A stretch of 64,000 nucleotides of DNA from Verrucomicrobia bacterium Opi.OSU.00C. GTDB lineage: Bacteria > Verrucomicrobiota > Verrucomicrobiia > Opitutales > PNEW01. The position numbers and the translations under genes were made by a program. The stretch spans positions 5,811-69,810 of the forward strand of contig PNEW01000002.1 in NCBI GenBank assembly GCA_002922725.1, written 5' to 3'. The notes beneath the pieces are model-generated. The model was not told the origin of the DNA, did no database searches, and was given only the letters and a program-made list of their open reading frames with translations. Shown here in pieces: positions 1 to 64,000 of the stretch. Position 1 is the first letter of the stretch. Every line of letters starts with the position of its first letter.

Positions 1-407
1 AAGGAGACATCATCGAGTGAGAGCCGTGCTATACCTTTCAGGGTATTGATATTAACAGTCATATCTTTAGCTCGGACCAACCCCATCCTCCATGAGGAAA
101 TTTCGTCTTCACTGCTTTCATACATAAAGCAAGGTGGCATCTGATTACCCAATGTTTCCAATACACGTATATCAAGTAGCAGATTCGCATTAAACAAAAA
201 TAGCTCTCGGTTATTTTCCAAAGCTATTTCCGGAAGAATTCTTAAAGGATCGTCGCCAGAAAATTCAATTTCCCGTAGCCGAAAATAAAGATCTAACGGC
301 CTTGGAATATCTAGGGCCGGAATAATCTCTCCTTTGGGGTAAATAATGACTGCAGATTCAACGTTAACTGTATCCAAATATCTCAAGTTGCGTTCAAATA
401 GTGTCAT
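1..407 (-). CDS. hypothetical protein with nucleotidyltransferase-like N-terminus (3' end lies beyond the window edge)
   Basis: The minus-strand frame from ATG 407-405 (MTLFERNLRYLDTVNVESAVIIYPKG...) stays open to position 1; I checked it triplet by triplet. It is absent from the ORF track because it has no in-window stop. A second ATG at 459-457 (MIAILYKTIGPWW...) sits 2 nt after the upstream gene's stop. It joins this frame only if one C of the C6 run 409-414 is removed. Confidence 0.5.
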   Translation of the reverse strand, partial: MTLFERNLRYLDTVNVESAVIIYPKGEIIPALDIPRPLDLYFRLREIEFSGDDPLRILPEIALENNRELFLFNANLLLDIRVLETLGNQMPPCFMYESSEDEISSWRMGLVRAKDMTVNINTLKGIARLSLDDVS

Positions 408-461
408 TCCCCCCAGTCTCCACCATGGACCTATAGTTTTATAAAGTATAGCAATCATTTC

Positions 462-917
462 TTATTGAGCCGTTATGGTGATAGATTGAAATTCAGAACC
501 AAGAAAGAATTTAGTCTTTTCAAACTCTGGTGAAGTGAAAATAGGTCTGATATTATTTGAAAATCCAAATCTTTCTCTATAAACTATATTAAACAATCCT
601 TTATTAAATTTATCGTCGTTATTTTCGTCATGATAAAGAGCAATCGCATACTCTCCAAAAGGGATTTCAGAAATATGTACAATCACCTTTTTCTCTTTGG
701 GTTTAATTACTATCGCTCGAAATTCTTTACCTTTCTTGCAAAATGTGTCACTAGACGTGTAAAGTGCTATTCTGACGTAACCATTATTATTTCTTAATTT
801 CTGAATGTGGATTTCAATTATTCCTTTTTTTAATTCTGGATTGAACTCTTCAGCATCCAAAAAAATACCCGTTAAACTTAAAAAGATTATTAATTTAATG
901 CTTAAGATTTTTGGCAT
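462..917 (-). CDS. DUF2141-family secreted protein
   Basis: Track ORF 462..962. The C-terminal half is typical of the family (FGEYAIALYHDENNDDKFNKG...RERFGFSNN). Internal Met at 917 gives a signal-peptide-like start, MPKILSIKLIIFLSLTGIFL. Confidence 0.65.
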   Translation of the reverse strand: MPKILSIKLIIFLSLTGIFLDAEEFNPELKKGIIEIHIQKLRNNNGYVRIALYTSSDTFCKKGKEFRAIVIKPKEKKVIVHISEIPFGEYAIALYHDENNDDKFNKGLFNIVYRERFGFSNNIRPIFTSPEFEKTKFFLGSEFQSITITAQ

Positions 918-1395
918 TCTATATGAGCCCAATTGAAATTTTTCCATATAAATCCATATCAAATGTCTAATGCAATAGAAAGATTATGCTGAATAATGCA
1001 AATTGTATATCCTTAAACTAAGATCATAACCTTCAAGTTTTAGATAGAAAAGACAGCAGACATAATTACCTGTTTTCATCAAAATAAGAACGGTGCATCT
1101 AACAGGAAATCCGCATAAAAAAAGTCAAAAGGGGAAATATTCGCCAGAATACAGGAGTTCCTGGTGACATACACTTTTTTGATTGTAATATTGTACATGG
1201 CTTCGGATATGATATGTCTCCCCTTCCTCGTAAATTGTTTATCATCTCTTATAATACTATTGATAATAATCCGCGATCTATGAATAAACCACAACCTTAC
1301 TTGGTTGTAGCCCGCCAGTTTGATATTATTGAGTGAGTCTCTTCGAATATTTTAATCTTCTATAATTATTAATTACTGTGTAGTTTAATCCTGTT

Positions 1396-2262
1396 ATGGA
1401 AAACAAACACTTAACTTCCGAAGAGATGGCTTTTATTAAAAATTTTGGCTATCTTACTTTTCCGGGTTTATTTAAAAATGATATCCATCAAATTATTACC
1501 GAGTTTGAAGCGATTTGGTCTAGTAACGGCGGAGGACATAATGGCAAACTCCATGAAGGGATACAGCGTTCATGCATCGCCTCATTTATAGATCAGAGTG
1601 AATACCTATCCTCATTATTGGATGATCCACGAATAGACAATATGATGACCAGTCTACTCGGCGAAGACTACAATTATACCGGAAGCGATGGGAATTATTA
1701 TGCAGGCAATACTCCCTGGCACTCTGATGGTGGATTCACTGAAGGTCAAAGAATAGCTAAGTGGTACAAAGTGGCATTTTACCTCGACCCATTGACACGC
1801 GAATCTGGTGCTTTAAGGGTAATTCCAGGCAGCCATAAACTCAATGATAGTTACGCAGAGACTTTGGAACAGGAAGTAAAAAACTCATTACGAACGGAAG
1901 AGCAGAAACTTTTTGGAGTTAAGGGGAAAGAGATACCTGCAATGGCTTTGGAAACAAATCCAGGTGATGTCGCAATATTCAACCATGCCACCAAACATAG
2001 CAGTTGGGGAGGCGGGGGGAAACGGCGCATGTTTACCATGAACTTTTCAAGCAGATATAAGCCCAAACATTTACATTATCTTCGTGACGTAATTAGCCGA
2101 AATTCCAGATTTTGGATAGACTCAACCTATGGGCAAATACTACTGAAAACAGCGGGGCCTAACAGGATGCGACATCTTGAACAAGTTCTCGCAAATCAAG
2201 ATCATCTTCCTGAAGAGTCTCGTAAAGCAAAAGAAACGATGAGTGAACCCGCTCGTGGTTGA
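1396..2262 (+). CDS. phytanoyl-CoA dioxygenase (PhyH) family Fe(II)/2-oxoglutarate oxygenase
   Basis: 288 aa. HxD-type metal motif in TPWHSDGG and a distal His in IFNHATKHSS. Length and layout are typical of PhyH-like proteins. Confidence 0.75.
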   Translation: MENKHLTSEEMAFIKNFGYLTFPGLFKNDIHQIITEFEAIWSSNGGGHNGKLHEGIQRSCIASFIDQSEYLSSLLDDPRIDNMMTSLLGEDYNYTGSDGNYYAGNTPWHSDGGFTEGQRIAKWYKVAFYLDPLTRESGALRVIPGSHKLNDSYAETLEQEVKNSLRTEEQKLFGVKGKEIPAMALETNPGDVAIFNHATKHSSWGGGGKRRMFTMNFSSRYKPKHLHYLRDVISRNSRFWIDSTYGQILLKTAGPNRMRHLEQVLANQDHLPEESRKAKETMSEPARG

Positions 2263-2314
2263 TTAACAAGGATTAAATCTCTTAAACAAATATATACGGG
2301 GGTTATGCTAGATT

Positions 2315-3157
2315 TTAATATAAGCTAGTGAGATCAACTTTACAAATATGCCACCCTCCCAAACTAGCAACAAAGAGTTCATAATCATTACGTAAAGCAA
2401 TATTCGTTGGATGATTCAGTTTAGAGTAGATCTTATCCTCAACTAGGAGTTCTGCCTCATTTCTATCATTGACAATGAATATCCGGTTAGGATCAAAACA
2501 GGTGATAAAAAGTTGTCCCTTAGTATTAAGAGCGAGTCCATCTGGAACATGACCGTCTGGCATACGCACATATAGCCGCTTAGGTCCAGCACTACCGTCT
2601 TCATTAATGGACACGGCTGTAACTCCTGGTAAGTAGCTCTCCACAATATAGAGTGTATCACTATCCAAGGACAATGCTATCCCATTAGCAATAATGCAAT
2701 CTTCACTCATCCATAACTCACTTTTACCAGTTGCCAGATCAAATCGCCATATTCCTGGGCCATTTTCCTGGCTGTTTGAAACATAAAGTGCATTACGTTT
2801 TTCATCTACAACTACGTAATTTGGAACAGTCATTTTTTCATCACCGTCAATGCCAACAAGACAATCTAGCTTAACCCCATTCTCATCAAATACCGTTACA
2901 CACTTATGACCAGAATCGCATACATATATACGTCGTTGAGAGTCCATAGCTAACCCCAAATGATAACCATCTGTTTTTGATAACATTTCAATTTCCGAAC
3001 CATCCTTATTAATACGGTATAATTCACCATGTTCACCTCCACACCATATATTTCCGTCCGGATCTACCATAATCCCTTCTGGATGGTTAAGACGGATCTT
3101 GGAATAACGCGCAAAATGAAAAATACTGACAGAATCTAAACTAAGGAGAGGTTTCAT
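2315..3157 (-). CDS. SMP-30/gluconolactonase/LRE-like beta-propeller protein
   Basis: 280 aa. Repeated propeller-blade motifs: PEGIMVDPDGNIW, ANGIALSLDSDTLYIVES, PDGLALNTKGQLFI. Confidence 0.75.
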   Translation of the reverse strand: MKPLLSLDSVSIFHFARYSKIRLNHPEGIMVDPDGNIWCGGEHGELYRINKDGSEIEMLSKTDGYHLGLAMDSQRRIYVCDSGHKCVTVFDENGVKLDCLVGIDGDEKMTVPNYVVVDEKRNALYVSNSQENGPGIWRFDLATGKSELWMSEDCIIANGIALSLDSDTLYIVESYLPGVTAVSINEDGSAGPKRLYVRMPDGHVPDGLALNTKGQLFITCFDPNRIFIVNDRNEAELLVEDKIYSKLNHPTNIALRNDYELFVASLGGWHICKVDLTSLY

Positions 3158-3186
3158 TAGCTAATATTAAAATTATTTGTGGTTTA

Positions 3187-3963
3187 TTATTCTATAAATC
3201 GTGGGTTGGTTGTAAGTCCACCGTCAACCATAAGTTCAGCGCCAGTGACAAAACTCGAATCATCAGAACCAAGAAAAGAAGCAACCCCAGCAACTTCATC
3301 GGGATCTCCAATCCTATTCATCGGATGCATGCCGATCCAGGATTTCATAAGATTTTCTCCGCCTGGTTTCGTAATGAGCTTCGCATTCATTTCCGTGTTG
3401 ATAGTTCCGGGAGATATGCTGTTTACCCGAATGTTTTGGGGAGCAAACTCTTTAGCCAGTTGGCGAGTCATAGAAATAATTGCCCCTTTTGCCGCAGTGT
3501 AAGCAGTGAATGTATCAAGCCCTACATGTGCCGCTGCCGATGCAATATTAATAATCGACCCCCCCTCTCCTTTTTGCATGTAAGGAATGACAAATTTACA
3601 TCCACGATATACACTGGAGAGATTGGTATTAATAACTTTATTCCAATCGTCTTCGGCCATTTCTGTAATTGTAATACCAATGGCTATGGCTGCATTGTTA
3701 CAAAGAATATCGATTTTACCAAAGTGGCCTATTGTTTGCTCAACAGCTGAAGAAACCTCATCTGAATTTCCAACATCACAAGTTATAGCGTGTACTTCTC
3801 CTCCTTGAGCCTGTATGGACCTCGCTTCTTCTCTACATTTTTTTTCCTGGATGTCTATCATTGCAACTTTTGCTCCTTCACGGGCAAATCGTTGTGAAAT
3901 TGCTAACCCTATGCCGTCTGCTCCACCAGTGATTATAGCAACCTTATCTTTTAATTTCCCCAT
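3187..3963 (-). CDS. SDR family oxidoreductase (FabG-like)
   Basis: 258 aa. TGGADGIG cofactor loop, NNAA motif and catalytic YTAAKGA. Confidence 0.9.
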   Translation of the reverse strand: MGKLKDKVAIITGGADGIGLAISQRFAREGAKVAMIDIQEKKCREEARSIQAQGGEVHAITCDVGNSDEVSSAVEQTIGHFGKIDILCNNAAIAIGITITEMAEDDWNKVINTNLSSVYRGCKFVIPYMQKGEGGSIINIASAAAHVGLDTFTAYTAAKGAIISMTRQLAKEFAPQNIRVNSISPGTINTEMNAKLITKPGGENLMKSWIGMHPMNRIGDPDEVAGVASFLGSDDSSFVTGAELMVDGGLTTNPRFIE

Positions 3964-4245
3964 ATTTGATCCTGAATATTAACTAAATTGAGTGTCAAGT
4001 TTTATGCGGAAATCTTATCATCTAATCGATTATTCAATAGTAAAGGGTTATCCACAGTTGGAATTTCTTTGTGCTCACACATAACTCTAACTATTATTTA
4101 AACATTATATTTATTCTTTATGAGCCAAGTAATTGTAATTAGACACCCTAAAGAGCGTAAGAGTAAATGTAGCCTTGCTTCTCTACATAACCATCACCTT
4201 ATTACTTTTTATAATGCACACAAGGATTTCCGTTTTGATGCAACA

Positions 4246-4328
4246 GGCTATATATTACTTACACTGAATACTTCCCCGTTAACATCTCAAGATTCTGGAC
4301 ATTCTTTCATTATCCTGGACAGCACTTG
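4246..4328. repeat. 83-bp direct duplication, copy 1 (flanks the adapter block)
   Basis: Identical to 4550-4632 at 80 of 83 positions by hand alignment. Differences are at 4257, 4263 and 4287. Confidence 0.95.
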
Positions 4329-4550
4329 TCTCTTATACACATCTGACGCTGCCGACGATATGCAGTGTCTAGTTTTCAGCGGGTTCTCGAGAGAGTTGCA
4401 TTAATTGTTTCTGACTCCCCTGCATATACGTTTTTTCCGTTGATCTTGCTTTCATTGGTTACTTATGTCATGGCATTTTTTTTTTCAATAATAAGAAGGC
4501 ATACTAATTTAGAGAGTTCTCGTGGGCTCGGAGATGTGTATAAGAGACAG
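4327..4550. other. Illumina Nextera library construct (adapter contamination / assembly artefact)
   Basis: 4327-4358 is TGTCTCTTATACACATCTGACGCTGCCGACGA, the reverse complement of the read-1 adapter plus Tn5 mosaic end. 4359-4366 is TATGCAGT, the reverse complement of i5 index ACTGCATA. 4486-4509 matches P7 CAAGCAGAAGACGGCATACGAGAT at 17/24. 4510-4517 resembles the i7 oligo GTAGAGAG. 4518-4550 is TCTCGTGGGCTCGGAGATGTGTATAAGAGACAG, the read-2 adapter. Confidence 0.97.
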
Positions 4551-4632
4551 GCTATATATTCCTTACGCTGAATACTTCCCCGTTAACATCACAAGATTCT
4601 GGACATTCTTTCATTATCCTGGACAGCACTTG
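4550..4632. repeat. 83-bp direct duplication, copy 2
   Basis: Second copy of 4246-4328. It begins immediately after the read-2 adapter/mosaic end. Confidence 0.95.
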
Positions 4633-4895
4633 GCGCCTCATTCCGCATCTTGAAGACTGTATTGAAGGAGAGCCAATACGACGTTCTCTACCTAAAAATA
4701 TTAAAACTGCCTATCCTCGAACAAGTAAAATTTTTGAAGATCCAGAAGGAGGGCTCGCCTCAATTGAAGCACTTTATCTAGCCATGAAGATTGTAGGTGA
4801 AGATAATCCATCGCTCCTTAATGAGTATTATTGGAAAGAGCAATTTCTTAGTGGGCTACGTCAAACAAAGAAAGTCGATTAATAAGTTTGATCTC

Positions 4896-5390
4896 ATGAA
4901 ACTATACTTACTAAGACACGCGGAAGCCCAATCAACTTATCCTGACGAAAAGCGCTCATTGAGTGAGAGAGGGAAGAATACTACTATTGAATTAGCTAAT
5001 TTTTTGAAGGCAAAGGGTGCCATAGCTATCGATGAAATCCGTCACAGCAGCCTTGCTCGTACTGGCGAAACAGCACAAATATTTAATGCTGAGATGAATC
5101 TAGGTCTACCCTTGAATAAAATCACCGGCCTAGCACCTTTAGATGATGTGCGAATACTCGCCAATCAACTACAAATAGAAGAGAAAAATATTATGCTCGT
5201 TGGCCATTTACCACAGCTTTCAACCCTTGCCTCATACCTTATAACAAAGGATGAAGGATCAATTCTATTTAACTTAAATACCTGCGGATTAATTGCACTT
5301 GAACGCTATGAGGGCTATTCCACAAATAAAGATAACAATCCGCTCTGGGTTATACAATGGATGCTTGATCCTCAATTATATGTGAGTTAG
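4896..5390 (+). CDS. sixA: phosphohistidine phosphatase SixA-like (histidine phosphatase superfamily)
   Basis: The internal ATG at 4896 gives MKLYLLRHAEAQ...RSLSERG (RHG-type catalytic motif) and VGHLPQLSTLASYL near the C-terminus. The upstream part of track ORF 4797..5390 overlaps the DTW gene's 3' end. Confidence 0.7.
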   Translation: MKLYLLRHAEAQSTYPDEKRSLSERGKNTTIELANFLKAKGAIAIDEIRHSSLARTGETAQIFNAEMNLGLPLNKITGLAPLDDVRILANQLQIEEKNIMLVGHLPQLSTLASYLITKDEGSILFNLNTCGLIALERYEGYSTNKDNNPLWVIQWMLDPQLYVS

Positions 5391-5455
5391 GGTGAATTGG
5401 GTTCAACAATAAACTTTTCGACAAACCCGCAGGAGTCGCGAAGTGAAAGCTTTAT

Positions 5456-6265
5456 TTAAACAGCAGCAGGTAATAGATCAGTATTAAGCCCCCGATTCAT
5501 TATGTCATTGCCCCGAACAAGGTAATATATTCGATGAAAGTCACTATTATCACGGTAATCTTGATAAACTTTTTCCGCCATTTCATCTTCAGCTCCCATG
5601 TACCGCAAAACGAGTACACGACGCCACCTATCTGAATTATTTGGCACTGAGTTATGTGGTATCATCGTATCATGAATACACATTTGCCCTGCACGCACCT
5701 TGTACTGCACTTTCACTTGATCTATATTTTCTGGCAGTACAGCTGGATCAATTTCTTCTGAAAAAAATTGTTCATTCCCATAAAGTCTTTTTAGAGTACC
5801 TTTTTTGTGCCATCCAGGAATGATTGCCATCGCCCCATTATCTTCATCAATATCATCGAATGCTATCCATACCCCACCCGAAAGATTCTTTGATACATTC
5901 CAGTATGGCGCATCCTGGTGCCATGGGATGGCTTCCCCTGTACGGGGCTGTTTGCACAATAAATGAGAGGACCATAAAACAATATTAGGACCAACTTGCT
6001 TTTCTAAAAGATCCAATAATTTCGGCTCTGTAGCCAAATCAATCATCCACTGCGCTCCCAATTGATGGGCAGATACAATCATATGTTTAGGCAATTCTTC
6101 GCAAACCTGTGTTGTCATCCGATCAATTTTATCTCGACAGTAAATCAGCGCTTCATCAGTCAAAAATTTATCACAGATGTGATACCCTTCTTTAAGGTAA
6201 TGTAAGTTTTCTTCATCTCCATAATGGAAAGCCTCGTGTATCATGGTATAAGGGTTAGTAGTCAT
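5456..6265 (-). CDS. phytanoyl-CoA dioxygenase (PhyH) family oxygenase
   Basis: 269 aa. IPWHQDAPYW (HxD) and a distal His in IPHNSVPN. Confidence 0.75.
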   Translation of the reverse strand: MTTNPYTMIHEAFHYGDEENLHYLKEGYHICDKFLTDEALIYCRDKIDRMTTQVCEELPKHMIVSAHQLGAQWMIDLATEPKLLDLLEKQVGPNIVLWSSHLLCKQPRTGEAIPWHQDAPYWNVSKNLSGGVWIAFDDIDEDNGAMAIIPGWHKKGTLKRLYGNEQFFSEEIDPAVLPENIDQVKVQYKVRAGQMCIHDTMIPHNSVPNNSDRWRRVLVLRYMGAEDEMAEKVYQDYRDNSDFHRIYYLVRGNDIMNRGLNTDLLPAAV

Positions 6266-6650
6266 TTAAATATGCTTATTTATTACATTGATTATTAATT
6301 ACGATATGGTGCCTTTAGAGATTAAAAAGTCAATAACCCGTATGGGTGATTTAGCTACATTTTCGTTGTAAAATACTGATCTAAGCCCAGCCCTCACAAA
6401 GAAAATAATCATCCATTGCTTGTACTGGATAGGTTTATGCAAATCTAATAGAAATAATAGAGGGGTTCAATTTACTTATTAAAATTTAATCCTACTTAGA
6501 TCTATTTAAACTTCAAAAGTTGTATTTATTATATAATTTATAACTGATTCCCCTACCTTCAATTTATATCCGGATCAATTACCTTTAGTATTAGGTGCTT
6601 ATAAAAAAATATTTACTACCCATCTTAATTTTACCCACCATTAATTATTA

Positions 6651-7556
6651 ATGAATAAATATATAGGTAAAATTATCTCCCAATGGGAGAGTAGCGATGG
6701 TAATATTTTCAACTATACTTATTGGCCCTCTAATAAGAGGGCTGAAGTCCAACCGGACGTGGTGCTCATTGCGGTCCACGGATTAAGTGGATCGGCAAAT
6801 GATTTCTACCCTTTGGCTAATCACTTATCAAATAAAAATTATGTTACCTACGCCTATGAAATGCGCACCCAAGGAAATGATCCCAAAGTTAAACGTCGTG
6901 GGGACCTTATCGATTGGCATATACTGATAAGTGACCTTAAAGATTTTTGCGATTATGTTTACACCTTACACCCTGAAGCCACACATATACTTGCCGGTGA
7001 AAGCATGGGCGCTGTAGTTACGATCAATGCTTGCTCTATTGAAAATTATCTTTCCCATGTCGAAGGTCTGATTTTATTTGCCCCTGTAACTGAATTAGAT
7101 ATCCATTTTCAGCAATGGCAGATTTATATATTTCGCTTATTGACGAAGATTTTACCCTTGATAAAATTTTCCCCTGGATGGTTCAATAATAGTAGAGGCC
7201 GATCAAGGCGCATTAGTAGTGACGACGTATACGAAAAATACCTCCAACAGGCGCCGTATAGAATAAAATATTTTACCGCTAGATTTTATTATTCTTTATT
7301 TAAAATGGTTGAAAATTGTAACCTGGCAGCCAGTAAAATAAATTTACCTGTATTACTTCTTTATGCCGGTAATGATATTTATATAAAAACAAACAAAGTT
7401 GAATCATTTTTCGCACATCTAAATAGCATAGATAAACATAAACAATTATATCCCGATGCTTTTCATTTATTGCTGCATGATACAATTACACCTAAGGTTC
7501 TTAATATGGTTGAAAACTGGATTGATCGGTTACATTACTCCATTAAAGGCAATTGA
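6651..7556 (+). CDS. alpha/beta hydrolase (lysophospholipase/monoacylglycerol lipase-like)
   Basis: 301 aa. Oxyanion region HGLSGSANDF, nucleophile elbow GESMGA and a C-terminal His in AFHLLLHD. Confidence 0.8.
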   Translation: MNKYIGKIISQWESSDGNIFNYTYWPSNKRAEVQPDVVLIAVHGLSGSANDFYPLANHLSNKNYVTYAYEMRTQGNDPKVKRRGDLIDWHILISDLKDFCDYVYTLHPEATHILAGESMGAVVTINACSIENYLSHVEGLILFAPVTELDIHFQQWQIYIFRLLTKILPLIKFSPGWFNNSRGRSRRISSDDVYEKYLQQAPYRIKYFTARFYYSLFKMVENCNLAASKINLPVLLLYAGNDIYIKTNKVESFFAHLNSIDKHKQLYPDAFHLLLHDTITPKVLNMVENWIDRLHYSIKGN

Positions 7557-7670
7557 GTAAAATAAGACTAAACAACCTTAAATTATAGTGTAAGAATGAT
7601 AGTTAAAATTTTGTTTATTCATTCTAAAACGTTGCTCTAATTAATTCTTTTTATACAATATCTTACTATC

Positions 7671-9536
7671 GTGGAAACAAAACCATCTGTACCTCCATCC
7701 AATAAATATTTAAAAATGTGGAGAGGTGTCAGAAGAGGATTTACCTTACTCGCCGAAAATAACCAGCTAGATTTCTTTCCTATTCTCGGTGTTTTAAAAT
7801 ATTATAACAAGAGTAAGCTAAAAAGTGATTTTCGCGCCGCGGTAAACGTAGCACTACTTACTTTTCCACAAGGTATGGCTTACGCGTTAATCGCTGGTAT
7901 TCCTATACAGTATGGTGTTTTCGGCGCAGCCATAGCTTCGATTTTAGGGCCGATATTTTCTGGGTCTCGGTATATCACATTGGGTCCGACAAACGCAACT
8001 GCGGTATTGTTCTTTAGTTCATTTCTTGCAATTGGAGGAACGGCATTAGCAAAGGTTGTGATGATGCCACTTCTTCTCTTCATGGTTGGGGTGATTATGA
8101 TTGTTGGAGCTTACCTTCGCGTTGCTAATCTTATCCAATATATTTCACGCAGTGTGATATCCGGGTATATAACAGGTGCCGCTATTCTGATTATCGCCAA
8201 CCAGCTAAAAAGTGTACTTGGATTTGAAATAGAAGGAGCCTTTACATTTTATCATGTTTGTCGACAGACGTTAGCTTCTTTGCCCCTTATCCATTGGCCT
8301 TCAGTTATAATAAGTATAATTACAGTTATTGTATATTTCTACCTCTTGAGGAAATTTAAAAAGCTTCCTACCGTCGCCATCACATTGCTAATTATGGGCG
8401 TAATCGCAATCGTTATTAATTATTTAATTCAATCACCCCTATTTGCTCACATAGATTTGCCCTCCCTATCTATGCTCAATTCGATCAATGCTAGTAATTG
8501 GGTTTTTAGTCCTCCTGATTTTAATTTCGAATGGATAAGTCAATTAGCAAGTTTAGCATTGGCTATTTCCTTTATCGCCATTTTGGAAGGAGCATCAATC
8601 GGTAAATCATTAGCTGCTCGTTCAGGTGATCACCTTGATACTAATCAAGAGATGTTAAGTATTGGGGTCGCTAATCTTTGCTGTGGCTTCCTTTCTGGAA
8701 TGCCTGCTTCTGGTTCACTGACCCGATCAACACTCAATTTTATGTGTGGTGCTGCAACTAGATGTTCAAATATTATTACCGGAATTTTCTGTATAATCGG
8801 TGTCTTTAGTTTTGGTCCATTCATCAGCTACATCCCTAAAGCATCTCTTGCAATAGTTGTAATTATTATTGGAGCATCACTTATCAATCGGCACACGATA
8901 CAGGTAGTTATGAAAGCTACTCGGTCAGATGCGATTGTTTTCATAACCACCTTTATTGGGACACTGCTTTTCCGTTTAGATACGGCAATCTATTTTGGTG
9001 TAGGAATATCTATTCTACTTTTCTTACGTAAAGCAGCAATACCAGAGTTAATAGAATATACTTTCACGAACGAAGGTCATTTAACCCAACTTGAGAACAA
9101 GACAAGAACAAACCCTGAAATTTCAATCGTCCACATCGAAGGTGAATTATTTTTTGGTGCGGTTGAGCTCTTTCGGGATCAAATGCGGAGAATTGTTGAA
9201 GACCCAAACTTGAAAATTGTTGTATTGAAGATGCGTAACGCTCACCACTTAGATGCAACCAGTGTTTTAGAATTGGAAGAACTTACTATATACATGAAAG
9301 ATCTAAATCGACACCTACTTTTAAGCGAGACAAGAAAAGATGTCATTCGTGTCTTAAAAAATTCAGGGTTATTGAACATAATTGGCCGTCAAAATATATT
9401 CCCTGACATCACACAAAATCCTACTTTGTCCACTGCTAGAGCTCTTAAACGAGCACAAAAGTTACTAGGCGACAAGAAGGCAAAAATAAGCATTTACGCC
9501 GATAAATCAAAATTAGCAAAGATAGATCCTATGTAA
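7671..9536 (+). CDS. SulP family inorganic anion (sulfate) permease with C-terminal STAS domain
   Basis: 621 aa with a GTG start. Multi-pass hydrophobic core with SulP-type FPQGMAYALIAG, then a soluble STAS-like tail (IVHIEGELFFGAVE...HLDATSVLELEEL). Confidence 0.9.
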   Translation: METKPSVPPSNKYLKMWRGVRRGFTLLAENNQLDFFPILGVLKYYNKSKLKSDFRAAVNVALLTFPQGMAYALIAGIPIQYGVFGAAIASILGPIFSGSRYITLGPTNATAVLFFSSFLAIGGTALAKVVMMPLLLFMVGVIMIVGAYLRVANLIQYISRSVISGYITGAAILIIANQLKSVLGFEIEGAFTFYHVCRQTLASLPLIHWPSVIISIITVIVYFYLLRKFKKLPTVAITLLIMGVIAIVINYLIQSPLFAHIDLPSLSMLNSINASNWVFSPPDFNFEWISQLASLALAISFIAILEGASIGKSLAARSGDHLDTNQEMLSIGVANLCCGFLSGMPASGSLTRSTLNFMCGAATRCSNIITGIFCIIGVFSFGPFISYIPKASLAIVVIIIGASLINRHTIQVVMKATRSDAIVFITTFIGTLLFRLDTAIYFGVGISILLFLRKAAIPELIEYTFTNEGHLTQLENKTRTNPEISIVHIEGELFFGAVELFRDQMRRIVEDPNLKIVVLKMRNAHHLDATSVLELEELTIYMKDLNRHLLLSETRKDVIRVLKNSGLLNIIGRQNIFPDITQNPTLSTARALKRAQKLLGDKKAKISIYADKSKLAKIDPM

Positions 9537-9721
9537 CCTATATATCCAATTTTACAATAGGTTCTCACACCCTAGGAATGGTCTAAATAATCTTCTTATT
9601 ACTGAACACGAATTGTTAAATTGAATTATTAATTTATATATTATACTCGAGATATTTAGATGTACTTTTTTAAAGGCTGGTTGAATTAATTTTGTCATTA
9701 TTCGACAATCCCATATTTGAT

Positions 9722-11986
9722 ATGAAAGAAATATTTAGGATATTTATTACTTATTCTTCGACAGTAATGTACGCATCATTTTGCCTTGGTTTTATATTAT
9801 TCCCGCACCTCTTAATTGCAAATAATGCAGATGATCTTCAAATCGTGCCCACACAAAGCAATCGACTTATCAATGAACAATCCCTCTATCTTTTGCAACA
9901 TGCGTTTAATCCAGTTGATTGGTACCCTTGGGGAGAGGAAGCATTTGAAAAAGCCCGGGTAGAAGATAAACCTATCTTTTTATCGATTGGCTATTCCACC
10001 TGCCATTGGTGTCACGTTATGGAACGTGAATCGTTTTCCAATCCGGAAATTGCACGGCTGATGAACAAATATTTCGTCAATATAAAAGTTGATCGAGAAG
10101 AACGTCCAGACGTAGATCAAGTATATATGCGTTTTGTCCAAACAACTACAGGTAGTGGTGGATGGCCATTAAATGTTTGGCTTACTTCCGATCTTAAACC
10201 CTTTGTCGGGGGAACTTATTTCCCCTCTAAATCGAATTATAAGCGTCCAGATTTTTCTTCTGTCTTAAATTCAATAGCTAAAATGTGGAATACTGACCGT
10301 GAAAAAATATTGAAAATAAGTAACGAAATCCTGACACATCTTAGCCCATCAAAAACTGATCCATATAGTTCTGAAAATTTAAATTTAATCAGCCTAAAAA
10401 ATGCATACACTATTTACAAAGATACATATGATAAAAACTCTGGCGGGTTTGGAGCTGCACCCAAGTTCCCTCACCCAGCATCATTAAATTTTCTTCTACG
10501 TTATTCAGTTGGCAAAGATATTGAAGATGTCGATAAGCAATTAGCCAAAGATATGGTTTTTTCCACTCTTCGAAATATTGCACAGGGTGGAATCAATGAC
10601 CATGTGGGTGGAGGATTTCACCGTTATTCAGTGGATGACCAGTGGCGCATGCCACATTTTGAAAAAATGCTCTACAATCAAGCTCAACTTTCAAGCGTAT
10701 ACCTAAATGCTTACCAACAAACTAGAGATCCTTGGTACGGTGATATTGCAAGGAATGTTTTGCGCTATGTTTATAATCAGCTTACCGATCCTGCAGGCGG
10801 CTTTTACTCTGCGGAAGATGCCGACAGCCTTCCGACTCCCAATGCCAACGAAAAAAAGGAGGGGGCATTCTATACATGGACAATGAACGAAATTATCGGA
10901 ATCCTGGGAAAAGAAACCGCAAATATTTTCTCTTACCATTACGGCTTTAAGAACAAAGGAAATGTCCTTTTTCAAAATGATCCTCGGGAAGAATTCATCG
11001 GTAAAAACATTCTATACGAAAAGTATTCGCTCAAAGATACAGCATTAAAATTTAACCAGAAGGAAGAAGCTCTAGAAATTCTTATCAATCGATGCAAGGA
11101 TCGCCTACTCAAAGAACGTAACAAACGTGAGAGGCCACAGCTTGATGATAAAATTATTACTGCTTGGAACGGTTTAATGATCTCTTCCTATGCCCGTGCT
11201 TCTGTTATTCTTCAGGATCCGGTTTATTTAGAAAGAGCATCGGCAGCCGCAGGTTTTATTCGCAATAATCTTTATCAAGAAAGTAATGGCCGCTTGCATC
11301 GTTCCTATCGCAACGGGTCCTCTCAAGTAGGAGGATTCCTTCAAGATTATGCTTATCTTATACAAGGTTTGATCGACCTTTATGAGACTTCTTTCAATAT
11401 TCATTGGTTACAGTGGGCACTTCAACTTCAAAAAAAGCAGGATATCCTATTTTGGGACGATGTTACTGGAGGTTATTTCACTGTTACAGGAGAAGACGCA
11501 AGTATTCTACTTCGTATAAAAGATAACTTTGATGGAGCCATTCCTTCACCAAACTCGATTGCTGCTATGAATCTCTTACGTCTGTCACAAATAATAGATG
11601 ACTCAAGCCATCGAAGACGCGCTGAAAAAACAATTCGCGCTTTTAGTCCAAGCTTTATAAAATCCCCCCGATCAATGCCACATATGCTGTCAGCTATGGG
11701 TTTCTATCTTGATACCCCTAAACAAATAATTCTCTCCGGCGATAGGTTTGCTCCCACCACAAAAGCAATGCTCAAGGAAATTTACCGCCACTATTTACCT
11801 AATAAAGTAATTCTTTTGGCTGACGGTGCAGAAGGACAGGAATTCCTTAATCAGAAACTTGCTATTTTAAAAACGATTAATCCCGTAGACGGCGAAACAA
11901 AGGCTTTTGTATGTGAAAATTATACATGTGATATGCCAACAACCCAGGTGGCAACATTGACCCGTCTACTAAAAAGATCGGAATAA
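9722..11986 (+). CDS. thioredoxin-domain protein of the DUF255/YyaL (SPATA20-like) family
   Basis: Track ORF 9692..11986 starts at TTG; the first ATG is at 9722. Contains [16 protein letters not shown] plus a long alpha/alpha-toroid-like C-terminal region. The N-terminal hydrophobic segment suggests export or anchoring. Confidence 0.85.
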
Positions 11987-11996
11987 GATAGAAATA

Positions 11997-12788
11997 CTAT
12001 TTTTCGGCAAATCCTATTAAAGATTTACGAAGCGATGGCACCATATCTTTAAGCATCGTCCCCAGTGATCTGATGCGTGATAATCCCATCCGATAACGCC
12101 GCGACTTTAGAAAAGTGCAATTGATGTTTTTAAAATTTCCTGCCTCCAATAATATTTTCAACTCTTTTATTGTGAATTCCCTATTGTGCCTATCAGGATA
12201 AAATGACTGGTTCTTATAAGAAATGGGGTCACTATATAAATAATGTGTTTCATAATCATAAGTGATATTTTTCCCTCTAAGTATACGAGATCTATTTCTA
12301 AAACTTACTACATTAGGAACATCCAATTCAATAATACCCCCTGGCTTTAAGACCCTGTACATTTCTTTTATCGCATGAAGGTGTGAATGAGAAAAATGTT
12401 CAAGGACTTGACAACATACTACACCATCAAAGTAATCATTAGGATAAGGGATTGAATCCACCTCGACATTACACTGTTTGAATTCAATATCTTTTTTTAA
12501 AAATATGCCTGGATAGACTTCTCTATTGTCAACGATATCAATAGCAAAACATTTGTGGCCAAGTTCATATAACAATGATGATAGTAAACCTGGGCCTGGA
12601 CCTACATCCAAAATTTTTTCTTGGTTCTTAAATTCATAAGCTATCCAACAAAAGCGGTCAATGCTGCCACAGAAGTTACTTTCCTGAGCTTTATTATTTA
12701 GATCATAAAGGGTTCCACTTTCTCTTACCTTCAAAGCAAGTTGAAAGATTTCTTTTCTACCTAAGCCTTGTGTTTCCTTTATGTTCAT
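11997..12788 (-). CDS. class I SAM-dependent methyltransferase
   Basis: 263 aa. Motif I ILDVGPGPGLLS and the later segments VVCCQVLEHF and LKPGGIIELDVPN. Confidence 0.8.
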   Translation of the reverse strand: MNIKETQGLGRKEIFQLALKVRESGTLYDLNNKAQESNFCGSIDRFCWIAYEFKNQEKILDVGPGPGLLSSLLYELGHKCFAIDIVDNREVYPGIFLKKDIEFKQCNVEVDSIPYPNDYFDGVVCCQVLEHFSHSHLHAIKEMYRVLKPGGIIELDVPNVVSFRNRSRILRGKNITYDYETHYLYSDPISYKNQSFYPDRHNREFTIKELKILLEAGNFKNINCTFLKSRRYRMGLSRIRSLGTMLKDMVPSLRKSLIGFAEK

Positions 12789-12848
12789 ATTACTTAGATA
12801 AAGTAATAAATACCTATATGTATTTATACGATTACTTTTATTGGTGAA

Positions 12849-13259
12849 TCAATTCCTAATCGGACGATATATCGCAGCAAGAATAATCCCCGCTAATATT
12901 AATTTAAGTACCCCGCCTACTAACCAAAAAATAAAGAGATTCATGGGTAGAGGTTGAGTTGCATACAAAATAAATATGGGGGCTGTCATTAATAGGCCTA
13001 TTAATAATCCATACCGTGCTCCCTCTCCCAATCCTCTATCTTCATATCCATGGAGAAAAATTAAACAGAAAAATACGGCCAACGTGATTTGTCCAAATAC
13101 ACGCCAAAATAAAAAAGATAGTATCCCTTTATTATGTCTCCATAAAGATGGAGCATCTTCATAAAAATTTTTGATAACAAAGTCATGCATAACCCAATCA
13201 AATAAAAAGATAAACGTGAATATACTTAGACATGACAAAATGAACTTTTCTTTATTCAT
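12849..13259 (-). CDS. small integral membrane protein (about four hydrophobic helices), function unknown
   Basis: 136 aa, strongly hydrophobic throughout. Same strand as its neighbours with tight spacing. Confidence 0.5.
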   Translation of the reverse strand: MNKEKFILSCLSIFTFIFLFDWVMHDFVIKNFYEDAPSLWRHNKGILSFLFWRVFGQITLAVFFCLIFLHGYEDRGLGEGARYGLLIGLLMTAPIFILYATQPLPMNLFIFWLVGGVLKLILAGIILAAIYRPIRN

Positions 13260-13368
13260 TATATTTATGCTTCTTCAATTTCTATAATAAATTAATTTTA
13301 AAGACCTAAATTTAGAACTTAAATATGATTTGTCACCAAATTTTGTTTTTGAGAAATTAACTAACTTC

Positions 13369-14706
13369 TTATCTCCTAAAAAATAATTGTTCCCCCGATG
13401 GATTAGGATCCACTTGCCCTTTTCGATAAGCAATATGACCTGAAACAATAGTAGCATAAATTGAGGATTTGAATGTGAACCCTGTAAAAGGGGACCACCC
13501 ACATTTGTAGAGAAGATTTCCTTCGCTAACCGTATATGCTGTATCCATATCAATCAGCACTAAATCAGCCCAATATCCTTCACGGATAAAACCCCTATCT
13601 TCCAATTGAAAAAGTCTCGCTACTGCATGACTGGTTTTCTCTACGATAAGCTCTAGAGGAAAAATACCCGAATGATAGTGTTCAAGTAAGGAGACCATCG
13701 CATGCTGCCCTAAAGGCATTCCTGAGGGTGCATAAAAATAAGAGTTCTTTTTCTCCTCAAGTGCATGAGGCGCATGATCAGTGGCAATAACATCAATCTT
13801 ATTATCTATGACTGCCTGACGTATAGCATCACGATCACTTTGAGTTTTAATTGCAGGATTACATTTTATAAGTGATCCTTTTTTTTCATAATCTGAATCG
13901 TCGAAAAACAAATGATGGACACAGGCTTCAGCAGTAATGTGTTTTTCTTCAAGTTGAAGATCAGAAAATAAAGCAACCTCATCAGCTGTAGTAATGTGCA
14001 AAATATGTAACTTTGTACCGTGCCTACGTGCAAGTTCAATAGCAAAAGATGATGACTTCAAACAGGCCCCAACATTTCGAATTAAGGGGTGGTAACAAAA
14101 TGGGATGCTTTCTCCATATTTCTGAAAATATATTCTTTCATTGTTTTCGATCATGGAATTATCTTCACAGTGAACAGCAATAATAATCGGTGCATGAGTA
14201 AAGATTTTGTCTAGAGATTCGGGATTATCGACAAGCAAGCTCCCCGTCGAAGATCCCATGAAAATTTTTATACCACAGATCTCTCTTGCATTTACATTTT
14301 TTATTTCTTCAAGGTTATCATCCGTCGCACCCAGGTAAAATGCATAGTTAGCAAATGAATGTTGAGATGCTATTTTAAGTTTCTCATCAATACGTTTATG
14401 ATCCACAGTTGGAGGATTAGTATTTGGCATTTCCATATAACTCGTAATTCCACCCGCAACAGCAGCACGTGATTCGGAAAATATATTACCGATATCTTGG
14501 AAACCCGGTTCACGAAAATGCACTTGGTCGTCAATCATGCCTGGGAGTAGAAACCGTCCCTCAGCATCAATAATCTGATCTGCTGTCTGAAATGCTAAGT
14601 CTGTTCCCACCTGTGAGATACGTCCTTCTTTTATAAATATATCTCTGTTTTGAATCGTACCCTCATTAACACAATTAGCATTTAATATTAAAATGCTCTT
14701 CATCAA
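13369..14706 (-). CDS. pyrC: dihydroorotase (cyclic amidohydrolase family)
   Basis: 445 aa. Metal ligands in DDQVHFREPG, HILHITT and VIATDHAPH. Confidence 0.85.
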   Translation of the reverse strand: MMKSILILNANCVNEGTIQNRDIFIKEGRISQVGTDLAFQTADQIIDAEGRFLLPGMIDDQVHFREPGFQDIGNIFSESRAAVAGGITSYMEMPNTNPPTVDHKRIDEKLKIASQHSFANYAFYLGATDDNLEEIKNVNAREICGIKIFMGSSTGSLLVDNPESLDKIFTHAPIIIAVHCEDNSMIENNERIYFQKYGESIPFCYHPLIRNVGACLKSSSFAIELARRHGTKLHILHITTADEVALFSDLQLEEKHITAEACVHHLFFDDSDYEKKGSLIKCNPAIKTQSDRDAIRQAVIDNKIDVIATDHAPHALEEKKNSYFYAPSGMPLGQHAMVSLLEHYHSGIFPLELIVEKTSHAVARLFQLEDRGFIREGYWADLVLIDMDTAYTVSEGNLLYKCGWSPFTGFTFKSSIYATIVSGHIAYRKGQVDPNPSGEQLFFRR

Positions 14707-14955
14707 CTTTCTCCTATTAGTTTTAATAAATGATTATGAAAATATAACATTTTTCCGGATGCAAAAAACGGACTTATCCAACGACCAAAATATACTCTGG
14801 TAAAAATTATTTTCCACAAATCAACTGTCTCACTTTATTACCCCCAACTTTGAATAGTGACACCTCCTAGACTGAAACGGGTAAATATTTAAAAGTCTGT
14901 CTTTTTGGCTTTAATATGATTACATAATGATAAAACTAGAGGGTTAAGGAATCAG

Positions 14956-15492
14956 TTAAGAAAAATTTTTCCACATCATAGATTCAACAGGACAGGAAGA
15001 TTTTACAGTATATTTTGATGAAGCCTTGAAATTGTATGGGGTATTTACTTTCCCTTTAACCTCAAAATATATAAGTTGTCCTATCGACATTCCAGCATAG
15101 ATTTTTACTGGTTGATGGACAGATATTTCCAAAGTCCAGTGATTACAATAACCAATATCGCCTTTACCTGCAGTGGCATGGATATCAATCCCAAGTCTAC
15201 CAATACTAGATTTACCTTCTAAAAATGGGACAAACCTATGAGTTTCGGTGTATTCAGTTGTAACCCCAAGGTAAATACAGTTTGGCTCAAGTATAAACCC
15301 CTCCTTGGGAATACTAGTTTGATTTATCTTATTATGTTTTTTTGCATCGAGTAACTTATCTTCATAAATAGCCAGGATATTTCCTAAATGCACATCATAA
15401 CTGTTGGTTCCAAGATTAACACGGTCGAAAGGATCAATAACAATATCACCCTTTTCCAATGCTCTAAGAATTTCACTATCGGTTAAAATCAT
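14956..15492 (-). CDS. dcd: dCTP deaminase
   Basis: 178 aa. N-terminus MILTDSEILRALEKGDIVIDPF and the core SSIGRLGI...HATAG are typical of Dcd. Confidence 0.9.
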   Translation of the reverse strand: MILTDSEILRALEKGDIVIDPFDRVNLGTNSYDVHLGNILAIYEDKLLDAKKHNKINQTSIPKEGFILEPNCIYLGVTTEYTETHRFVPFLEGKSSIGRLGIDIHATAGKGDIGYCNHWTLEISVHQPVKIYAGMSIGQLIYFEVKGKVNTPYNFKASSKYTVKSSCPVESMMWKNFS

Positions 15493-15655
15493 TCTATATG
15501 TAAATCATTAATTAACTGAATGAATTATTTAAAATAATTATATTAAAAATGAACATTATTAAATTCTAAATGATTAATAGTAAATTTTTATATATCTCTA
15601 TTGAGAATACCTCAATTTCTATAAGAGTATTGTTTATACCTTTTTACCCACAAAT

Positions 15656-17359
15656 TTAAGGAAAAGAAAAGCTATGATCGGAAATAAAATAAAAAAATGT
15701 CCAATTGGAAGCACCTAGGGCAACAAATATATACCCAAGGATGGAGACGATTATCATGGTCGTCAAAGCATAGGGTAGTTGAGTTGCTACGTGTTTGAGA
15801 TGATCACACTCCGATGAAAATGATGACAGAACCGTGGTATCACTGATTGGACTACAATGATCACCAAAAATAGCCCCATCAAGAACAGCAGCTGCAGCGA
15901 GATAAAAAAATAGGTTACCACTATCTGCAGCATTCTCCATTGAATGCATCAAGGGTAAAATTACAGGGATCATAATACCCATCGTTGCCCAACTAGAGCC
16001 TGTGGAAAACGAAATGATTCCAGCAAGAACAAAAGTGAACAAGGGAAGCACCCATAGTGGTAATCTGTTATCTAATAGAGAAACAAGGTACGTATCCGTA
16101 CCGAGAGTTTGGCCAATTGTACTCATCGCCCAGGCCATGAGAATTATAAATAATGCCAACTTCAAAGTTTTAATCGATTGGGAAAAAGCCTGAAAAGATT
16201 CTTTAATTGAGAGAATGCTTTGGCTCCAAGCGAGAAAGATCGCGATAATACTTCCGGCAACGGATGACCAGAAGAGTATGCTCATCATTTCTACACCTGA
16301 TTGAACAGCCGTAGTAATAAATCGTCCCCACTCACTTAATGTAAAAAGGGAATAATTTTCACCCATAGTTAATAATTGATTACGACCCAAAATAGTGAAA
16401 CCAATAAAGATTCCCATTATTAGAACAAAGAGAGGTAGAGCCGCATTAATCCAGCGGCGAGGGACTTCAATTCGCGGTTCAACATAAGCATTTTTACGCG
16501 TTAATAGTTGTGCGTCATCTTCAAATAATTTACCTTCAACTGTGGCTCGTTTTTCAGCTCGATACATGGGACCATAATCACGCTCCATAAGAGAATTTAG
16601 TAAAATAAAGATTAAAGTCCCCCAACAATAGAATCGTAAAGGAATGAGTTTTAGGAAAATGGCATAGCCACCAATATCCATCCCAAGATTGTGCGAAGCT
16701 TCACTCAACATCCAAACTTCAAAACCTATCCAAGTAGATATAAATGCTAATCCCGCTACTGGAGCAGTAGTAGAGTCTACTATATAAGCAAGTTTTTCAC
16801 GAGATATTCTCCATTTATCAGTCAAGCCACGCATCGTTGAACCAACAACAATAGTGTTTGAGTAATCATCAAAAAAAACAATCAAACCGGCGAACATTGT
16901 GGTTACCTTAGTCAAACGCCTACTTTTTGCGAAACGTGAGAATATCGTAACTAGACCATCGATACCACCACTTTTATAGGTTACATGAATCAAACCAACT
17001 AAAGTGAATAGAAAACCAAATATATAGATGTTAAATTGGTTTGTAAGATTACCCCATATGAACTGGTTCAGCCCTGAAGAAATAACTATTAAAGGTGATG
17101 GGCCAAAAGCCAAAAAAGCCCCAAGCAAAACAGCACTCGTCAATGCCCAAACTAAGGTTCGAAAAAAAATGGCAACATTAACTGCAAGCAGAGGGGGTAA
17201 AATAGAAGTCCAGTGGCCTACAAGTTTACCCTCCAATGACCCAGGAATATTCGTCGGTAAATTTGCAAATATTCCACATATGATGCCTCCAGTTAATACA
17301 AAGTAAAGACAGTCCTTAAGCTTTCGCATATGCAACCTTGATTCTTTCATAGAAAACAA
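15656..17359 (-). CDS. Na+/H+ antiporter NhaC-family membrane transporter
   Basis: 567 aa polytopic membrane protein. NhaC-like segments include VDSTTAPVAGLAFISTWIG and GDHCSPISDTTVLSS. Confidence 0.8.
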   Translation of the reverse strand: MFSMKESRLHMRKLKDCLYFVLTGGIICGIFANLPTNIPGSLEGKLVGHWTSILPPLLAVNVAIFFRTLVWALTSAVLLGAFLAFGPSPLIVISSGLNQFIWGNLTNQFNIYIFGFLFTLVGLIHVTYKSGGIDGLVTIFSRFAKSRRLTKVTTMFAGLIVFFDDYSNTIVVGSTMRGLTDKWRISREKLAYIVDSTTAPVAGLAFISTWIGFEVWMLSEASHNLGMDIGGYAIFLKLIPLRFYCWGTLIFILLNSLMERDYGPMYRAEKRATVEGKLFEDDAQLLTRKNAYVEPRIEVPRRWINAALPLFVLIMGIFIGFTILGRNQLLTMGENYSLFTLSEWGRFITTAVQSGVEMMSILFWSSVAGSIIAIFLAWSQSILSIKESFQAFSQSIKTLKLALFIILMAWAMSTIGQTLGTDTYLVSLLDNRLPLWVLPLFTFVLAGIISFSTGSSWATMGIMIPVILPLMHSMENAADSGNLFFYLAAAAVLDGAIFGDHCSPISDTTVLSSFSSECDHLKHVATQLPYALTTMIIVSILGYIFVALGASNWTFFYFISDHSFSFP

Positions 17360-17492
17360 TGGCTACACATTTTAACATAATATTGGACGTAAAAAGGTAA
17401 CATATCTCCTTTTTGAAACCTCAAATTTAATATGCTAAAATTTACGCAAAATTACGTTTAATTTAAGGCATATTGGTTCTTAGTTGATATAT

Positions 17493-17530
17493 TAAAAAAA
17501 ACAGGGGCATTGTTTTCACAATGCCCCTGT
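17493..17530 (-). terminator. Rho-independent terminator downstream of the TonB-dependent receptor gene
   Basis: Perfect 12-bp stem: ACAGGGGCATTG (17501-17512) pairs with CAATGCCCCTGT (17519-17530), with a 6-nt loop. An A-run at 17494-17501 reads as a U-tract on the minus-strand transcript. It lies 32 nt after the receptor's stop. Confidence 0.8.
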
Positions 17531-17561
17531 TTAAGTTTAATTTAAACTACAAACTATTTGG

Positions 17562-19772
17562 TTAGAATCCAATTCTGATACCACCTTTAAAGGTGCGAGC
17601 CTCAAGAAATGCCTGATTTCTTTCTACGGCATCGATGTCAAACAAGTTATGTACGTTGAACATCAGAGTGAGGTCGTAATCTTTATAGTCGATATTATGG
17701 CGGACAAACAGAGTGGTTACATACATTTCATCGGAGTAACGGCCCCGTGGTACGTCCGGCAGATTTGTAAATCCGCTACGGTCTACCTGTGCCATGTATG
17801 TCATACCCATTCCAACGGCGAAGCCTGACAGGGGTCCTTCATTAAAGCTGTATCTTGACATAAAGCTCAATTGGGTTCCTGGTGCTCCACCTAACTGACC
17901 ACCTTCACGGGCTGGATTGGTCTCGTCACTAACGAGTTCCGTTTCAAGGAAAGAGAAGGAGAAGAAGTTCTGCCAATTATCCCATGGCGAATAAACAATA
18001 TCTCCATCAAATCCACTTGCATTTTCAATACCAGAAAGGAAGGTTCTTTCACCTGCACGATTACCGGTAATCGGGTCAAAGATCGTTACCTGACGTGGAA
18101 TATTCGACCGGTCAATATCAAAGTATGACATTGAACCAGAGAGTCTTCCATCAAGGATATCGAACTTTACACCAAACTCAATACCACTACCAATCTGTGG
18201 ATCAAGAGCGTTGGCATCCTGTCCCGTGCCATTATCAGCAAGAGATTCACTCCAACTAAAGAAGACACCAAATCCGGGCCATATATCATAGACTGCACCA
18301 GCCTGGAAAGTTTCATCCTGTACTTCAGGATTCTGGATCTTGTCTGTTCGAGCACCCCAGACCATGTGTAATCTACCATCTAAGGCAGTAATCTGATCAG
18401 TGATAAACCAAGCATCAAAACCAAAGCCACCGCCTACATTGTGCAAACGATCGAGTGTTTGTGATTTGCTAGGTGCATCACCTTTCGGCGATCCAATAAC
18501 TCTTTCCTCATCGCCATCTGGACCTGCATCATTAAGAAACGGGTTGTTGGGATCATAAGGAACTACATTATCAGTAAGATATCCAAACTGCGATACAAAC
18601 TTCGAAGTTCTACGTCTGGAGTCAAACCCGATCACAATGTTGTGATCCATATTCCCAATAGTCGTTTTGAATTGTAAGTCATGACGATGATGGGTGTGGT
18701 CTTCTTCCTCGATCGTGAAACGTGTTCCAATTTCTTGGAAACCATCGAATTCACCACCACGTATAAGACCGCGAGGCTGCCTTAAGAAAACATCTCTTTC
18801 GCGCTGTCTGTTCATGACAACATAACGATAGTTGATATTCTCATTGAAGGAGTAGTCGAACTTTATGACGTTGAAGTCATGAGTATTGTCGAACCAATCA
18901 TCCGGACCTCTCCATGCAGTTTGTGTTCTACCACCACTATAGTTACGCCATGGGGACTGATTACCGAATTCATCAGATACCCAGAAGGGTAATCCCTGGC
19001 TAGGAGTCCAGTCACGGTCATGGCGTTCCCACTCGAACTGGATCGTAGCTTTATCGGTTAATCTCCATTGAATCGCACCATAGGTGAATACAATCTCGAG
19101 TTGTTCAAACAGCTCATCAGAATGACTGTAAGTGAAGGCACCCGTAAAACGATAGGCAAGTCTATCACCGACAGCATCTAAAGGACCGGTTACATCAAGA
19201 ACCGCACGACGGTAGGAGTAATTACCGATAAGTCCAGTAAAAGATCCCGATCTTGTCCATTGTGGTTGCTTGGTGATTAAGTTGATCGAACCACCGGGGG
19301 TCATCGATCCATAAGTCACAGACCTAGGCCCTTTAATAATCTCAACGCGGGCGAGGTTCGCAGCTTCGTGATATCCAGAGATCGTAATACCATTACGGTA
19401 GATCTGATCAGTTGGGAAACCACGAATGTTGTACCATCCTTGGTCACGTTCTGCATACTCGACCCTGACATTGGCGGCATACTCTACGATGTCATCCAAA
19501 TCGGCTGACAGAGTATCCTGAAGAAGGTCCTCGGTTATGGCTTGAATCGGAATGGCTATATCCGTCAACGCGACAGCAGTTCTTGAACCACTGATAACAT
19601 CGATAGCTTTATAGCCAACGTCTTTGGAAGTGTCCACCTCGTACTCAGACAAGGTGTAAACCTCCTCGTCTTGCGCGGTCAACTGCGCTGGCGCAATTAT
19701 CGCAAGACTAAGTACTGCTGCTGTGCCAAAGAGAAAAATTCTTCTGGCAAAGCAAGATAATACGTCATTCAT
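17562..19772 (-). CDS. TonB-dependent outer-membrane receptor
   Basis: 736 aa. Signal peptide (AVLSLAIIAPAQLTAQ), plug-domain motifs (VEIIKGPRSVTYG) and a beta-barrel ending in an aromatic residue (...GGIRIGF). Confidence 0.9.
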   Translation of the reverse strand: MNDVLSCFARRIFLFGTAAVLSLAIIAPAQLTAQDEEVYTLSEYEVDTSKDVGYKAIDVISGSRTAVALTDIAIPIQAITEDLLQDTLSADLDDIVEYAANVRVEYAERDQGWYNIRGFPTDQIYRNGITISGYHEAANLARVEIIKGPRSVTYGSMTPGGSINLITKQPQWTRSGSFTGLIGNYSYRRAVLDVTGPLDAVGDRLAYRFTGAFTYSHSDELFEQLEIVFTYGAIQWRLTDKATIQFEWERHDRDWTPSQGLPFWVSDEFGNQSPWRNYSGGRTQTAWRGPDDWFDNTHDFNVIKFDYSFNENINYRYVVMNRQRERDVFLRQPRGLIRGGEFDGFQEIGTRFTIEEEDHTHHRHDLQFKTTIGNMDHNIVIGFDSRRRTSKFVSQFGYLTDNVVPYDPNNPFLNDAGPDGDEERVIGSPKGDAPSKSQTLDRLHNVGGGFGFDAWFITDQITALDGRLHMVWGARTDKIQNPEVQDETFQAGAVYDIWPGFGVFFSWSESLADNGTGQDANALDPQIGSGIEFGVKFDILDGRLSGSMSYFDIDRSNIPRQVTIFDPITGNRAGERTFLSGIENASGFDGDIVYSPWDNWQNFFSFSFLETELVSDETNPAREGGQLGGAPGTQLSFMSRYSFNEGPLSGFAVGMGMTYMAQVDRSGFTNLPDVPRGRYSDEMYVTTLFVRHNIDYKDYDLTLMFNVHNLFDIDAVERNQAFLEARTFKGGIRIGF

Positions 19773-20185
19773 ATTTTTTCCTATTTTAGTTTGGGATTTG
19801 TTTGTAGTCTAGTTTGGTCCTCGACTCACGTTAAGCGAGGCCGAGTTATATAGGTTACAAATTTCGTATTTGATCCGCCTACTGTCAACTTTTTAATGAT
19901 TTTTTTTGCAAAGGCTTTTGAGAGAGACAATTTAAACGTGGTTAATGGAATTTTATTAAAAATTTTACCCGGGGTATAAATAACATAAATAACTTTTGTA
20001 TAAGTGCTTATGACTTTTATATAACATTTTAATTAAAAGATTAAAACCCTTGTAATGTTTCGACCAAAAAATCGGTGAAAAAAGGTAAATAGTTAGCGTT
20101 TTTCTGTTCTAATAATGCACTTATTTTGGGAAAGTTATCATCCTTTCTCTGTACGATCGTATAATGCTAATTAACGGCCTTAAAT

Positions 20186-20986
20186 TTAGTCATTTAATTG
20201 AAAAAAACGCTTCGTATTCAATGTAATTTGTTGGGCATATTCTGGTCCTGATTCCTTAAAAAGTTCCGCAAAAATTTGGGCAGTGTAAAGAAGATATGAC
20301 GGCTCATTCGGACTTCCTCTAAAAGGTTCTGGAGAAAGATAGGGGGCATCTGTTTCGATCATCACATTGTTGAGACCTTGCATGAGAGCTGCTTCGCGTA
20401 TTGATTCAGCATTTTTATAGGTGATTATGCCCGTAAATGAACCCCGCCCACCCCTTTCCATCAACTTTCTCATTTCCACTGGACCATATGTAAAGCAATG
20501 AAATACCACTTTTCTCCAATCAATACCTGCTTCATCTATTAATTTTACACATTCATGAAAAGTACCACGCGTATGTACGACTAGGGGACAATTGAGCTCC
20601 AAAGCAATCATGAGTTGACGCTTGAAAGCTGCTACTTGGCGCATTTTAACTGTTTTTGCTTCATCGATACTCTTAGGCAAGCGAAAAAAATCTAACCCTA
20701 TTTCTCCCAAAGCTACAGGACTGGGATTATCTTTAAAAAAATGTGTCAATCGGCTGATTTGTTCTTCCCAGTCTTCGCCAACATAGGAGGGATGTAATCC
20801 CACCGTGTAATATATAGTTCCACGATGCCGACTCGTTAATTCTTGATAAAGGCTCCAATCCTGAGCTTGCGTCCCCACGGTAATAACTTGAGTTATCCTA
20901 TCTCTTTTCGCATTTTCAAGTATCTCGTCCAGGATTCCTTTTTTATAGAAATGCTCGAGATGACAATGACTATCAATCAAGTCCAT
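20186..20986 (-). CDS. TatD family metal-dependent hydrolase/DNase
   Basis: 266 aa. MDLIDSHCHL, GEIGLDF, HTR, FHCF and IETDAPYL motifs. Confidence 0.9.
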   Translation of the reverse strand: MDLIDSHCHLEHFYKKGILDEILENAKRDRITQVITVGTQAQDWSLYQELTSRHRGTIYYTVGLHPSYVGEDWEEQISRLTHFFKDNPSPVALGEIGLDFFRLPKSIDEAKTVKMRQVAAFKRQLMIALELNCPLVVHTRGTFHECVKLIDEAGIDWRKVVFHCFTYGPVEMRKLMERGGRGSFTGIITYKNAESIREAALMQGLNNVMIETDAPYLSPEPFRGSPNEPSYLLYTAQIFAELFKESGPEYAQQITLNTKRFFQLND

Positions 20987-21222
20987 ACTCTACATATTTA
21001 GAGGCTGATTTAGCGTTCTTTCAAACTATATTCCAGTAAATTTTATAAATTAGCGATTCATTAGCTTACTTTTCTACTTCTATTCTGTAATTTAATTATA
21101 TACTTAATTGTCTTGTATATATTTGATATCCAACAACTAATAATATATTATACAGTAATTGACCGAGATGGATATTAATTATACTTTTCTTTTTAGTCAA
21201 AAAACAACTATAAGCCTTAATT

Positions 21223-21241
21223 AATAATGATTTTAATTCTC
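21223..21241. promoter_or_regulatory. candidate Fur-box-like operator upstream of the fur-suf genes
   Basis: AATAATGATTTTAATTCTC matches the classical 19-bp Fur box GATAATGATAATCATTATC at 14/19 by hand alignment. It contains AATGA-N9-TCATT and lies about 60 bp upstream of ATG 21301. The AT-rich context makes chance matches likely. Confidence 0.25.
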
Positions 21242-21300
21242 ATTTATATTTGATTCCAGGGATTATTCACATTAACTTATTGTTCACCATTTTTAAAATA

Positions 21301-21787
21301 ATGAAACTAAGCACCGATTCGAGAAAAACGCTTAATACCGTACTCAACAAACATGGCCTCCGTTCAACCCAGCAGCGTGAACAAGTATACTTTACCTTAT
21401 TGAATAGGAATGACCACCCAACTGCAGAGACGATTTACAAACGTTCAAAAGAAATGATGCCAGCAATTTCTTTAGCAACTGTTTATAATTGTCTGGACAC
21501 ACTTGTTGATTGTGGATTAGCCCGCCAGGTAAAACTTCGAGCGTGAATCCACGCGCTACTGTCCAATGGAGGCAGATAACTTACACTACGCTCACTTTCA
21601 CTGTAAATATACGGGAAAAGTACACGATATACGCATCCCTGCTATGGTAATAAAGATGCTACAAAAAATTATGCCCAAAGGGTTCCGTGCGGAAAAAATT
21701 GAACTATGTTTCCGAGGCACTACTCCATGTGAGAATAAACCTTCTAGAGAAGTATTACTTTCATCACCTATTAAAAAATTAAAGTGA
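21301..21787 (+). pseudogene. fur: Fur-family transcriptional regulator, frameshifted in this assembly
   Basis: The winged-helix half (RSTQQREQVYFTLL...HPTAETIY...ISLATVYNCLDTLVDCGLARQV) is in frame 1 and stops at 21544-21546. The metal/dimerisation half (NFERESTRYCPMEADNLHYAHFHCKYTGKVHDI...) continues in frame 2 to 21787. Deleting one A of AAAA 21531-21534 gives a 161-aa Fur-sized protein. Confidence 0.8.
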
Positions 21788-21796
21788 ATATTAAAC

Positions 21797-22555
21797 ATGG
21801 ACTCCCTTGAAATTAAAAATTTGAACGTAACCATTGAGAATAAAAAAATTCTTGATGATTTTTCACTAACCTTACCAAAAGGTGAAGTACATGCCCTTAT
21901 GGGGCCTAATGGGTCAGGGAAGAGCACCCTCGCAAAAACATTGGCTGGACACCCTGACTACTCTGTGGTGGCTGGCGAGTCACTTGTCGACGGCAAAAAC
22001 ATGATTGGATTAAGCCCTGACGAAATTGCCCGTAGTGGAATGTTTATGGCTTTCCAGTATCCCAGTGAGATTTCTGGAGTAAGTATTGCGAACTTCATCC
22101 GTGCTGCGATAACAGCTCGTCTTCAAAAAGACGAAGAACTTCAGGCAACTCAGTATTACAAACAACTATATGAAAAAATGGATCTACTAAAAATGGATCG
22201 TAAGTTTACTTCCCGATCGATAAATTCTGGATTTTCGGGTGGTGAGAAAAAACGTTGTGAAATCTTGCAAATGATGATGCTAAAGCCCAAATACGCTGTT
22301 TTGGATGAAACTGACAGCGGTCTCGATATTGATGCCCTAAGGATAGTTGCTGATGGTGTTAACAAAATGCGCAGCCCAGATATTGGCATACTCGTAATAA
22401 CCCATTACCATCGGCTACTCAGCTACATTGTTCCAGATAAGGTACATGTAATTTACAATGGGCAGATTGTCCAGAGTGGTGATAAAGAGCTAGCTTTTGA
22501 GCTAGATAAAAAAGGATACGACTGGATAAAAAATGAATCTGTCACCTCTCTTTAA
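21797..22555 (+). CDS. sufC: Fe-S cluster assembly ATPase SufC
   Basis: 252 aa. Walker [10 protein letters not shown], signature FSGGEKKR, Walker [12 protein letters not shown]. Located upstream of sufB/sufD. Confidence 0.95.
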
Positions 22556-22614
22556 GCAAAGCCAGCAAGAAAGAAAACCGTAAAGATACATAATAACACT
22601 TAAAATTACATTAA

Positions 22615-24021
22615 ATGGCAGTAAAATCGACCATAGAAATCGATCAAGAAAAAGGGAATTTTCATTACGACACACAATATAATTATGATGCCGGAACTGG
22701 ATTGGATGAAAACACCATTCGTTATATTTCTGATGTCAAAGGTGAAGACAAATCACTCCTTGATTTTCGTTTAAAAGCCCTTAAAATATTTGAGAGTAAA
22801 GCGTTGCCGACCCATTGGGCAACTCAGGATCTTGAGAATATCAACTTTGACAAGATTCGCTATTATCTTGCGAAAGGACAGCAACCCAGCCGATCCTGGG
22901 ATGAAGTTCCAGACGATGTAAAAGAAACCTTTGAACGATTGGGCATCCCTGAACAAGAACGTAAATTTCTCGCAGGAGTAGAAGCGCAATTTGATAGCGA
23001 AGCTGCTTACTCAAACACCAAGGAGCAACTGAAAAAAGAAGGTGTAATTTTTATCGGCCCTACGGAGGGACTTAAAGAATATCCTGAAATATTCCAAAAA
23101 TGGTTTGGTAAAGTTATCCCTACTGGGGACAACAAGTTTAGTGCCCTTAACAGTGCTGTATTTAGTGGAGGTAGTTTCATTTATATACCACCCGGGGTAA
23201 AAGTCCGCCAACCTTTACAGGCTTATTTCCGTATCAATGCTGAAAACTTCGGTCAGTTCGAGCGCACCCTAATCATTGCTGACGAGGGAGCCGAAATCAC
23301 TTATATGGAAGGCTGCACCGCCCCAAAATTTGAGACAGCAACCTTACACAGTGCAGTGGTAGAACTTATTGCGCTCAAAGGGGCTAAAATACAGTATATT
23401 ACTGTTCAGAACTGGTCTAATAATGTTTTCAACCTTGTAACCAAACGTGGCATGGCAATGGAAGAAGCTGAAATCAGATGGATCGATTGTAACATTGGCA
23501 GCCGTCTCACCATGAAGTATCCTGCTGTCATCCTCAAAGGGGCAAAAAGTCGAGGTGAAGTACTTTCAATTGCCTTAGCAAACGACCGCCAACATCAGGA
23601 TACCGGCGCAAAAATGATTCATGCTGCAGATGAAACCACTTCAAATATTATCTCCAAGAGCATAAGTATCGGGAGCGGGCGATCTTCATACCGTGGATTA
23701 GTAAATATACCCAAGCATTTGAAAAAATGTAAGAACAATACTGAATGTGACGCTTTGCTTGTAAACAGTAAAAGCCGCACCGATACTTATCCAGCAATTA
23801 CACTAAAAGGGGACGATAATTCGATACAACATGAAGCAAGTGTATCTAAGGTGAGTGCTGAACAAATCTTTTATATGATGCAACGCGGTTTATCTGAAGG
23901 TGAGGCGATGAGCCTTAGTGTTAACGGCTTTGTCAACGATCTAATTAGCCAGTTCCCAATGGAATACAGTGTGGAACTCAAACGCCTTATTGATATGGAA
24001 ATGGAAGGGTCCGTCGGATAA
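22615..24021 (+). CDS. sufB: Fe-S cluster assembly scaffold SufB
   Basis: 468 aa. Highly conserved SufB core (YIPPGVKV...[10 protein letters not shown]...[20 protein letters not shown]). Confidence 0.95.
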
Positions 24022-24084
24022 AATCATTGGTGACAAGGAGAATGACACAGAGTATTTAAAGTTTAAATATATACGTAGCATTAC

Positions 24085-25440
24085 ATGATTGAATTGAGAC
24101 CGGAACGGCTGATCCCACAAAACTTTCAAAATAGTTCCTTAGAGATGACGAACAAAGATACTTTCACCAACCATTTGAATCGAATTAATAGCGCACCTGC
24201 ATGGCTCCTGGATCTTAAGCGTGCATCTTGGGATAAATTTGTCTCTACATCCATGCCCAAACATACTGATGACACTTGGCGTTTTACTAACACAAAAAAT
24301 CTTAATTTGGATAAATATCATCAAATAAGTGATATTAAATCGATTAAAAAAGAATCATTTGAAGAACAATCCAATCAACTTAATTTAATTTCCGGTAAAA
24401 TCGTATTTGTGGACGACCATCAATGTAGGGATACAGAATTTGACACAGAGTTGAAAGAAAAAGGTGTGATTTGGACAACTTTAGAAGATGCTTTCCTAAA
24501 TCACCGTGATCTTATAAAAAAATACGTCACGGGTAAATTACCAAACCTTGGTGCGGAAAAATTCGGCTCCCTCCATCATTCACTAATGACAAATGGCATC
24601 TTTCTTTATATTCCTCAGGGTATCGAAATCGATTTACCATTTACCGTCTATAATTGGACATCTACTATGGGTATGGCCGTGTTCCCGCACACGATAATTA
24701 TCACAGATAAATACGCTAAAGTAAATTTAGTTAGCTTTTTTAAAAGCATGGAACCAAACATCCAAAACCTGGCTATTTCCTGTTCCAATATTTATGCGGG
24801 AATAGGCAGCCAAATTACCTTCACAGCGATTCAGGATTGGAATCTCAAGACCCAAAGTTACCACCTTAACACCGCGAATGCTGATCAAGACGCTAATATA
24901 AAAAATATTAATATTAATGTCGGTTCTGCCTATATGCGCCATGAGCATCATACTCAGATGTTTGGTTTAGGTAGTAAAACTGATACTTATTCACTTAGTT
25001 TAACCACCGGCGAACAAGAGTTTGATCAACGCAGTTTGCAAACACATTCCGCACCCAACACTAATTCTGACCTTCTTTTTAAAAACACACTCCTAGATAG
25101 TTCACGCACCATCTTTTCTGGGCTTATTCGCGTTAACGAAAATGCCCAAAAAACTGACGCTTACCAGACAAATCGAAACCTGCTTCTCAGTGAATCTGCG
25201 GAAGCTAACTCTTTGCCTGGTCTTGAAATATTAGCAGATGATGTCAAGTGCAGCCATGGTGCGACTTCTGGGCGGCTAGATGATAATCAGATATTTTATT
25301 TACTCTCACGCGGGATAACAAAAAAGACAGCACAACAACTGATGGTTTTTGGGTTTTTAGAAGAAATTATTGACAAGCTTGATAACCAAGATCTTGCAAA
25401 TAGGGTACGAGATATCATTCGCAAGAAACTTCCAAAATAA
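24085..25440 (+). CDS. sufD: Fe-S cluster assembly protein SufD
   Basis: 451 aa. SufB/D-family beta-helix C-terminus (CSHGATSGRLDDNQIFYLLSRG). Lies between sufB and sufT. An alternative start is at 24145. Confidence 0.9.
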   Translation: MIELRPERLIPQNFQNSSLEMTNKDTFTNHLNRINSAPAWLLDLKRASWDKFVSTSMPKHTDDTWRFTNTKNLNLDKYHQISDIKSIKKESFEEQSNQLNLISGKIVFVDDHQCRDTEFDTELKEKGVIWTTLEDAFLNHRDLIKKYVTGKLPNLGAEKFGSLHHSLMTNGIFLYIPQGIEIDLPFTVYNWTSTMGMAVFPHTIIITDKYAKVNLVSFFKSMEPNIQNLAISCSNIYAGIGSQITFTAIQDWNLKTQSYHLNTANADQDANIKNININVGSAYMRHEHHTQMFGLGSKTDTYSLSLTTGEQEFDQRSLQTHSAPNTNSDLLFKNTLLDSSRTIFSGLIRVNENAQKTDAYQTNRNLLLSESAEANSLPGLEILADDVKCSHGATSGRLDDNQIFYLLSRGITKKTAQQLMVFGFLEEIIDKLDNQDLANRVRDIIRKKLPK

Positions 25441-25464
25441 AATTTTTAACCCCCGATAACCTTC

Positions 25465-26019
25465 ATGTCTAAAACAGAAGAAAGGATTATTTCTCGCGAT
25501 TGTCAGGCTACAGCTGTTCCCTCGGGAGAAATGGTCACCCTTCCCAAAGGTAGCAAAGTCAATATCACTCATCGGCTCGGTGGTAACTTTACCGTAATTT
25601 GGGATTACGGTATGGCCCGAATAGATCGCGAAAATGTCGATGCATTGGGTGAAGAGTTACCCACGAGTGTTGTTCAAAATAGCTTAAAAATAGAGCACCA
25701 AGGACCACCTGATGAATCAGCAATTTGGGAAGAGTTAAAAACCGTCTTCGATCCTGAAATACCTGTAAATATTGTCGATCTCGGTCTAGTATATTCATTG
25801 AATATAGAGGAAAAAGAAAACGAGAATTATAATGTTAATGTAAAGATGACACTAACTGCACCAGGCTGTGGTATGGGACCGGTTATTGCAGAGGATGCTA
25901 AAAGTAAAATGCGTGATGTCCCTGGAGTAACTGAAGTAGATGTCGAACTGGTATGGGATCCACCCTGGAACCAGGACATGATAAGCGAAGAAGGCAAAAT
26001 GCAACTCGGATTGATTTAA
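25465..26019 (+). CDS. sufT: SufT-like Fe-S assembly protein (DUF59/MIP18 domain)
   Basis: 184 aa. The C-terminal DUF59 core is VFDPEIPVNIVDLGLVY...MTLTAPGCGMG. It is the last gene of the suf cluster. Confidence 0.75.
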   Translation: MSKTEERIISRDCQATAVPSGEMVTLPKGSKVNITHRLGGNFTVIWDYGMARIDRENVDALGEELPTSVVQNSLKIEHQGPPDESAIWEELKTVFDPEIPVNIVDLGLVYSLNIEEKENENYNVNVKMTLTAPGCGMGPVIAEDAKSKMRDVPGVTEVDVELVWDPPWNQDMISEEGKMQLGLI

Positions 26020-26049
26020 TATAACCCCAATTTAATATATCAATAAAAC

Positions 26050-27414
26050 TTATTTTCGGTTATCGATTCTCTCACGCGTATCCCAAGGTTGTGGTGGGTG
26101 TTTTTCTCGCTGCTTATTCAAATCCCTTTCATAAGGTTCTCCAATAATCGCCTCTAATGGCGCTGGAACCTCTCCTTTTAGTAAAGGATCATTCGTCTTT
26201 AGCATCCATTGATTAATGCGTGCCTGCATCTCCACTAACACCTCGTCATAGGCTTGATCACCTGCCAAATTATTCACTTCGTTAGGATCGACAACGAGAT
26301 CATATATTTCCTCTTTCATCTCTGATCGCTGCTCCCATCCATACTTGAGTAAGAAGTTTCTTGACGAACTGGAATCTGTATTCACAACATATTTTTTTGG
26401 GTAATCCCTAAAATGACGTATGTATTTCCACCTCATAGTTCTCAATGAACGCATCGGCTGATAACCAGCATGGTAATTGATTTCGGCGAAGATCTCATTA
26501 TTAATTTCATCTTTTTCATCACGTATAAGTGGCATTAAAGAATGTCCTTCCAACCAAAATGGGGGATCGATAGCAAGCAACTCACAAATGGTCGGATAAA
26601 TATCGATCTGCGAGATGAGCGCATCACAGACTTTTCCTCCTTTAAATCCACCAGGTCCTCGCATAATTAGCATAACTCCAGTTCCCTGATCATTAAGGTT
26701 ACACTTCATATTCGGAAATGCCAAGCCATGATCTGTTGTACAGATAACTAACGTGTTATCTGCCAATCCGTAAAGATCAAGGGTTTTAATTATTGCACCT
26801 ACATTGTTGTCGAGAACTCTCGCACTCGCTTTATAAGCGGCCATATCTTCACGGATATCAAGCACATCAGGAAGTGGTGTGGGTGGTATACAATAAAGGG
26901 ATTTTTCCTCACCCCCGGGTGAAGGGAACTCTCTGTGAGTTTCTTGAAAACCAACCGATAGAAAAAAAGGTTGTGGCACGTTGTTTTTTAGAAAATCAAT
27001 TGCATCATTTGTTGTATTCAAGGATATATTTTTATCTGGCTGGATAACAGATCGTTTATTTTCAACAATCCGATCATAACCCAACAAATTTGGGTTAATG
27101 TGCAGGTGTTGTATCCCATATAAAGCGGTATAGTAATTGTATTGGTGTAGTATGTGGGCAAGATGCTTATCGGTATCTCTTAAATAGAACCCTAAATTTG
27201 CTAAACCTAATTGACCACAACTGTGTGGGCATTGACCTGTGAGAAGCGCAGCCCGACTCGGTGAACATGTCGGGGCAGCGGAATGGGCTTGTCTAAAAAC
27301 AACAGCCTCTTCTGCTAAACGTTGAATATTGGGTGTGGGAACTGCGTGCCCATACGGCTGCAAATATCGCCCCGTGTCATGTGAATGTATATATAGTATA
27401 TTTGGGCGTCTCAT
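26050..27414 (-). CDS. Cys-type sulfatase (arylsulfatase family)
   Basis: 454 aa. Formylglycine motif CSPSRAALLTG, and the N-terminal metal-binding region starts at residue 4 (PNILYIHSHDTG). There is no room for a signal peptide. Confidence 0.9.
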   Translation of the reverse strand: MRRPNILYIHSHDTGRYLQPYGHAVPTPNIQRLAEEAVVFRQAHSAAPTCSPSRAALLTGQCPHSCGQLGLANLGFYLRDTDKHLAHILHQYNYYTALYGIQHLHINPNLLGYDRIVENKRSVIQPDKNISLNTTNDAIDFLKNNVPQPFFLSVGFQETHREFPSPGGEEKSLYCIPPTPLPDVLDIREDMAAYKASARVLDNNVGAIIKTLDLYGLADNTLVICTTDHGLAFPNMKCNLNDQGTGVMLIMRGPGGFKGGKVCDALISQIDIYPTICELLAIDPPFWLEGHSLMPLIRDEKDEINNEIFAEINYHAGYQPMRSLRTMRWKYIRHFRDYPKKYVVNTDSSSSRNFLLKYGWEQRSEMKEEIYDLVVDPNEVNNLAGDQAYDEVLVEMQARINQWMLKTNDPLLKGEVPAPLEAIIGEPYERDLNKQREKHPPQPWDTRERIDNRK

Positions 27415-27447
27415 ATAAACTTATTAGCTAATTCTAATACCTCAGGT

Positions 27448-28599
27448 TCATGGTATACATTGAAGACTAACTGCGACACCCATACCACCACCTACACAGA
27501 GTGTGACTAGACCTTTTTGGGTATTTCCCAAATTAATACGGTGAGCAAGGTGAGTTGCCAAGCGAGCACCACTCGCCCCAACAGGATGACCAAGTGCAAT
27601 AGCTCCACCTTCCTGGTTTACTTTTTCACCATCTAGATTTAACTCTTTCATACAGGCAAGAGTCTGGACGGCAAAAGCTTCATTTATTTCTATCGAATCA
27701 AATTGATCTACTTCGTTACCATTCTGCTCACATAATTTCCGCGTGGCATACACCGGTCCAAGCCCCATGTATTGCGGATCGCAGCCAATTGAAGCCCAAT
27801 CACCTATTTCAGCGAGAGGGGTCCAATTATGATCACTTAACGCCTTCTCATTGCATACAACCAAAATAGCTGCTCCATCATTAATTCCCGATGCGTTGCC
27901 AGCGGTAACACTTCCATTTTCATCAAAGGCTGGCTTCAAAGTTGATAAATGCTCCAGTGTTGTAGCCGGTCGTGGATGCTCATCACTGTCGAGCTCATCC
28001 AAAGCTATCATCTCAGTATCAAAACAACCTGCTTGCGCAGCTTTCGCATATCTTTTTTGACTGGTTTCGGCAAAAATATCCTGCTCTAAACGGCTAATAC
28101 CATATTCATTAGCAAGGCGTTCTGCGGTTATACCCATGTGTTGATGATTAAAGCTATCAACCAACCCGTCCCGCAGAATAGAATCAACCACCTCACCGTC
28201 TCCCAGTTTGTAACCTTGGCGCACACGTTCGAGTAAGTAAGGTGCATTTGACATAGATTCAGTTCCACCACAAAGGACAACAGATGCCTCACCAGTTTTA
28301 ATGGCTTGGGCAGCAAGCACTAGAGACCAAAGACCGGAAGCACACATCATGTTTACCGTAAAGGCAGTACAGTCGAACGGCACTCCCAATCTGACACCAA
28401 TCTGACGAGCAATATTCATCCCTTGACCCGCACTCAGGATATTACCAATAATAGCTAAATCAACAAATTCTGGGTCGATTCCGTAAAGCGCATTTTCTCC
28501 TGCTTTGACGGCCAGATCAACGGCTGAATACCGTGAAAGTTTTCCAAGAAAACGTCCTTGCGGCGTACGTTGAGCTGCAATAATGAAAATTCGGCTCAT
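27448..28599 (-). CDS. acetyl-CoA C-acetyltransferase (thiolase)
   Basis: 383 aa. Active-site Cys in VNMMCASG and the C-terminal motifs NEAFA and GGAIALGHPVGASG...CVGGGMG. Confidence 0.9.
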   Translation of the reverse strand: MSRIFIIAAQRTPQGRFLGKLSRYSAVDLAVKAGENALYGIDPEFVDLAIIGNILSAGQGMNIARQIGVRLGVPFDCTAFTVNMMCASGLWSLVLAAQAIKTGEASVVLCGGTESMSNAPYLLERVRQGYKLGDGEVVDSILRDGLVDSFNHQHMGITAERLANEYGISRLEQDIFAETSQKRYAKAAQAGCFDTEMIALDELDSDEHPRPATTLEHLSTLKPAFDENGSVTAGNASGINDGAAILVVCNEKALSDHNWTPLAEIGDWASIGCDPQYMGLGPVYATRKLCEQNGNEVDQFDSIEINEAFAVQTLACMKELNLDGEKVNQEGGAIALGHPVGASGARLATHLAHRINLGNTQKGLVTLCVGGGMGVAVSLQCIP

Positions 28600-28647
28600 C
28601 TCTAGTTTTCAAAAATAAATATTACCACTGTTCCTATGATCCCACAT

Positions 28648-29589
28648 TCAGTCTCTCAGGGTTCCAGTCATTTGCTCCTTAAGAAAAATTTGGTACGTTC
28701 TCTTTAGCCCTTCTTCGAGTGAGATATGTGGCTGCCAACCAGTGTTGAAAATTCGTTTGCTATCAAGCAGTTTGCGTGGTGTCCCATCAGGCTTTGACGT
28801 GTCGAAATTTATTTCCCCATTATAATCCACTATTTTTTTTATAATCTGCGCAACTTCGATAATCGTTACATCCACACCGAACCCTATGTTTATCCAGTCA
28901 GGGGGATTATCGAGATGTAAAAGATGTAAGACACCACTAGCCAGATCATCGACATGAAGAAACTCTCGACGTGCGCGTCCTGTCCCCCAAATGGTAACTG
29001 ATGGTTGTCCTTTCTCTTTAGCTTCGTGAAACCGGCGTATTAAAGCAGGTAACACGTGGCTATTTTCCAGATGATAATTATCACCTGGACCATAAAGATT
29101 GGTCGGCATCACTGAATGAAATAAAACCCCGTATTGTTTGCGGTAATATTGACAAAGCTTCAGGCTCGCAATTTTAGCAATAGCATAAGCTTCATTCGTA
29201 GACTCAAGGGGACTCAAAAGAAGACTTTCTTCAGGCATTGGTTGCGGGGCTTTACGAGGATAAATACAGGAACTCCCTAGAAAAAGTAGTCGACTCACTC
29301 CTGTTGTATAGGCAGCGTGAATTGTATTTAAGGCTATAGCGAGATTCTCATAAATAAAGTCTGCAGAATAGGTATTATTCGCGTGTATACCCCCTACTTT
29401 AGCAGCGGCAACGATAACTGTATCGGGTTTTTGACTTTTGAAAAACTTATCGACTGCAGTATTATCACATAAGTTAAGCTCATCACGGGTGCGCAATAAA
29501 AGGTTTTTAACTCCTTTATCACGCATCTGTCTCACGATGGCTGATCCCACCATACCCTGATGGCCTGAGACATATATTTTTTCATTCAT
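28648..29589 (-). CDS. fcl: GDP-L-fucose synthase (GDP-4-keto-6-deoxy-D-mannose epimerase/reductase)
   Basis: 313 aa. GHQGMVGSA Rossmann loop, SSCIYP and YAIAK catalytic motifs. Overlaps the gmd stop by 4 nt. Confidence 0.9.
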
Positions 29590-30608
29590 TTTTTGTTGGT
29601 CACGGCTTCTTGAAAGGTCTTTTCATTTTTTGCTACTTCCAAATCTGCATCAACCATAATCCTAACAAGATCCTTGAAAGTGACCTTGGGCTCCCAATTG
29701 AGCTGCTTTTTAGCTTTGGCTGGGTTTCCTTTCAATAGATTCACCTCGGCCGGTCGCTCATAACGTTTATCATATTCAACATATTTTTCCCAATCGAGAT
29801 CTACCCGAGAAAAAGCCTCTATACAAAATTCTTTTACACTGTGAGTTTCATTCGTTGCGATTACGTAATCGTCAGGATTATCCTGCTGAAGCATCGTCCA
29901 CATAGCTTCGACAAACTCGGGGGCATACCCCCAATCACGCTGGGCATCAAGATTTCCAAGATAAAGTTTATCTTGCAATCCCACTTTTATCCGAGATGCG
30001 GCTTGTGTAACTTTTCGGGTGACAAAAGTTTCCCCTCGACGGGGGGATTCATGATTAAAAAGAATACCATTATTCGCATGTAAATTATAAGATTCACGAT
30101 AATTAACGGTAAGCCAGTAAGCAAAAACCTTCGCACAACCATAAGGTGAACGTGGGTGAAAAGGTGTCGTTTCTGTTTGTGGTATTTCCGCAACTGCACC
30201 AAACATTTCAGATGAAGAGGCTTGATAATAACGTACACGACGTTCGAGCCCTGCTTCACGAACAGCCTCAAGGATCCTTACGGTGCTTAACCCAGTAACA
30301 TCACCCGTATATTCTGGAATATCAAAAGACACTCGTACATGGCTTTGGGCACCAAGATTATAAATTTCCTCTGGTTCCAGGTCGTAAAGAAGTTTAATCA
30401 TTTGAACCGAATCCGCTAAATCTCCGTAATGAAGGAATAGCTTTGTTCCGAGTAGATGAGGATCCCTGTATAAATGATCAATGCGGGAAGTATTGAAAGT
30501 TGAAGAACGTCGGATAACACCGTGAACTTCATAACCTTTCTTAAGCAGCAATTCCGCCAAATAGGAACCATCTTGGCCTGTAATTCCAGTGATTAGGGCA
30601 CGTGACAT
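29586..30608 (-). CDS. gmd: GDP-mannose 4,6-dehydratase
   Basis: 340 aa. [37 protein letters not shown] and FNHESPRRG are all hallmark Gmd motifs. Confidence 0.95.
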
Positions 30609-31402
30609 AGTTTATGTAATTAAACAAACGTTAAGGATTTAATAGAATCTCAAACTGTGTAATATCTACTACCTTCTGACAACTTATTTGTTACATATAC
30701 ACTATATTACCCATTACATCACACCCGTAGTCCTACACAATTGATCCTATATTTTCCTCCATTTCTTCAATGTGATCGTGAAGTAACTTAGACTCATCCA
30801 GTCACTGGATTGCAACAGATGACTTGTTGCAGTAGCATACTATATGAGTACAATACTAAATTTAAATCTAATTCGTCATACCTAATATCCAAAGATAAAT
30901 TTGGTATCGAATTATTCGAGGAACAGTTATCCTTAATAACCCCTGGATTATTCGCCTCTAGAAACCGTTTTGATTGGAAGGTTATCTACTTATATCCTAG
31001 CCCATCGAACCTTCCTCATTTTTTCACCTCCGCCGCATCCAATATAATGGATATATTATGGGGGTGTTCCACTGTTACGATTCCCCCCCTACCCTCCTAA
31101 ATTATCAAGGAAAAGTAATTAATTCTATCCAGCATTATCCTTAGATATTGGCGAATTTGTTGCCAGTGTGCCATAAGTACGCAAAACATATATTTATAAA
31201 ATTATTATATATAGTTACTTACATAAATAGAGGTTATATTGTAATTAATACATAAGATATTAGTCTTACCTCTGGTTCTAATATGAATTTGTCGTCCCTA
31301 CAGATTTTCACTCTTTTTTAGAAGGAAAAGAATGCTCCATTTGTAAATAAGATTCGCTGTTATAGCATTGATAGCTCAAACTATATTTATTTAAATCTAT
31401 CC

Positions 31403-31816
31403 ATGGTTAAAATAACTGCAAAATACGAAGGTCAATTGCATTGTCAGGTGATTCACGAACCATCAGGATGCCATCTTCACACCGATGCTCCGGTTGATAA
31501 CAAAGGGCGTGGCGAAAGTTTTTCTCCGACTGATCTCTGTGCCACTGCATTTGCAACTTGCATGGCGACAATTATGGGAATCCATGCTGAGAAGCTTGGG
31601 GTCGATCTGAAAGGAATGAAAGTTGAAGTGACAAAGGAAATGTCCGTCGACATGCCGAGACGCATCGTTCGTTTACCAGTTGAGTTTTGGATCCCCCGCA
31701 AGGTAACGGAAGCGCATAAAGTTGCTTTAATTCACGCCGCTAAAACCTGCCCCGTCTACTACAGCCTAAATCCCAATATTGATAAACCCACCTGCTTCCA
31801 TTGGGTAGACGTCTAG
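31403..31816 (+). CDS. OsmC family peroxiredoxin-like protein
   Basis: 137 aa. The two conserved Cys contexts are SPTDLCATAFATCM and KTCPVY. Confidence 0.85.
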   Translation: MVKITAKYEGQLHCQVIHEPSGCHLHTDAPVDNKGRGESFSPTDLCATAFATCMATIMGIHAEKLGVDLKGMKVEVTKEMSVDMPRRIVRLPVEFWIPRKVTEAHKVALIHAAKTCPVYYSLNPNIDKPTCFHWVDV

Positions 31817-31832
31817 GGACTTTATTTATATA

Positions 31833-34767
31833 ATGCCGCCTAACATCCGTCTATACTCGGCTTCTAGCTTTGAACAAGCTTGGGAAGAGTTACTCGTCCC
31901 CTGGTTTAAAAATGAAGTGCGAATAAATTGTTGCAATTTCTTGCCTTGTGCTGCCGTAGTTCCCTCACATGCAATTACCAGCCTAATAAAAACTCGCCTT
32001 ATTAAGGCTCGGCTACCTCTCTTCGGTATTCATATCTGGACTCCAGAGGAGCTGGGAAAGTATTTGCGTAAAAGTTGTCTTCCTAATAATAAAATTGCAC
32101 TACGTGAGGATTTGCTCCTGCTTATGGCAACAGCAGCTAGTGATTTCTCTGAATTTCCTGTCGGTGCAGCTATTGCTGCCGACCCAGATCAACTCCTACA
32201 CGCTTATGACACATTGCAGCATGCGGGGCCAACCTAGTATGTCCCTAAAAGGTGAAATCGTACAGAAAATTGTTGTCCGTTTTGAGAAATTGCTTTTTTT
32301 ATCTGGACTGTTAAGTGAATCACAAGCGAATCGTAAAATCGCTGAAGTGGGATCCATACATATGTTGCATCTTTCTTCCCTATTAATTTATGGTTTTGGA
32401 GCTCGTGAATGGCGACAGCGTTTTCTTCTTAGGGGAGCAATAAGTATCTCAGAAAAGATTTCATTCTGCCTACCAGAAAGTCGATGTGAGAGTGAACGAT
32501 TGTGGCAAGCAACATGGGAAGATGACCTTGGGGAAATAGAACTAATCTCGGGCTGCGAACAAACTGATGGGCCTTATAATAGAAGAGCCCAAAATATTGA
32601 GATGGATCGTCTCGAAGAAAAATCTTCAAGTGAAAATTCTATTCAATACCATATAGCAGCAAATGTTCAGTTGGAAGCTAAAGCCGTAGTGATTCAGAGT
32701 ATAGATTATCTTCTACAACCATCCTGCAATCGTCTCGGAATTGTCGTCCCAAAGGAATCTGCTTTAGCCCGGGAAATAGCCGCTTGTTTAATCCATTTTA
32801 AAATCCCACACCATGATACGATTGGAACCTATCCGATTCAATCTGAAAAGCAATCGTTACTCAATCGTTGGGCAGAATTCCAAATGGATGCTCGATTACC
32901 GCATATAATAAACTTTCTCCGTCTTCGCCGTGAACACCAATTGATTAGTGCAAACGACGCTGCTAAAATTGAGCACTCACTTAAAAAAGCATTTGATACG
33001 GTTATCACTGATGACCTCATGGTCATACGTGAATGGTTGACTGAAAGTGAGCCAATGGGTGTAGGGTTAAAATTCCTCGAAGACTGGCCACAAATTCCCA
33101 CTAAAGCATCTTTCTCTCAGTTTCTATCTTTGGCCTCTAAAAGCCTACCCTTTATCGACTTGGATGAGTTTCTAAGCCATCAGTATACTAATGGCTTAGA
33201 AATGACGATCGATTATCCAATAGACCGGCGACATTTTCTTAAATGGTTAATTGAAATTAATCAAACACCGGGAAAGACACGTCATATTATTGGGCAAAAC
33301 CCGCTAGCATCACTCCAATTACTCACCTATGAACAAATTCAGGATCAATCTTTTACTCATCTCATAATCGCAGGGTTAAACTATGGAATGTGGCCTCAAG
33401 AGACACATCCCAACGCGTTTCTTCGCGAAACGGTAATTGATGATCTCAATCTTGGAGTGATTGCCCAGGGTTCACAAGGTGAAGGACATCGAGTTGTTAA
33501 GAAGGGGTTTGGCCTCATCCTTACCGCAGAAGAGAAAAGATCTCAAGCTCTGGCACAGTTTATTAATCTTCTTGAAAGAGTGAAGATAGGATTAACAGTT
33601 TCAGCAAGCTTATCCTCGGAAGAGGATTATAGTCGATCTGTTCTTATTAGCGATTTTCTTCTGCGCTTATACTGGGTGGACAATGGTATTTTTCTCAATG
33701 ATACTCACTTAAAAACCTTGAGTAAAAAAACTGATACCTGGTGTAAAAGATTGCAAACCAAGGAAGTGGTTTGCAAATCAGATATCGATCACATGATCAA
33801 TGTATTTAAAATACGTCGCAATCCTAGTAAAAGATACGGCGAATATGAATTCAGCTTTCAAACCCCCCCTCAAGGTGGCCTCCATTTATCCTGCAAAAGC
33901 TGGGAAAAACTTCTATCAAGACCAGCCACCGTTTGGTTCGAGGAAGTGTTGGGTGTAGTGAAATCGCCTGATTTTAACCATATCATTTCCCACCCTTTAT
34001 CTGTCGGTAACTGGGTGCATCATTGGATACATATGTCAACGTGTCAGAATTTTTCTCCTCTTCCGAAGAAAGAAGATTGGGGGACACAGGTAAGAGCCTC
34101 TGCTAACATTACTTTTGAAAAAGTATCACGCGCCTATGACCGAGCTAATCGTAGTTTACCTGATTGGTGGCGCTCCTTGTGGTCAGAAGCTTTTCAACAC
34201 AGTAAAAATTTAGCTGATACCGTGGCTGTAATTAGAGACTGGCCGTTCGTCGCCACAGAGTTGAACCTGAAAAGTAAAATCACTTCTCTAAATGACAACC
34301 TAAAATTACCCCTAAATGGACGTATTGACCTTGTCTTTTCTAACAAGGAAATTTCCGATATTAATAATGAAACAATATTACCTGATTCAGTGGATTTTTG
34401 GGTCATCGATTTTAAAACAGGTCGAGAAAAAGAACTTAGTCCTACATCACTCAAAAAAGGCGATGGATTACAAATTGCTCTTTATATGCTTGCCCTCCGG
34501 GCTCGAGGCGGTCGCCGAATAATAGCAAGTGTCTTGCGACAAAATAGTGAACCAATCCCGCAAATTGATCTGAGTACCATTATTAATATAGATGAATTAT
34601 GGCGTGGTCTCTCCGCTATCCAAAAGAGTGGTGTAATAGGTATGTCCGGACCTATCTATTCTCGTTATGCCTTCGTTGGGGATTATCCAATCGCTACACT
34701 TTCTATTAACAGTAATATTCTCAAAAAAAAATGGATGCACTCTCATCCACTCCTCCCTCTACCTTAA
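31833..34767 (+). pseudogene. addB: AddB-like PD-(D/E)XK nuclease subunit of an AddAB-type helicase-nuclease, frameshifted in this assembly
   Basis: Track ORFs 31833..32237 (frame 0) and 32095..34767 (frame 1) form one gene. The N-terminal part (AAVVPSHAITSLIKTRL...IHIWTPEELGKYL) stops at 32235-32237. The rest (MSLKGEIVQKI...LLIYGFGAREW...) continues in the +1 frame. Deleting one G of GGGG 32225-32228 gives 977 aa. The C-terminal nuclease motif is GRIDLVF...FWVIDFKTG...LQIALY. Confidence 0.7.
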
Positions 34768-37700
34768 TAGATGTAAAATCTTTAAACATGGACACTATTT
34801 TGTCAGATAATGTTATTCGTCAAAGATTCGTAAATGAGCATGAGCAAAACTTTTCCGTTGTTGCTCCTGCTGGAGTCGGTAAGACAAAAGCCATTGTCGA
34901 TCGAATAGTAAATATCGCATTAACTGATGGAGAAAGGAATCACTCTCGTCTGCGCCGCTTAGTGGTAGTCACATACACCAAGCAAGCTGCTGATGAGATG
35001 CATCATCGAACTCGTGATGCAATCATGCAAAAGAAAGTGAGCCCTGAAGTTCTTGGGAGACTAAATCAGGTCTACTTTGGTACCATTCATAGTTATTGCC
35101 TAGAATTGCTGCGTCAGCATGGAACTTTAATCGGATTGCCGTCGACTATCGATGTAACGGAAAATGATGAATTACTTTGGAGCAGATTTCTTTATCATAC
35201 AGATCAACTTTCGAATATACTACCAAAAAAAGTAGAACGTCATTTTTTACGCCATACCCAATTAGAACCGCTTTACCTCCTGGCTCGAAAAATCAGAGTA
35301 AAAAGTGTTAATAAACAGTTAAATACGTTCGCCCACTACCCCGATCTTGATTTAACCTCACTCCTCCAATTTCCGCCTAATAAACGGTCAAAAGGTAAAA
35401 TTGAAATGGTTCAAAAACAATTGCAAAGGTGGTTGAAAGCTATGAGGGATGATGAAGGATTCATTCCTCCTCCAATTTGTGAAATAGGAGGCAAAGAATT
35501 CCAGGACCTCTGCAAAGCTAGTTTCCAACCCTTGCGAGATTGGCTAAGTGAAGTTGGAAGCTTTTTAATAGCACATGTATCTAACAGTTACCGAAATTTC
35601 CGTGTATCCCAAGGCGTCTTAACTTATGATGATCTTATTGATTTAACAGCTGATATTTTGAAAGATAAAACCGTTGGTGCAGAAATTCGTGCTGAGGGTA
35701 AGCATGTTATCCTCGATGAAGCGCAGGACACCGACCCAGGTCAGTTTGAAGTATTAACTGAAATTGCAAGACCTGAATCTGCGCAAGGAATCTGGTTAAA
35801 GAAAGGTGGGATACCACCGGGCACAGGGCGGTTTTGCATGGTTGGCGACCCTCAGCAATCAATTTATGGAAGCCGGACAGATCTTAACTTTTATCAGCAT
35901 GTCCATAAAAAGTTATTAAAAGATGCACAAGGAGAGGAACTTTTTTTTAAAGTGACTTTCCGCTGTGATGAAAAAATTGTTGAAGGGATAAACCTCTTTT
36001 TCCCTTCAATTTTAAATGGGAAAGGAGAACTGGGTGAACAAGTAAAATTTGTCCCGTTAAAAGCTAGGCCCAATTGTGGAAGTGGTCAAATAATTCGAAA
36101 AATACTAGAACTTCCTCAGGAGATGGAGATTAAAAAAAACCATCAGGCTATCACCCTCGCCTATATCCAGGCTTTTGTTGGGTGGTTAAAAAATCTTGAG
36201 CCCAACGATTTAAGAGCAAGAGACTGGTCCGAAGTAGCTATCCTCTGCCCTCGCAATGAATGGCTGGAAGCTCTCAATAGAGAGTTGAAAGCTTCGGCAT
36301 TCAGTACTCAAGTTTTATCACGGACTGAACAGGTTCGCACAATTCCAAGCTATGCATGGTTCACTGCCCTCATGCTTGTTATCAGTGAACCTGAGAATGC
36401 TTTTGAAATTGCAGGGTTGCTACGTGAGGTCTTTGGTATATCCGATCACGATCTTGTAACTTATTATCAATATTGGAAAAAGAATCCTGGGCGTTTTCCA
36501 CCAACGGCTCATGCTTTACAAATTCTTCATACTGTAAAACACAATAGCATCGTCGCTGAAAAATTAAATTTATTAACACACGCCCGACAGCATGCGCTGA
36601 CATTACCATTACATGACGCAGTAACATATCTAGTAGACAAAATCCACTTACGTGAAAGGCTTAGCAAGCTCCCCTTCAGCGATTCAACTGAATCACAAAT
36701 CCTTATCGACAATTTCATTACTCAATCGGTAATGGCTGAAACAGACCGAATGTCATTATCAGATTGGACCCACTCATTAATTGAGAAAATGAGTGATCAA
36801 ATCAAAAGTGAACCGGCTAAAGATGGTCATATACAATTACTCTCATGTCATAAAGCTAAAGGATTAGAATGGGATGCCGTTTTACTTCCCTTCTTTTCCC
36901 GCCCAATCGGTTTTGCCCTAAAAAACTACCCACAACTCTTTTATTTAAAAGGGGAAAATCGGTCTTTGTTAGCAATCGATAAGCACCACGAACACGAAAG
37001 TTATAAAATTCAAGCAGAAAGAGAAAAAGAAAAGGAATTAGACCGTTTACTCTATGTATCAATGACTCGTGCCCGAAAAACACTTGTGCTATTTAACGAT
37101 GAAGTCTTTTTCTCTTCGAACAAATCTTCCTTTACTGAACGGCTTAAGATTTCCTTTGGTAAAACAAATAATAAAATCTGGACTAATCTACCAAAATCTA
37201 ATCACCCAGAAACTAGGGGAAAAAGAGCGCCTGCCCCTACCTTTTCCGAAAAAATCAAAGATATTACTACTTCTTTAGACTTGGCACGAAACCACGCTCA
37301 GGGGAAATTTAACCGGGTAACCCCTCATAGCTTAGTTAAATCCGTTTCAGCTTTAATTACCGATCGCAATGAACCGGAAATAATATTAGGTCATGAATTT
37401 TCTGAAAAATCGTTACTATCTTCAGCTACTGAATATGGAAATTGGTGGCATAAGATGATGGAAATTAACCACTGGGAACAAGATATTGTAAGCTGGAAAA
37501 ATCATTGTTCCCTAAATGTGAAGTCTACTGTCTGCCCATCATCCGAGAGAGGAAAGAAAGAAATTGATTTGTTTTTTAAATCCGACCTTGTTGAACAATT
37601 GTTGGTTTCTAAATATAAGATTTTTACTGAAGCGCCACTTTTATGGAGTCTTGATAATATCACCGTCTATGAAGGTCTTATCGACTTTGTTGCTTATGAT

Positions 37701-37901
37701 CTCAAAAAAGAACAATGGATTATTATTGATTGGAAAACACATCAAATAGCAGGTCCCGAAATGACCACTAAATTGTACGAACAATTTAAACCACAAATTG
37801 ATGCCTATGCTAGTGCTCTTAGGCATATATATTGTCAACCAGTAAGTGCCTACCTCTATCCAACAGCACTTGGTCAGTTGATAGAAATCAATAAAAGCTG
37901 A
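34731..37901 (+). CDS. addA: AddA-like UvrD/REP superfamily-1 helicase with C-terminal PD-(D/E)XK nuclease domain
   Basis: 1056 aa. Walker A APAGVGKTKA, motif II VILDEAQDT, GDPQQSIYG, CHKAKGLEWD and YVSMTRAR. The C-terminal nuclease motif is LIDFVAYD...IIIDWKTH...QIDAYA. An alternative start at 34788 avoids overlap with the upstream gene. Confidence 0.8.
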   Translation: MDALSSTPPSTLIDVKSLNMDTILSDNVIRQRFVNEHEQNFSVVAPAGVGKTKAIVDRIVNIALTDGERNHSRLRRLVVVTYTKQAADEMHHRTRDAIMQKKVSPEVLGRLNQVYFGTIHSYCLELLRQHGTLIGLPSTIDVTENDELLWSRFLYHTDQLSNILPKKVERHFLRHTQLEPLYLLARKIRVKSVNKQLNTFAHYPDLDLTSLLQFPPNKRSKGKIEMVQKQLQRWLKAMRDDEGFIPPPICEIGGKEFQDLCKASFQPLRDWLSEVGSFLIAHVSNSYRNFRVSQGVLTYDDLIDLTADILKDKTVGAEIRAEGKHVILDEAQDTDPGQFEVLTEIARPESAQGIWLKKGGIPPGTGRFCMVGDPQQSIYGSRTDLNFYQHVHKKLLKDAQGEELFFKVTFRCDEKIVEGINLFFPSILNGKGELGEQVKFVPLKARPNCGSGQIIRKILELPQEMEIKKNHQAITLAYIQAFVGWLKNLEPNDLRARDWSEVAILCPRNEWLEALNRELKASAFSTQVLSRTEQVRTIPSYAWFTALMLVISEPENAFEIAGLLREVFGISDHDLVTYYQYWKKNPGRFPPTAHALQILHTVKHNSIVAEKLNLLTHARQHALTLPLHDAVTYLVDKIHLRERLSKLPFSDSTESQILIDNFITQSVMAETDRMSLSDWTHSLIEKMSDQIKSEPAKDGHIQLLSCHKAKGLEWDAVLLPFFSRPIGFALKNYPQLFYLKGENRSLLAIDKHHEHESYKIQAEREKEKELDRLLYVSMTRARKTLVLFNDEVFFSSNKSSFTERLKISFGKTNNKIWTNLPKSNHPETRGKRAPAPTFSEKIKDITTSLDLARNHAQGKFNRVTPHSLVKSVSALITDRNEPEIILGHEFSEKSLLSSATEYGNWWHKMMEINHWEQDIVSWKNHCSLNVKSTVCPSSERGKKEIDLFFKSDLVEQLLVSKYKIFTEAPLLWSLDNITVYEGLIDFVAYDLKKEQWIIIDWKTHQIAGPEMTTKLYEQFKPQIDAYASALRHIYCQPVSAYLYPTALGQLIEINKS

Positions 37902-37959
37902 AATCTATCTAAGGCTAAAAAAGACCTTTTCAGATCCTGAATAAATTTAAATTCACCCC

Positions 37960-39573
37960 ATGAATACAGTTTTATACTTAAATGCTTACCTTCGATGCAT
38001 GTCTGGGTTTATTATCATATTCTTGCAGATTTTTATACTTGGTGGGTGTTCCCAAATCGATGAATCCGTATCACCACCCAATACTTTTGTCTTCGGTAGA
38101 GGCAGTGATGCACAAAAACTCGACCCAGCGGATATTGATGATGGGGAATCGGTCAATACTCTCGCCCAGATATGTGAAGGTCTTGTTCGCTTTAAAAGCG
38201 GCACTCTTGATATTCAGCCTTGGTTAGCTCGATCCTATACGATCTCAAAGGATGGGCTAACCTACACCTTTGAATTACGTGAGGGAGTTAGATTTCATGA
38301 CGGGACACCTCTCAATGCAGAAACCGCACTTTTCACTTTCAAGCGACAATTGGATAATAGTCATCCGGCTCATTTTTCAAAAGCCAGTTTCCAGTATTGG
38401 AAAAATCTATTTCAAGAAATTAAGACTGTACGTGCAATAGGTCCCATGAGCCTCGAATTTAAACTCAGTGAACCCAATGCTTCCATTCTTTATTCTCTTG
38501 CGACATTCCCCGCCTGGCTCATAAGCCCTATGGCCTTTGAGTCCCATGGAGAAGCAATTGTACGTCGACCAATAGGGACCGGCCCCTACCGTTTCTTAGA
38601 CTGGAAACCTAACCAGGCGATAATCCTTGAGAAAAATCAGGATTATTGGGGTTCAGAAGCAGGGTTTGAACGTCTTATTATGCGCACTATTCCCGATAAT
38701 ACGTTACGTCTCTTAGAACTTAAAGCGGGAAAGATTCATGCACTTGACGGATTACAACCCGCAGAGTTAACGGAATTGGATGACAATAGGAAGTTTACTA
38801 TCCACACTCAACCCGGAATGAATATAGGGTATCTGGCTTTCAGTAGTTACGCCAAACGTCTTCGCTCTCCAGCTATTAGACATGCGATCGCTATGGCAAT
38901 TGATCGTAAGGCAATTGTAGATCTCGCGCTTGATGGTTTCGCGAAAGTCGCTGAATATCCAATCCCACCAGGGTTTCTTGGGGAACCTATTAATAGCCGA
39001 CCTCCCATTATTCACGATCCGGAAGCTGCACGTAAAATCTTGAATAAATATCCGAAGTTACTTGAACAACCTATCGAGCTTCATACTTTTACTGCACCAC
39101 GCCCTTATTTCCCAGATCCTTTGATAATCGCTTCTCTGATTCGCAGTGACCTCGAAAACGTAAACTTAAAGGTCGAGATTATCTCACGAGATTTTAAAAG
39201 CCATCTTATCACGGCACGACAGGGAAACTTCGAACTCGCGCTCCTCGGTTGGTCTGGAGATAATGGTGATCCTGACAACTTTCTTGCAACATTTTTCGCC
39301 AGCTGGGCTGCAGTGGCAGGTTCAGCGACAAATATATCTTTTTATAAAAACAAGGACATGGATAATTTACTTATTACCGGCCGTCAACAGACAGATTTAA
39401 AGCAACGACAGAAAACCTATAGACAAGCACTAATGATCTGGGCTCGAGATCTTCCACTTATTCCCCTTATTCATACTAAGCAAATCGTTGTCACACGATC
39501 TGAGGTAACAGGGTTTCAACTTCAAAAAACAGCTAATTTGTTTTTTGGTCCCATCAGTTGGCAATCACTTTAA
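37960..39573 (+). CDS. ABC transporter substrate-binding lipoprotein, family 5 (peptide/nickel type)
   Basis: 537 aa. Lipobox ILGGC after a hydrophobic leader. Family-5 core: FVFGRGSDAQKLDPA, GTGPYRF, and W...GDNGDPDNFL. Confidence 0.85.
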   Translation: MNTVLYLNAYLRCMSGFIIIFLQIFILGGCSQIDESVSPPNTFVFGRGSDAQKLDPADIDDGESVNTLAQICEGLVRFKSGTLDIQPWLARSYTISKDGLTYTFELREGVRFHDGTPLNAETALFTFKRQLDNSHPAHFSKASFQYWKNLFQEIKTVRAIGPMSLEFKLSEPNASILYSLATFPAWLISPMAFESHGEAIVRRPIGTGPYRFLDWKPNQAIILEKNQDYWGSEAGFERLIMRTIPDNTLRLLELKAGKIHALDGLQPAELTELDDNRKFTIHTQPGMNIGYLAFSSYAKRLRSPAIRHAIAMAIDRKAIVDLALDGFAKVAEYPIPPGFLGEPINSRPPIIHDPEAARKILNKYPKLLEQPIELHTFTAPRPYFPDPLIIASLIRSDLENVNLKVEIISRDFKSHLITARQGNFELALLGWSGDNGDPDNFLATFFASWAAVAGSATNISFYKNKDMDNLLITGRQQTDLKQRQKTYRQALMIWARDLPLIPLIHTKQIVVTRSEVTGFQLQKTANLFFGPISWQSL

Positions 39574-39620
39574 GAATTAAAATTTAATTAGGCTGCAGTT
39601 TTACCTTCCTAACCCTTATC

Positions 39621-40661
39621 ATGATTGTAGCTAATGTACATAAGTTTAAAGTTTTTTTAATCGAATGCTTGCATAAAGGGATAATGTTAATACTCGTTTT
39701 TGTTATTGCGAGTGTGGTCATTTTTACTGCTGTTAATCTTATCCCTGGAGATCCAGTCTCCCTCCGCCTAAAAAACCCTGATCCTACAAGGGTGGCTGCA
39801 ATACGAACAGAATTAGGACTGAACAAACCTTTACCTCATCAATACTTTTATTATGTTATAAGTTTTGTACAGGGCAACTGGGGCAAAAGCTTAATTACTG
39901 GACAAAAAGTTCGAGAAGAGATCTCTACGTATTTTCCCGCTACTATAGAATTAGCACTCATCGCTTTATTTCTAGGTGTTATTTTGGGCCTTGGCGTAAC
40001 ATTAAGTACCCAATGCTTTAAGTCAACTTTATGGCGCAATACTGCGTTCAGCTTAGGAGCATTAGGCCTCACAGTGCCTATTTTCTGGTTGGGCTTTATG
40101 TTCATAGTTATTGGGAGTTTGTGGTTAGGCTGGTTCCCCAGTGGAGGGCGTTTTGATTTTACTCTTCCAGTTCCCCAGGGTAGTGGATTTTTAATTTTTG
40201 ATTCCCTGGCTGCTGGACGTTTGGATTTGTTATGTGTCACTTACCAGTATCTCGCCTTGCCAGTATTTTGTCTTTCACTTTACCCAGCGGCATTGGTTTG
40301 TAATGTTCTAAAAACACGTTTTGCTGATCCACGCTTGGACACCTTAATTCGTGCTCTAAGGGCCAAAGGGCTTAGTGAATCGCGTATTTGGCTTATTCAT
40401 ATTCTTCGGCTACTTAGTGCTCCAGTGATCACTGTCATCGGTACTAATTTCGGTACCCTTCTTTGTGGAGCAGTACTCACAGAATCTGTGTTTTCCTGGC
40501 CTGGCATGGGCCGTTACCTAATAGAAGCGGTGTTGAACCGTGACCTCTTTGTCATCGAGAATGGCCTGCTTTTAATTATCATATTAGCTTTTTTGATTAT
40601 CAGCACTGCAGATTTACTAGCATTTCGTTTGAATCCAACGATGAAGAGCCTTTCCGATTAA
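39621..40661 (+). CDS. ABC transporter permease (DppB/OppB-like)
   Basis: 346 aa. N-terminal NLIPGDPV motif and multiple TM segments. Follows the binding protein. Confidence 0.85.
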   Translation: MIVANVHKFKVFLIECLHKGIMLILVFVIASVVIFTAVNLIPGDPVSLRLKNPDPTRVAAIRTELGLNKPLPHQYFYYVISFVQGNWGKSLITGQKVREEISTYFPATIELALIALFLGVILGLGVTLSTQCFKSTLWRNTAFSLGALGLTVPIFWLGFMFIVIGSLWLGWFPSGGRFDFTLPVPQGSGFLIFDSLAAGRLDLLCVTYQYLALPVFCLSLYPAALVCNVLKTRFADPRLDTLIRALRAKGLSESRIWLIHILRLLSAPVITVIGTNFGTLLCGAVLTESVFSWPGMGRYLIEAVLNRDLFVIENGLLLIIILAFLIISTADLLAFRLNPTMKSLSD

Positions 40662-40667
40662 AAAAGC

Positions 40668-41447
40668 ATGAGTCGTTTAACTACAATTTTTGAATACGCA
40701 TCATGGGGTGCTCTGTGCTTATCGCTTACAGGTTTACTCTACACCCCTTATAATCCAATGGAGCAAGATTTTAGAAGCCTGGCTTTTTCTAGTGCCAGCT
40801 CTGCTCACTGGTTCGGAATCGATGGACTAGGTCGCGACTTCGGCAGTCGTCTTTGGCGTGGTTCAGGTAATACCATTGCTATGGCATTAATGGCTTTGTC
40901 TTTAAACTTTATTATCGGATTGGTTCTTCTCTCCATTGAACAGCGAGGCCCTCGAGTATTACAGCGCATTATTCTACTAGGAATTGGGGTTTGGGTAGCA
41001 GTCCCTGTGCTCCTTATTGGCCTCGTAATCATGGTCTTTCTTAAACCTTCCGTTGTAACACTCATTATTGCTGTTTCACTAGGAAACGTGCCTTTAGTTT
41101 TTCGACAACTACGTATTCTTTGGATCGAGCAACGTAATGCGCTCTATGTTCTGGCCACTGAAACCTTAGGGGCTGGGCGACGGCATCTTTTGTTATATAC
41201 ATTATGGCCCAATCTGAGACCAGACCTTATGGGTCTTGCCAAACTCATCTTAGCTATCAGCATTCTTGAACTAAGTGGATTAGCTTTTCTTGGTCTTATT
41301 GGAGATCCAGATTTTCCAGAACTTGGCGCTATTCTCAAGCAAAATCAGTCTTATCTTTTTCGTAACCCAATGCTTGTTGCCTGGCCTGGATTAATTCTCA
41401 GTACCCTTCTTTTCCTAGTACATTTATCCAAATCGCGATCGTATTAA
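40668..41447 (+). CDS. ABC transporter permease (DppC/OppC-like)
   Basis: 259 aa. HWFGIDGLGRD N-terminal motif typical of the second permease. Starts 6 nt after the first permease. Confidence 0.85.
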   Translation: MSRLTTIFEYASWGALCLSLTGLLYTPYNPMEQDFRSLAFSSASSAHWFGIDGLGRDFGSRLWRGSGNTIAMALMALSLNFIIGLVLLSIEQRGPRVLQRIILLGIGVWVAVPVLLIGLVIMVFLKPSVVTLIIAVSLGNVPLVFRQLRILWIEQRNALYVLATETLGAGRRHLLLYTLWPNLRPDLMGLAKLILAISILELSGLAFLGLIGDPDFPELGAILKQNQSYLFRNPMLVAWPGLILSTLLFLVHLSKSRSY

Positions 41448-41537
41448 TTAATCTAACCTGATGTACTAGATAAAAATCAGTTTAAACTTTGCCTGAATAT
41501 CTCTTTTCCACTCAATCTTTACGTACAGGGAGTGACA

Positions 41538-41918
41538 TTAATCATTTTCAAGTAATTCTATTTCGTACCCGTCAGGATCGTCGACAAAAGCCATTTTTAA
41601 TCCTGAGGGAAATTGCTCACGCCAGCCGTCAGGCCAGATATCAATTCCTGCCTTCTCCAATTTATCACAGTAAGCAATCAGATCTGGAACTCCGAGTGCA
41701 AAATGCATCAGGTCATCAGGAACTTTTACCACATAATTAGGAGAATAAGTTAATTCCAAAGTATGGGCATTCCCGGGAAGTTCCAGATGTACGATTTGAT
41801 TACCAGCGGGTGATTTCTCAGATCGACTTTTCACTTGAAACTCAAAATTATCACAATAAAATTTAATTGATTTTTCCAAATCACTTACTCGAACCCGAGT
41901 GTGTAAAAATAATGTCAT
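41538..41918 (-). CDS. gloA: lactoylglutathione lyase / glyoxalase I (VOC family)
   Basis: 126 aa. HTRVRVSDLEKSIKFY, LELTYSPNY, HFALGV and DPDGYEIELL match small glyoxalase I proteins. Confidence 0.75.
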   Translation of the reverse strand: MTLFLHTRVRVSDLEKSIKFYCDNFEFQVKSRSEKSPAGNQIVHLELPGNAHTLELTYSPNYVVKVPDDLMHFALGVPDLIAYCDKLEKAGIDIWPDGWREQFPSGLKMAFVDDPDGYEIELLEND

Positions 41919-42008
41919 AAGTTAAACCTTTCTTTTATTATAATCATAAATTATGCACTGGCATTTATAGAAATTAAGTCCAGTCTTTAAAAGCAACAAA
42001 AAAATTAA

Positions 42009-42959
42009 ATGGTGAATGATAATTTCAAGTATACTAACTCTAAATCACTTCTTTTCCGTCAGCTGTCTTGGAATGATATTGATCCGATCTACTTACAACA
42101 ACTTATCCTTCTAGCCAAAGAGGAAGATTTTGAGGGTTCAGGATTAGCGACATTACCAAAAGTGGTTGGTGATGTATCGACTAATAGCCTTAATTTGAAC
42201 GATAATCTTGAAAGTGAAGCATCAATCGTAGCTAATTCGGAATTAATTATAGCTGGTCTACCTCTTGTCCCTATCGTTCTTAATACTTATGGTGATGGTT
42301 GCATCTTTAATCAGAGAGTTAGAGAAGGGTCTCGAGTTGCTAAAAATGAAATTCTCGCTTCTATAACTGGTCCTGCCAATACGATACTCCAGGCTGAACG
42401 GGTGTTATTAAATTTTATTCAACACCTATCCGGAATTGCCACACTCACTTCAGACTTTGTTGCAGCTCTTGGAAACAGTAAAACACGACTCTTGGATACA
42501 AGAAAAACAACACCTGGTTTTCGAGTCCTAGAAAAATATGCCGTCGCGCGTGGTGGAGCATGGAACCATCGGATGGGACTTTTCCATTGGATTTTACTTA
42601 AAGACAACCATTTGGCCGTCTCCGGAGTAAATGCTGGTCATGCATTAACGGAGTTGATATCCCGAGTACGTAAAAATTCCAAAAATCTAATAATCGAAGT
42701 TGAAGTCGATAACCTTGAACAAATCGATCCAGTATTAGAAGCGGGAACAGATATAATTCTATTTGATAATTTCAGTGTTACCGAACTGGATGAAGCTGTT
42801 AAAATAGTTGGTGACCGTGCTATTAAAGAAGCGAGTGGTGGTATTTTTTTTGAAAAGTTACCTCAAATCTCCAATCTAGGACTCGATTTTATTTCCCTTG
42901 GAGCTTTAACCTATCAAAGTACATGGATGGATATTAGTTTGGATTGGAAGCTGATTTAA
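42009..42959 (+). CDS. nadC: nicotinate-nucleotide pyrophosphorylase (carboxylating)
   Basis: 316 aa. AERVLLNFIQHLSGIAT, LLDTRKTTPGFR, KDNH and ASGGI motifs. Confidence 0.9.
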   Translation: MVNDNFKYTNSKSLLFRQLSWNDIDPIYLQQLILLAKEEDFEGSGLATLPKVVGDVSTNSLNLNDNLESEASIVANSELIIAGLPLVPIVLNTYGDGCIFNQRVREGSRVAKNEILASITGPANTILQAERVLLNFIQHLSGIATLTSDFVAALGNSKTRLLDTRKTTPGFRVLEKYAVARGGAWNHRMGLFHWILLKDNHLAVSGVNAGHALTELISRVRKNSKNLIIEVEVDNLEQIDPVLEAGTDIILFDNFSVTELDEAVKIVGDRAIKEASGGIFFEKLPQISNLGLDFISLGALTYQSTWMDISLDWKLI

Positions 42960-43060
42960 GATTGCCGAGGACAGGTTTTACTTAAATAATTTAACCTAAT
43001 TGCTTGTATTAGTATTAATCAGTTTCCCCTTAGGAAGTAAAATATTCCTAGTTTTAGCAT

Positions 43061-44071
43061 ATGGATGATCTTGATGTCATTATTCTTAATTCCCTGCTTG
43101 TCTCACGGGATAAGTATATTTCTGGTAATTTTCTTGCAAAAAAAGTGGGGATTTCTCGAGTAGGCATTTGGGCCCGACTAGAAAAACTTCGAGAACAAGG
43201 GTTTACCTTTGATGCAGTACGTCACCTCGGTTATCGTATTAGCCAAGAACCCGATGAGTTAAATGCTTCTCTCATACGTGCTTACCTTAGTTTAGAAAAT
43301 TCTTCTGTAAAAATTGTTTTTTTTCCTGAAATTGACAGTACTAATTCCGAAGCTGAACGACAGTTGGCTGATGGAAGAGAAGTACCATTTATCATAATAT
43401 CTTCTAAACAACAAATGGGCCGCGGTCGATTAGGTCGAAAATGGCATAGCCCAGAAGAAGGTAATATTTATATGAGTTATGTCTTTCGCCCACAACTCCC
43501 ACCGGCACGAATGCAGCCTTTTACATTGTGGATGGGCCTTAACATTTGTGAATTGTTAAATAGGTTCTGTGATTTGCCAGTTAAATTAAAATGGCCAAAT
43601 GATTTAGTCCTTAATAATAAAAAAGTTGCAGGTATGTTAACTGAAGCTAGAGTTGACTCCGACCAGATGCTTGATCTTGTTTTCGGACTCGGTTTGAATG
43701 TGAATAGCGACTGTAAACAATGGCCTTCTGAAATAGCGCCCAACGCTACCTCACTCGCTTCAGAAATCGGAAATTTCCTGCCGATCAACAATTTTGCGGC
43801 AAACCTTATTATTGTAGGAGTGAAGGCGTATCAACAGTTTAGTGCTGGTAATTATAATACAGATTTTTTCAAACTTTGGGATCGTTATAATGCATTAAAA
43901 TTAAAATCTGTAACTGTTAAGACTCAGGTTTCATCTTTAAGTGGGAAGGTAGAAGGGATTGATGATGAGGGTTCATTACTTTTAAAAGATGCCCTTGATA
44001 AAAAACATGTCCTGCGAGTAGGTGAAGTTAGTTTAGGCAACTCCGAAATACTATCTAGTATATCCACATGA
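43061..44071 (+). CDS. birA: bifunctional biotin-[acetyl-CoA-carboxylase] ligase / biotin operon repressor BirA
   Basis: 336 aa. N-terminal HTH (ISGNFLAKKVGISRVGIWARLEKLREQG), catalytic loop QQMGRGRLGRKW and KWPNDL. Confidence 0.9.
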   Translation: MDDLDVIILNSLLVSRDKYISGNFLAKKVGISRVGIWARLEKLREQGFTFDAVRHLGYRISQEPDELNASLIRAYLSLENSSVKIVFFPEIDSTNSEAERQLADGREVPFIIISSKQQMGRGRLGRKWHSPEEGNIYMSYVFRPQLPPARMQPFTLWMGLNICELLNRFCDLPVKLKWPNDLVLNNKKVAGMLTEARVDSDQMLDLVFGLGLNVNSDCKQWPSEIAPNATSLASEIGNFLPINNFAANLIIVGVKAYQQFSAGNYNTDFFKLWDRYNALKLKSVTVKTQVSSLSGKVEGIDDEGSLLLKDALDKKHVLRVGEVSLGNSEILSSIST

Positions 44072-44847
44072 AGATTTTTTCTATCGATATAGGTAATACT
44101 ACCACCCGATTTGGACTAATTGTTGAGGATCAGACAAAATACACAGCAAATGTTTTAACTCATTCTCTCCAAGAAATGGATAATGGGTTGTCGACTGCAT
44201 TAAAAGATGTTTATTTGCGTAAGGATTCACTTGATGGTATTGCTTTTAGTTCTGTCGTTCCAGCCGCCACTAAATGGGTGGAAGACATACTATCAATGAC
44301 TAAATTTTCTGTCCCTTTCTTTCATCTAACTTGTGAAAATTGTCCAATTCCTATTAATTACCCGAATCCACAAGAAATCGGACAAGATAGATTAGCCAAT
44401 GCCATTGGTGCCAGGATACTTTACGGCATACCTACAGTTGTTATCGATATGGGAACAACAGTAAATTTCGATATTGTTACAAAAAATGGTTACGAAGGAG
44501 GGATCATCGCCCCAGGATTGGAAGTTATTACTCGCTATCTTCATGAACAAACGGCATTGCTACCTCAACTCAATCCCAAAGAATTAATCGTTTCCACCGG
44601 AATGGGAAAAACCACTATTGAAGCAATGAAAATAGGCTGCGTTGTAGGCTTTGATGGTATGATTCGATCACTATTGGATTGTGTGCGAGCTGAAATAAAT
44701 CAACTTGGGTATTCGGAACCTACAATCATTGCAACGGGAGGAAGTACAGGGATTCTACCACAAAAGTGGCTTGAAGATATTGAATTTAATCCTGACATCA
44801 CCCTACAAGGTCTCGCCGCAGCTTTTATTCAATGCAAAAAAGGTTGA
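44068..44847 (+). CDS. coaX: type III pantothenate kinase
   Basis: 259 aa. IDIGNTTTRFG, VVIDMGTTVNFD and IIATGG motifs. ATGA overlap with the birA stop. Confidence 0.9.
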   Translation: MKIFSIDIGNTTTRFGLIVEDQTKYTANVLTHSLQEMDNGLSTALKDVYLRKDSLDGIAFSSVVPAATKWVEDILSMTKFSVPFFHLTCENCPIPINYPNPQEIGQDRLANAIGARILYGIPTVVIDMGTTVNFDIVTKNGYEGGIIAPGLEVITRYLHEQTALLPQLNPKELIVSTGMGKTTIEAMKIGCVVGFDGMIRSLLDCVRAEINQLGYSEPTIIATGGSTGILPQKWLEDIEFNPDITLQGLAAAFIQCKKG

Positions 44848-44923
44848 AAGGCATTCTAAGCTCTGTGTCTCTTATTCGTTAATTCATGTATTAATAAATA
44901 TTTTTAATCATTTTATATTAATT

Positions 44924-45964
44924 ATGCTCAAACAAGAACATAGTATCGAAGTAAATAACCTAACAAAATATTATGGCCCGGTAATGGCTATTCATAAAGT
45001 CTCTTTCAATGTTGGAAAAGGAGAAATTGTAGGTTTTCTTGGTCCAAATGGCGCGGGGAAAAGTACTACCATGCGAATCCTCAGTGGGCTGATTACTGCG
45101 AAATCAGGATCCGCAAAAATATGTGGTATTCCCATTGCCAGCAGTCCCGATGAAATAAAAAAACACATTGGGTATATGGCAGAAAACAATCCACTTCCCG
45201 AAGACATGCGGGTCGTCGAGTACTTATATTATCGAGGTTGGCTTAAAGAAATTCCACGTAACCAGTTAAAAGCTCGTGTCGAAGAAACACTTGATTTATG
45301 TGATTTAAATCGAACGGCGCGACGAAAAGTCATTGCTAACCTTTCGAAAGGGTATCGACAACGCGTTGGTATTGCTGATGCAATTCTATCTGAACCAGAA
45401 GTTATTATCATGGATGAACCCACAATCGGTCTCGATCCTCACCAGGTTTTAATGATTCGTGACCTCATAAAAAATTTGCGAGGCAAAATGACGGTTATAA
45501 TATCAAGCCATATACTTTCAGAAGTGGAATTATATTGTGATCGAGTAATCATTATTAACCAAGGCCACATTGTGGCTTGTGGAACATCAGAGAGTTTATG
45601 CAAAGAATTTATCAAAAAAACAACCTATACTCTAAACTTGAAGGGAAATACATCTGATCTTGATTCACTGTTAAAGGGAGTTGACCCAGAGCTTGAGATC
45701 AGCTCATCGCTTCCCGATATAAATAAAGATTATTACGATCTTGAGCTAACAACACCCAATACGTATGATTTGTGTGAGAAGATTTTAACACGATTGTATG
45801 AACATCCGAAATTCCGAGTGCGCGAGATCAGACGAAAGGTACCCCACCTTGAAGATATATTTCTTGCAGCTACACGACGCAGTTGGAACGAAGATATTCC
45901 ATTACCAATCACGAAAATTGATAGTCGAAAAAAGAATAATCAAAAAACTGTCGTAGTTGAATGA
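44924..45964 (+). CDS. ABC transporter ATP-binding protein (ABC-2/GldA-like)
   Basis: The internal ATG at 44924 gives MLKQEHSIEVNNLTKYYG. Walker A GPNGAGKST, signature LSKGYRQR, Walker B IIMDEPTIGLD. The upstream part of track ORF 44705.. overlaps coaX. Confidence 0.9.
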   Translation: MLKQEHSIEVNNLTKYYGPVMAIHKVSFNVGKGEIVGFLGPNGAGKSTTMRILSGLITAKSGSAKICGIPIASSPDEIKKHIGYMAENNPLPEDMRVVEYLYYRGWLKEIPRNQLKARVEETLDLCDLNRTARRKVIANLSKGYRQRVGIADAILSEPEVIIMDEPTIGLDPHQVLMIRDLIKNLRGKMTVIISSHILSEVELYCDRVIIINQGHIVACGTSESLCKEFIKKTTYTLNLKGNTSDLDSLLKGVDPELEISSSLPDINKDYYDLELTTPNTYDLCEKILTRLYEHPKFRVREIRRKVPHLEDIFLAATRRSWNEDIPLPITKIDSRKKNNQKTVVVE

Positions 45965-46716
45965 GCCACTTTATTTGTTTATTAAAACATGAGTTGAGAG
46001 TACTATTTATTGCTCCGTCAACTTACGTTACTAGCGTCATCTTTCTCCTTCTAATGGGATTCATTTATATACTCATCCTAGCCGATTTTACTTTACACCC
46101 CCACAACAATCTTCCCACTGAATACTTTTTCCAACTCTATTGGATTCCTGTTTTTTTTATTGTCCCACTCTTGACGATGAAGAGTATAGCTGAAGAACGA
46201 AGAATTGGCACTTTAGAGACCCTCATGACTACTCCAGTTACGGTTTTGGAGATTGTTTTTAGCAAATTTTTCGCCGCTTATTTATTCTATTGTTTATTAT
46301 GGATGCTAACTCTAACTTTTCCTCTTCTTGTGACTCTGACAATTGGATCTTCGGCGATGACAGTGAAGCTTCTAGATCCAGCAACCTTATTAGGAGGGTA
46401 TACATTTATAGCAATTAGCGGGTTGTTATTTATTTCGATAGGAATATTTTCAAGCAGTCTGACACGTAGTCAATTGGTCGCAGGAATGTTATGCTTTAGT
46501 ATTCTTTTTATTATTATATTGGGTGTACCCGCGCTTAGAACCCAAAGTATTGGGTGGCTGGAATGGATGGTAGGGGCACTGGAATATTTTAACAATTTTA
46601 ACCACCTTGAAGATTTCAGTCGTGGTGTAATTGACACCAGACATATTGTGTTTTACTTTAGCTACTCAACGCTGGTTCTCGGAATATCCGTGCTTATCAC
46701 TGAATCAAAAGTTTAA
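45961..46716 (+). CDS. ABC-2 type transporter permease (GldF-like)
   Basis: 251 aa with six hydrophobic segments. EERRIGTLETLMTTPV motif. ATGA overlap with the ATPase stop. Confidence 0.75.
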   Translation: MSHFICLLKHELRVLFIAPSTYVTSVIFLLLMGFIYILILADFTLHPHNNLPTEYFFQLYWIPVFFIVPLLTMKSIAEERRIGTLETLMTTPVTVLEIVFSKFFAAYLFYCLLWMLTLTFPLLVTLTIGSSAMTVKLLDPATLLGGYTFIAISGLLFISIGIFSSSLTRSQLVAGMLCFSILFIIILGVPALRTQSIGWLEWMVGALEYFNNFNHLEDFSRGVIDTRHIVFYFSYSTLVLGISVLITESKV

Positions 46717-46729
46717 CCCCATTTTTCTA

Positions 46730-48205
46730 ATGGCCGTTGTTGAAGATTTTAAATATGTTAACTGGATAAAGAGAATTAACCAATTGGTACAAATTCTTCT
46801 CTGTATCAGTTTTATCATTGGTTTAAATTATTTCGCCAAAAATCTTTACTGGCGTTCTGATCTCACCCGTGACCATATTTATTCTTTATCACCAGAATCA
46901 TTAGCTTATATTCGTCAAATAGAAAAACCAATTAAGATTATCGTTACTCTTTCTCCTGACGCCATTGAGGGTGAAATGGAACAGGTTTTTAAACATGTGA
47001 GAAATTTGCTTAAAGAATACGAATACGCGGGCCATATAGGTGGTAAGAAAAAAATTGAAATTGAAGTAGTCGACGTCCTTAAAGAAAGGAAACGAGCCGA
47101 CTACCTTGCCCGCACCTATGGAATAGATCAAGAAGATGTAGTACTAGTGGTATGTGAAGATCGTCAACACCGACTCATTTACTCCGATATTATCGAAATG
47201 GAAAATGGTCAGGTGTCTGCTTTTAAAGGTGAGCGTGCCTTTACCTCAGCGTTGATAGATGTATCTAATACAGAGCAGCAAAAAATATACTTTATCTCTG
47301 GGTATGGCGAAATGCATCTAGATAGTGTCGATCCTTTACGCGGATTATCAAATGTTGCTGAAAAACTTAAGTGGGGAAATATCTCACTTGAGACTTTAAA
47401 TATTACAATCGCGAGCGAAATCCCTGAGGATGCCGATCTCTTGATCTTAGCTTCTCCACAAGGCCCATACCGCCCCCAAGATGTAGAGAAATTGCGTAAT
47501 TATCTTACCGATCGGGCCGGAAAACTCATTGTTTTAATTGAACCGGCAATTGAGCATGGCTTAAGTGATTTGTTTTATGAATGGGGGATAATCTCAGATG
47601 ACATGGTGGTGCTTGATATGGGGAAAGATTTTCAAGCCGCAAGTGGCGATCTTCTCATTCGTCGGTTTGCTGGACACCCTATTACTGCTATCCTACGTAA
47701 TAACCCTATACCTGTAATTGCGGGCTTAAGTCGGCCTGTAAGGCCCAATCTTGAACGCCCAACAGATGACAGGCTTATCATAACCCCACTCATAAGTAGT
47801 TCTCCTGAAAGTTGGGCCGAACGCTCTTATCATGACAGTCAGGACCTTAAATATAATCCCGAGGTGGACTTGAAAGGGCAGGTAAGTCTGGCTGCTATAT
47901 CAGAAAGGAAAGTTTCCTCAAGTTTAGGGATAGATGTTAAAGGTGGCCGACTTATTGTATTTGGTAATACTGACATTATTTCCAATCATCGTATTGGATC
48001 AATAGGAAATATTATGCTTATCCTTAATACGATCAACTGGTGCCTAGATCGTGAACAATTACTCGCTATTCAACCCAGACCAGTTGAAAAGTTCCATCTA
48101 CTGCTCAGCAGACAAGAATTAACTCAACTCAGCCTCGTACTTTTGAGTTTACCGGGTGCAGTCGCCATTTGTGGAATAATGATTTACTACATTCGGAAAA
48201 ATTAA
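46730..48205 (+). CDS. GldG-family ABC-transporter auxiliary protein
   Basis: The ATG at 46730 gives an N-terminal TM followed by RSDLTRDHIYSLSPES, typical of the GldG family. Large periplasmic middle region and a C-terminal TM anchor (LVLLSLPGAVAICGIMIYYIRK). Confidence 0.75.
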   Translation: MAVVEDFKYVNWIKRINQLVQILLCISFIIGLNYFAKNLYWRSDLTRDHIYSLSPESLAYIRQIEKPIKIIVTLSPDAIEGEMEQVFKHVRNLLKEYEYAGHIGGKKKIEIEVVDVLKERKRADYLARTYGIDQEDVVLVVCEDRQHRLIYSDIIEMENGQVSAFKGERAFTSALIDVSNTEQQKIYFISGYGEMHLDSVDPLRGLSNVAEKLKWGNISLETLNITIASEIPEDADLLILASPQGPYRPQDVEKLRNYLTDRAGKLIVLIEPAIEHGLSDLFYEWGIISDDMVVLDMGKDFQAASGDLLIRRFAGHPITAILRNNPIPVIAGLSRPVRPNLERPTDDRLIITPLISSSPESWAERSYHDSQDLKYNPEVDLKGQVSLAAISERKVSSSLGIDVKGGRLIVFGNTDIISNHRIGSIGNIMLILNTINWCLDREQLLAIQPRPVEKFHLLLSRQELTQLSLVLLSLPGAVAICGIMIYYIRKN

Positions 48206-48244
48206 TTTATTCCCTGCTCAGTTAACTAAAGTCTTATTTCCTCT

Positions 48245-50086
48245 ATGCGATATAAATTTACGATATTACTAATTATTATTAATCTCAGCTTATTCAGCTT
48301 GATATTTTATGTTGATAAGAAAGCTGCCACGATTGGTGCATTTGAACGTGCTAAGCGATTAGTATTTCCACCTGGATTTGTAGAAGATAGTGATCGCCTC
48401 GAGATTGAAGGTCAAAAGCTGACACATAATTGGGTCTTGTTACGTAAAATGGAGCAATGGATGCTCGATAGGCCCATAAACTGGCCCGCAAATATTTATG
48501 CTGTAACACGGATGCTAAATCAACTCAAATTTCTTGAATGGGAGACTCGTTTTTCTGTTAGTGAAATTAAAAAAACGGGGCGAAGCCTAGCAGATTATGG
48601 TTTGGAGGAACCCAAACTTACACTTTCACTGAGCCACAGTGGCAAAGAAAAAACCCTTAAAATTGGTGAATCAACAGAAATAGGTAACCGCCTCTATATT
48701 CTTTCACCTGAGGAAGAAGAAATTTATGTTGTAACCCGCGAGTTACTTCAAAGTATCTCAGTCGACCTTCAAGATCTGCGCAACCAGAATATTTTCGATA
48801 TTCCTCTCTTTGAAGTACGTTCAATAAGTATTCAGATTACAAATCCAAGTAATCTTAAGGTACGTCTCGCACGTAATGACAAAAATTGGGTTTTTGAATC
48901 GCCCATCCAAACGGAAGCTGATTCTCAACGCGTCATGAATACGATTAACCGCCTGACCAGACTAAAGGTAATTAATTTTCAAGGAACTGGTCGTGCACAG
49001 GAGATTTTAGCTAATCCTTCCTTTCGTATAACACTTGAAGGTAATAACCGAAGACAGACAGTTCTCGTTGGTGAAGAACTGACAGAAAATGGGCAAAAGA
49101 GTTATCAGGCAAGAATGGAATCCAATCCGACGGTTTTTACTCTTGCTGCTGCACCTATTCATAACCTACGTGATGTACAAGAAAGTCTAAGGGATAAAAG
49201 TTTTGTCGATATAAACCCTTCTGAACTCACTTCTATTGAAATTGTGATGTCTAATGCTTCCGTTGAACTACAAAAATTAGAAACCGGAATATGGCAGGTC
49301 CTACAGTCAAATAATACTGGAGATTTTTCAACTTGGACAGCGGATCCTCAATTACTCAACGAAGTAATTAGCGCACTTCATGAAATGGAAGCCGTTCAAT
49401 TCATTAGTGATGCGCCATCCGTTGCGGATCTTGAAAAATATGGGTTTAATAACCCCCAACGCCAAGTCATACTTCAAACTCAAAATAAATCGACTCTTCT
49501 TATAGGAGACCTAGATCCTAAATCAAGATTACTGTTTGCAAAGATGATTGATTCCCCCACTATATATAAGATAAAAAAGGACATCCTCCATCTACTTAAA
49601 ACACGAGCATTATATTATCGATTGAGGGTAATTGAAGAGCTGCCTCAAGGAGCACGTGTACAAAGGATCTCCCTTACTGATTCAGTAAGTGGAACCGTAA
49701 TTTTTGATAAAAAAATCGATCCCTCTAGTGAATCTTGGTCTAAGGTGCTTAAAGAATACCCAGAGAAAAAAAAGAAAGCTATTTTAGGGCTAACAGATAC
49801 AATGAGGAAATTTGAAGTAAAAGAATATATACGTAACACTTTCAGTAGTCGATTTAAACTTGGAGATAAAGAGTTTTCATGGAGATATCATTTAAATACC
49901 GAAATTCATTTACCGGGCGGCAATGAAGATAGAATACAAAACCGCACTTTTTCTTTTAGTGAACGACTAGGTGGAACAACCCAAATCGGGGGATCCCCCG
50001 ATTCCAATGTGATTTTTACTATTAAACAAAACCTGATCGATTCACTATTTGAATTGACCTTTGACCACACCCCCCCCGCATGGTAA
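48245..50086 (+). CDS. DUF4340-like protein (N-terminal anchor, repeated periplasmic domains)
   Basis: 613 aa with an N-terminal TM (FTILLIIINLSLFSLIFYV). Sits directly after a GldG-family gene, the usual DUF4340 context. The frame after the C8 run 50070-50077 stays open to 50213. Confidence 0.6.
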   Translation: MRYKFTILLIIINLSLFSLIFYVDKKAATIGAFERAKRLVFPPGFVEDSDRLEIEGQKLTHNWVLLRKMEQWMLDRPINWPANIYAVTRMLNQLKFLEWETRFSVSEIKKTGRSLADYGLEEPKLTLSLSHSGKEKTLKIGESTEIGNRLYILSPEEEEIYVVTRELLQSISVDLQDLRNQNIFDIPLFEVRSISIQITNPSNLKVRLARNDKNWVFESPIQTEADSQRVMNTINRLTRLKVINFQGTGRAQEILANPSFRITLEGNNRRQTVLVGEELTENGQKSYQARMESNPTVFTLAAAPIHNLRDVQESLRDKSFVDINPSELTSIEIVMSNASVELQKLETGIWQVLQSNNTGDFSTWTADPQLLNEVISALHEMEAVQFISDAPSVADLEKYGFNNPQRQVILQTQNKSTLLIGDLDPKSRLLFAKMIDSPTIYKIKKDILHLLKTRALYYRLRVIEELPQGARVQRISLTDSVSGTVIFDKKIDPSSESWSKVLKEYPEKKKKAILGLTDTMRKFEVKEYIRNTFSSRFKLGDKEFSWRYHLNTEIHLPGGNEDRIQNRTFSFSERLGGTTQIGGSPDSNVIFTIKQNLIDSLFELTFDHTPPAW

Positions 50087-50237
50087 AGGTCTAGCCAAGG
50101 AGCCTCTTCCTCCTTTGATTGATCAGGATGAAAATGAAACTATTCCTCTAGAATCACCTGATTCATCTATCATTATTTCTCCACACCCAATCTTGAAGGA
50201 ACAAAAACAATAACTGGTATTTATTGATTTTAACCAG

Positions 50238-53012
50238 TTGAAAATGATAGGCGAAAAAGCCGAATTCAGAATGAAGGATAGACTAACAGGGATTTGCAGA
50301 GTCTGTCAGCTTTGTATTACGTATTTTCTAATCACCGTTGCTCTCATTCAATCTGCCATTCTTATTTTATCACGTTTTAATCATGAGTTACCTGTTCCGC
50401 GTTTTCTTTTTAACAAAATTGAAAATGAATTGGCGGAAATTGGTCTTTACCCAAAAACTGGTGAGTTCTATGTCGACTTCACAGGTAAAGTCTTTGTTCG
50501 CAATTTAAAATTAGCACTGATCGAAAATGGGGAACTTTTAGTCAACAGCGAAGCTGCTCATTTCAGTTTTCAATTACCTTCGCTTATGCTTGGTCGACTT
50601 CATATTAATATGTTAAGGCTAAGTCATACTACCTTATATTTACCAGCACTATATTCAGCCAGTGGTGTAAATGAGCCTGTAATTAAGAAGCTGAACTGCA
50701 CTCTAGAACTGGATGGATTTAATTGGCAAATAAAACAATTAATTTGTCATCTAAATAATCTTCAAATGGAAGTAAAAGGTGGCGGGAACCAATCATCAAA
50801 AAGATGGTTTTTAACTGAACCTTTGCCGTTAATTGAAGAACATCGTGCTCTACCTGAGTCAATTATGGACCGTTATTATTTAGTATGTAGCAGAATCATA
50901 ATGCTAAACCCTATTTTCAGGAAATTTAAAGATCCTACTTTAAGTATTACTTTGCAAAAGGATCCCAAAGGTATACCTAGAGCTGATATTGAATTTATGG
51001 CGCTCAATGCCAACTTTAATAATATTATTCAGCTGGGACGAAATCGGTTAAAAGTAGCTGAAGTTGGTTACTTCAAATTGGATCCTCTTGGACTTGTAAC
51101 CGTTGAAACAGATTCAATTTCTTGGTTAAATGTGGGGCAAGCAGAGAATGTAAAGGCGAGGTTTAATATAAATTCACTTCATCCCCTTCAAATTAAAATT
51201 CCTAAAGAAATACTTCTGGTCGCTGATAGAATTTGGAGTGATGATTTTCTTACTGAAAACTTTACAGCTGATATTCTTACTCAACAATTTCCTCTAGTTA
51301 GTGGTAATGTTCTTACATATCTGGATGGAGCCCCATTAAAGGCCAATGGAACTGTTGATTTAGAAAATAAAGCTTCAAGCCTGAATATCGTTTCTTGGGT
51401 TAAAATAGAAAACCTAATCCAACACCCTCTGTTGGATAAATCATCATTATTAAAAAATCTATCCTTTAATGAGCCTCCTCGTATTGAGATAAACGCTGTA
51501 ATAGATAAAGGGTTTAACCTCGATTATCTTGATTATACTCTGGATGCTTCCCAGTTCACTATAGAAGACATAGCAATTGATCGAATAATCGCTAATGGAT
51601 CATTTTCCCCCCCTCACCTTTTCGTCGACAATGCTGTTATTGAAAAAAACGGATATCGAATCTCTGGTTCCTATAAACAAAATCTTATCGAAAGTGATTT
51701 TCGGTTTCTCCTCAATGGGACCATCCTGCCTTGCGATTTTAACAACGTGATGCGGCCTTGGTGGGCCGAGCTATGGAGTAAATACAAATTTCACGAAAAT
51801 TTTATTACCGCAGATATTGATGTTCACGGATATTGGAATGATAAATTGAAGCGTCAGTTTTACGGTGAGTTAAAGGCTAAAAATTTTGAATATAAAGGGC
51901 TTCTATTGCAAACCGGTAGCGCCAATGTCTGGGGTTACCCCGGCTACTTGCGAGTTTTTAATATAAAGTCTCAGCGAAGTGAAGGTTACGCTTCAGGTTT
52001 CATAGATATGTTTTTTGCCCTCGACCCCTTAAAAACAAGAACATATCATTTCGATATTGAAACACGCTTTACGATGCCTGAACTGAGTCCCATACTTGGA
52101 AAAGATGTTTCGAAGATCATGGATAATTTCAATTTTACCTCGGCACCGAACATACATTATGTCGGTATGCGGCACATCCAGGGTAAAGACGAACATCTTA
52201 ATCGTGACATCACTTTCGAAGCTGTAGTGGACAAACCTTATACTTTTTATGAATACCCTTTTGATTATCTATCACTCCATGGTCATCTTACCGGTGATTC
52301 TCTCGATATTAACACCATTGATTTCGAAATCGGAGGTGGTAAAGGCTCTGGAAATATGCATTTTCAGACAACAAACCATGGGCCGAGAATTAAATTTGGT
52401 CTCCTCCTTAAAGAGGCATTATATTCGCCTCTACTTGAAATAATTGGTTATAAAAACAAACATCTAAAGCCTCCGGAGGAAGGGAATAAAAATTACCTCA
52501 GTGATTTGGTCGAGGGCAAACTTGACATCTATCTTAACGCAATTGGCATTCCAGGAGATCTATTAAGTTTTGAAGGTAAAGGTTGGTTCAATATAACTAA
52601 AGCAGAACTGGGGAAATTTAAAATTGTTGGACTTCTCTCCCGTCTCTTTGGGAGTACCATTTTAGGATTTACACCCCTTAACCTTGAAACAGCCACAGGT
52701 GATTTTATCTTAGATCGAAAAAAAATTCATTTTCCAAAAATTACCTTTACCGGCCCTTATAGTATTGTCCGTGCTGACGGGAATATTATCCTACCAAATA
52801 AAGATCTCGATTTCCGTGCTTTTGTTTCTTATCTCGAAAATAAAGAAAACCCTTTTATTAATATAATTGGTATACCTTTTTTCCCTCTCGGCCAGGCTCT
52901 TCAATTACGGTTACGAGGTACACTAGGAGAACCTCAATGGCGATTTGCACTTGACCCACGAAAATCGATTGAAGGGAACATACCGTCTTTAAAGCCTGAC
53001 AAGGCAGAATAG
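50238..53012 (+). CDS. large membrane-anchored AsmA-like protein (YhdP/TamB-type)
   Basis: 924 aa, starting at TTG 50238 or ATG 50244. A single N-terminal TM (LCITYFLITVALIQSAILIL), a long beta-rich body, and a C-terminus like AsmA-family ends (GDFILDRKKIHFPKITFTGPYSIVRADGNIILPNKDLDFRAFV). The call rests on pattern recognition only. Confidence 0.45.
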   Translation: MKMIGEKAEFRMKDRLTGICRVCQLCITYFLITVALIQSAILILSRFNHELPVPRFLFNKIENELAEIGLYPKTGEFYVDFTGKVFVRNLKLALIENGELLVNSEAAHFSFQLPSLMLGRLHINMLRLSHTTLYLPALYSASGVNEPVIKKLNCTLELDGFNWQIKQLICHLNNLQMEVKGGGNQSSKRWFLTEPLPLIEEHRALPESIMDRYYLVCSRIIMLNPIFRKFKDPTLSITLQKDPKGIPRADIEFMALNANFNNIIQLGRNRLKVAEVGYFKLDPLGLVTVETDSISWLNVGQAENVKARFNINSLHPLQIKIPKEILLVADRIWSDDFLTENFTADILTQQFPLVSGNVLTYLDGAPLKANGTVDLENKASSLNIVSWVKIENLIQHPLLDKSSLLKNLSFNEPPRIEINAVIDKGFNLDYLDYTLDASQFTIEDIAIDRIIANGSFSPPHLFVDNAVIEKNGYRISGSYKQNLIESDFRFLLNGTILPCDFNNVMRPWWAELWSKYKFHENFITADIDVHGYWNDKLKRQFYGELKAKNFEYKGLLLQTGSANVWGYPGYLRVFNIKSQRSEGYASGFIDMFFALDPLKTRTYHFDIETRFTMPELSPILGKDVSKIMDNFNFTSAPNIHYVGMRHIQGKDEHLNRDITFEAVVDKPYTFYEYPFDYLSLHGHLTGDSLDINTIDFEIGGGKGSGNMHFQTTNHGPRIKFGLLLKEALYSPLLEIIGYKNKHLKPPEEGNKNYLSDLVEGKLDIYLNAIGIPGDLLSFEGKGWFNITKAELGKFKIVGLLSRLFGSTILGFTPLNLETATGDFILDRKKIHFPKITFTGPYSIVRADGNIILPNKDLDFRAFVSYLENKENPFINIIGIPFFPLGQALQLRLRGTLGEPQWRFALDPRKSIEGNIPSLKPDKAE

Positions 53013-53210
53013 GCTCAATTATAGAGTTGTGTATTTATAAACCTTCTCGATCTTGGTAGTCAACTAATGGTTTTCAGTTCATCTTCCAATTTTATATAGC
53101 TCTCACATAAATTTTTATGTAAATTAAGTGATTGCCTCAAAAGGCTAAATCCTTTCTAATCCTTAGTTCTTTAAACCTATCCAACGATCAATTTGAACAA
53201 AAAATAAACC

Positions 53211-53690
53211 TTGGACTTTAAATTAATAAAGCAAATTGTAGAATTAATGAAAAGATCCGGTCTCACTGAATTTGAGGTCGAAGAAGAAGGCCTAAAAATT
53301 CGTATTTGCCGAAAGAATGGGGTCGATACTCCTCAGATCTTTACTACAGCTACCTCTCCACCTTATCCTGTTATCTCATCTGAATTAGGGCAGAAAGAGA
53401 TTGTCACTCAGAACGAACAAAAGGGGGCAGAAACTCAAGAAGATAAAAATATTATTTTTATAGATTCACCGATGGTGGGGACTTTTTATCGTTCACCTAC
53501 CCCCGATAGTCCCCCTTTTATCGAAGTAGGAGCTGAAGTGAATACTGAAACAATAGTGTGTATTGTTGAAGCGATGAAGGTAATGAATGAAATTCAAGCA
53601 GAGGTTAAAGGTAAAGTTATTGAAATACTCGTGGAAAATGGTGCGACAGTTGATTACGGACAACCAATTTTTAAACTAAAAAAAGCCTGA
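53211..53690 (+). CDS. accB: acetyl-CoA carboxylase biotin carboxyl carrier protein
   Basis: 159 aa with a TTG start. Pro/Ala-type linker and the biotinylation motif VEAMKVMNEI. Confidence 0.9.
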   Translation: MDFKLIKQIVELMKRSGLTEFEVEEEGLKIRICRKNGVDTPQIFTTATSPPYPVISSELGQKEIVTQNEQKGAETQEDKNIIFIDSPMVGTFYRSPTPDSPPFIEVGAEVNTETIVCIVEAMKVMNEIQAEVKGKVIEILVENGATVDYGQPIFKLKKA

Positions 53691-53700
53691 GTATTAAATC

Positions 53701-55089
53701 ATGTTTGAAAAAATTCTCATCGCTAATCGCGGCGAGATTGCACTGCGAATTATTCGCACGTGCAAAGAGCTCGGTATTAAAACAGTCGCTGTTTATTCTG
53801 AAGCTGATGAACAGTCTTTACATGTGCAACTTGCAGATGGAGCCATTTGCATCGGACCAGCTCAAAGTTCGGAAAGTTATCTTAAGCCTGACCGTATAAT
53901 CAGTGCGGCAGAAATTGCCGATGTGGATGCTATTCACCCTGGTTATGGTTTCCTTGCAGAAAAAGCAGAATTTGCAGAACAATGTGAAAGTTGTAATATT
54001 AATTTTATCGGCCCCCCATCTGATGTAATAAGTAAGATGGGTGATAAATCTATAGCGCGCGAAACTATTAGGAAATCTCGCATACCAGTAATCCCTGGAA
54101 GTGAAGGCACTCTTGAATCTAGGTCAGAGGCCCTTAAAATTGCCCAAAAAATTGGTTTCCCTGTAATAATTAAAGCTGTAGCTGGTGGTGGCGGCAAAGG
54201 TATGCGCTTAGCGCGTAATGCAATGACATTCTCCAAAGAATTTGATACCGCACAGTTAGAAGCTGAGAAAGCCTTTGGTGATAATTCTGTTTACGTTGAA
54301 AAGTATATAACTAATCCAAGGCATATTGAGTTTCAGATCATTGCCGACAAGCAAGGAAAAACCTTACATCTAGGAGAACGTGATTGCTCGGTTCAACGAA
54401 GATATCAAAAACTAATAGAGGAAGCACCTTCCCCATTTCTCACACCAGATCTACGTAAAAAGATGGGCCGTTATGCCATCCGTGCAGCAGAGGCCTGTAA
54501 CTACGTAAACGCAGGAACTATCGAATTTCTTGTCGATAAAGACGGTAATTATTATTTTATCGAAATGAATACCCGCATACAAGTTGAACATGGGGTTACG
54601 GAAGAAGTAACAGGAATAGATTTAATTAAGGAACAAATACTAATTGCCGCAGGTGAATCGCTGAAGTTTGATCAACGGGACATAAAAATTAATCAACATG
54701 CTATCGAAACCAGAATCTGTGCAGAAGATCCAGATCGCAATTTTTCCCCCAGCCCAGGTGAAATCACCCTTTATTACCAACCTGGTGGTCAAGGCGTACG
54801 AGTTGACACACATATATATGGCGGTTATTATATTCCAACTCATTATGATAGTATGATTGGGAAACTTATTACCACGGGGAAAACACGCGATCTAGCTCTG
54901 GATCGAATGCATCGCGCACTTGGCGAATATATTATTCGTGGTGTAAAAACTACCATTCCTTTTAATATGGCAGTAGTGAATGATCCCATATTTCGTCGAG
55001 TTGGTGCAACTACCAATTTTATCGATGAGTTTCTCAACGGTAAACCTAAAAACTTTTTTAACAATAAACCCATTAGGACCCATGAGTAA
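53701..55089 (+). CDS. accC: acetyl-CoA carboxylase biotin carboxylase subunit
   Basis: 462 aa. [42 protein letters not shown]. Confidence 0.95.
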
Positions 55090-55556
55090 GAAAAAATCAA
55101 ATAAAAGGGATGATTCAGACAAAGCTGTAAAGATTCGTGATATTCCCACCATTAATGAAGAGTCATCCTCAATGGGTGAAATCAAAATTAACCATACAGT
55201 GATCGCAAGTATCGTAAAACTTGCTGCTCTTGAAGTTCCTGGTGTCGTCATGGTTGCTGGTGGCTTCGTTGATGAACTTGCGGGTATGTTTTCAAAAAAA
55301 AGATTCGGGCACTGGGATTCGAGTCGAAGAAAATGAGAATGGTCACTACGAAATCATGATCCGAGTCATCCTTTCCTTTGGAATTGAGCTTGCAAGAACC
55401 GCTTACGAAATCCAAACCTCAGTGCGCGACCAAGTTAGTAAAATGACAAATAAAGATGTCGCTAAAGTTGATGTTATTATTGATGGGGTGAAGACACACG
55501 AATCAACCACAGAAGAAGATAAAAATAATTGGGTTGAACCTGAACATACTGACTAA
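55082..55556 (+). pseudogene. Asp23/Gls24 (YqhY-like) family protein, frameshifted in this assembly
   Basis: From ATG 55082 (8-nt overlap with the accC stop), frame 2 reads ...[42 protein letters not shown] and then stops after 9 more codons. Frame 0 continues [27 protein letters not shown]...VKMTNKDVAKVDVIIDGV to 55556. Deleting one A of the A8 run 55294-55301 gives 157 aa with standard Asp23 architecture. Confidence 0.8.
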
Positions 55557-55577
55557 TAAAAATCTGGATAAATACCT

Positions 55578-56081
55578 TTGGAATACATCACTAGAGTCCT
55601 TGATTCGCTGCCAAATATCCCTTATCCTTGGGCTGGAGCGGGCGTTTTCCTCTTGCTTCTTATTTTCTGGTTCTTAAGAAAACGACAACCCCGTTCATTC
55701 ACTGCTTTTATAAGTAATTCTGGCCAAATAATGATTACGCGATCAGCTATTAGTGAATTGGCTCAGAGAATATGTGATCAAACCGATTCGGTTGGAAAAT
55801 GTTCAACCCAGGTAAAAACCCAGGGTGGGATATTGAAAATTGAAGTTCGAATTCAAATGGTGACTGGTTCCATACTTGGTGATGTAACTTCAGATCTACA
55901 AAACAGACTCAACCATGCTTTAGGTGAAATTCTGGGAATTGAAAATTTGGGAGAAATTAACGTGATTGTTACCGGGTTTATTGGTAATCATGAATCTTCA
56001 CCTCTACCGTCAAGCACTGAATCAGTCGAAAGTGATTATTCACAGGATTTTTCAGACCTCGATACTAAATCAGTCAATTAA
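55578..56081 (+). CDS. membrane-anchored protein, possibly the Asp23 partner AmaP
   Basis: 167 aa with a TTG start. N-terminal TM (WAGAGVFLLLLIFWFL) then a soluble domain. Position directly after an Asp23-family gene. Weak sequence basis. Confidence 0.35.
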   Translation: MEYITRVLDSLPNIPYPWAGAGVFLLLLIFWFLRKRQPRSFTAFISNSGQIMITRSAISELAQRICDQTDSVGKCSTQVKTQGGILKIEVRIQMVTGSILGDVTSDLQNRLNHALGEILGIENLGEINVIVTGFIGNHESSPLPSSTESVESDYSQDFSDLDTKSVN

Positions 56082-56230
56082 TATTTACTCCCTTAAAGAA
56101 GATGCGCCTCTCTTTCTTCATTAAGAATAATCTTATAGTTTTTTCACTATACAAAGAGTATCCAAGGAGTATCTTTATTTAAGTTATGTTGCCGCAGATT
56201 CGCAGAATGTGACTGACTATATTGACCATT

Positions 56231-56869
56231 ATGTCCTATGATCCAAAACATGCACGGTTTTATGGTATCCTTGATACCACATATGTAAAAACCAATCAAT
56301 GGGTTAAAAAATGTCAGGCACTACTTGATGGTGGAGCAGACATTGTACAACTACGTGCTAAAAAAGAATCCCATGATGAACGCGTTAAACTTCTTGAAAA
56401 GATTCTCCCTCTTTTTAATAAAAAATTGGAAAGACTAATCATTAATGACGATCTTGAACTTACCCTGAAATACCCAAAGTTGGGTTTACATATTGGTCAG
56501 GATGACACACCTCCTTCAGAAGCACGAAGTCGAATGGGTCCTGATCGACTCCTTGGGCTATCTTCACACTCCTTAGAGCAAGCTGAAGAGGCAATAGCCC
56601 ACGGTCAAATTCTTAACTACTTTTGTATTGGGCCTGTTTTTGCAACAATGACTAAAGCTGATTATACTCCTGTTGGATTGAACCTTCTACGGGCAGTCTC
56701 ACAGCTAAAGACGGATCTTCCTTTGTTTAGTATCGGAGGCATCAATCGTTATAATCTTAGATCCATAAAGGATGCCGGAGCAAAACGCGTTGTTGTAGTA
56801 TCCGATGTACTATGCGCTAAGGACACAGCAGCAGTGGTTCGTGACATCCGTACTACATTTGCAAATTAG
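56231..56869 (+). CDS. thiE: thiamine-phosphate synthase
   Basis: The ATG at 56231 gives MSYDPKHARFYGILD. Contains VQLRAKK, INDDLEL, GLHIGQDD and GPVFAT..K motifs. Confidence 0.9.
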   Translation: MSYDPKHARFYGILDTTYVKTNQWVKKCQALLDGGADIVQLRAKKESHDERVKLLEKILPLFNKKLERLIINDDLELTLKYPKLGLHIGQDDTPPSEARSRMGPDRLLGLSSHSLEQAEEAIAHGQILNYFCIGPVFATMTKADYTPVGLNLLRAVSQLKTDLPLFSIGGINRYNLRSIKDAGAKRVVVVSDVLCAKDTAAVVRDIRTTFAN

Positions 56870-56909
56870 TCTTCAAATTTATAATCTCTAAAGAATAAAA
56901 TAAAGGGAT

Positions 56910-58079
56910 TTAGCGAATGTGCAAACTGACAAAGTATGTTACAGTAGCAAAAATAAATAAAAATCCCCCTAAAACCCCAAAAGTTAAAGATAGACCAAAT
57001 TGATCAGTTAATGGTTGTGCAATAAATGGTGAAAAAAATCTTCCTAAAAAATGGCATGTTGTGAGACTTCCAATCGCTCTCCCCCGATAAGCTTCTGGTG
57101 ATACTGTATTCACCCAAAGATTAATGTTTGGTAAAAAAAGTGCCATCCCCGATGACATAAAAAGCAATCCTACAATTGCCAAGGTAAAATTTGTTGATAA
57201 GTAGAGGACAAAAAAGCCGAGAGAGGTTAAATAAATAGAAGCAATTATAATACCAATAAAACTAAATTTGCTCTTAATGATTCCATAACGTGAAGCAATT
57301 AATGTAATACAAAGTGTAGATAAAGCCATTGCTAACCCTAATTTCGTACTACTTGTCACTGATAGTTCCTCAGCAAAGAAGGGAAATAAAATCCCTGTAA
57401 GAAATGAGGTCAAAGTTATTATAAAAGTTAGCCCATAAATAGTAATGATTTTTATATAAGGGAATACCTCTTCAACAGGTATACTTTCATTAGCTTTATA
57501 AGTTTTTCTCCGACGGGGTTCAGTGATGAAATAATAACTTAACGGTAAGATAATAAATGCGATGCCGTATAAATAAAATGAATAGCGCCAATTAAGATCA
57601 GCTAATGTGCCACCCAAAATTAAAAATATCATCGCGCAAAAGCTCATCGATGAAACCTGAATGCCTATGATTTTTTGACGTTCTTCACTTTTATAGTAAT
57701 CCGCGATCAAGGCAATGCATGCAGTGCTGATCCCTCCTACAGCCAATCCAAGAATTGCTCTTCCTGCAATCAACGTATAAAGTGAATCCAGATAACAGGC
57801 AGAAGTGCCACTCACTCCGAACAGTAAAATAGACCCAATAAGTAGTCGCTTACGCCCAAAACGGTCGATCATAAATCCTGCAAGTGGTGCACCAATCGCC
57901 GTAAAGAGGTAAGGCATTGTTAAAAATAATTTGACCAACAGCTCGGCATATGCATCACCTTCAAAAAATTTAAGGATTTTTGGTAAAGCTGGAATCACAG
58001 TCGCCCCCGTAGTAGGAGGTAAACAACTCATCAATAGTAATACAGCTAAACGTAATGAATTGCCTTTCATGATAATCAA
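56910..58079 (-). CDS. MFS transporter
   Basis: 389 aa with about 12 hydrophobic segments. MFS loop motif GFMIDRFGRKRLL between TM2 and TM3. Confidence 0.85.
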   Translation of the reverse strand: MIIMKGNSLRLAVLLLMSCLPPTTGATVIPALPKILKFFEGDAYAELLVKLFLTMPYLFTAIGAPLAGFMIDRFGRKRLLIGSILLFGVSGTSACYLDSLYTLIAGRAILGLAVGGISTACIALIADYYKSEERQKIIGIQVSSMSFCAMIFLILGGTLADLNWRYSFYLYGIAFIILPLSYYFITEPRRRKTYKANESIPVEEVFPYIKIITIYGLTFIITLTSFLTGILFPFFAEELSVTSSTKLGLAMALSTLCITLIASRYGIIKSKFSFIGIIIASIYLTSLGFFVLYLSTNFTLAIVGLLFMSSGMALFLPNINLWVNTVSPEAYRGRAIGSLTTCHFLGRFFSPFIAQPLTDQFGLSLTFGVLGGFLFIFATVTYFVSLHIR

Positions 58080-58415
58080 TTTCCCTTTCCTTTTTTATTG
58101 CGACCTGGATAGGAAGTAGTCAAATGACAAAAGATAGGATCAACAGTGTAACTCATACTTTCGCTCACATTCTTACTATCATTTAGAACTGGCATTTTAA
58201 AACTTTACCGATTTCAAGATTCAACAAAAGCTGATTAACTATACTTCCAGTAATCATCAGCAAGGATGTAACTAATGGAAAGATTGGTTGCGGCTTATAA
58301 CCCATTACCTTAATCACTATAAATTAAAACTTATCCGTAAGAAATATATATTTTATTACATTACAGAAATAATTACTTTCACTTTAAAACTTAAAGTGCT
58401 ATCAGTTGTCATTTC

Positions 58416-59162
58416 ATGAAACGTCTTAAAGACAAAATTGCAATCATTACTGGGGCGGGAATGGGCTTAGGAGAATCTATTGCTATTCTCTTTGCCTCAG
58501 AAGGTGCAAAGGTTATCATAGCTGACATCAATAAAAATGCAGGAGAGGAAACAGTTGCTAGAATCAAAGAATTTGGAGGTGAAGCAATTTTTGTCCTTGC
58601 AGATGTGCAAAAGGAAATCGATGCAGAAATGATTACCCATGTGGCCAACGAACAGTTCGGTAGACTCGACATTCTTGTCAATAACGTCGGAGTTCAAGTG
58701 AATAAGACTGTCATTGAGACCACGGAAAAAGAATGGGACTATGTCCTTAATACAAATTTAAAAAGTATGTTTTTCTGCTCGAAATATGCAATACCCCAGA
58801 TGGTAAATACAGGTGGGGGAAATATTATATGTGTATCATCACTTTCAGGATTAGTTGGCAACAGCAAGCAAGCATCCTATAATGTGAGTAAACATGGGGT
58901 CATTGGACTGACACGATGCATGGCCATCGATCATGCCTCCGATAATATTCGTGTTAATGCCATATGCCCGGGATCAATGAATACTCCTTTAACTCAGAGT
59001 ATTCCCCAGGAAAAGCTTGAGCCCTATTACAACTTAAATGTGCAAAAACGTTTCGCGAAACCAATTGAAGTTGCACGTGCCGTGCTCTTTCTCGCCAGCG
59101 ATGAAGCATCTTTTGTCACCGGATCTGTGATGGTTGCAGATGCTGGATATACAACAATGTAA
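58416..59162 (+). CDS. SDR family oxidoreductase
   Basis: 248 aa. TGAGMGLG, NNVG and YNVSKHG catalytic motifs. Confidence 0.9.
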   Translation: MKRLKDKIAIITGAGMGLGESIAILFASEGAKVIIADINKNAGEETVARIKEFGGEAIFVLADVQKEIDAEMITHVANEQFGRLDILVNNVGVQVNKTVIETTEKEWDYVLNTNLKSMFFCSKYAIPQMVNTGGGNIICVSSLSGLVGNSKQASYNVSKHGVIGLTRCMAIDHASDNIRVNAICPGSMNTPLTQSIPQEKLEPYYNLNVQKRFAKPIEVARAVLFLASDEASFVTGSVMVADAGYTTM

Positions 59163-59189
59163 CCGTATTAATTTTAATTTATTACAAAC

Positions 59190-60230
59190 ATGGCTTTGCG
59201 CGTAGGTATTATTGGCACCGGGACAATCGCTCTGGATCATGCTATGACCTGCTTGAATAATCCAAAGGTTGAATTGACCACGGTCTGCGATCTCTCGGCC
59301 GATGCCCTAGCCATATTTGGCGATCGATTCAACATTTCAAAACGCTATACGAACCTGGAAGCCTTTTTGAAAAAAGAACAGTTCGACATTGTTATTATTG
59401 CCACTTGGGGACCTTCACACGCTGAAGTCAGTATCGCTGCGGCAGCTTCAGGGAATGTCCGAGCCATTCTTTGTGAAAAACCCATCGCTAGTAATGCAAC
59501 TGAGTGTGAAGCGATGCTTACCACGGCACGAGAGAATAAAGTCTTGTTAATGGAAGGGTTTAAATGGCGACATGATCCACAACATATTAAAATAAAAGAG
59601 CTAATCGACTCTGGCCGCATTGGCAAGATTGTGTCTGTTCAAAGCACTTTTTCCTCACCCCTTGTTCGCTTTGCCGAGCCTGATAACTGGCGATACGATC
59701 GACAGCGTGGGGGCGGATCCGTGTATGACACTGCTTCCTACATCATCCATTTCTCGCGATTTATCATTGGAGAGGAACCGTATCGGGTTTATGCGGTCGG
59801 AAATTATATTACCTCATCCGATGTAGATATGTCGGCGGCGATCATGTTGGAATTTCCTGGAGGTGCGACCGCCAAATTAACCTCCAGCTACGAGTATGGA
59901 TATTGCCAGGCGACAGAGGTGCTCGGCCTGAAAGGATGGATTCGAGCCGACCTACCCTTTGATCAACGTAGTGTTAGGGAACAGGAATTTGTCGAAAAAG
60001 AAGATCTACCAGCCACACTTGAAATTTTTTATGACACATTTGACAAGGAAACCCTCAGTTTTACTCCCATTAACCAGTTTGCCATGCAACTCGACAATTT
60101 AGTTGAGTGCCTCGAAACGAACGCGCACCCCCGTATACCACCCGAATTCAGCCTCGGCAATATGCGAGTTATCGATGCTGTTTATGAGTCTATGAAAACA
60201 AAAAATCCGATTGAAATCGGATCAGGTTAA
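59190..60230 (+). CDS. Gfo/Idh/MocA family oxidoreductase
   Basis: 346 aa. N-terminal Rossmann RVGIIGTGTIA, and ILCEKPIA followed by EGFKWRHDP. Confidence 0.85.
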   Translation: MALRVGIIGTGTIALDHAMTCLNNPKVELTTVCDLSADALAIFGDRFNISKRYTNLEAFLKKEQFDIVIIATWGPSHAEVSIAAAASGNVRAILCEKPIASNATECEAMLTTARENKVLLMEGFKWRHDPQHIKIKELIDSGRIGKIVSVQSTFSSPLVRFAEPDNWRYDRQRGGGSVYDTASYIIHFSRFIIGEEPYRVYAVGNYITSSDVDMSAAIMLEFPGGATAKLTSSYEYGYCQATEVLGLKGWIRADLPFDQRSVREQEFVEKEDLPATLEIFYDTFDKETLSFTPINQFAMQLDNLVECLETNAHPRIPPEFSLGNMRVIDAVYESMKTKNPIEIGSG

Positions 60231-60438
60231 TGAGAATTATCAAGGTGCCATTTCAATACTCTGTAATTTCTGCCACAGTAAGAAATCTCCATATAGTATA
60301 TTGGATACGTCAGGAATGGTATTTGAGGTAATCAAAGATGTGGAGTTTGACTAAATATTCATCAGTTTTTAGTCTGTGTAACGACTTTAATAAGGATATT
60401 TATTAATTAATCTAAACATTAAAGAAAGGGGCTATAAA

Positions 60439-60960
60439 ATGAGTATGGTAATTACAATGGATCACGTAGCTGTCATGGTTAAGGATATTGAAAAATCGCT
60501 TCACTTTTATCGTGATTTACTGGGGCTTGAGGTCGTATCACCTGAAGAACATAACGATGGGCCAATATCTGAAATGGTTAATATGCCAAAGGTCCACATG
60601 CGCGAGTACCGATTACGTCCCAAAGGCGGTGTTCATGGCCACAACCAAAATGAAGGACCGGGTTTCACTTTTGATATTATACAATGGATAAATCCTGAAA
60701 GTCCTGTTAACCGCTATCCTCTTCACCATGTGCCCAGTGCCCATTTCTGCTTTGGGGTAGAAAATGTACCGGCCACTTACGAAAGGCTCAAAGCAGAAGG
60801 AGTTGAGTTTGTCTCATCACCCGTTAGTTTTTCTGGAGAAGGTGAATGGCATGTATTATTTTTCTATGATCCGGATGGTAATTTACTTGAATTGAACGAA
60901 ATGGGGACTGGAGCCCAAATGCCACACAATTATGATTGGGCAACAGCAAAAGCGTTGTAA
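60439..60960 (+). CDS. VOC (glyoxalase/bleomycin-resistance/dioxygenase) family protein
   Basis: 173 aa. MDHVAVMVKDIEKSLHFYRDLLGLEV, HFCFGV and DPDGNLLEL. Confidence 0.8.
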   Translation: MSMVITMDHVAVMVKDIEKSLHFYRDLLGLEVVSPEEHNDGPISEMVNMPKVHMREYRLRPKGGVHGHNQNEGPGFTFDIIQWINPESPVNRYPLHHVPSAHFCFGVENVPATYERLKAEGVEFVSSPVSFSGEGEWHVLFFYDPDGNLLELNEMGTGAQMPHNYDWATAKAL

Positions 60961-60995
60961 AACTACTAATTTATTCTCTTAACCTACTAATACTT

Positions 60996-61760
60996 ATGCA
61001 GACAAATAGAACACGAGAAAAGCTGAATGCGGGGCAGGCCGCTCTCGGCTCCTTTTTAGGTTTGGGTAGTCCCAACCTTGCAGAACTCATGTCGCAGGTC
61101 GGTCTTGACTTTTTGGTAATTGAAACAGAGCACAACGGCCTGGATTCAGCTGAAATTGAACACATGCTAATGGCCATAAAAGGGACCGATACGGTCCCCA
61201 TAGTCCGCATCCCTTCACATGACGCGGTGTATATTCAGCGGGCTCTTGATATGGGCGCAATGGGTATCATCGTACCTATGCTGAAAACCGCTGCCGAGGT
61301 TGAAGCCATAGTGGCCGCTACCCGCTACCCACCGCACGGCACACGGGGTTGGGGACCAATGCGGGCCAGCCAGTATACCATCGATAATGATGATTATATA
61401 GAACGGGCTAATGACAATATACTCGTCAGCGGACTCCTTGAGACTAAAGAAGCCGTAGAAAACCTCGATGAAATTACTTCCATCCCCGGCCTTGACGCTC
61501 TTTATATCGGGATGTGGGATTTGTGTTTCTCAATGGGATTAAATCCTATAGAGATGCCGTTCCCAGAAACAGACGCGGTCATAGAACGTGCGTTGGAAAT
61601 CGGTAAAAAGAATGGAGTCGCCATAGGGATCGGTTCGAACAGCCCTGAAGAGTTAAAACAACTAAAGGCACAGGGCTTTACCTTTCTGGGATACGGACCC
61701 GACTACTATCTAGTATTAAATGCCATTAATGCCGGTGTGGAAGCATTCAATCAGCCTTAG
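60996..61760 (+). CDS. HpcH/HpaI family 2-keto-3-deoxy-acid aldolase
   Basis: The ATG at 60996 gives MQTNRTREKLNAGQAALGSFLGLGSP. Contains DFLVIETEHNG, VRIPS, ALDMGAMGIIVPM and YPPHGTRG. The upstream part of the track ORF overlaps the VOC gene. Confidence 0.85.
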   Translation: MQTNRTREKLNAGQAALGSFLGLGSPNLAELMSQVGLDFLVIETEHNGLDSAEIEHMLMAIKGTDTVPIVRIPSHDAVYIQRALDMGAMGIIVPMLKTAAEVEAIVAATRYPPHGTRGWGPMRASQYTIDNDDYIERANDNILVSGLLETKEAVENLDEITSIPGLDALYIGMWDLCFSMGLNPIEMPFPETDAVIERALEIGKKNGVAIGIGSNSPEELKQLKAQGFTFLGYGPDYYLVLNAINAGVEAFNQP

Positions 61761-61782
61761 GATATAAAGTCCTGAAAGAGAA

Positions 61783-62745
61783 ATGAGTGGCTATCTTCAA
61801 TTGAAAGATTCAACGGGACACCGGGGCGATAGTAAGCGCCTTGCGGAGATTCTCAATGAAGATGGTTATCTCTTTTTGCGACGCCTCGTCGATCCCGATC
61901 GTGCTTTACAGGTAAAAAGAGAGATCATGGTGATTCTGAAAGAGCATTATATTATTGAAGACAACAGCACGAATGACCCCCTGTGGAGCGGAGGCCCCCA
62001 CCCCACGGAAGAGGAATATATGCAGTACTATGATAAAGTCGTAAGACTCGACTCTTTTATTAGTTTAGCTCAATCACCAGAAATTATTTCCCTCATGGAA
62101 AGTGTTTTCGGAGCACCGGTTCAAGTATGGAAACAACGTCTCATCCGTGTCATGTGCCCCGACCCAGACGCTCCTGATGATATCGGCGTTGGCGCGCACC
62201 AGGATGGAGCAAAGGATCTTGGGTATGGTGCCGATAGATTTTATACCTGCTGGTTACCACTCATGGACATTGACGAGAAATTAGGCGGTCTTGCCATTGT
62301 AGTCGGATCTCACAAAATGGGATTTATGGAGCATGCGGGTTCCAATCCCAGCTCTTCTAAAGAAGCACGGTCCAAGGGGTTTGGGCTGGACATGAATAAG
62401 TTCACCTGGGCGACAAGCAATTACCATCCCGGTGATGCCATATTCTTCAGTCACGTTACGGCTCATCGTGGTCTCATCAATCGTTCCGACCGAATCAGAC
62501 TTTCGTGCGATTTTCGGTATCAAGCAATAAATGGCACTGTAAATTGGCTTGCTCACACGCGGGGGCCCGACGTACGGCGCGTTGCCCAGCAGATTGATGC
62601 GATCATCAACAGTCGTGCTCTCTACGTGACGACCCACGCTGACAAGGAAACCCTGGTTGAAGTTCGCCGACGAATGTTGGAGGAAAAAGCGACGAGTTTG
62701 CAACGTGCACAAGAACTGGTTACTGAGATTAGCAATAAACAGTAA
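61783..62745 (+). CDS. phytanoyl-CoA dioxygenase (PhyH) family oxygenase
   Basis: 320 aa. HxD in VGAHQDGA, a distal His in SHVTAHRG, and Arg in RLSCDFRY. Confidence 0.7.
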   Translation: MSGYLQLKDSTGHRGDSKRLAEILNEDGYLFLRRLVDPDRALQVKREIMVILKEHYIIEDNSTNDPLWSGGPHPTEEEYMQYYDKVVRLDSFISLAQSPEIISLMESVFGAPVQVWKQRLIRVMCPDPDAPDDIGVGAHQDGAKDLGYGADRFYTCWLPLMDIDEKLGGLAIVVGSHKMGFMEHAGSNPSSSKEARSKGFGLDMNKFTWATSNYHPGDAIFFSHVTAHRGLINRSDRIRLSCDFRYQAINGTVNWLAHTRGPDVRRVAQQIDAIINSRALYVTTHADKETLVEVRRRMLEEKATSLQRAQELVTEISNKQ

Positions 62746-62843
62746 TTTTCGTCCTCGTCCTGTTCCGTGGACGCGACGGAGCGTGTCTCTCCATTATTTC
62801 CTCGTACACGCATCCACATCTGCACCGAACTACAATTGTTTTC

Positions 62844-63737
62844 TTACCCAATCTCAGTCTCTACGTATTTGATATACTCCATTGTTTCGGTAAGAATGGT
62901 ATCCAAATTGGCTTTCATGGGCATCGCGCCTTCGTCGACAATATCGCGAAAAGCCATGTTGAAAAGTTCCCTCGTCAATAATGGCATGTATACCGTCATG
63001 TAACCGGAGAATCCTATTTCCTTTAATGCTTGCATTATTCCCTTAACATCGGCGTGACCGGTTCCGAACTTGAAGTGATTGGTTTCGTTCATGTGAAATG
63101 TCACGATGTGGTCTTTAAATGTTTTAATTGCATCGGTAATCGATTTTTCTCCGACATTCATATGAAATACATCCGGTTGAAGACCGATGTTATCGCAATT
63201 CAGTTCCTTAATGACATTCATCGTCTCATTAAGGGTATTCATTAAACAGGGATAACTTTCATAACAATTCAAAGGTTCAACGGCGACAGTTACCTTTCGT
63301 TCGGCAGCGTAAGCACATATTTCTTTGAGTCCGTCGACAAGATTGCTTTTCAGAGTCTCGACGGGCATTACAGAAATGGGCGCCTCGGTTACACTGGGCT
63401 GGGGAAGACAAAACCCAAAAAATGGGGAATTCAAATCGACACAGTAATCAATAGACTCCTTTGCATACTCAACTGCTTTTTTTCTCGTGTCTACATCACC
63501 TCCTGCCAGGTCTCTGCCATCACCACCCCAATTGCCTAAAACTTCGGGGACTTCCAGGTTGAGAGAATCTGCAACGCGTCGTATCTGTTCCGTGTTGCGA
63601 TTATTCGGATTGTCAAAAACATCAATGCCATCAAATCCTGCACTCTTGATTGCATTCAAAATAAGTTCAGGTTCTTCCGAAAAATCATACCCTAAAAAGC
63701 CAAGTGTAAGTCCGGATACTGAATATTTAAAGGCCAT
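62844..63737 (-). CDS. sugar phosphate isomerase/epimerase (xylose-isomerase-like TIM barrel)
   Basis: 297 aa. VAVEPLNCYES, QPDVFHMN and FHMNE...GTGHAD metal-ligand pattern. Confidence 0.8.
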   Translation of the reverse strand: MAFKYSVSGLTLGFLGYDFSEEPELILNAIKSAGFDGIDVFDNPNNRNTEQIRRVADSLNLEVPEVLGNWGGDGRDLAGGDVDTRKKAVEYAKESIDYCVDLNSPFFGFCLPQPSVTEAPISVMPVETLKSNLVDGLKEICAYAAERKVTVAVEPLNCYESYPCLMNTLNETMNVIKELNCDNIGLQPDVFHMNVGEKSITDAIKTFKDHIVTFHMNETNHFKFGTGHADVKGIMQALKEIGFSGYMTVYMPLLTRELFNMAFRDIVDEGAMPMKANLDTILTETMEYIKYVETEIG

Positions 63738-63756
63738 AATACCTATTCATTGTGCT

Positions 63757-64000
63757 CTACTTAACATTAGCTTCTAACTCTTTAAATAACTTCAAAGGTC
63801 TTTCAAGATACGCTTTTAAATCAGGCCGCTTGGACTCCCTCTCAGCCCCACTTGATTGCCCATAATTTCCTCCTGTCATATTAAAGATTTCCTGTGTCGT
63901 GAACGGCATATAAAAAGCTATGTAGCCGTTGTAGTTAATATCCTTCAGTGCTTTGATTATCGCCGGGTAATCTGCATGACCTGTTCCATGTTCCCGGTGA
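63757..64000 (-). CDS. sugar phosphate isomerase/epimerase, C-terminal fragment (5' end beyond window edge)
   Basis: My minus-strand translation reads HREHGTGHADYPAIIKALKDINYNGYIAFYMPFTTQEIFNM...KELEANVK, with the stop at 63759-63757. It is paralogous to the C-terminus of the adjacent gene (GTGHADVKGIMQALKEIGFSGYMTVYMPLLTRELFNM). Confidence 0.65.
   Translation of the reverse strand, partial: HREHGTGHADYPAIIKALKDINYNGYIAFYMPFTTQEIFNMTGGNYGQSSGAERESKRPDLKAYLERPLKLFKELEANVK

Follow-up and report, generated by a model that had tools for sequence, protein, structure and literature searches.

INTRODUCTION

Mononucleotide runs vary in length in known contingency loci, where the varying tracts include those in the range of 7-8 bases, and runs such as A8 and C8 could permit some slippage of a polymerase. 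Genes that are split by one-base errors in homopolymers are described for error-prone sequencing chemistries, as set out in two reports (PMC12007338, PMC8812927). For Illumina sequencing, indel rates of 3-5e-6 per base and an insertion error of ~3e-6 per base were reported (PMC4787001).

Here, we analysed a window of 64,000 nucleotides from a deposited 71.7-kb contig (PNEW01000002.1, positions 5,811 to 69,810) of a marine Opitutales bacterium (Verrucomicrobiota). The original prediction for this window, made from the letters alone, had claimed five broken reading frames, in each of which the downstream frame was shifted by +1 relative to the upstream frame at a homopolymer run. It had ascribed them to a systematic insertion artefact of one sign rather than to five real pseudogenes.

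RESULTS

Six private insertions in mononucleotide runs

We compared the window with metagenome contigs from independent assemblies of its own species, a marine Opitutales; these are 99.2-99.8% identical to it and together cover the whole window except the adapter junk. Fragments of 100% identity (L012-L015) occur in TARA and Station ALOHA samples. When the GTDB representative genomes were scanned for the species, the matches were Opitutales MAGs at 75% identity only and did not include the species itself. Whole-window alignment to the conspecific contigs resolved six one-base indels private to the window, every one of them an insertion that extends a run, and zero private deletions (insertion-only sign in 6/6, two-sided P = 0.031). 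The affected runs are as follows:

15691..15697, minus strand: A7 run (T7 on the coding strand), A6 to A7; frame shift at about codon 552 of 571 of a Na+/H+ antiporter; A6 in 6/6 covering contigs
21531..21534, plus strand: A4 run, A3 to A4; frame shift at codon 77 of a Fur-family gene; A3 in 10/10 covering contigs and in the JGI contig L048
31019..31024, no strand assigned: T6 run, T5 to T6; intergenic, between an epimerase and an OsmC gene; T5 in 4/4 covering contigs
32225..32228, plus strand: G4 run, G3 to G4; frame shift at codon 131 of an AddB-like PD-(D/E)XK gene; G3 in 5/5 covering contigs
50070..50077, plus strand: C8 run, C7 to C8; frame shift at codon 609 of 655 of a DUF4340 gene; C7 in 3/3 covering contigs
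55294..55301, plus strand: A8 run, A7 to A8; frame shift at codon 71 of 157 of an Asp23-family gene; A7 in 8/8 covering contigs

At each of the six sites the shorter run is present in every conspecific contig that covers it (3/3 to 10/10), and removal of the six insertions restores the conspecific sequence exactly. In the DNA alignment the extra base falls inside the run, giving the pairs A3/A4, G3/G4, C7/C8 and A7/A8 at the four predicted sites that break a frame. The runs are not drawn evenly from the window: four of the six insertions lie within runs of at least 5 bases, and such runs make up 4.1% of the sequence (P ~4e-5). Two of the insertions, at 15691-97 and 31019-24, had not been listed in the original prediction; at the latter site no gene is called in the relatives.

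Five of the six private insertions lie in coding sequence, three of them within the first half of conserved genes, compared with one of five other indels, a difference that is weak (Fisher P = 0.08). Indels of natural appearance, common to several assemblies or private to others, were found in intergenic sequence at 7698, 31089, 56181 and 58312 and in the last codons of accC at 55067. The indel at 58312 (A to AA) had at first been taken for a seventh insertion, being private to the window against one contig; AA is common to two other contigs, and the difference is, as judged from the alignments, a private deletion or polymorphism of contig DRR683878_17785.

Repaired genes read through in one frame

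The genes hit by the coding insertions, together with the neighbour of the AddB-like gene, are listed below:

15634-17350, minus strand: Na+/H+ antiporter gene, C-terminus changed by the A7 insertion
21301..21787, plus strand: Fur-family regulator gene upstream of sufCBD, in fragments of 81 and 73 aa; 161 aa when repaired
31833..34767, plus strand: AddB-like PD-(D/E)XK nuclease gene, in products of 134 and 848 aa; 977 aa when repaired
34731-37901: UvrD-type helicase gene, after the AddB-like gene
48245..50213, plus strand: DUF4340 gene in a GldG-like ABC-transporter-auxiliary cluster, 613 aa as assembled; 655 aa when repaired
55082..55556, plus strand: Asp23-family gene downstream of accB and accC, with an N-terminal fragment of 84 aa; 157 aa when repaired

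After removal of the extra base, the proteins align colinearly with distant homologues, and likewise with full-length Pfam models. The 161-aa Fur protein matches positions 1-118 of 121 of PF01475 in one stretch across the junction, and the 157-aa Asp23 protein matches positions 2-108 of 108 of PF03780, also across the junction; gene calls on eight independent contigs give the intact 157-aa form. Repaired, the AddB-like protein is colinear with nine homologues at 37-99% identity. In the DUF4340 protein, the 46-residue tail behind the junction equals that of conspecific proteins except for two residues, and the intact tail is also carried by further conspecific proteins. The repaired C-terminus of the Na+/H+ antiporter is identical to that of its relatives. 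Thus, for the Fur, AddB-like, DUF4340 and Asp23 genes, the expectation that repaired translations would align with orthologues and read through family-typical sequence was borne out.

For each of the four predicted breaks that are real, 3-11 independent conspecific contigs carry the run one base shorter and the gene intact. An exact look-up among ~15 billion proteins found the 613-, 81-, 73-, 134-, 848- and 84-aa fragments only on one NCBI contig of 71,736 bp; the intact 655-, 161- and 977-aa forms were found on contigs of many samples in ENA, Logan and JGI. When the JGI metagenomes were searched for the inserted Fur allele with a pattern accepting A3 or A4, the allele was not found, and the one contig that matched carries A3. 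A further fragment, P0035, carries the window's own N-terminal variant residues of the AddB-like protein and reads through the junction intact. No further decay was found in the five broken genes: each holds one lesion, shared with no other contig, and no other indels or stops.

The first predicted site is an open frame

All five homopolymers named in the original prediction lie exactly where it had placed them, and at four of them (A4, G4, C8 and A8) the break and its +1 direction hold. The fifth is not a break:

409..414, minus strand: C6 run, encoding a conserved Gly-Gly at the N-terminus of a 392-aa CDP-alcohol phosphatidyltransferase-family protein

Here the minus-strand ORF is open from an ATG at 458 through the C6 run, which dismisses this site as a frameshift in need of repair. 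The conspecific contig L011 has the identical C6 and aligns with no gap across positions 1-4328 of the window. The N-terminus as assembled, MIAILYKTIGPWWRLGGMTLFERNLRYL, aligns with 17 homologues and is conserved in homologues down to ~33% identity. The reference-free test behind the prediction, in which adjacent ORFs in frames n and n+1 meet at a run, is therefore useful but imperfect: in this window it produced one false positive and missed two events, one near the 3' end of a gene and one intergenic.

An adapter chimera in the same contig

The untrimmed adapters that had been pointed out in the assembly are real, and consist of the following element:

4329..4546, no strand assigned: untrimmed Nextera adapter read-through, interrupting a 152-aa hypothetical gene

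The stretch reads, in order, as the reverse complement of the mosaic end, the Read-1 adapter and the i5 index, then junk, then the i7 index, the Read-2 adapter and the mosaic end. It is flanked by an 86-nt duplication of the genome (4243-4328 and 4547-4632), and was absent from the conspecific contigs L011, L023 and L024 in which it was looked for. The adapter stretch proves independently that reads were poorly cleaned for this contig, and it shows that uncleaned read ends of low quality became part of the consensus. It says little about the error mode, since its errors are mostly substitutions and the insertion bias is left unexplained by it. Three substitution errors lie within the duplicated 86 nt beside the adapter.

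Substitutions and unaffected runs

The substitutions private to the window comprise 53 non-synonymous and 53 synonymous changes, where chance would make 78% of them non-synonymous (P = 1.5e-10), and look as if they had been shaped by selection. No trace of selection is seen on the indels, whereas purifying selection acts on the private substitutions, so that the two classes of change have different histories. We found no excess of private or of non-synonymous substitutions in the window relative to other assemblies. A consensus of generally low quality is thus unsupported: non-synonymous private substitutions are not enriched over other assemblies, and beyond the adapter region there is no sign of low quality. 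In the window, private indels stand to private SNPs as 6:133, which is not far from the 3:105 of the other assemblies pooled.

The window has roughly 4,000 runs of 3 bases or more, of which six are affected. Of its 16 length-8 runs, 14 agree with the relatives and only two are affected, so that the process is not systematic. The proposal of a systematic same-sign insertion artefact stands in its sign, since all six private indels are insertions, and falls in its regularity: the artefact is sporadic.

DISCUSSION

Based on these comparisons, we consider it very probable that the one-base run insertions in this window are an assembly or sequencing artefact and not a biological feature. The consensus of this deposited contig would then contain sporadic single-base over-calls in mononucleotide runs, through which six extra bases (A6 to A7, A3 to A4, T5 to T6, G3 to G4, C7 to C8 and A7 to A8) would have entered. 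Because five of these fall within coding sequence, gene callers would split or truncate the Fur, AddB-like nuclease, DUF4340, Asp23 and Na+/H+ antiporter genes, all five of which are most likely intact in the organism itself. The original preference for an artefact over real pseudogenes thus appears justified at four of its five sites, where neither the inserted alleles nor the fragments occur outside one NCBI contig, and does not apply to the first site, which is no frameshift.

We infer that the insertions arose in amplification, sequencing, assembly or polishing and not in the cell. Plain Illumina indel error is insufficient as the cause: at the published rates ~0.2 insertions would be expected per 64 kb even at 1x coverage, compared with the six observed. 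As these rates are too low, another step would be responsible; candidates are amplification, read tails of low quality, the merging or polishing of contigs, and a second sequencing chemistry.

An alternative that we regard as unlikely is that the cell or clone which was sequenced had truly acquired the insertions, as mutations of very recent date, for instance in a mismatch-repair-deficient or dying lineage or in a single-cell genome, and that the genes are new true pseudogenes. A change in run length is indeed a classic replication-slippage mutation, the private indel-to-SNP ratio resembles that of the other assemblies, and standard Illumina error rates do not readily yield these sites. However, mutation would have to account for six insertions with zero deletions, and for the position of five of the six in coding sequence, with Fur, Asp23 and a recombination nuclease among the genes hit, in a lineage whose substitutions were filtered by selection. 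The inserted alleles are, moreover, present in no other contig, the P0035 fragment with its shared AddB-like N-terminal variant residues included, and if the five broken conserved genes of these 64 kb were extrapolated, the genome would hold hundreds. A more specific form, in which all six +1 run expansions are real, very recent and confined to one cell or clone of a free-living marine Opitutales, such as a mismatch-repair-defective mutator, and in which polymerase slippage on A8 and C8 might partly rescue Asp23 and DUF4340, seems to us quite unlikely.

The long tracts taken by themselves (C7/C8 in DUF4340, A7/A8 in Asp23 and A6/A7 in the antiporter) could be phase-variable contingency loci, switched on and off by slipped-strand mispairing. 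Tracts of 7-8 bases fall in the variable range, real length variation is conceivable for runs as long as the C8 of DUF4340 and the A8 of Asp23, and two of the sites change C-terminal tails only. We consider phase variation highly improbable, as 3, 8 and 6 independent conspecific contigs, sampled in different oceans and years, have C7, A7 and A6, respectively, without exception, the remaining 14 length-8 runs of the window show no variation, and the tracts lie not at 5' ends or promoters but at codons 609 of 655, 71 of 157 and about 552 of 571. The A3 to A4 and G3 to G4 sites are beyond its reach altogether. That programmed +1 ribosomal frameshifting or transcriptional slippage yields full-length proteins from the sequence as assembled is scarcely credible, even though one and the same +1 correction would mend all four shifts and a polymerase could slip somewhat on A8 and C8, because a programmed shift should be conserved, all conspecific contigs and distant homologues encode the proteins in a single frame, and A4 and G4 are not slippery sites.

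The relevance of an assembly or sequencing artefact is one of quality control only. Inferences of pseudogenes or gene loss from the public record would err, with five intact genes under-reported and adapter sequence included. Insertion-only, run-only errors in a contig that contains Nextera/Illumina reads are atypical for the chemistry, and the assembly pipeline merits a check.

How do these insertions compare with the known systems? As in prfB-type +1 frameshifting or transcriptional slippage, a full-length product needs a +1 change of frame; here, however, the shift occurs in no orthologue, and A4 and G4 lack a shift-prone context. With contingency loci they share that a one-base change in a tract of 7-8 bases switches the frame, but tract length does not vary among conspecifics, two of the runs that were hit have a length of only 3 bases, the genes belong to the housekeeping type and the tracts do not lie near the 5' end. 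Adapter chimeras of de Bruijn graph assemblies have their counterpart in the read-through loop and flanking 86-nt duplication of the same contig, although this adapter junk is a separate lesion and none of the six insertions adjoins it. Compared with gene splits caused by homopolymer errors, the setting differs in that the contig contains Illumina Nextera reads, a chemistry in which indels are rare, and in that the errors are sparse and insertions only, while the pattern is alike: a run-length error leaves adjacent ORFs in neighbouring frames, and the error is found and repaired by means of close relatives.

Results

Five homopolymer runs had been named in the original prediction as places where a reading frame breaks and is mended by the deletion of one base. 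The runs themselves are exactly as described (C6 at 409-414, A4 at 21531-21534, G4 at 32225-32228, C8 at 50070-50077 and A8 at 55294-55301), and at the last four the break holds and is due to an inserted base that is private to the window, whereas the frame at the C6 run is open. Three-frame translation at these four sites bears out the proposed +1 continuation: the ORF stops just past the run and family-typical sequence resumes one base on. After the one-base deletion, the Fur-family protein has 161 aa and matches positions 1-118 of 121 of PF01475 in one stretch over the junction, the Asp23-family protein has 157 aa and matches positions 2-108 of 108 of PF03780 over the junction, and the AddB-like PD-(D/E)XK and DUF4340 proteins have 977 and 655 aa, respectively.

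To place these breaks, we compared the window with conspecific metagenome contigs from marine samples (TARA, Station ALOHA-type runs, DRR6838xx), which were retrieved with intact neighbouring proteins as handles. They share 99.2-99.8% nucleotide identity with the window and cover all of it except 4329-4546; loci were grouped by contig before indels were counted. Of the named relatives, Opitutales MAGs come nearest, at 75% amino acid identity in the AddB-like protein. Six insertions form the complete set of one-base indels private to the window, and no private one-base deletion was found against the covering contigs.

One-base insertions private to the window (position; change; shorter run among covering contigs; location)
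15691; A6 to A7; 6 of 6; minus-strand Na+/H+ antiporter gene
21531; A3 to A4; 10 of 10 by alignment, and an 11th found in a scan of JGI contigs; Fur-family regulator gene
31019; T5 to T6; 4 of 4; intergenic
32225; G3 to G4; 5 of 5; AddB-like gene
50070; C7 to C8; 3 of 3; DUF4340 gene
55294; A7 to A8; 8 of 8; Asp23-family gene

The insertions at 15691 and 31019 had been overlooked in the original prediction. The former shifts the frame over the last ~20 codons of the antiporter, which has 567 aa as assembled and 571 aa in relatives; its repaired tail equals that of the relatives exactly.

By exact-sequence look-up, the broken products (613-aa DUF4340, 81-aa and 73-aa Fur, 134-aa and 848-aa AddB-like, 84-aa Asp23) are confined to one NCBI genome contig of 71,736 bp. 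Intact forms of 655, 161 and 977 aa occur on metagenome contigs from ENA, Logan and JGI, among them scaffolds of 155,666 and 258,200 bp, and the intact 157-aa Asp23 protein is called on eight independent contigs. An AddB-like fragment from another contig (P0035) has the N-terminal variant residues of the window and is unbroken across the junction. Two short products from ENA contigs were seen as well: a 73-aa Fur C-terminal product with the same start methionine as the window fragment (P0030, 1,204 nt), and an 85-aa Asp23 N-terminal product with an aberrant tail unlike the window's (P0041, 621 nt). They may reflect either the ends of those contigs or additional breaks.

The Fur-family protein (21301-21787, upstream of sufCBD) has HFHCKYTGKVHD in place of the CxxC motif found in many Fur proteins. 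Since this sequence is identical in all conspecific contigs, it is a genuine feature of the regulator.

At the C6 run, the minus-strand ORF is open from an ATG at 458, three bases past the stop of the upstream DUF2141 gene, right through the run. The conspecific contig L011 aligns without gaps to 1-4328 and yields, from the matching start, a 392-aa CDP-alcohol phosphatidyltransferase-family protein. The N-terminus MIAILYKTIGPWWRLGGMTLFERNLRYL, with its run-encoded Gly-Gly, aligns to 17 homologues at identities down to ~33%. The open ORF, the gapless alignment and the conserved N-terminus together rule out a frameshift here.

Indels common to several assemblies, or private to other assemblies, act as natural variation should.

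Indels and breaks outside the private set
7698, ahead of the SulP transporter gene; one copy of the 10-nt unit CCATTCAATA in the window against a tandem pair in three conspecific contigs; apparently natural copy-number polymorphism between genes
31089, 56181 and 58312; natural-looking single-base indels, all intergenic
55067, last codons of accC; one base that six other contigs have is deleted in the window and in contig DRR683878_17785

The deletion at 55067 gives an AccC of 462 aa instead of 458 aa, the longer form overlapping the Asp23 start, and is probably a real polymorphism because two independent assemblies carry it. At 58312, AA in the window and two other contigs stands against A in DRR683878_17785, which is either intergenic variation or an error of the latter assembly. 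In contig L038 (ERZ23495038 scaffold_64, 11368-11883, ~60445-60960 of the window), a glyoxalase gene of 171 aa elsewhere has an in-frame TAA, and gene calling splits it into pieces of 56 and 76 aa; the window's assembly is thus not alone in having an occasional broken gene.

The claim of untrimmed adapters was borne out by a Nextera read-through at 4329-4546.

Parts of the adapter chimera
4326-4344; reverse complement of the mosaic end
Next; Read-1 adapter and i5 index TATGCAGT
Middle; degraded junk including T10
End, last position 4550; i7 index near GTAGAGAG, then Read-2 adapter and mosaic end

The stretch interrupts a 152-aa hypothetical gene, is missing from three conspecific contigs (L011, L023, L024) and is flanked by an 86-nt duplicate of genome sequence (4243-4632 overall), whose second copy bears three private substitutions that are errors. 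The chimera is an independent sign of poor read cleaning.

Discussion

We consider it very probable that the insertions are artefacts in one deposited contig and represent no biological feature. Five broken conserved genes per 64 kb would, we infer, amount to hundreds per genome, an implausible load for a free-living marine bacterium with uniformly intact relatives at 99.5% identity. The term 'systematic' did not survive, as the insertions are sporadic: 14 of the 16 length-8 runs in the window match relatives.

Recent real mutations in one cell are disfavoured, given that every inserted allele is private and all six changes have the same sign (two-sided P = 0.031). Four of the six lie in runs of at least five bases, though such runs make up 4.1% of the window (P ~4e-5). 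Selection points the same way. Across the 44.8 kb for which three or more samples give coverage, private substitutions (53 synonymous, 53 non-synonymous, 27 intergenic) are far from the random expectation of 78% non-synonymous (P = 1.5e-10), so the lineage's point differences have been filtered by selection; their profile resembles that of private substitutions in other assemblies. The six insertions, unlike the substitutions, have not passed through selection: five fall within coding sequence, three of them before the midpoint of a conserved gene (codons 77/161, 131/977 and 71/157). A dense cluster of ~14 mostly non-synonymous private substitutions in 400 nt of the SulP transporter gene (8091-8494) may be due to a recombined tract or to a divergent allele, not to error. 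Programmed frameshifting fails, as no orthologue carries the shift. Phase variation at the tracts fails as well: in 3-8 independent contigs their lengths are constant, and at two sites the run has just 3 bases.

Where could artefactual insertions come from? Candidate sources are slippage of the polymerase in amplification, a component of flow-based or long-read data, and merging or polishing that favours a base over a gap. Illumina insertion errors are homopolymer-associated and poorly flagged by quality scores, and arise at ~3e-6 per base (PMC4787001). At this published rate, 64 kb would be expected to hold ~0.2 insertions even with 1x coverage, and no excess of substitution errors was seen in the window outside the adapter region; together with the insertion-only, run-only profile, this implicates a step other than Illumina base calling.

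Follow-up and report, generated by a model that had tools for sequence, protein, structure and literature searches.

Residual adapter sequence in contigs is what NCBI VecScreen/UniVec and FCS-adaptor are directed against. A 33-mer that joins the tail of the Nextera read-1 adapter (TCGTCGGCAGCGTC) to the Tn5 mosaic end (AGATGTGTATAAGAGACAG) is present in at least 120 IMG/VR contigs, 28 GenBank phage records and 8 PLSDB plasmids, and among the matches listed for IMG/VR, 124 of the 125 copies are outward-pointing tips located less than 150 nt from a contig end. This is the usual form of contamination by adapter read-through. The same strings occur in the window, i.e. the whole 64-kb stretch of DNA analysed here, but there they close into an internal loop whose insert is duplicated, which is a rarer arrangement. 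As the block is internal in its contig, end-trimming would miss it. The sole internal copy among the 120 IMG/VR loci listed resides at L025 2140-2190 (IMGVR_UViG_3300000510_000121), where the read-1 adapter and the index TATCCTCT (N503) directly follow an 'NN' scaffold gap.

Two published records come closer to the arrangement in the window. In the Klebsiella pneumoniae plasmid pvirulence_VBA27935 (CP058799.1, 15430-15583; L157 1001-1154) the adapter parts occur in the same order and tail to tail, as a cassette of R1rc-i5-P5rc-A7-TCTC-T7-P7-i7-R2. Unlike in the window, P5 and P7 are free of errors in this cassette, only 'TCTC' lies between A7 and T7, and the flanks are not duplicated, so that two places are joined instead of one place being looped. 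The plasmid is labelled 'complete', the cassette adjoins a copy of IS26 and no repeat is common to its two flanks, suggesting that adapters mediated a misjoin. In Escherichia phage vB_EcoM_WFK (MK373775.1, ~149.7-150.1 kb; L155 ~950-1370) an internal loop like that in the window is found: a 53-nt insert is duplicated, the copies lying 313 nt apart around the reverse complement of the R1 adapter, an index, P5rc, A12 and noise, and the gene for the long tail fibre proximal subunit is broken up into several CDS that include an annotated 'hypothetical protein'. Unlike the window, the phage record has no read-2 adapter arm (at up to 3 mismatches) before the second copy. Among physical insertions, those of Tn5 or EZ-Tn5 share the outward-facing 19-bp mosaic ends with the window, whose block differs from them in an 86-nt instead of a 9-bp duplication, in the lack of cargo and in an interior composed of adapter.

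The features of the locus, in window coordinates, are the following.

4120-4882, forward strand: putative Tsr3-like gene of the TDD/DTW superfamily that the block splits falsely; natively, 4120-4328 continues directly into 4633-4882.
4120-4404, forward strand: open reading frame with a spurious tail (…LLYTSDAADD… in translation).
4243-4328, forward strand: copy 1 of the duplication, genuine genomic sequence, identical to loci L001-L003 over the full 86 nt.
4326-4358, reverse strand: Nextera read-1 adapter (TCGTCGGCAGCGTC tail at 4345-4358, Tn5 mosaic end at 4326-4344), 32/33, mismatch at 4326.
4329-4632, no strand: the 304-nt segment to delete for the native sequence, based on the restored reading frame and the block-free relatives.
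4359-4366, reverse strand: i5 index S/N506 (ACTGCATA), present as its reverse complement TATGCAGT, 8/8.
4365-4571, forward strand: spurious 68-aa open reading frame made of noise and adapter (…GLGDVYKRQ…), no Pfam match.
4367-4395, reverse strand: slot of the P5 reverse complement, 11/16 over 4367-4382, then 2/13.
4396-4475, no strand: sequence treated as noise, base calls past the template end, matching nothing.
4476-4485, forward strand: run of ten T (T10), as in the spacer of the surface-grafted P7 flow-cell oligo, adjoining the 5' end of P7.
4486-4509, forward strand: decayed P7 (CAAGCAGAAGACGGCATACGAGAT), 17/24.
4510-4516, forward strand: slot of the i7 index; N707 (oligo GTAGAGAG) gives the best fit if one base is taken as lost, with N716 as the alternative.
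4517-4550, forward strand: Nextera read-2 adapter (GTCTCGTGGGCTCGG tail, mosaic end 19/19 at 4532-4550), 33/34, mismatch at 4517.
4522-4653, forward strand: spurious open reading frame (…MCIRDR… in translation).
4547-4632, forward strand: copy 2 of the duplication, with errors at 4561, 4567 and 4591, derived at least partly from an error-prone read.

Both Nextera arms are unique: a Hamming scan of both strands revealed nothing else in the 64 kb that is close to either, and the 33-mer of the read-1 arm has its sole site in the window at 4326-4358. By our calculation, chance alone would yield a 33-mer match with no more than one mismatch about 2e-13 times in 128 kb (both strands). The mosaic ends match the engineered sequence at 18/19 positions in the read-1 arm and at 19/19 in the read-2 arm, whereas the same ends reach 15-16 against OE and 14-15 against IE of the natural IS50, the lower value in each case belonging to the read-1 arm. 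The two mosaic ends are the sole inverted repeat near the site, and 187 nt separate them. The Nextera read-1 adapter sequence is routinely given as one to be trimmed ahead of assembly (for example in PMC6460022); for adapter trimming the sequence is CTGTCTCTTATACACATCT. Next to the read-1 arm, the i5 index is exact, S506 being listed as P5-ACTGCATA and N707 as P7-GTAGAGAG in a published primer table (PMC7589761, Appendix B). The i7 index is less clear. N707, which had been proposed in an earlier, sequence-only reading of this DNA, is indeed the top-scoring candidate, but it requires a 1-nt deletion plus G>T changes and N716 is a close second, so that N707 is plausible and not secure. That reading had also placed the read-1 adapter with its mosaic end, S506, the P5 complement (11/16), P7 (17/24) and the read-2 adapter with its mosaic end, and our measurements returned the same matches, with both adapter arms taken to begin one base earlier, at the mismatched positions 4326 and 4517.

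Beyond the indexes, the block contains degraded forms of the two Illumina end sequences. The 11/16 match to the reverse complement of P5 at 4367-4382 is equalled at 2e-4 of the window positions, while the match over the full 29 nt (13/29) is not significant alone. The 17/24 match to P7 is equalled at one other window position and takes its weight from its placement; together with the preceding T10 it amounts to 27/34, which is unique in the window, and nowhere in the 64 kb other than at 4476-4485 does an A or T run reach a length of 10. Illumina's original grafting oligos carry a T10 at their 5' ends, and to our knowledge this spacer is part of the flow-cell oligos and absent from library primers and library molecules. 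Given that the spacer belongs to a flow-cell oligo, the run points to a block that was read off a cluster and not from a genome. Surface-grafted P5 and P7 oligos that bear a 5' T10 are likewise listed in PMC13584795 (Table 1). Such runs stand in clean form beside P5rc and P7 in CP058799.1 (A7 and T7) and beside P5rc in MK373775.1 (A12). The ~90 nt between the decayed P5 and T10 were treated as sequencer noise. A comparison of the interior (4359-4490) with a phage collection in distant mode, the collection presumably including PhiX, returned just 19-nt chance matches (E = 5), and 4396-4475 found only chance matches in the rest of the window (9-12 nt exact, 13-19 nt inexact; best E = 0.22). Cross-talk between the G/T and the A/C channels was considered as an error spectrum; it fits the P7 arm and not the P5 arm, and we do not rely on it.

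The block is bordered by two direct copies (4243-4328 and 4547-4632) which lie 304 nt apart and are identical at 83 of 86 positions; this is the only repeat of at least 35 nt in the window. The duplication had previously been described as 83 bp with 80 identical positions, and while its direct orientation stands, its extent has to be corrected to the values given here. Between the copies lie 218 nt of non-genomic sequence (4329-4546), or 221 nt (4329-4549) if the adapter-derived bases that open copy 2 are counted. The outer 4 nt (4243-4246, ACAG) and 3 nt (4326-4328) match the adapter ends by coincidence, and the true insert is therefore only ~79 nt long (4247-4325). The complete order is [insert][R1 adapter rc][i5 rc][P5 rc…] noise […T10][P7][i7][R2 adapter][insert]. 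Accordingly, the parts of a complete library construct, as which the block had been described, are indeed there, but they do not stand in native order; the block is a circular permutation of the construct, in which read 2 comes first and read 1 follows in reverse complement.

Independent assemblies lack the block. From contigs carrying a 99%-identical homolog of the 152-aa protein encoded at this locus, and from those carrying the exactly identical protein P0122, we gathered 13 loci (TARA, Logan, ENA) of the same marine Opitutales-like organism. All 13 contigs run collinear with the window as far as 4328 and resume at 4547, they contain the 86 nt in a single copy, and none of the 16-mers of 4329-4546 occurs in these related loci. 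In six of them (L146-L151) the compared flanks agree with the window at every base other than 4561, 4567 and 4591, which are exactly the positions at which copy 2 differs from copy 1. Thus, judged against the relatives, the changes in copy 2 are errors and this copy stems at least in part from an error-prone read. Deletion of 4329-4632 yields the native sequence. One of the three changes turns Leu46 into Phe. Leucine occupies the matching position in the motif GYILLTL in 5/5 of the closest homologs and in 5/6 of the members of the same 90% cluster that were read, the exception being P0125, in which the GYILLTL stretch is missing due to an internal deletion. The 94-aa chimeric reading frame gave no match in an exact-product look-up, and a 45-mer across the junction is not found in JGI metagenome contigs. 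In one of the related records (L143 13667-13766; ENA ERZ23495044 scaffold_15, 258 kb), at the place corresponding to window 8025-8079, there is a 100-N gap with duplicated 55-nt flanks. These are overlapping contig ends that a scaffolder left unmerged, a separate artefact in another record; the window is continuous at this place.

We consider it about 97% probable that the block is an in-silico assembly artefact derived from one short-insert Nextera molecule, the two mates of which were joined tail to tail. In this scenario, a single Nextera library molecule with an insert of ~79 bp (4247-4325) would have been sequenced, and both mates would have run beyond the insert, reading in turn the adapter of the other side, the index, P5 or P7, the flow-cell spacer and finally noise. 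Read 2, on the forward strand, would account for the insert, the mosaic end rc, the read-1 tail rc, S506 rc and the decayed P5 rc, and the reverse complement of read 1 for noise, T10, decayed P7, i7, the read-2 tail, the mosaic end and again the insert. With adapters left untrimmed, the noisy 3' ends of the two mates might then have become connected, whether through a loop in the graph, during paired-end gap closing or by a read merger. The assembly path would exit the genome after the insert and re-enter it before the same insert, and a single traversal of the loop would leave the insert duplicated. The adapter parts stand in the order and at the spacing that such a tail-to-tail join predicts. 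These parts, the duplication, the lack of the block in independent assemblies and the read errors in copy 2 are observed, and the software step behind the join is inferred.

The distribution of errors can be read along the inferred read 1. Cycles 1-38 contain no error and cycles 39-79 contain three (4591, 4567 and 4561), followed by one in the 34-nt adapter; within the i7 index and P7 about one base in three is wrong, and noise comes after them. A 250-nt read 1 that starts at 4629 would end at 4380, and similarity to P5 ends at 4382; from this match we infer a read length of ~250 nt (2x250). As there is no poly-G, the instrument was probably a 4-channel one. Several points count against the proposed origin. 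Merging or gap closing would have had to be permissive for one noise tail to be joined to another; P5 and P7, which belong to the true template and would be expected to be clean, are badly degraded; and on the P5 side no A-run follows the P5 reverse complement.

The same facing adapters between two copies of an insert would also be expected if the molecule itself were chimeric, that is, if library molecules or adapter concatemers had been ligated or fused during PCR, as in a head-to-tail concatemer of one amplicon, and had then been sequenced faithfully. This would still be a laboratory artefact, and we give it a slim chance: the T10 in front of P7 matches a flow-cell oligo spacer that, as far as we know, library molecules do not contain; P5, P7 and the ~90 nt between them resemble late-cycle miscalls rather than a molecule that had been copied; and copy 2 carries read errors. 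A genuine insertion of the Tn5 type bounded by mosaic ends, such as one from transposon mutagenesis, in the Tsr3-like gene would explain why terminal inverted repeats of 18-19 nt face outwards and why a direct repeat flanks them. Tn5 duplicates 9 bp of its target, however, and the repeat here is 86 nt long and its copies differ at three positions. The block carries neither cargo nor a transposase, and its 187 nt between the mosaic ends give no Pfam match and consist of sequencing primer tails, indexes, P5/P7 and a flow-cell spacer; moreover, the organism appears to be uncultured and marine, and the block is absent from the 13 assemblies. Such an insertion is therefore highly improbable.

Terminal inverted repeats together with a flanking direct repeat might equally call to mind a natural miniature inverted-repeat element with its target-site duplication. 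The arms, however, fit the engineered mosaic end (18-19/19) and not OE (15-16) or IE (14-15) of IS50, their tails belong to two different Nextera primers, and neither the 64 kb nor the related loci contain a second copy, which leaves this explanation a practically negligible probability. For the feature to be biological, the block would have to be physically present in the DNA of the organism, as a synthetic element bounded by mosaic ends, and truly disrupt the Tsr3-like gene; no evidence favours this, and we regard it as extremely unlikely. The assembly of two untrimmed mates hence remains our preferred explanation, and the sequence-only reading, which had called the block a laboratory artefact and not an insertion, is borne out in this respect by the mosaic ends, the index slot, the T10 run, the 13 block-free assemblies and the restored protein.

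That protein is obtained by deletion of 4329-4632, which leaves a single open reading frame of 152 aa plus stop, as had been predicted; it equals P0122 and occurs verbatim on 12 public contigs. The junction is located within a conserved LDSTW motif, in which L66, D67 and W70 are invariant and S68 and T69 are present in at least 90% of the aligned homologs, and 33 homologs align through the junction without a gap. The gene had been described as encoding a DTW-domain protein, which holds at the level of the superfamily. However, the sequence scores stay below threshold for Pfam DTW (PF03942; 19.3 bits against a gathering score of 33.7), for Ribo_biogen_C (PF04034; 15.4 against 29.9) and for NCBIfam DUF367 (24.5 against 152), and the fold is closest to Tsr3. 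The family profile matches archaeal Tsr3 (5APG) with E = 3e-4, and an AlphaFold model (pLDDT 89.1) matches the same structure with E = 7e-7 and a TM score of 0.71, whereas its match to E. coli TapT, the DTW enzyme, is weak (E 0.085, TM 0.53). Based on these sub-threshold sequence scores and on the modelled fold, the gene is a putative bacterial Tsr3-like member of the Tsr3/DTW superfamily. The name 'pre-rRNA-processing protein TSR3' is one used by JGI only, and we know of no described substrate of a bacterial Tsr3-like acp-transferase.

The family of Tsr3-like proteins of about 150 aa comprises 747 homologs at E<=1e-3, most of them without a Pfam domain on record. The few family matches with a named source belong mostly to Planctomycetota and Verrucomicrobiota, and relatives in genome collections derive from Opitutales, Verrucomicrobiota, Planctomycetota and Gimesia MAGs. 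Synteny with the related contigs extends to the neighbouring genes, with an SDR gene upstream and genes for PhyH and a histidine phosphatase downstream. When the representative genomes of GTDB were scanned with a protein pattern, an Opitutales MAG was closest (81% aa identity), and the organism is probably a marine member of the Opitutales. Some proteins of the same 90% cluster, or near-identical relatives, appear to be affected by assembly defects of their own: P0125 lacks 25 internal residues, and the C-terminal ends of P0009 and P0129 diverge in a way that resembles a frameshift.

With respect to the remainder of the window, ~21.7 kb were compared with other assemblies and are collinear at 98.8-100% identity, namely 1-14,717 (block excepted), 31,366-36,953 and 42,899-44,313. 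A look-up of the reading frame at 43061-44071 led to an identical 1.4-kb contig and a 25-mer at 36 kb to a 5.6-kb contig with 99.5% identity, while a look-up of the reading frame at 24085-25440 returned no match. A search of the 64 kb for other adapters, using 11-mers of TruSeq, P5, P7 and the start of PhiX, yielded isolated single 11-mers at chance rate. With neither further adapters nor further long repeats in the 64 kb, and with collinearity throughout the parts compared, the damage looks local. The suggestion that the artefact lowers trust in the whole contig is thus only weakly borne out, even though the block does show that untrimmed reads of poor quality went into the assembly. No tRNA, tmRNA or Rfam family at gathering score was detected in the 64 kb (Rfam, ARAGORN).

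Taken as a whole, the block is a laboratory and assembly artefact of a known kind and no biological feature, and the value of its recognition is one of data hygiene only. Left in place, it mimics a transposon by its inverted ends and apparent target duplication, and it results in a gene that is wrongly split and in two or three small reading frames that seem 'novel' and carry adapter-encoded peptides; LLYTSDAADD and GLGDVYKRQ had already been recognised as such in the frames at 4120-4404 and 4365-4571, to which MCIRDR in 4522-4653 is added here. A T10 run that adjoins P7 is a handy marker of a block derived from the flow cell. The remedy is to delete 4329-4632.

Follow-up and report, generated by a model that had tools for sequence, protein, structure and literature searches.

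The operon position of an AsmA-like gene in Opitutales suggests an ATP-powered lipid bridge

What can power the flow of lipid along AsmA-like bridges? Such bridges are described in the reviews and primary papers that were retrieved, and no energy source is named in them. The question is raised by a locus of Verrucomicrobia bacterium Opi.OSU.00C, in which five genes on one strand (+), at positions 44924-53012, run from an ABC ATPase to an AsmA-like protein. Positions are those of the window, the whole stretch of 64 000 nucleotides that was analysed. Together the genes form one conserved operon of an Opitutales (Verrucomicrobiota) chromosome, and the place of the AsmA-like gene within it suggests a lipid bridge powered by ATP. 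The organism has an outer membrane, because a TonB-dependent receptor is encoded within the window.

The first gene (44924..45964, +, 346 aa) encodes an ABC transporter ATPase, a GldA/DrrA-like subfamily relative according to its PF00005 and TIGR03522 scores. Its stop codon shares the sequence ATGA at 45961-45964 with the ATG of the second gene (45961..46716, +, 251 aa), which encodes a GldF/NosY-like ABC-2 type permease. A gap of 13 nt precedes the gene for a GldG-like auxiliary protein with a periplasmic GIFT-type domain (46730..48205, +, 491 aa), and a gap of 39 nt precedes that for an N-anchored DUF4340 protein (48245..50213 once repaired, +). The fifth gene (+), for an AsmA/YhdP-like protein recognized by remote homology of its family, extends from an ATG at 50244 or a TTG at 50238 to 53012; the gap after the repaired DUF4340 gene is therefore 24 nt to the TTG or 30 nt to the ATG. 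Re-reading of the window thus agreed with the open reading frames and tight junctions of the earlier note, which had put this last gap at ∼25 nt after repair. The upstream flank, also on the plus strand, consists of birA (43061-44071; Pfam BPL_LplA_LipB and HTH_11) and coaX (44068-44847; Pan_kinase). Downstream, Pfam matches confirmed the presence of accB (53211-53690, +; Biotin_lipoyl) and accC (53701-55089, +; Biotin_carb_N, CPSase_L_D2 and Biotin_carb_C), as had been claimed, and these are followed by a single Asp23 gene (55082-55556), which reads as a pair through an indel.

Several reading frames of the window were repaired by comparison with contig L019, which is 99.5% identical. As read, the DUF4340 gene stops after 613 aa (48245-50086): the run at 50070-50077 has one C too many, being C8 in the window and C7 in L019, where the protein is intact at 655 aa. 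The frameshift that had been suspected in the tail of this gene is therefore real; the repaired protein has 655 aa, with a TAA stop at 50211-50213, and its orthologues have 632-665 aa. The two adjacent Asp23 genes, previously taken for a membrane-stress pair, were rejected as a frameshift artefact; they are one gene, cut by an extra A at ∼55294 and intact in the 99.5% identical contig. The tail of accC is likewise disturbed, by a 1-nt deletion at ∼55067 on comparison with L019. Two of the window's frameshifts fall in homopolymer runs. For the AsmA-like gene the ATG at 50244 (922 aa) is the more likely start than the TTG at 50238 (924 aa), because a 99% identical relative (P0001) is 922 aa long.

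The first four proteins were assigned with curated profiles and a scan for transmembrane (TM) segments. The ATPase matched PF00005 (ABC_tran) with 101.7 bits against a cut-off of 25 and had zero TM segments in the scan. The permease, with ∼6 TM segments and the conserved motif PLLTMKSIAEERRxGTLE, matched PF12730 (ABC2_membrane_4) with 35.6 bits (cut-off 27) and PF12679 with 34.3 bits, again above the cut-off. ABC2_membrane and ABC_tran models were therefore matched above threshold in adjacent genes that overlap by ATGA, as is expected of an ABC-2 type transporter. The GldG-like protein, anchored by N- and C-terminal TM segments (18-36 and 467-485), matched PF09822 (ABC_transp_aux) with 74.9 bits (cut-off 34.7) and PF23357 (DUF7088) with 50 bits, and its family profile detected the IFT52 GIFT domain among PDB sequences (E = 1.7e-5) and, more weakly, the OST subunit Wbp1 (E = 0.033). 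The DUF4340 protein, with a single N-terminal TM segment, matched PF14238 in three stretches with 166 bits (cut-off 25). The Gld-type assignments of the earlier note stood as far as the ABC_tran, ABC-2, ABC_transp_aux and DUF4340 profiles are concerned. By profile score, however, the ATPase, the permease and the GldG-like protein are relatives of GldA/F/G and not orthologues, because scores against TIGR03522 (GldA; 272.2 bits), TIGR03518 (GldF; 116.7 bits) and TIGR03521 (GldG; 72.6 bits) lie far below the NCBIfam equivalog cut-offs of 402.6, 288.5 and 389.85 bits respectively.

The fifth protein matched no Pfam or NCBIfam model, even at E ≤ 10, and no PDB sequence. A profile search with its family gathered 2290 cluster representatives, most of 880-960 aa; its evolution is fast, lineages sharing 20-30% identity, and NCBI labels its relatives 'AsmA-like C-terminal region-containing protein'. 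Among 50 members investigated, 44 matched the C-terminal part of YhdP (PF13116) below threshold and C-terminus to C-terminus, profile positions ∼955-1177 being matched by the members' own C-terminal ∼200 aa; the best score was 44.7 bits, under the 46-bit gathering score. The other sub-threshold matches were to AsmA (seven members), DUF748 (nine) and TamB (three). On alignment with hhalign, the family gave 89% with Escherichia coli YhdP (E = 2.3e-6; columns 663-897 against residues 1004-1255) and 81% with E. coli AsmA (E = 1.3e-5, over 412 columns), while the control, LptD, gave 0.3%, and TamB and YdbH were not detected. A transitive relationship through the family profile thus supports the assignment of the fifth protein as a probable remote member of the AsmA/YhdP superfamily. 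The AsmA/YhdP-like C-terminus proposed earlier is borne out to this extent, and homology at the level of the family runs counter to the result that the earlier note had set against its own reading, the absence of any AsmA-like profile match.

A single N-terminal anchor is predicted, as in AsmA-like proteins: one hydrophobic segment, at residues ∼17-41, was found in the TM scan and no other. The AF2 model of the monomer (pLDDT 86.8) has a helix at 6-47 and ∼50 strands in blocks of 5-7, with short helices between the blocks. Strand amphipathicity was 2.35, compared with 1.22 ± 0.14 for shuffled sequences, and the C-terminus carries a conserved motif, ...LxGTLxxPxW. A Foldseek search of the model against the PDB returned only non-specific β-rich structures (TM-scores 0.1-0.23).

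Conservation of the gene order was assessed in the fetched loci. The five-gene order was kept in all that had enough upstream DNA (L001-L004, L006-L012 and L017-L019), which represent ∼10 distinct Opitutales genomes with a GC content of 39-66% and in which identity of the AsmA-like protein falls to ∼21%. Among these genomes is that of the cultured Nibricoccus aquaticus (CP023344). A further 21 metagenome contigs carry the same order, which extends across two more divergent clades. In a sample drawn by the permease, loci with at least 1 kb of DNA downstream of the DUF4340 gene were scored. The AsmA-like gene came next in 17/18 loci where the permease was at least 40% identical to that of the window and in 3/12 where it was less than 40% identical, both being counts per locus that ignore kinship. 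Linkage of the AsmA-like gene to the ABC module is clade-restricted. The conserved adjacency expected in the earlier note, whose loss in related genomes would have spoken against its reading, extends well beyond local synteny, through the Opitutales and into divergent clades; it is absent in ten more distant four-gene ABC/GldG/DUF4340 modules. No paper on the linkage was found in the literature searched, in which this gene-order link appears undescribed, as the earlier note had supposed.

The flanking genes were less constant. birA-coaX precedes the module in most Opitutales loci, and in the divergent clade L094/L095 too, but is not universal; accB-accC lies downstream in many loci but not all, and the divergent clade L091/L094/L095 has both pairs around its modules. 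These frequent flanks belong to fatty-acid synthesis, which is a hint of a lipid cargo. In L003 the flanks are NifU and PrmA, in L006 an S1 gene and in L018 a PAS kinase, while birA and acc are absent from L022, L036-L038 and L048; the five genes are together in all of these.

The AsmA-like gene also co-varies with part of a neighbouring protein. Where the C-terminal region of the DUF4340 protein (∼250 aa) was present, the AsmA-like gene came next in 21/22 loci; where these ∼250 aa were lacking, it came next in 0/10, again counted per locus and ignoring kinship. L051 is the exception, with the long form of DUF4340 and a different gene downstream.

These data appear to suggest that the five gene products form a single envelope machine, an ATP-fed lipid bridge, a reading to which a probability of roughly 45%, a little short of even, is given. 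Dimers of the ATPase and of the GldF-like ABC-2 permease would sit in the inner membrane, with the GldG-like GIFT-domain protein and the three-repeat DUF4340 protein anchored alongside and projecting into the periplasm. The AsmA/YhdP-like protein, held by one N-terminal helix, would extend a long amphipathic β-sheet groove towards the outer membrane. On hydrolysis of ATP the permease would draw a lipid, or another amphipathic molecule of the envelope, out of the inner membrane, and the cargo would pass through the periplasmic accessory proteins and the AsmA-like groove to the outer membrane. The logic would be that of Lpt, in which LptB2FGC feeds a bridge, with different parts; no gene for an outer-membrane partner was present in the conserved core. 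Transporter and bridge may be joined by the clade-specific C-terminal region of DUF4340, the candidate adaptor. Protein-protein contact, transport direction, the lipid nature of the cargo and the energetic coupling of transporter and bridge are all inferred from gene context.

The same operon may instead serve two co-regulated but independent activities, a passive AsmA-like phospholipid bridge, of the kind supposed for YhdP, and an ABC/GldG/DUF4340 transporter exporting something else, whose genes would share an operon only through their place in a neighbourhood for envelope and lipid biogenesis (birA-coaX ... accBC). This explanation is possible, if rather doubtful. The neighbourhood is indeed rich in lipid-synthesis genes, the four-gene module stands alone in many lineages, a preprint predicts a complex of the four SAR11-type proteins without an AsmA-like partner (10.64898/2025.12.11.693642) and the AsmA-like proteins of E. 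coli have no known ABC partner (PMC10345924). However, loci that have lost the birA and acc flanks, or have other genes in their place, still keep the five genes together, and the genes are very closely spaced, with overlaps in L003. Co-regulation alone also falls short because the C-terminal region of DUF4340 tracks the AsmA-like gene.

A single machine of this composition might carry something other than bulk phospholipid. Glycolipids, lipid-linked glycans, lipoproteins and surface polymers are candidates; a sugar moiety would then be handled by the GIFT-domain protein, with the AsmA-like protein serving as conduit or scaffold. Lipid-linked polymers are moved by some ABC-2 (type V) exporters, Wzm/Wzt and TarGH among them, and GldAFG is linked to surface motility in Flavobacterium and not to bulk lipid export; the relationship of the GldG-like GIFT domain to IFT52, and more weakly to Wbp1, points the same way. 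Such a cargo is nevertheless unlikely, as work on AsmA-like proteins has so far implicated them in glycerophospholipid transport (PMC8593681, PMC8912898, PMC13542527). The flanks, moreover, are genes of fatty-acid and not of glycan synthesis, and the conserved core is without glycosyltransferases. Folds of the ABC-2 and type V kind typically export or extrude, which speaks against a last alternative. In this, the complex would have a retrograde or maintenance role like that of Mla, a precedent for an ABC-powered retrograde system (PMC10345924), and mislocalized outer-membrane lipid would be pulled down the bridge by the ABC transporter; sequence gives no direction of transport, but this role is highly improbable, no MlaA-like or MCE component having been found by Pfam among the cluster genes.

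A further claim, put forward with distinctly less confidence, is that this may be the first natural AsmA-like bridge hard-wired to an ATP-driven ABC extractor, with the C-terminal region of DUF4340 as adaptor. If this claim is true, the question of what drives lipid along such bridges would have an experimentally accessible answer, and the widespread GldF/GldG/DUF4340 transporter family would gain a first biochemical role. The operon joins the GldAFG-type/DUF4340 and AsmA-like families in a testable hypothesis of an Lpt-style bridge and points to the C-terminal region of DUF4340 as a specific candidate interface, and cultured test organisms are at hand in N. aquaticus and other Opitutales. Even if the coupling is not real, a large and poorly annotated AsmA-like subfamily has been defined and its consistent genomic association documented.

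Among known systems, the stand-alone four-gene modules (metagenome loci L069-L087) share the same first four genes in the same order, but have no AsmA-like gene downstream, a DUF4340 protein without the C-terminal region and none of the birA, coaX or acc flanks. In the predicted complex of SAR11 HIMB59, DUF4340 is proposed as a transporter subunit (10.64898/2025.12.11.693642), and the DUF4340 gene PA4040 of Pseudomonas aeruginosa is followed by a racemase gene, so that this module apparently lacks an AsmA-like neighbour (PMC8088628). GldA/GldF/GldG of Flavobacterium have the same order of ATPase, ABC-2 permease and GldG-type protein with ABC_transp_aux; the Opitutales operon differs in its host, its sub-equivalog scores and its added DUF4340 and AsmA-like partners. 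In NosDFY, a protein partner in the periplasm is the target of a NosY/GldF-type permease and its ATPase, and no solute is translocated. That partner, however, is the NosD β-helix and the role is copper delivery, the likeness here being the shared ABC-2 permease family.

In E. coli YhdP and AsmA, as in the Opitutales protein, one TM anchor at the N-terminus leads into a long β-rich periplasmic body, and the C-terminal 200-480 residues of the AsmA-like family align with them. The window protein is of a different length (∼920 aa; YhdP has 1266 aa and AsmA 617 aa) and reaches the threshold of no curated model, and its gene lies at the end of an ABC-transporter operon, whereas E. coli yhdP, asmA, tamB and ydbH do not. 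From Lpt (LptB2FGC - LptA - LptDE) the cluster differs in its permease, which is of ABC-2 type and not LptFG, in its bridge, which is AsmA-like and not a β-jellyroll, and in having no LptD-like barrel (0.3% by hhalign for the family). The two are alike in that an ABC transporter is encoded with anchored periplasmic proteins; in Lpt the inner-membrane ABC transporter works with periplasmic proteins whose hydrophobic groove reaches the outer membrane (PMC10345924), and a coupling of this kind is proposed for the Opitutales operon.

Five consecutive ORFs, all on the plus strand, occupy the region 44924-53012. The stop codon of the first, an ABC ATPase gene (44924-45964), overlaps the start of an ABC-2 permease gene (45961-46716) in ATGA; a 13-nt gap precedes a GldG-like gene (46730-48205) and a 39-nt gap precedes a DUF4340 gene (48245-50086 as read, with a frameshifted tail), and the operon-like junctions described in the earlier note are therefore borne out by the ORF coordinates. 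The fifth ORF (50238-53012) encodes an AsmA-like protein of 924 aa, although the ATG at 50244 is the likely true start because P0001, a 99%-identical protein, is 922 aa long. The frameshift that had been suspected in the DUF4340 tail was verified by comparison with L019, a contig 99.5% identical to the window over 21.7 kb with only three indels. At 50070-50077 the window reads C8 and L019 reads C7; the L019 orthologue is intact at 655 aa (other orthologues, 632-665 aa), and the repaired gene lies 30 nt from the AsmA-like ATG. A genuine DUF4340 pseudogene was rejected on account of this extra base.

The remaining two indels, a missing T at ~55067 and A8 rather than A7 at ~55294, disrupt the end of accC and divide a single Asp23 gene, and are most simply read as sequencing or assembly errors. 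All three indels break reading frames (DUF4340 tail, accC tail and Asp23), a pattern that looks like homopolymer sequencing error and not pseudogenisation. What had been reported as an Asp23 pair, overlapping ORFs at 54980-55336 and 55221-55556, proved to be the halves of one gene of 157 aa (about 55082-55556), which is intact in L019 and in three other related contigs (L001, L007 and L017); a genuine pair was rejected because of the extra base in the A8 run relative to L019. Asp23 is followed by a conserved ORF of 167 aa (55578-56081) that matches no Pfam family and recurs in L007, L017 and L019. Promoter and terminator scans returned counts equal to those from shuffled sequence. Elsewhere in the window, 32095-41447 and 17562-19772 are ordinary chromosomal DNA, and the wider context includes a nuclease and helicase pair resembling AddAB, a peptide ABC importer of the Opp/Dpp type, a SulP transporter and a thioredoxin-like DUF255 protein. 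A TonB-dependent receptor is encoded in the window too; together with the related loci in Opitutales metagenome-assembled genomes (MAGs), it indicates that the host is a diderm member of the Verrucomicrobiota, order Opitutales.

The first four proteins were assigned by Pfam: the ATPase to ABC_tran (101.7 bits), the permease to two ABC-2 models (35.6 and 34.3 bits), the auxiliary protein to ABC_transp_aux (74.9 bits) plus DUF7088, and the fourth to DUF4340 (166 bits, three stretches). The best NCBIfam models for the ATPase, permease and auxiliary protein were GldA, GldF and GldG, all with scores far below the equivalog cut-offs; membership of the broader families proposed in the earlier note thus stands, but true GldAFG orthology was rejected and the window proteins are relatives, not orthologues, of the Flavobacterium gliding proteins. 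The GldG-like family profile matched the GIFT domain of IFT52 among PDB entries (E = 1.7e-5), which fits the published GIFT relationship, and PDB sequence and profile searches with the DUF4340 protein and the permease returned no match. A hydropathy scan of all five proteins reproduced the topology first described: a soluble ATPase, a permease with approximately six transmembrane segments, a GldG-like protein with one N-terminal and one C-terminal anchor, and a single N-terminal anchor in each of the DUF4340 and 924-aa proteins.

Profile searches upheld the ABC-2, ABC_transp_aux and DUF4340 assignments, whereas the 924-aa protein alone had no match in Pfam, NCBIfam or, by sequence, the PDB, and its link to AsmA was recovered through its family only. 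Word-indexed homologue searches returned five relatives with the single protein and only six proteins with an 85-sequence alignment; the family recovered by exhaustive profile searching has 2290 cluster representatives at E <= 1e-3, of which 540 reach E <= 1e-30; they are mostly 880-960 aa long and aligned end to end. When fifty family members were scanned one by one against Pfam, YhdP was matched by 44 (best E = 6.2e-12), all under the gathering score (best 44.7 bits against 46 bits) and always with the C-terminal ~200 aa of the member on profile positions ~955-1177 of 1224; DUF748, AsmA and TamB were matched by nine, seven and three members respectively. The 85-sequence family alignment was also compared by profile with E. 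coli proteins, with LptD as a beta-rich control. YhdP was matched C-terminus to C-terminus (probability 89%, E 2.3e-6) and AsmA over 412 columns (probability 81%, E 1.3e-5); values for TamB (1.4%, E 0.038, 58 columns), YdbH (0.3%, E 0.19, 40 columns) and the LptD control (0.3%, E 0.21, 82 columns) were negligible. Two members, WP_138223112.1 of Nibricoccus aquaticus and an Opitutales MAG protein, carry the NCBI name 'AsmA-like C-terminal region-containing protein'.

AlphaFold2 with the 85-sequence alignment gave a model of pLDDT 86.8 and pTM 0.66 (with six sequences, pLDDT was 48.9 and the model unusable), consisting of a transmembrane helix at residues 6-47 followed by ~50 strands, which short helices divide into blocks of five to seven. 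This rhythm is that expected of a repeating beta-groove protein. The predicted strands are strongly amphipathic, with a family-averaged even/odd hydropathy difference of 2.35 against 1.22 +/- 0.14 when residues were shuffled within strands. Foldseek against the PDB gave beta matches only of the LptD, ApoB100 and TonB-receptor type (TM-scores 0.1-0.23, rmsd ~40 A), which were judged non-specific, and PDB sequence and profile searches with the family were without a match. The conclusion drawn is that the fifth protein, with its putative beta-groove, belongs to the AsmA/YhdP superfamily as a distant yet genuine member, the family-profile matches to YhdP and AsmA and the negative LptD control leaving the original assignment unrefuted, and that its subfamily is missed by current curated models.

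Conservation of gene order was assessed from the AsmA-like side in loci L001-L004, L006-L012 and L017-L019 (duplicates included, roughly ten distinct genomes). All loci with enough upstream DNA keep the order ATPase, permease, GldG-like, DUF4340, AsmA-like, across GC contents of 39% to 66% and AsmA-like identities as low as about 21%. Among these genomes is that of a cultured organism, Nibricoccus aquaticus (CP023344), and scanning a single genome for each species yielded five loci, each of them in an 'Opitutales bacterium' MAG. The adjacency described in the earlier note is therefore conserved in related genomes. The common flanks are birA-coaX upstream and accB-accC downstream; others are NifU and PrmA (L003/L004), an oppositely oriented S1 gene (L006) and a PAS histidine kinase (L018). 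Mere local synteny was rejected, as the five-gene unit stays together in divergent clades and where its flanks differ.

The arrangement birA-coaX, five-gene module, accB-accC is present in the window (43061-44847 and 53211-55089) and in L074, L091, L094 and L095, recurring even in a divergent clade with permeases 34-39% identical; the module is thus bordered on one side by the genes for biotin ligase and pantothenate kinase and on the other by those for the initial, biotin-dependent step of fatty-acid synthesis. The prmA gene directly follows the AsmA-like gene in L003 (12403-13272) and is close to the cluster in L007 (18724-19680) and L017 (14650-15534). In E. coli K-12 (L013, 3392458-3407266) yhdP is about 9 kb from accB-accC, and accBC is followed by panF and prmA; this proximity may have arisen by chance or be left over from an ancient synteny. 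L017, an Opitutales-like contig, additionally encodes a short DUF748-family protein of the AsmA-like clan (276 aa, 18412-19242, minus strand) ~7 kb downstream of the module.

A permease-based metagenome scan gave 80 loci, with permeases 30-56% identical to that of the window, which were scored with purpose-built HMMs. The first four genes were in order at every locus with room. The AsmA-like gene, scored only where at least 1 kb of DNA was available downstream of DUF4340, came next in 17 of 18 loci at permease identities of at least 40% and in 3 of 12 below 40%; these three (L091, L094 and L095) form a clade of their own, again flanked by birA-coaX and accB-accC. The exception, L051, has the long DUF4340 form yet no AsmA-like gene within 1.6 kb downstream, and encodes instead a membrane-anchored, Ala-rich coiled-coil protein (5144-6838) that contains a Pro-rich linker and matches nothing in Pfam. 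Stand-alone four-gene modules lack the birA and acc flanks and are followed by unrelated genes (among them IleRS with LspA, PPDK-like, Rpe, pentapeptide proteins, a sigma-54 regulator, a GGDEF protein). Downstream of one (L084), at ~2 kb and on the opposite strand, a 1116-aa ORF (8510-11860, minus strand) matches the Pfam YhdP N-terminus (E = 6.2e-9) and, weakly, the family HMM (4e-17).

In AsmA-linked modules DUF4340 aligns across the entire 628-position orthologue HMM; in stand-alone modules it covers only positions 1 to about 355, or repeats that part. The ~250-aa C-terminal region was found in 22 scorable loci, 21 of which have the AsmA-like gene next, and was absent in 10, none of which has it (Fisher test 1.7e-7, uncorrected for phylogeny). 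As the permeases of L091, L094 and L095 are as distant as those of the modules without the gene, the pattern is not simply overall relatedness, and this co-occurrence makes the DUF4340 C-terminal region the obvious candidate for a contact with the AsmA-like protein. It is possible, if doubtful, that the AsmA-like protein and the ABC module instead have independent functions under shared regulation. AsmA-like proteins are 20-30% identical between lineages with permeases 45-55% identical (window, L003, L006, L007, L018, L028, L033, L037, L048, L074, L091, L094 and L095 compared), and the bridge protein evolves much faster than the transporter core.

The five genes form a tight, conserved unit in which an ABC-2 exporter-type core is accompanied by two inner-membrane-anchored periplasmic accessory proteins and an inner-membrane-anchored AsmA/YhdP-like protein. 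The energised bridge envisaged in the earlier note is a functional proposal from gene context: the five proteins together would constitute one trans-envelope device, in which ATP hydrolysis would extract an amphipathic molecule, with a lipid the most plausible candidate, that would be loaded onto the AsmA-like groove and delivered to the outer membrane. A lipid is proposed because of the recurrent fatty-acid-synthesis neighbours and the presumed role of AsmA-like proteins, and a cargo other than phospholipid is considered unlikely. Retrograde transport is very improbable.

DUF4340 is mentioned in four papers of the searchable full-text literature. Among these, a SAR11 preprint predicts that a DUF4340 protein belongs as a subunit to the ABC transporter encoded beside it (10.64898/2025.12.11.693642), and in a V. 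spinosum Tn-seq study the DUF4340 gene VSP_RS39600 is flagged for an essential domain. Linkage of AsmA-like, ABC-2, GldG and DUF4340 proteins is not described in this literature, which is that open to search without subscription; 'AsmA-like' and 'GldG' occur together in none of its papers, and the few that combine GldG with AsmA, or AsmA with ABC-2, do not describe it. The original observation is confirmed, neither the AsmA-like assignment nor the adjacency having been refuted, and what is new is an operon that joins an AsmA-like bridge protein to ABC-2, GldG-like and DUF4340 proteins, all of them components of known kinds. Its interest is moderate to high, because the energy source of AsmA-like transport becomes directly testable in cultured Opitutales. 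In a review of AsmA-like proteins, ABC transporters come up solely in connection with Lpt and Mla (PMC10345924), and it is Lpt that the proposed logic of the five-gene device would resemble.
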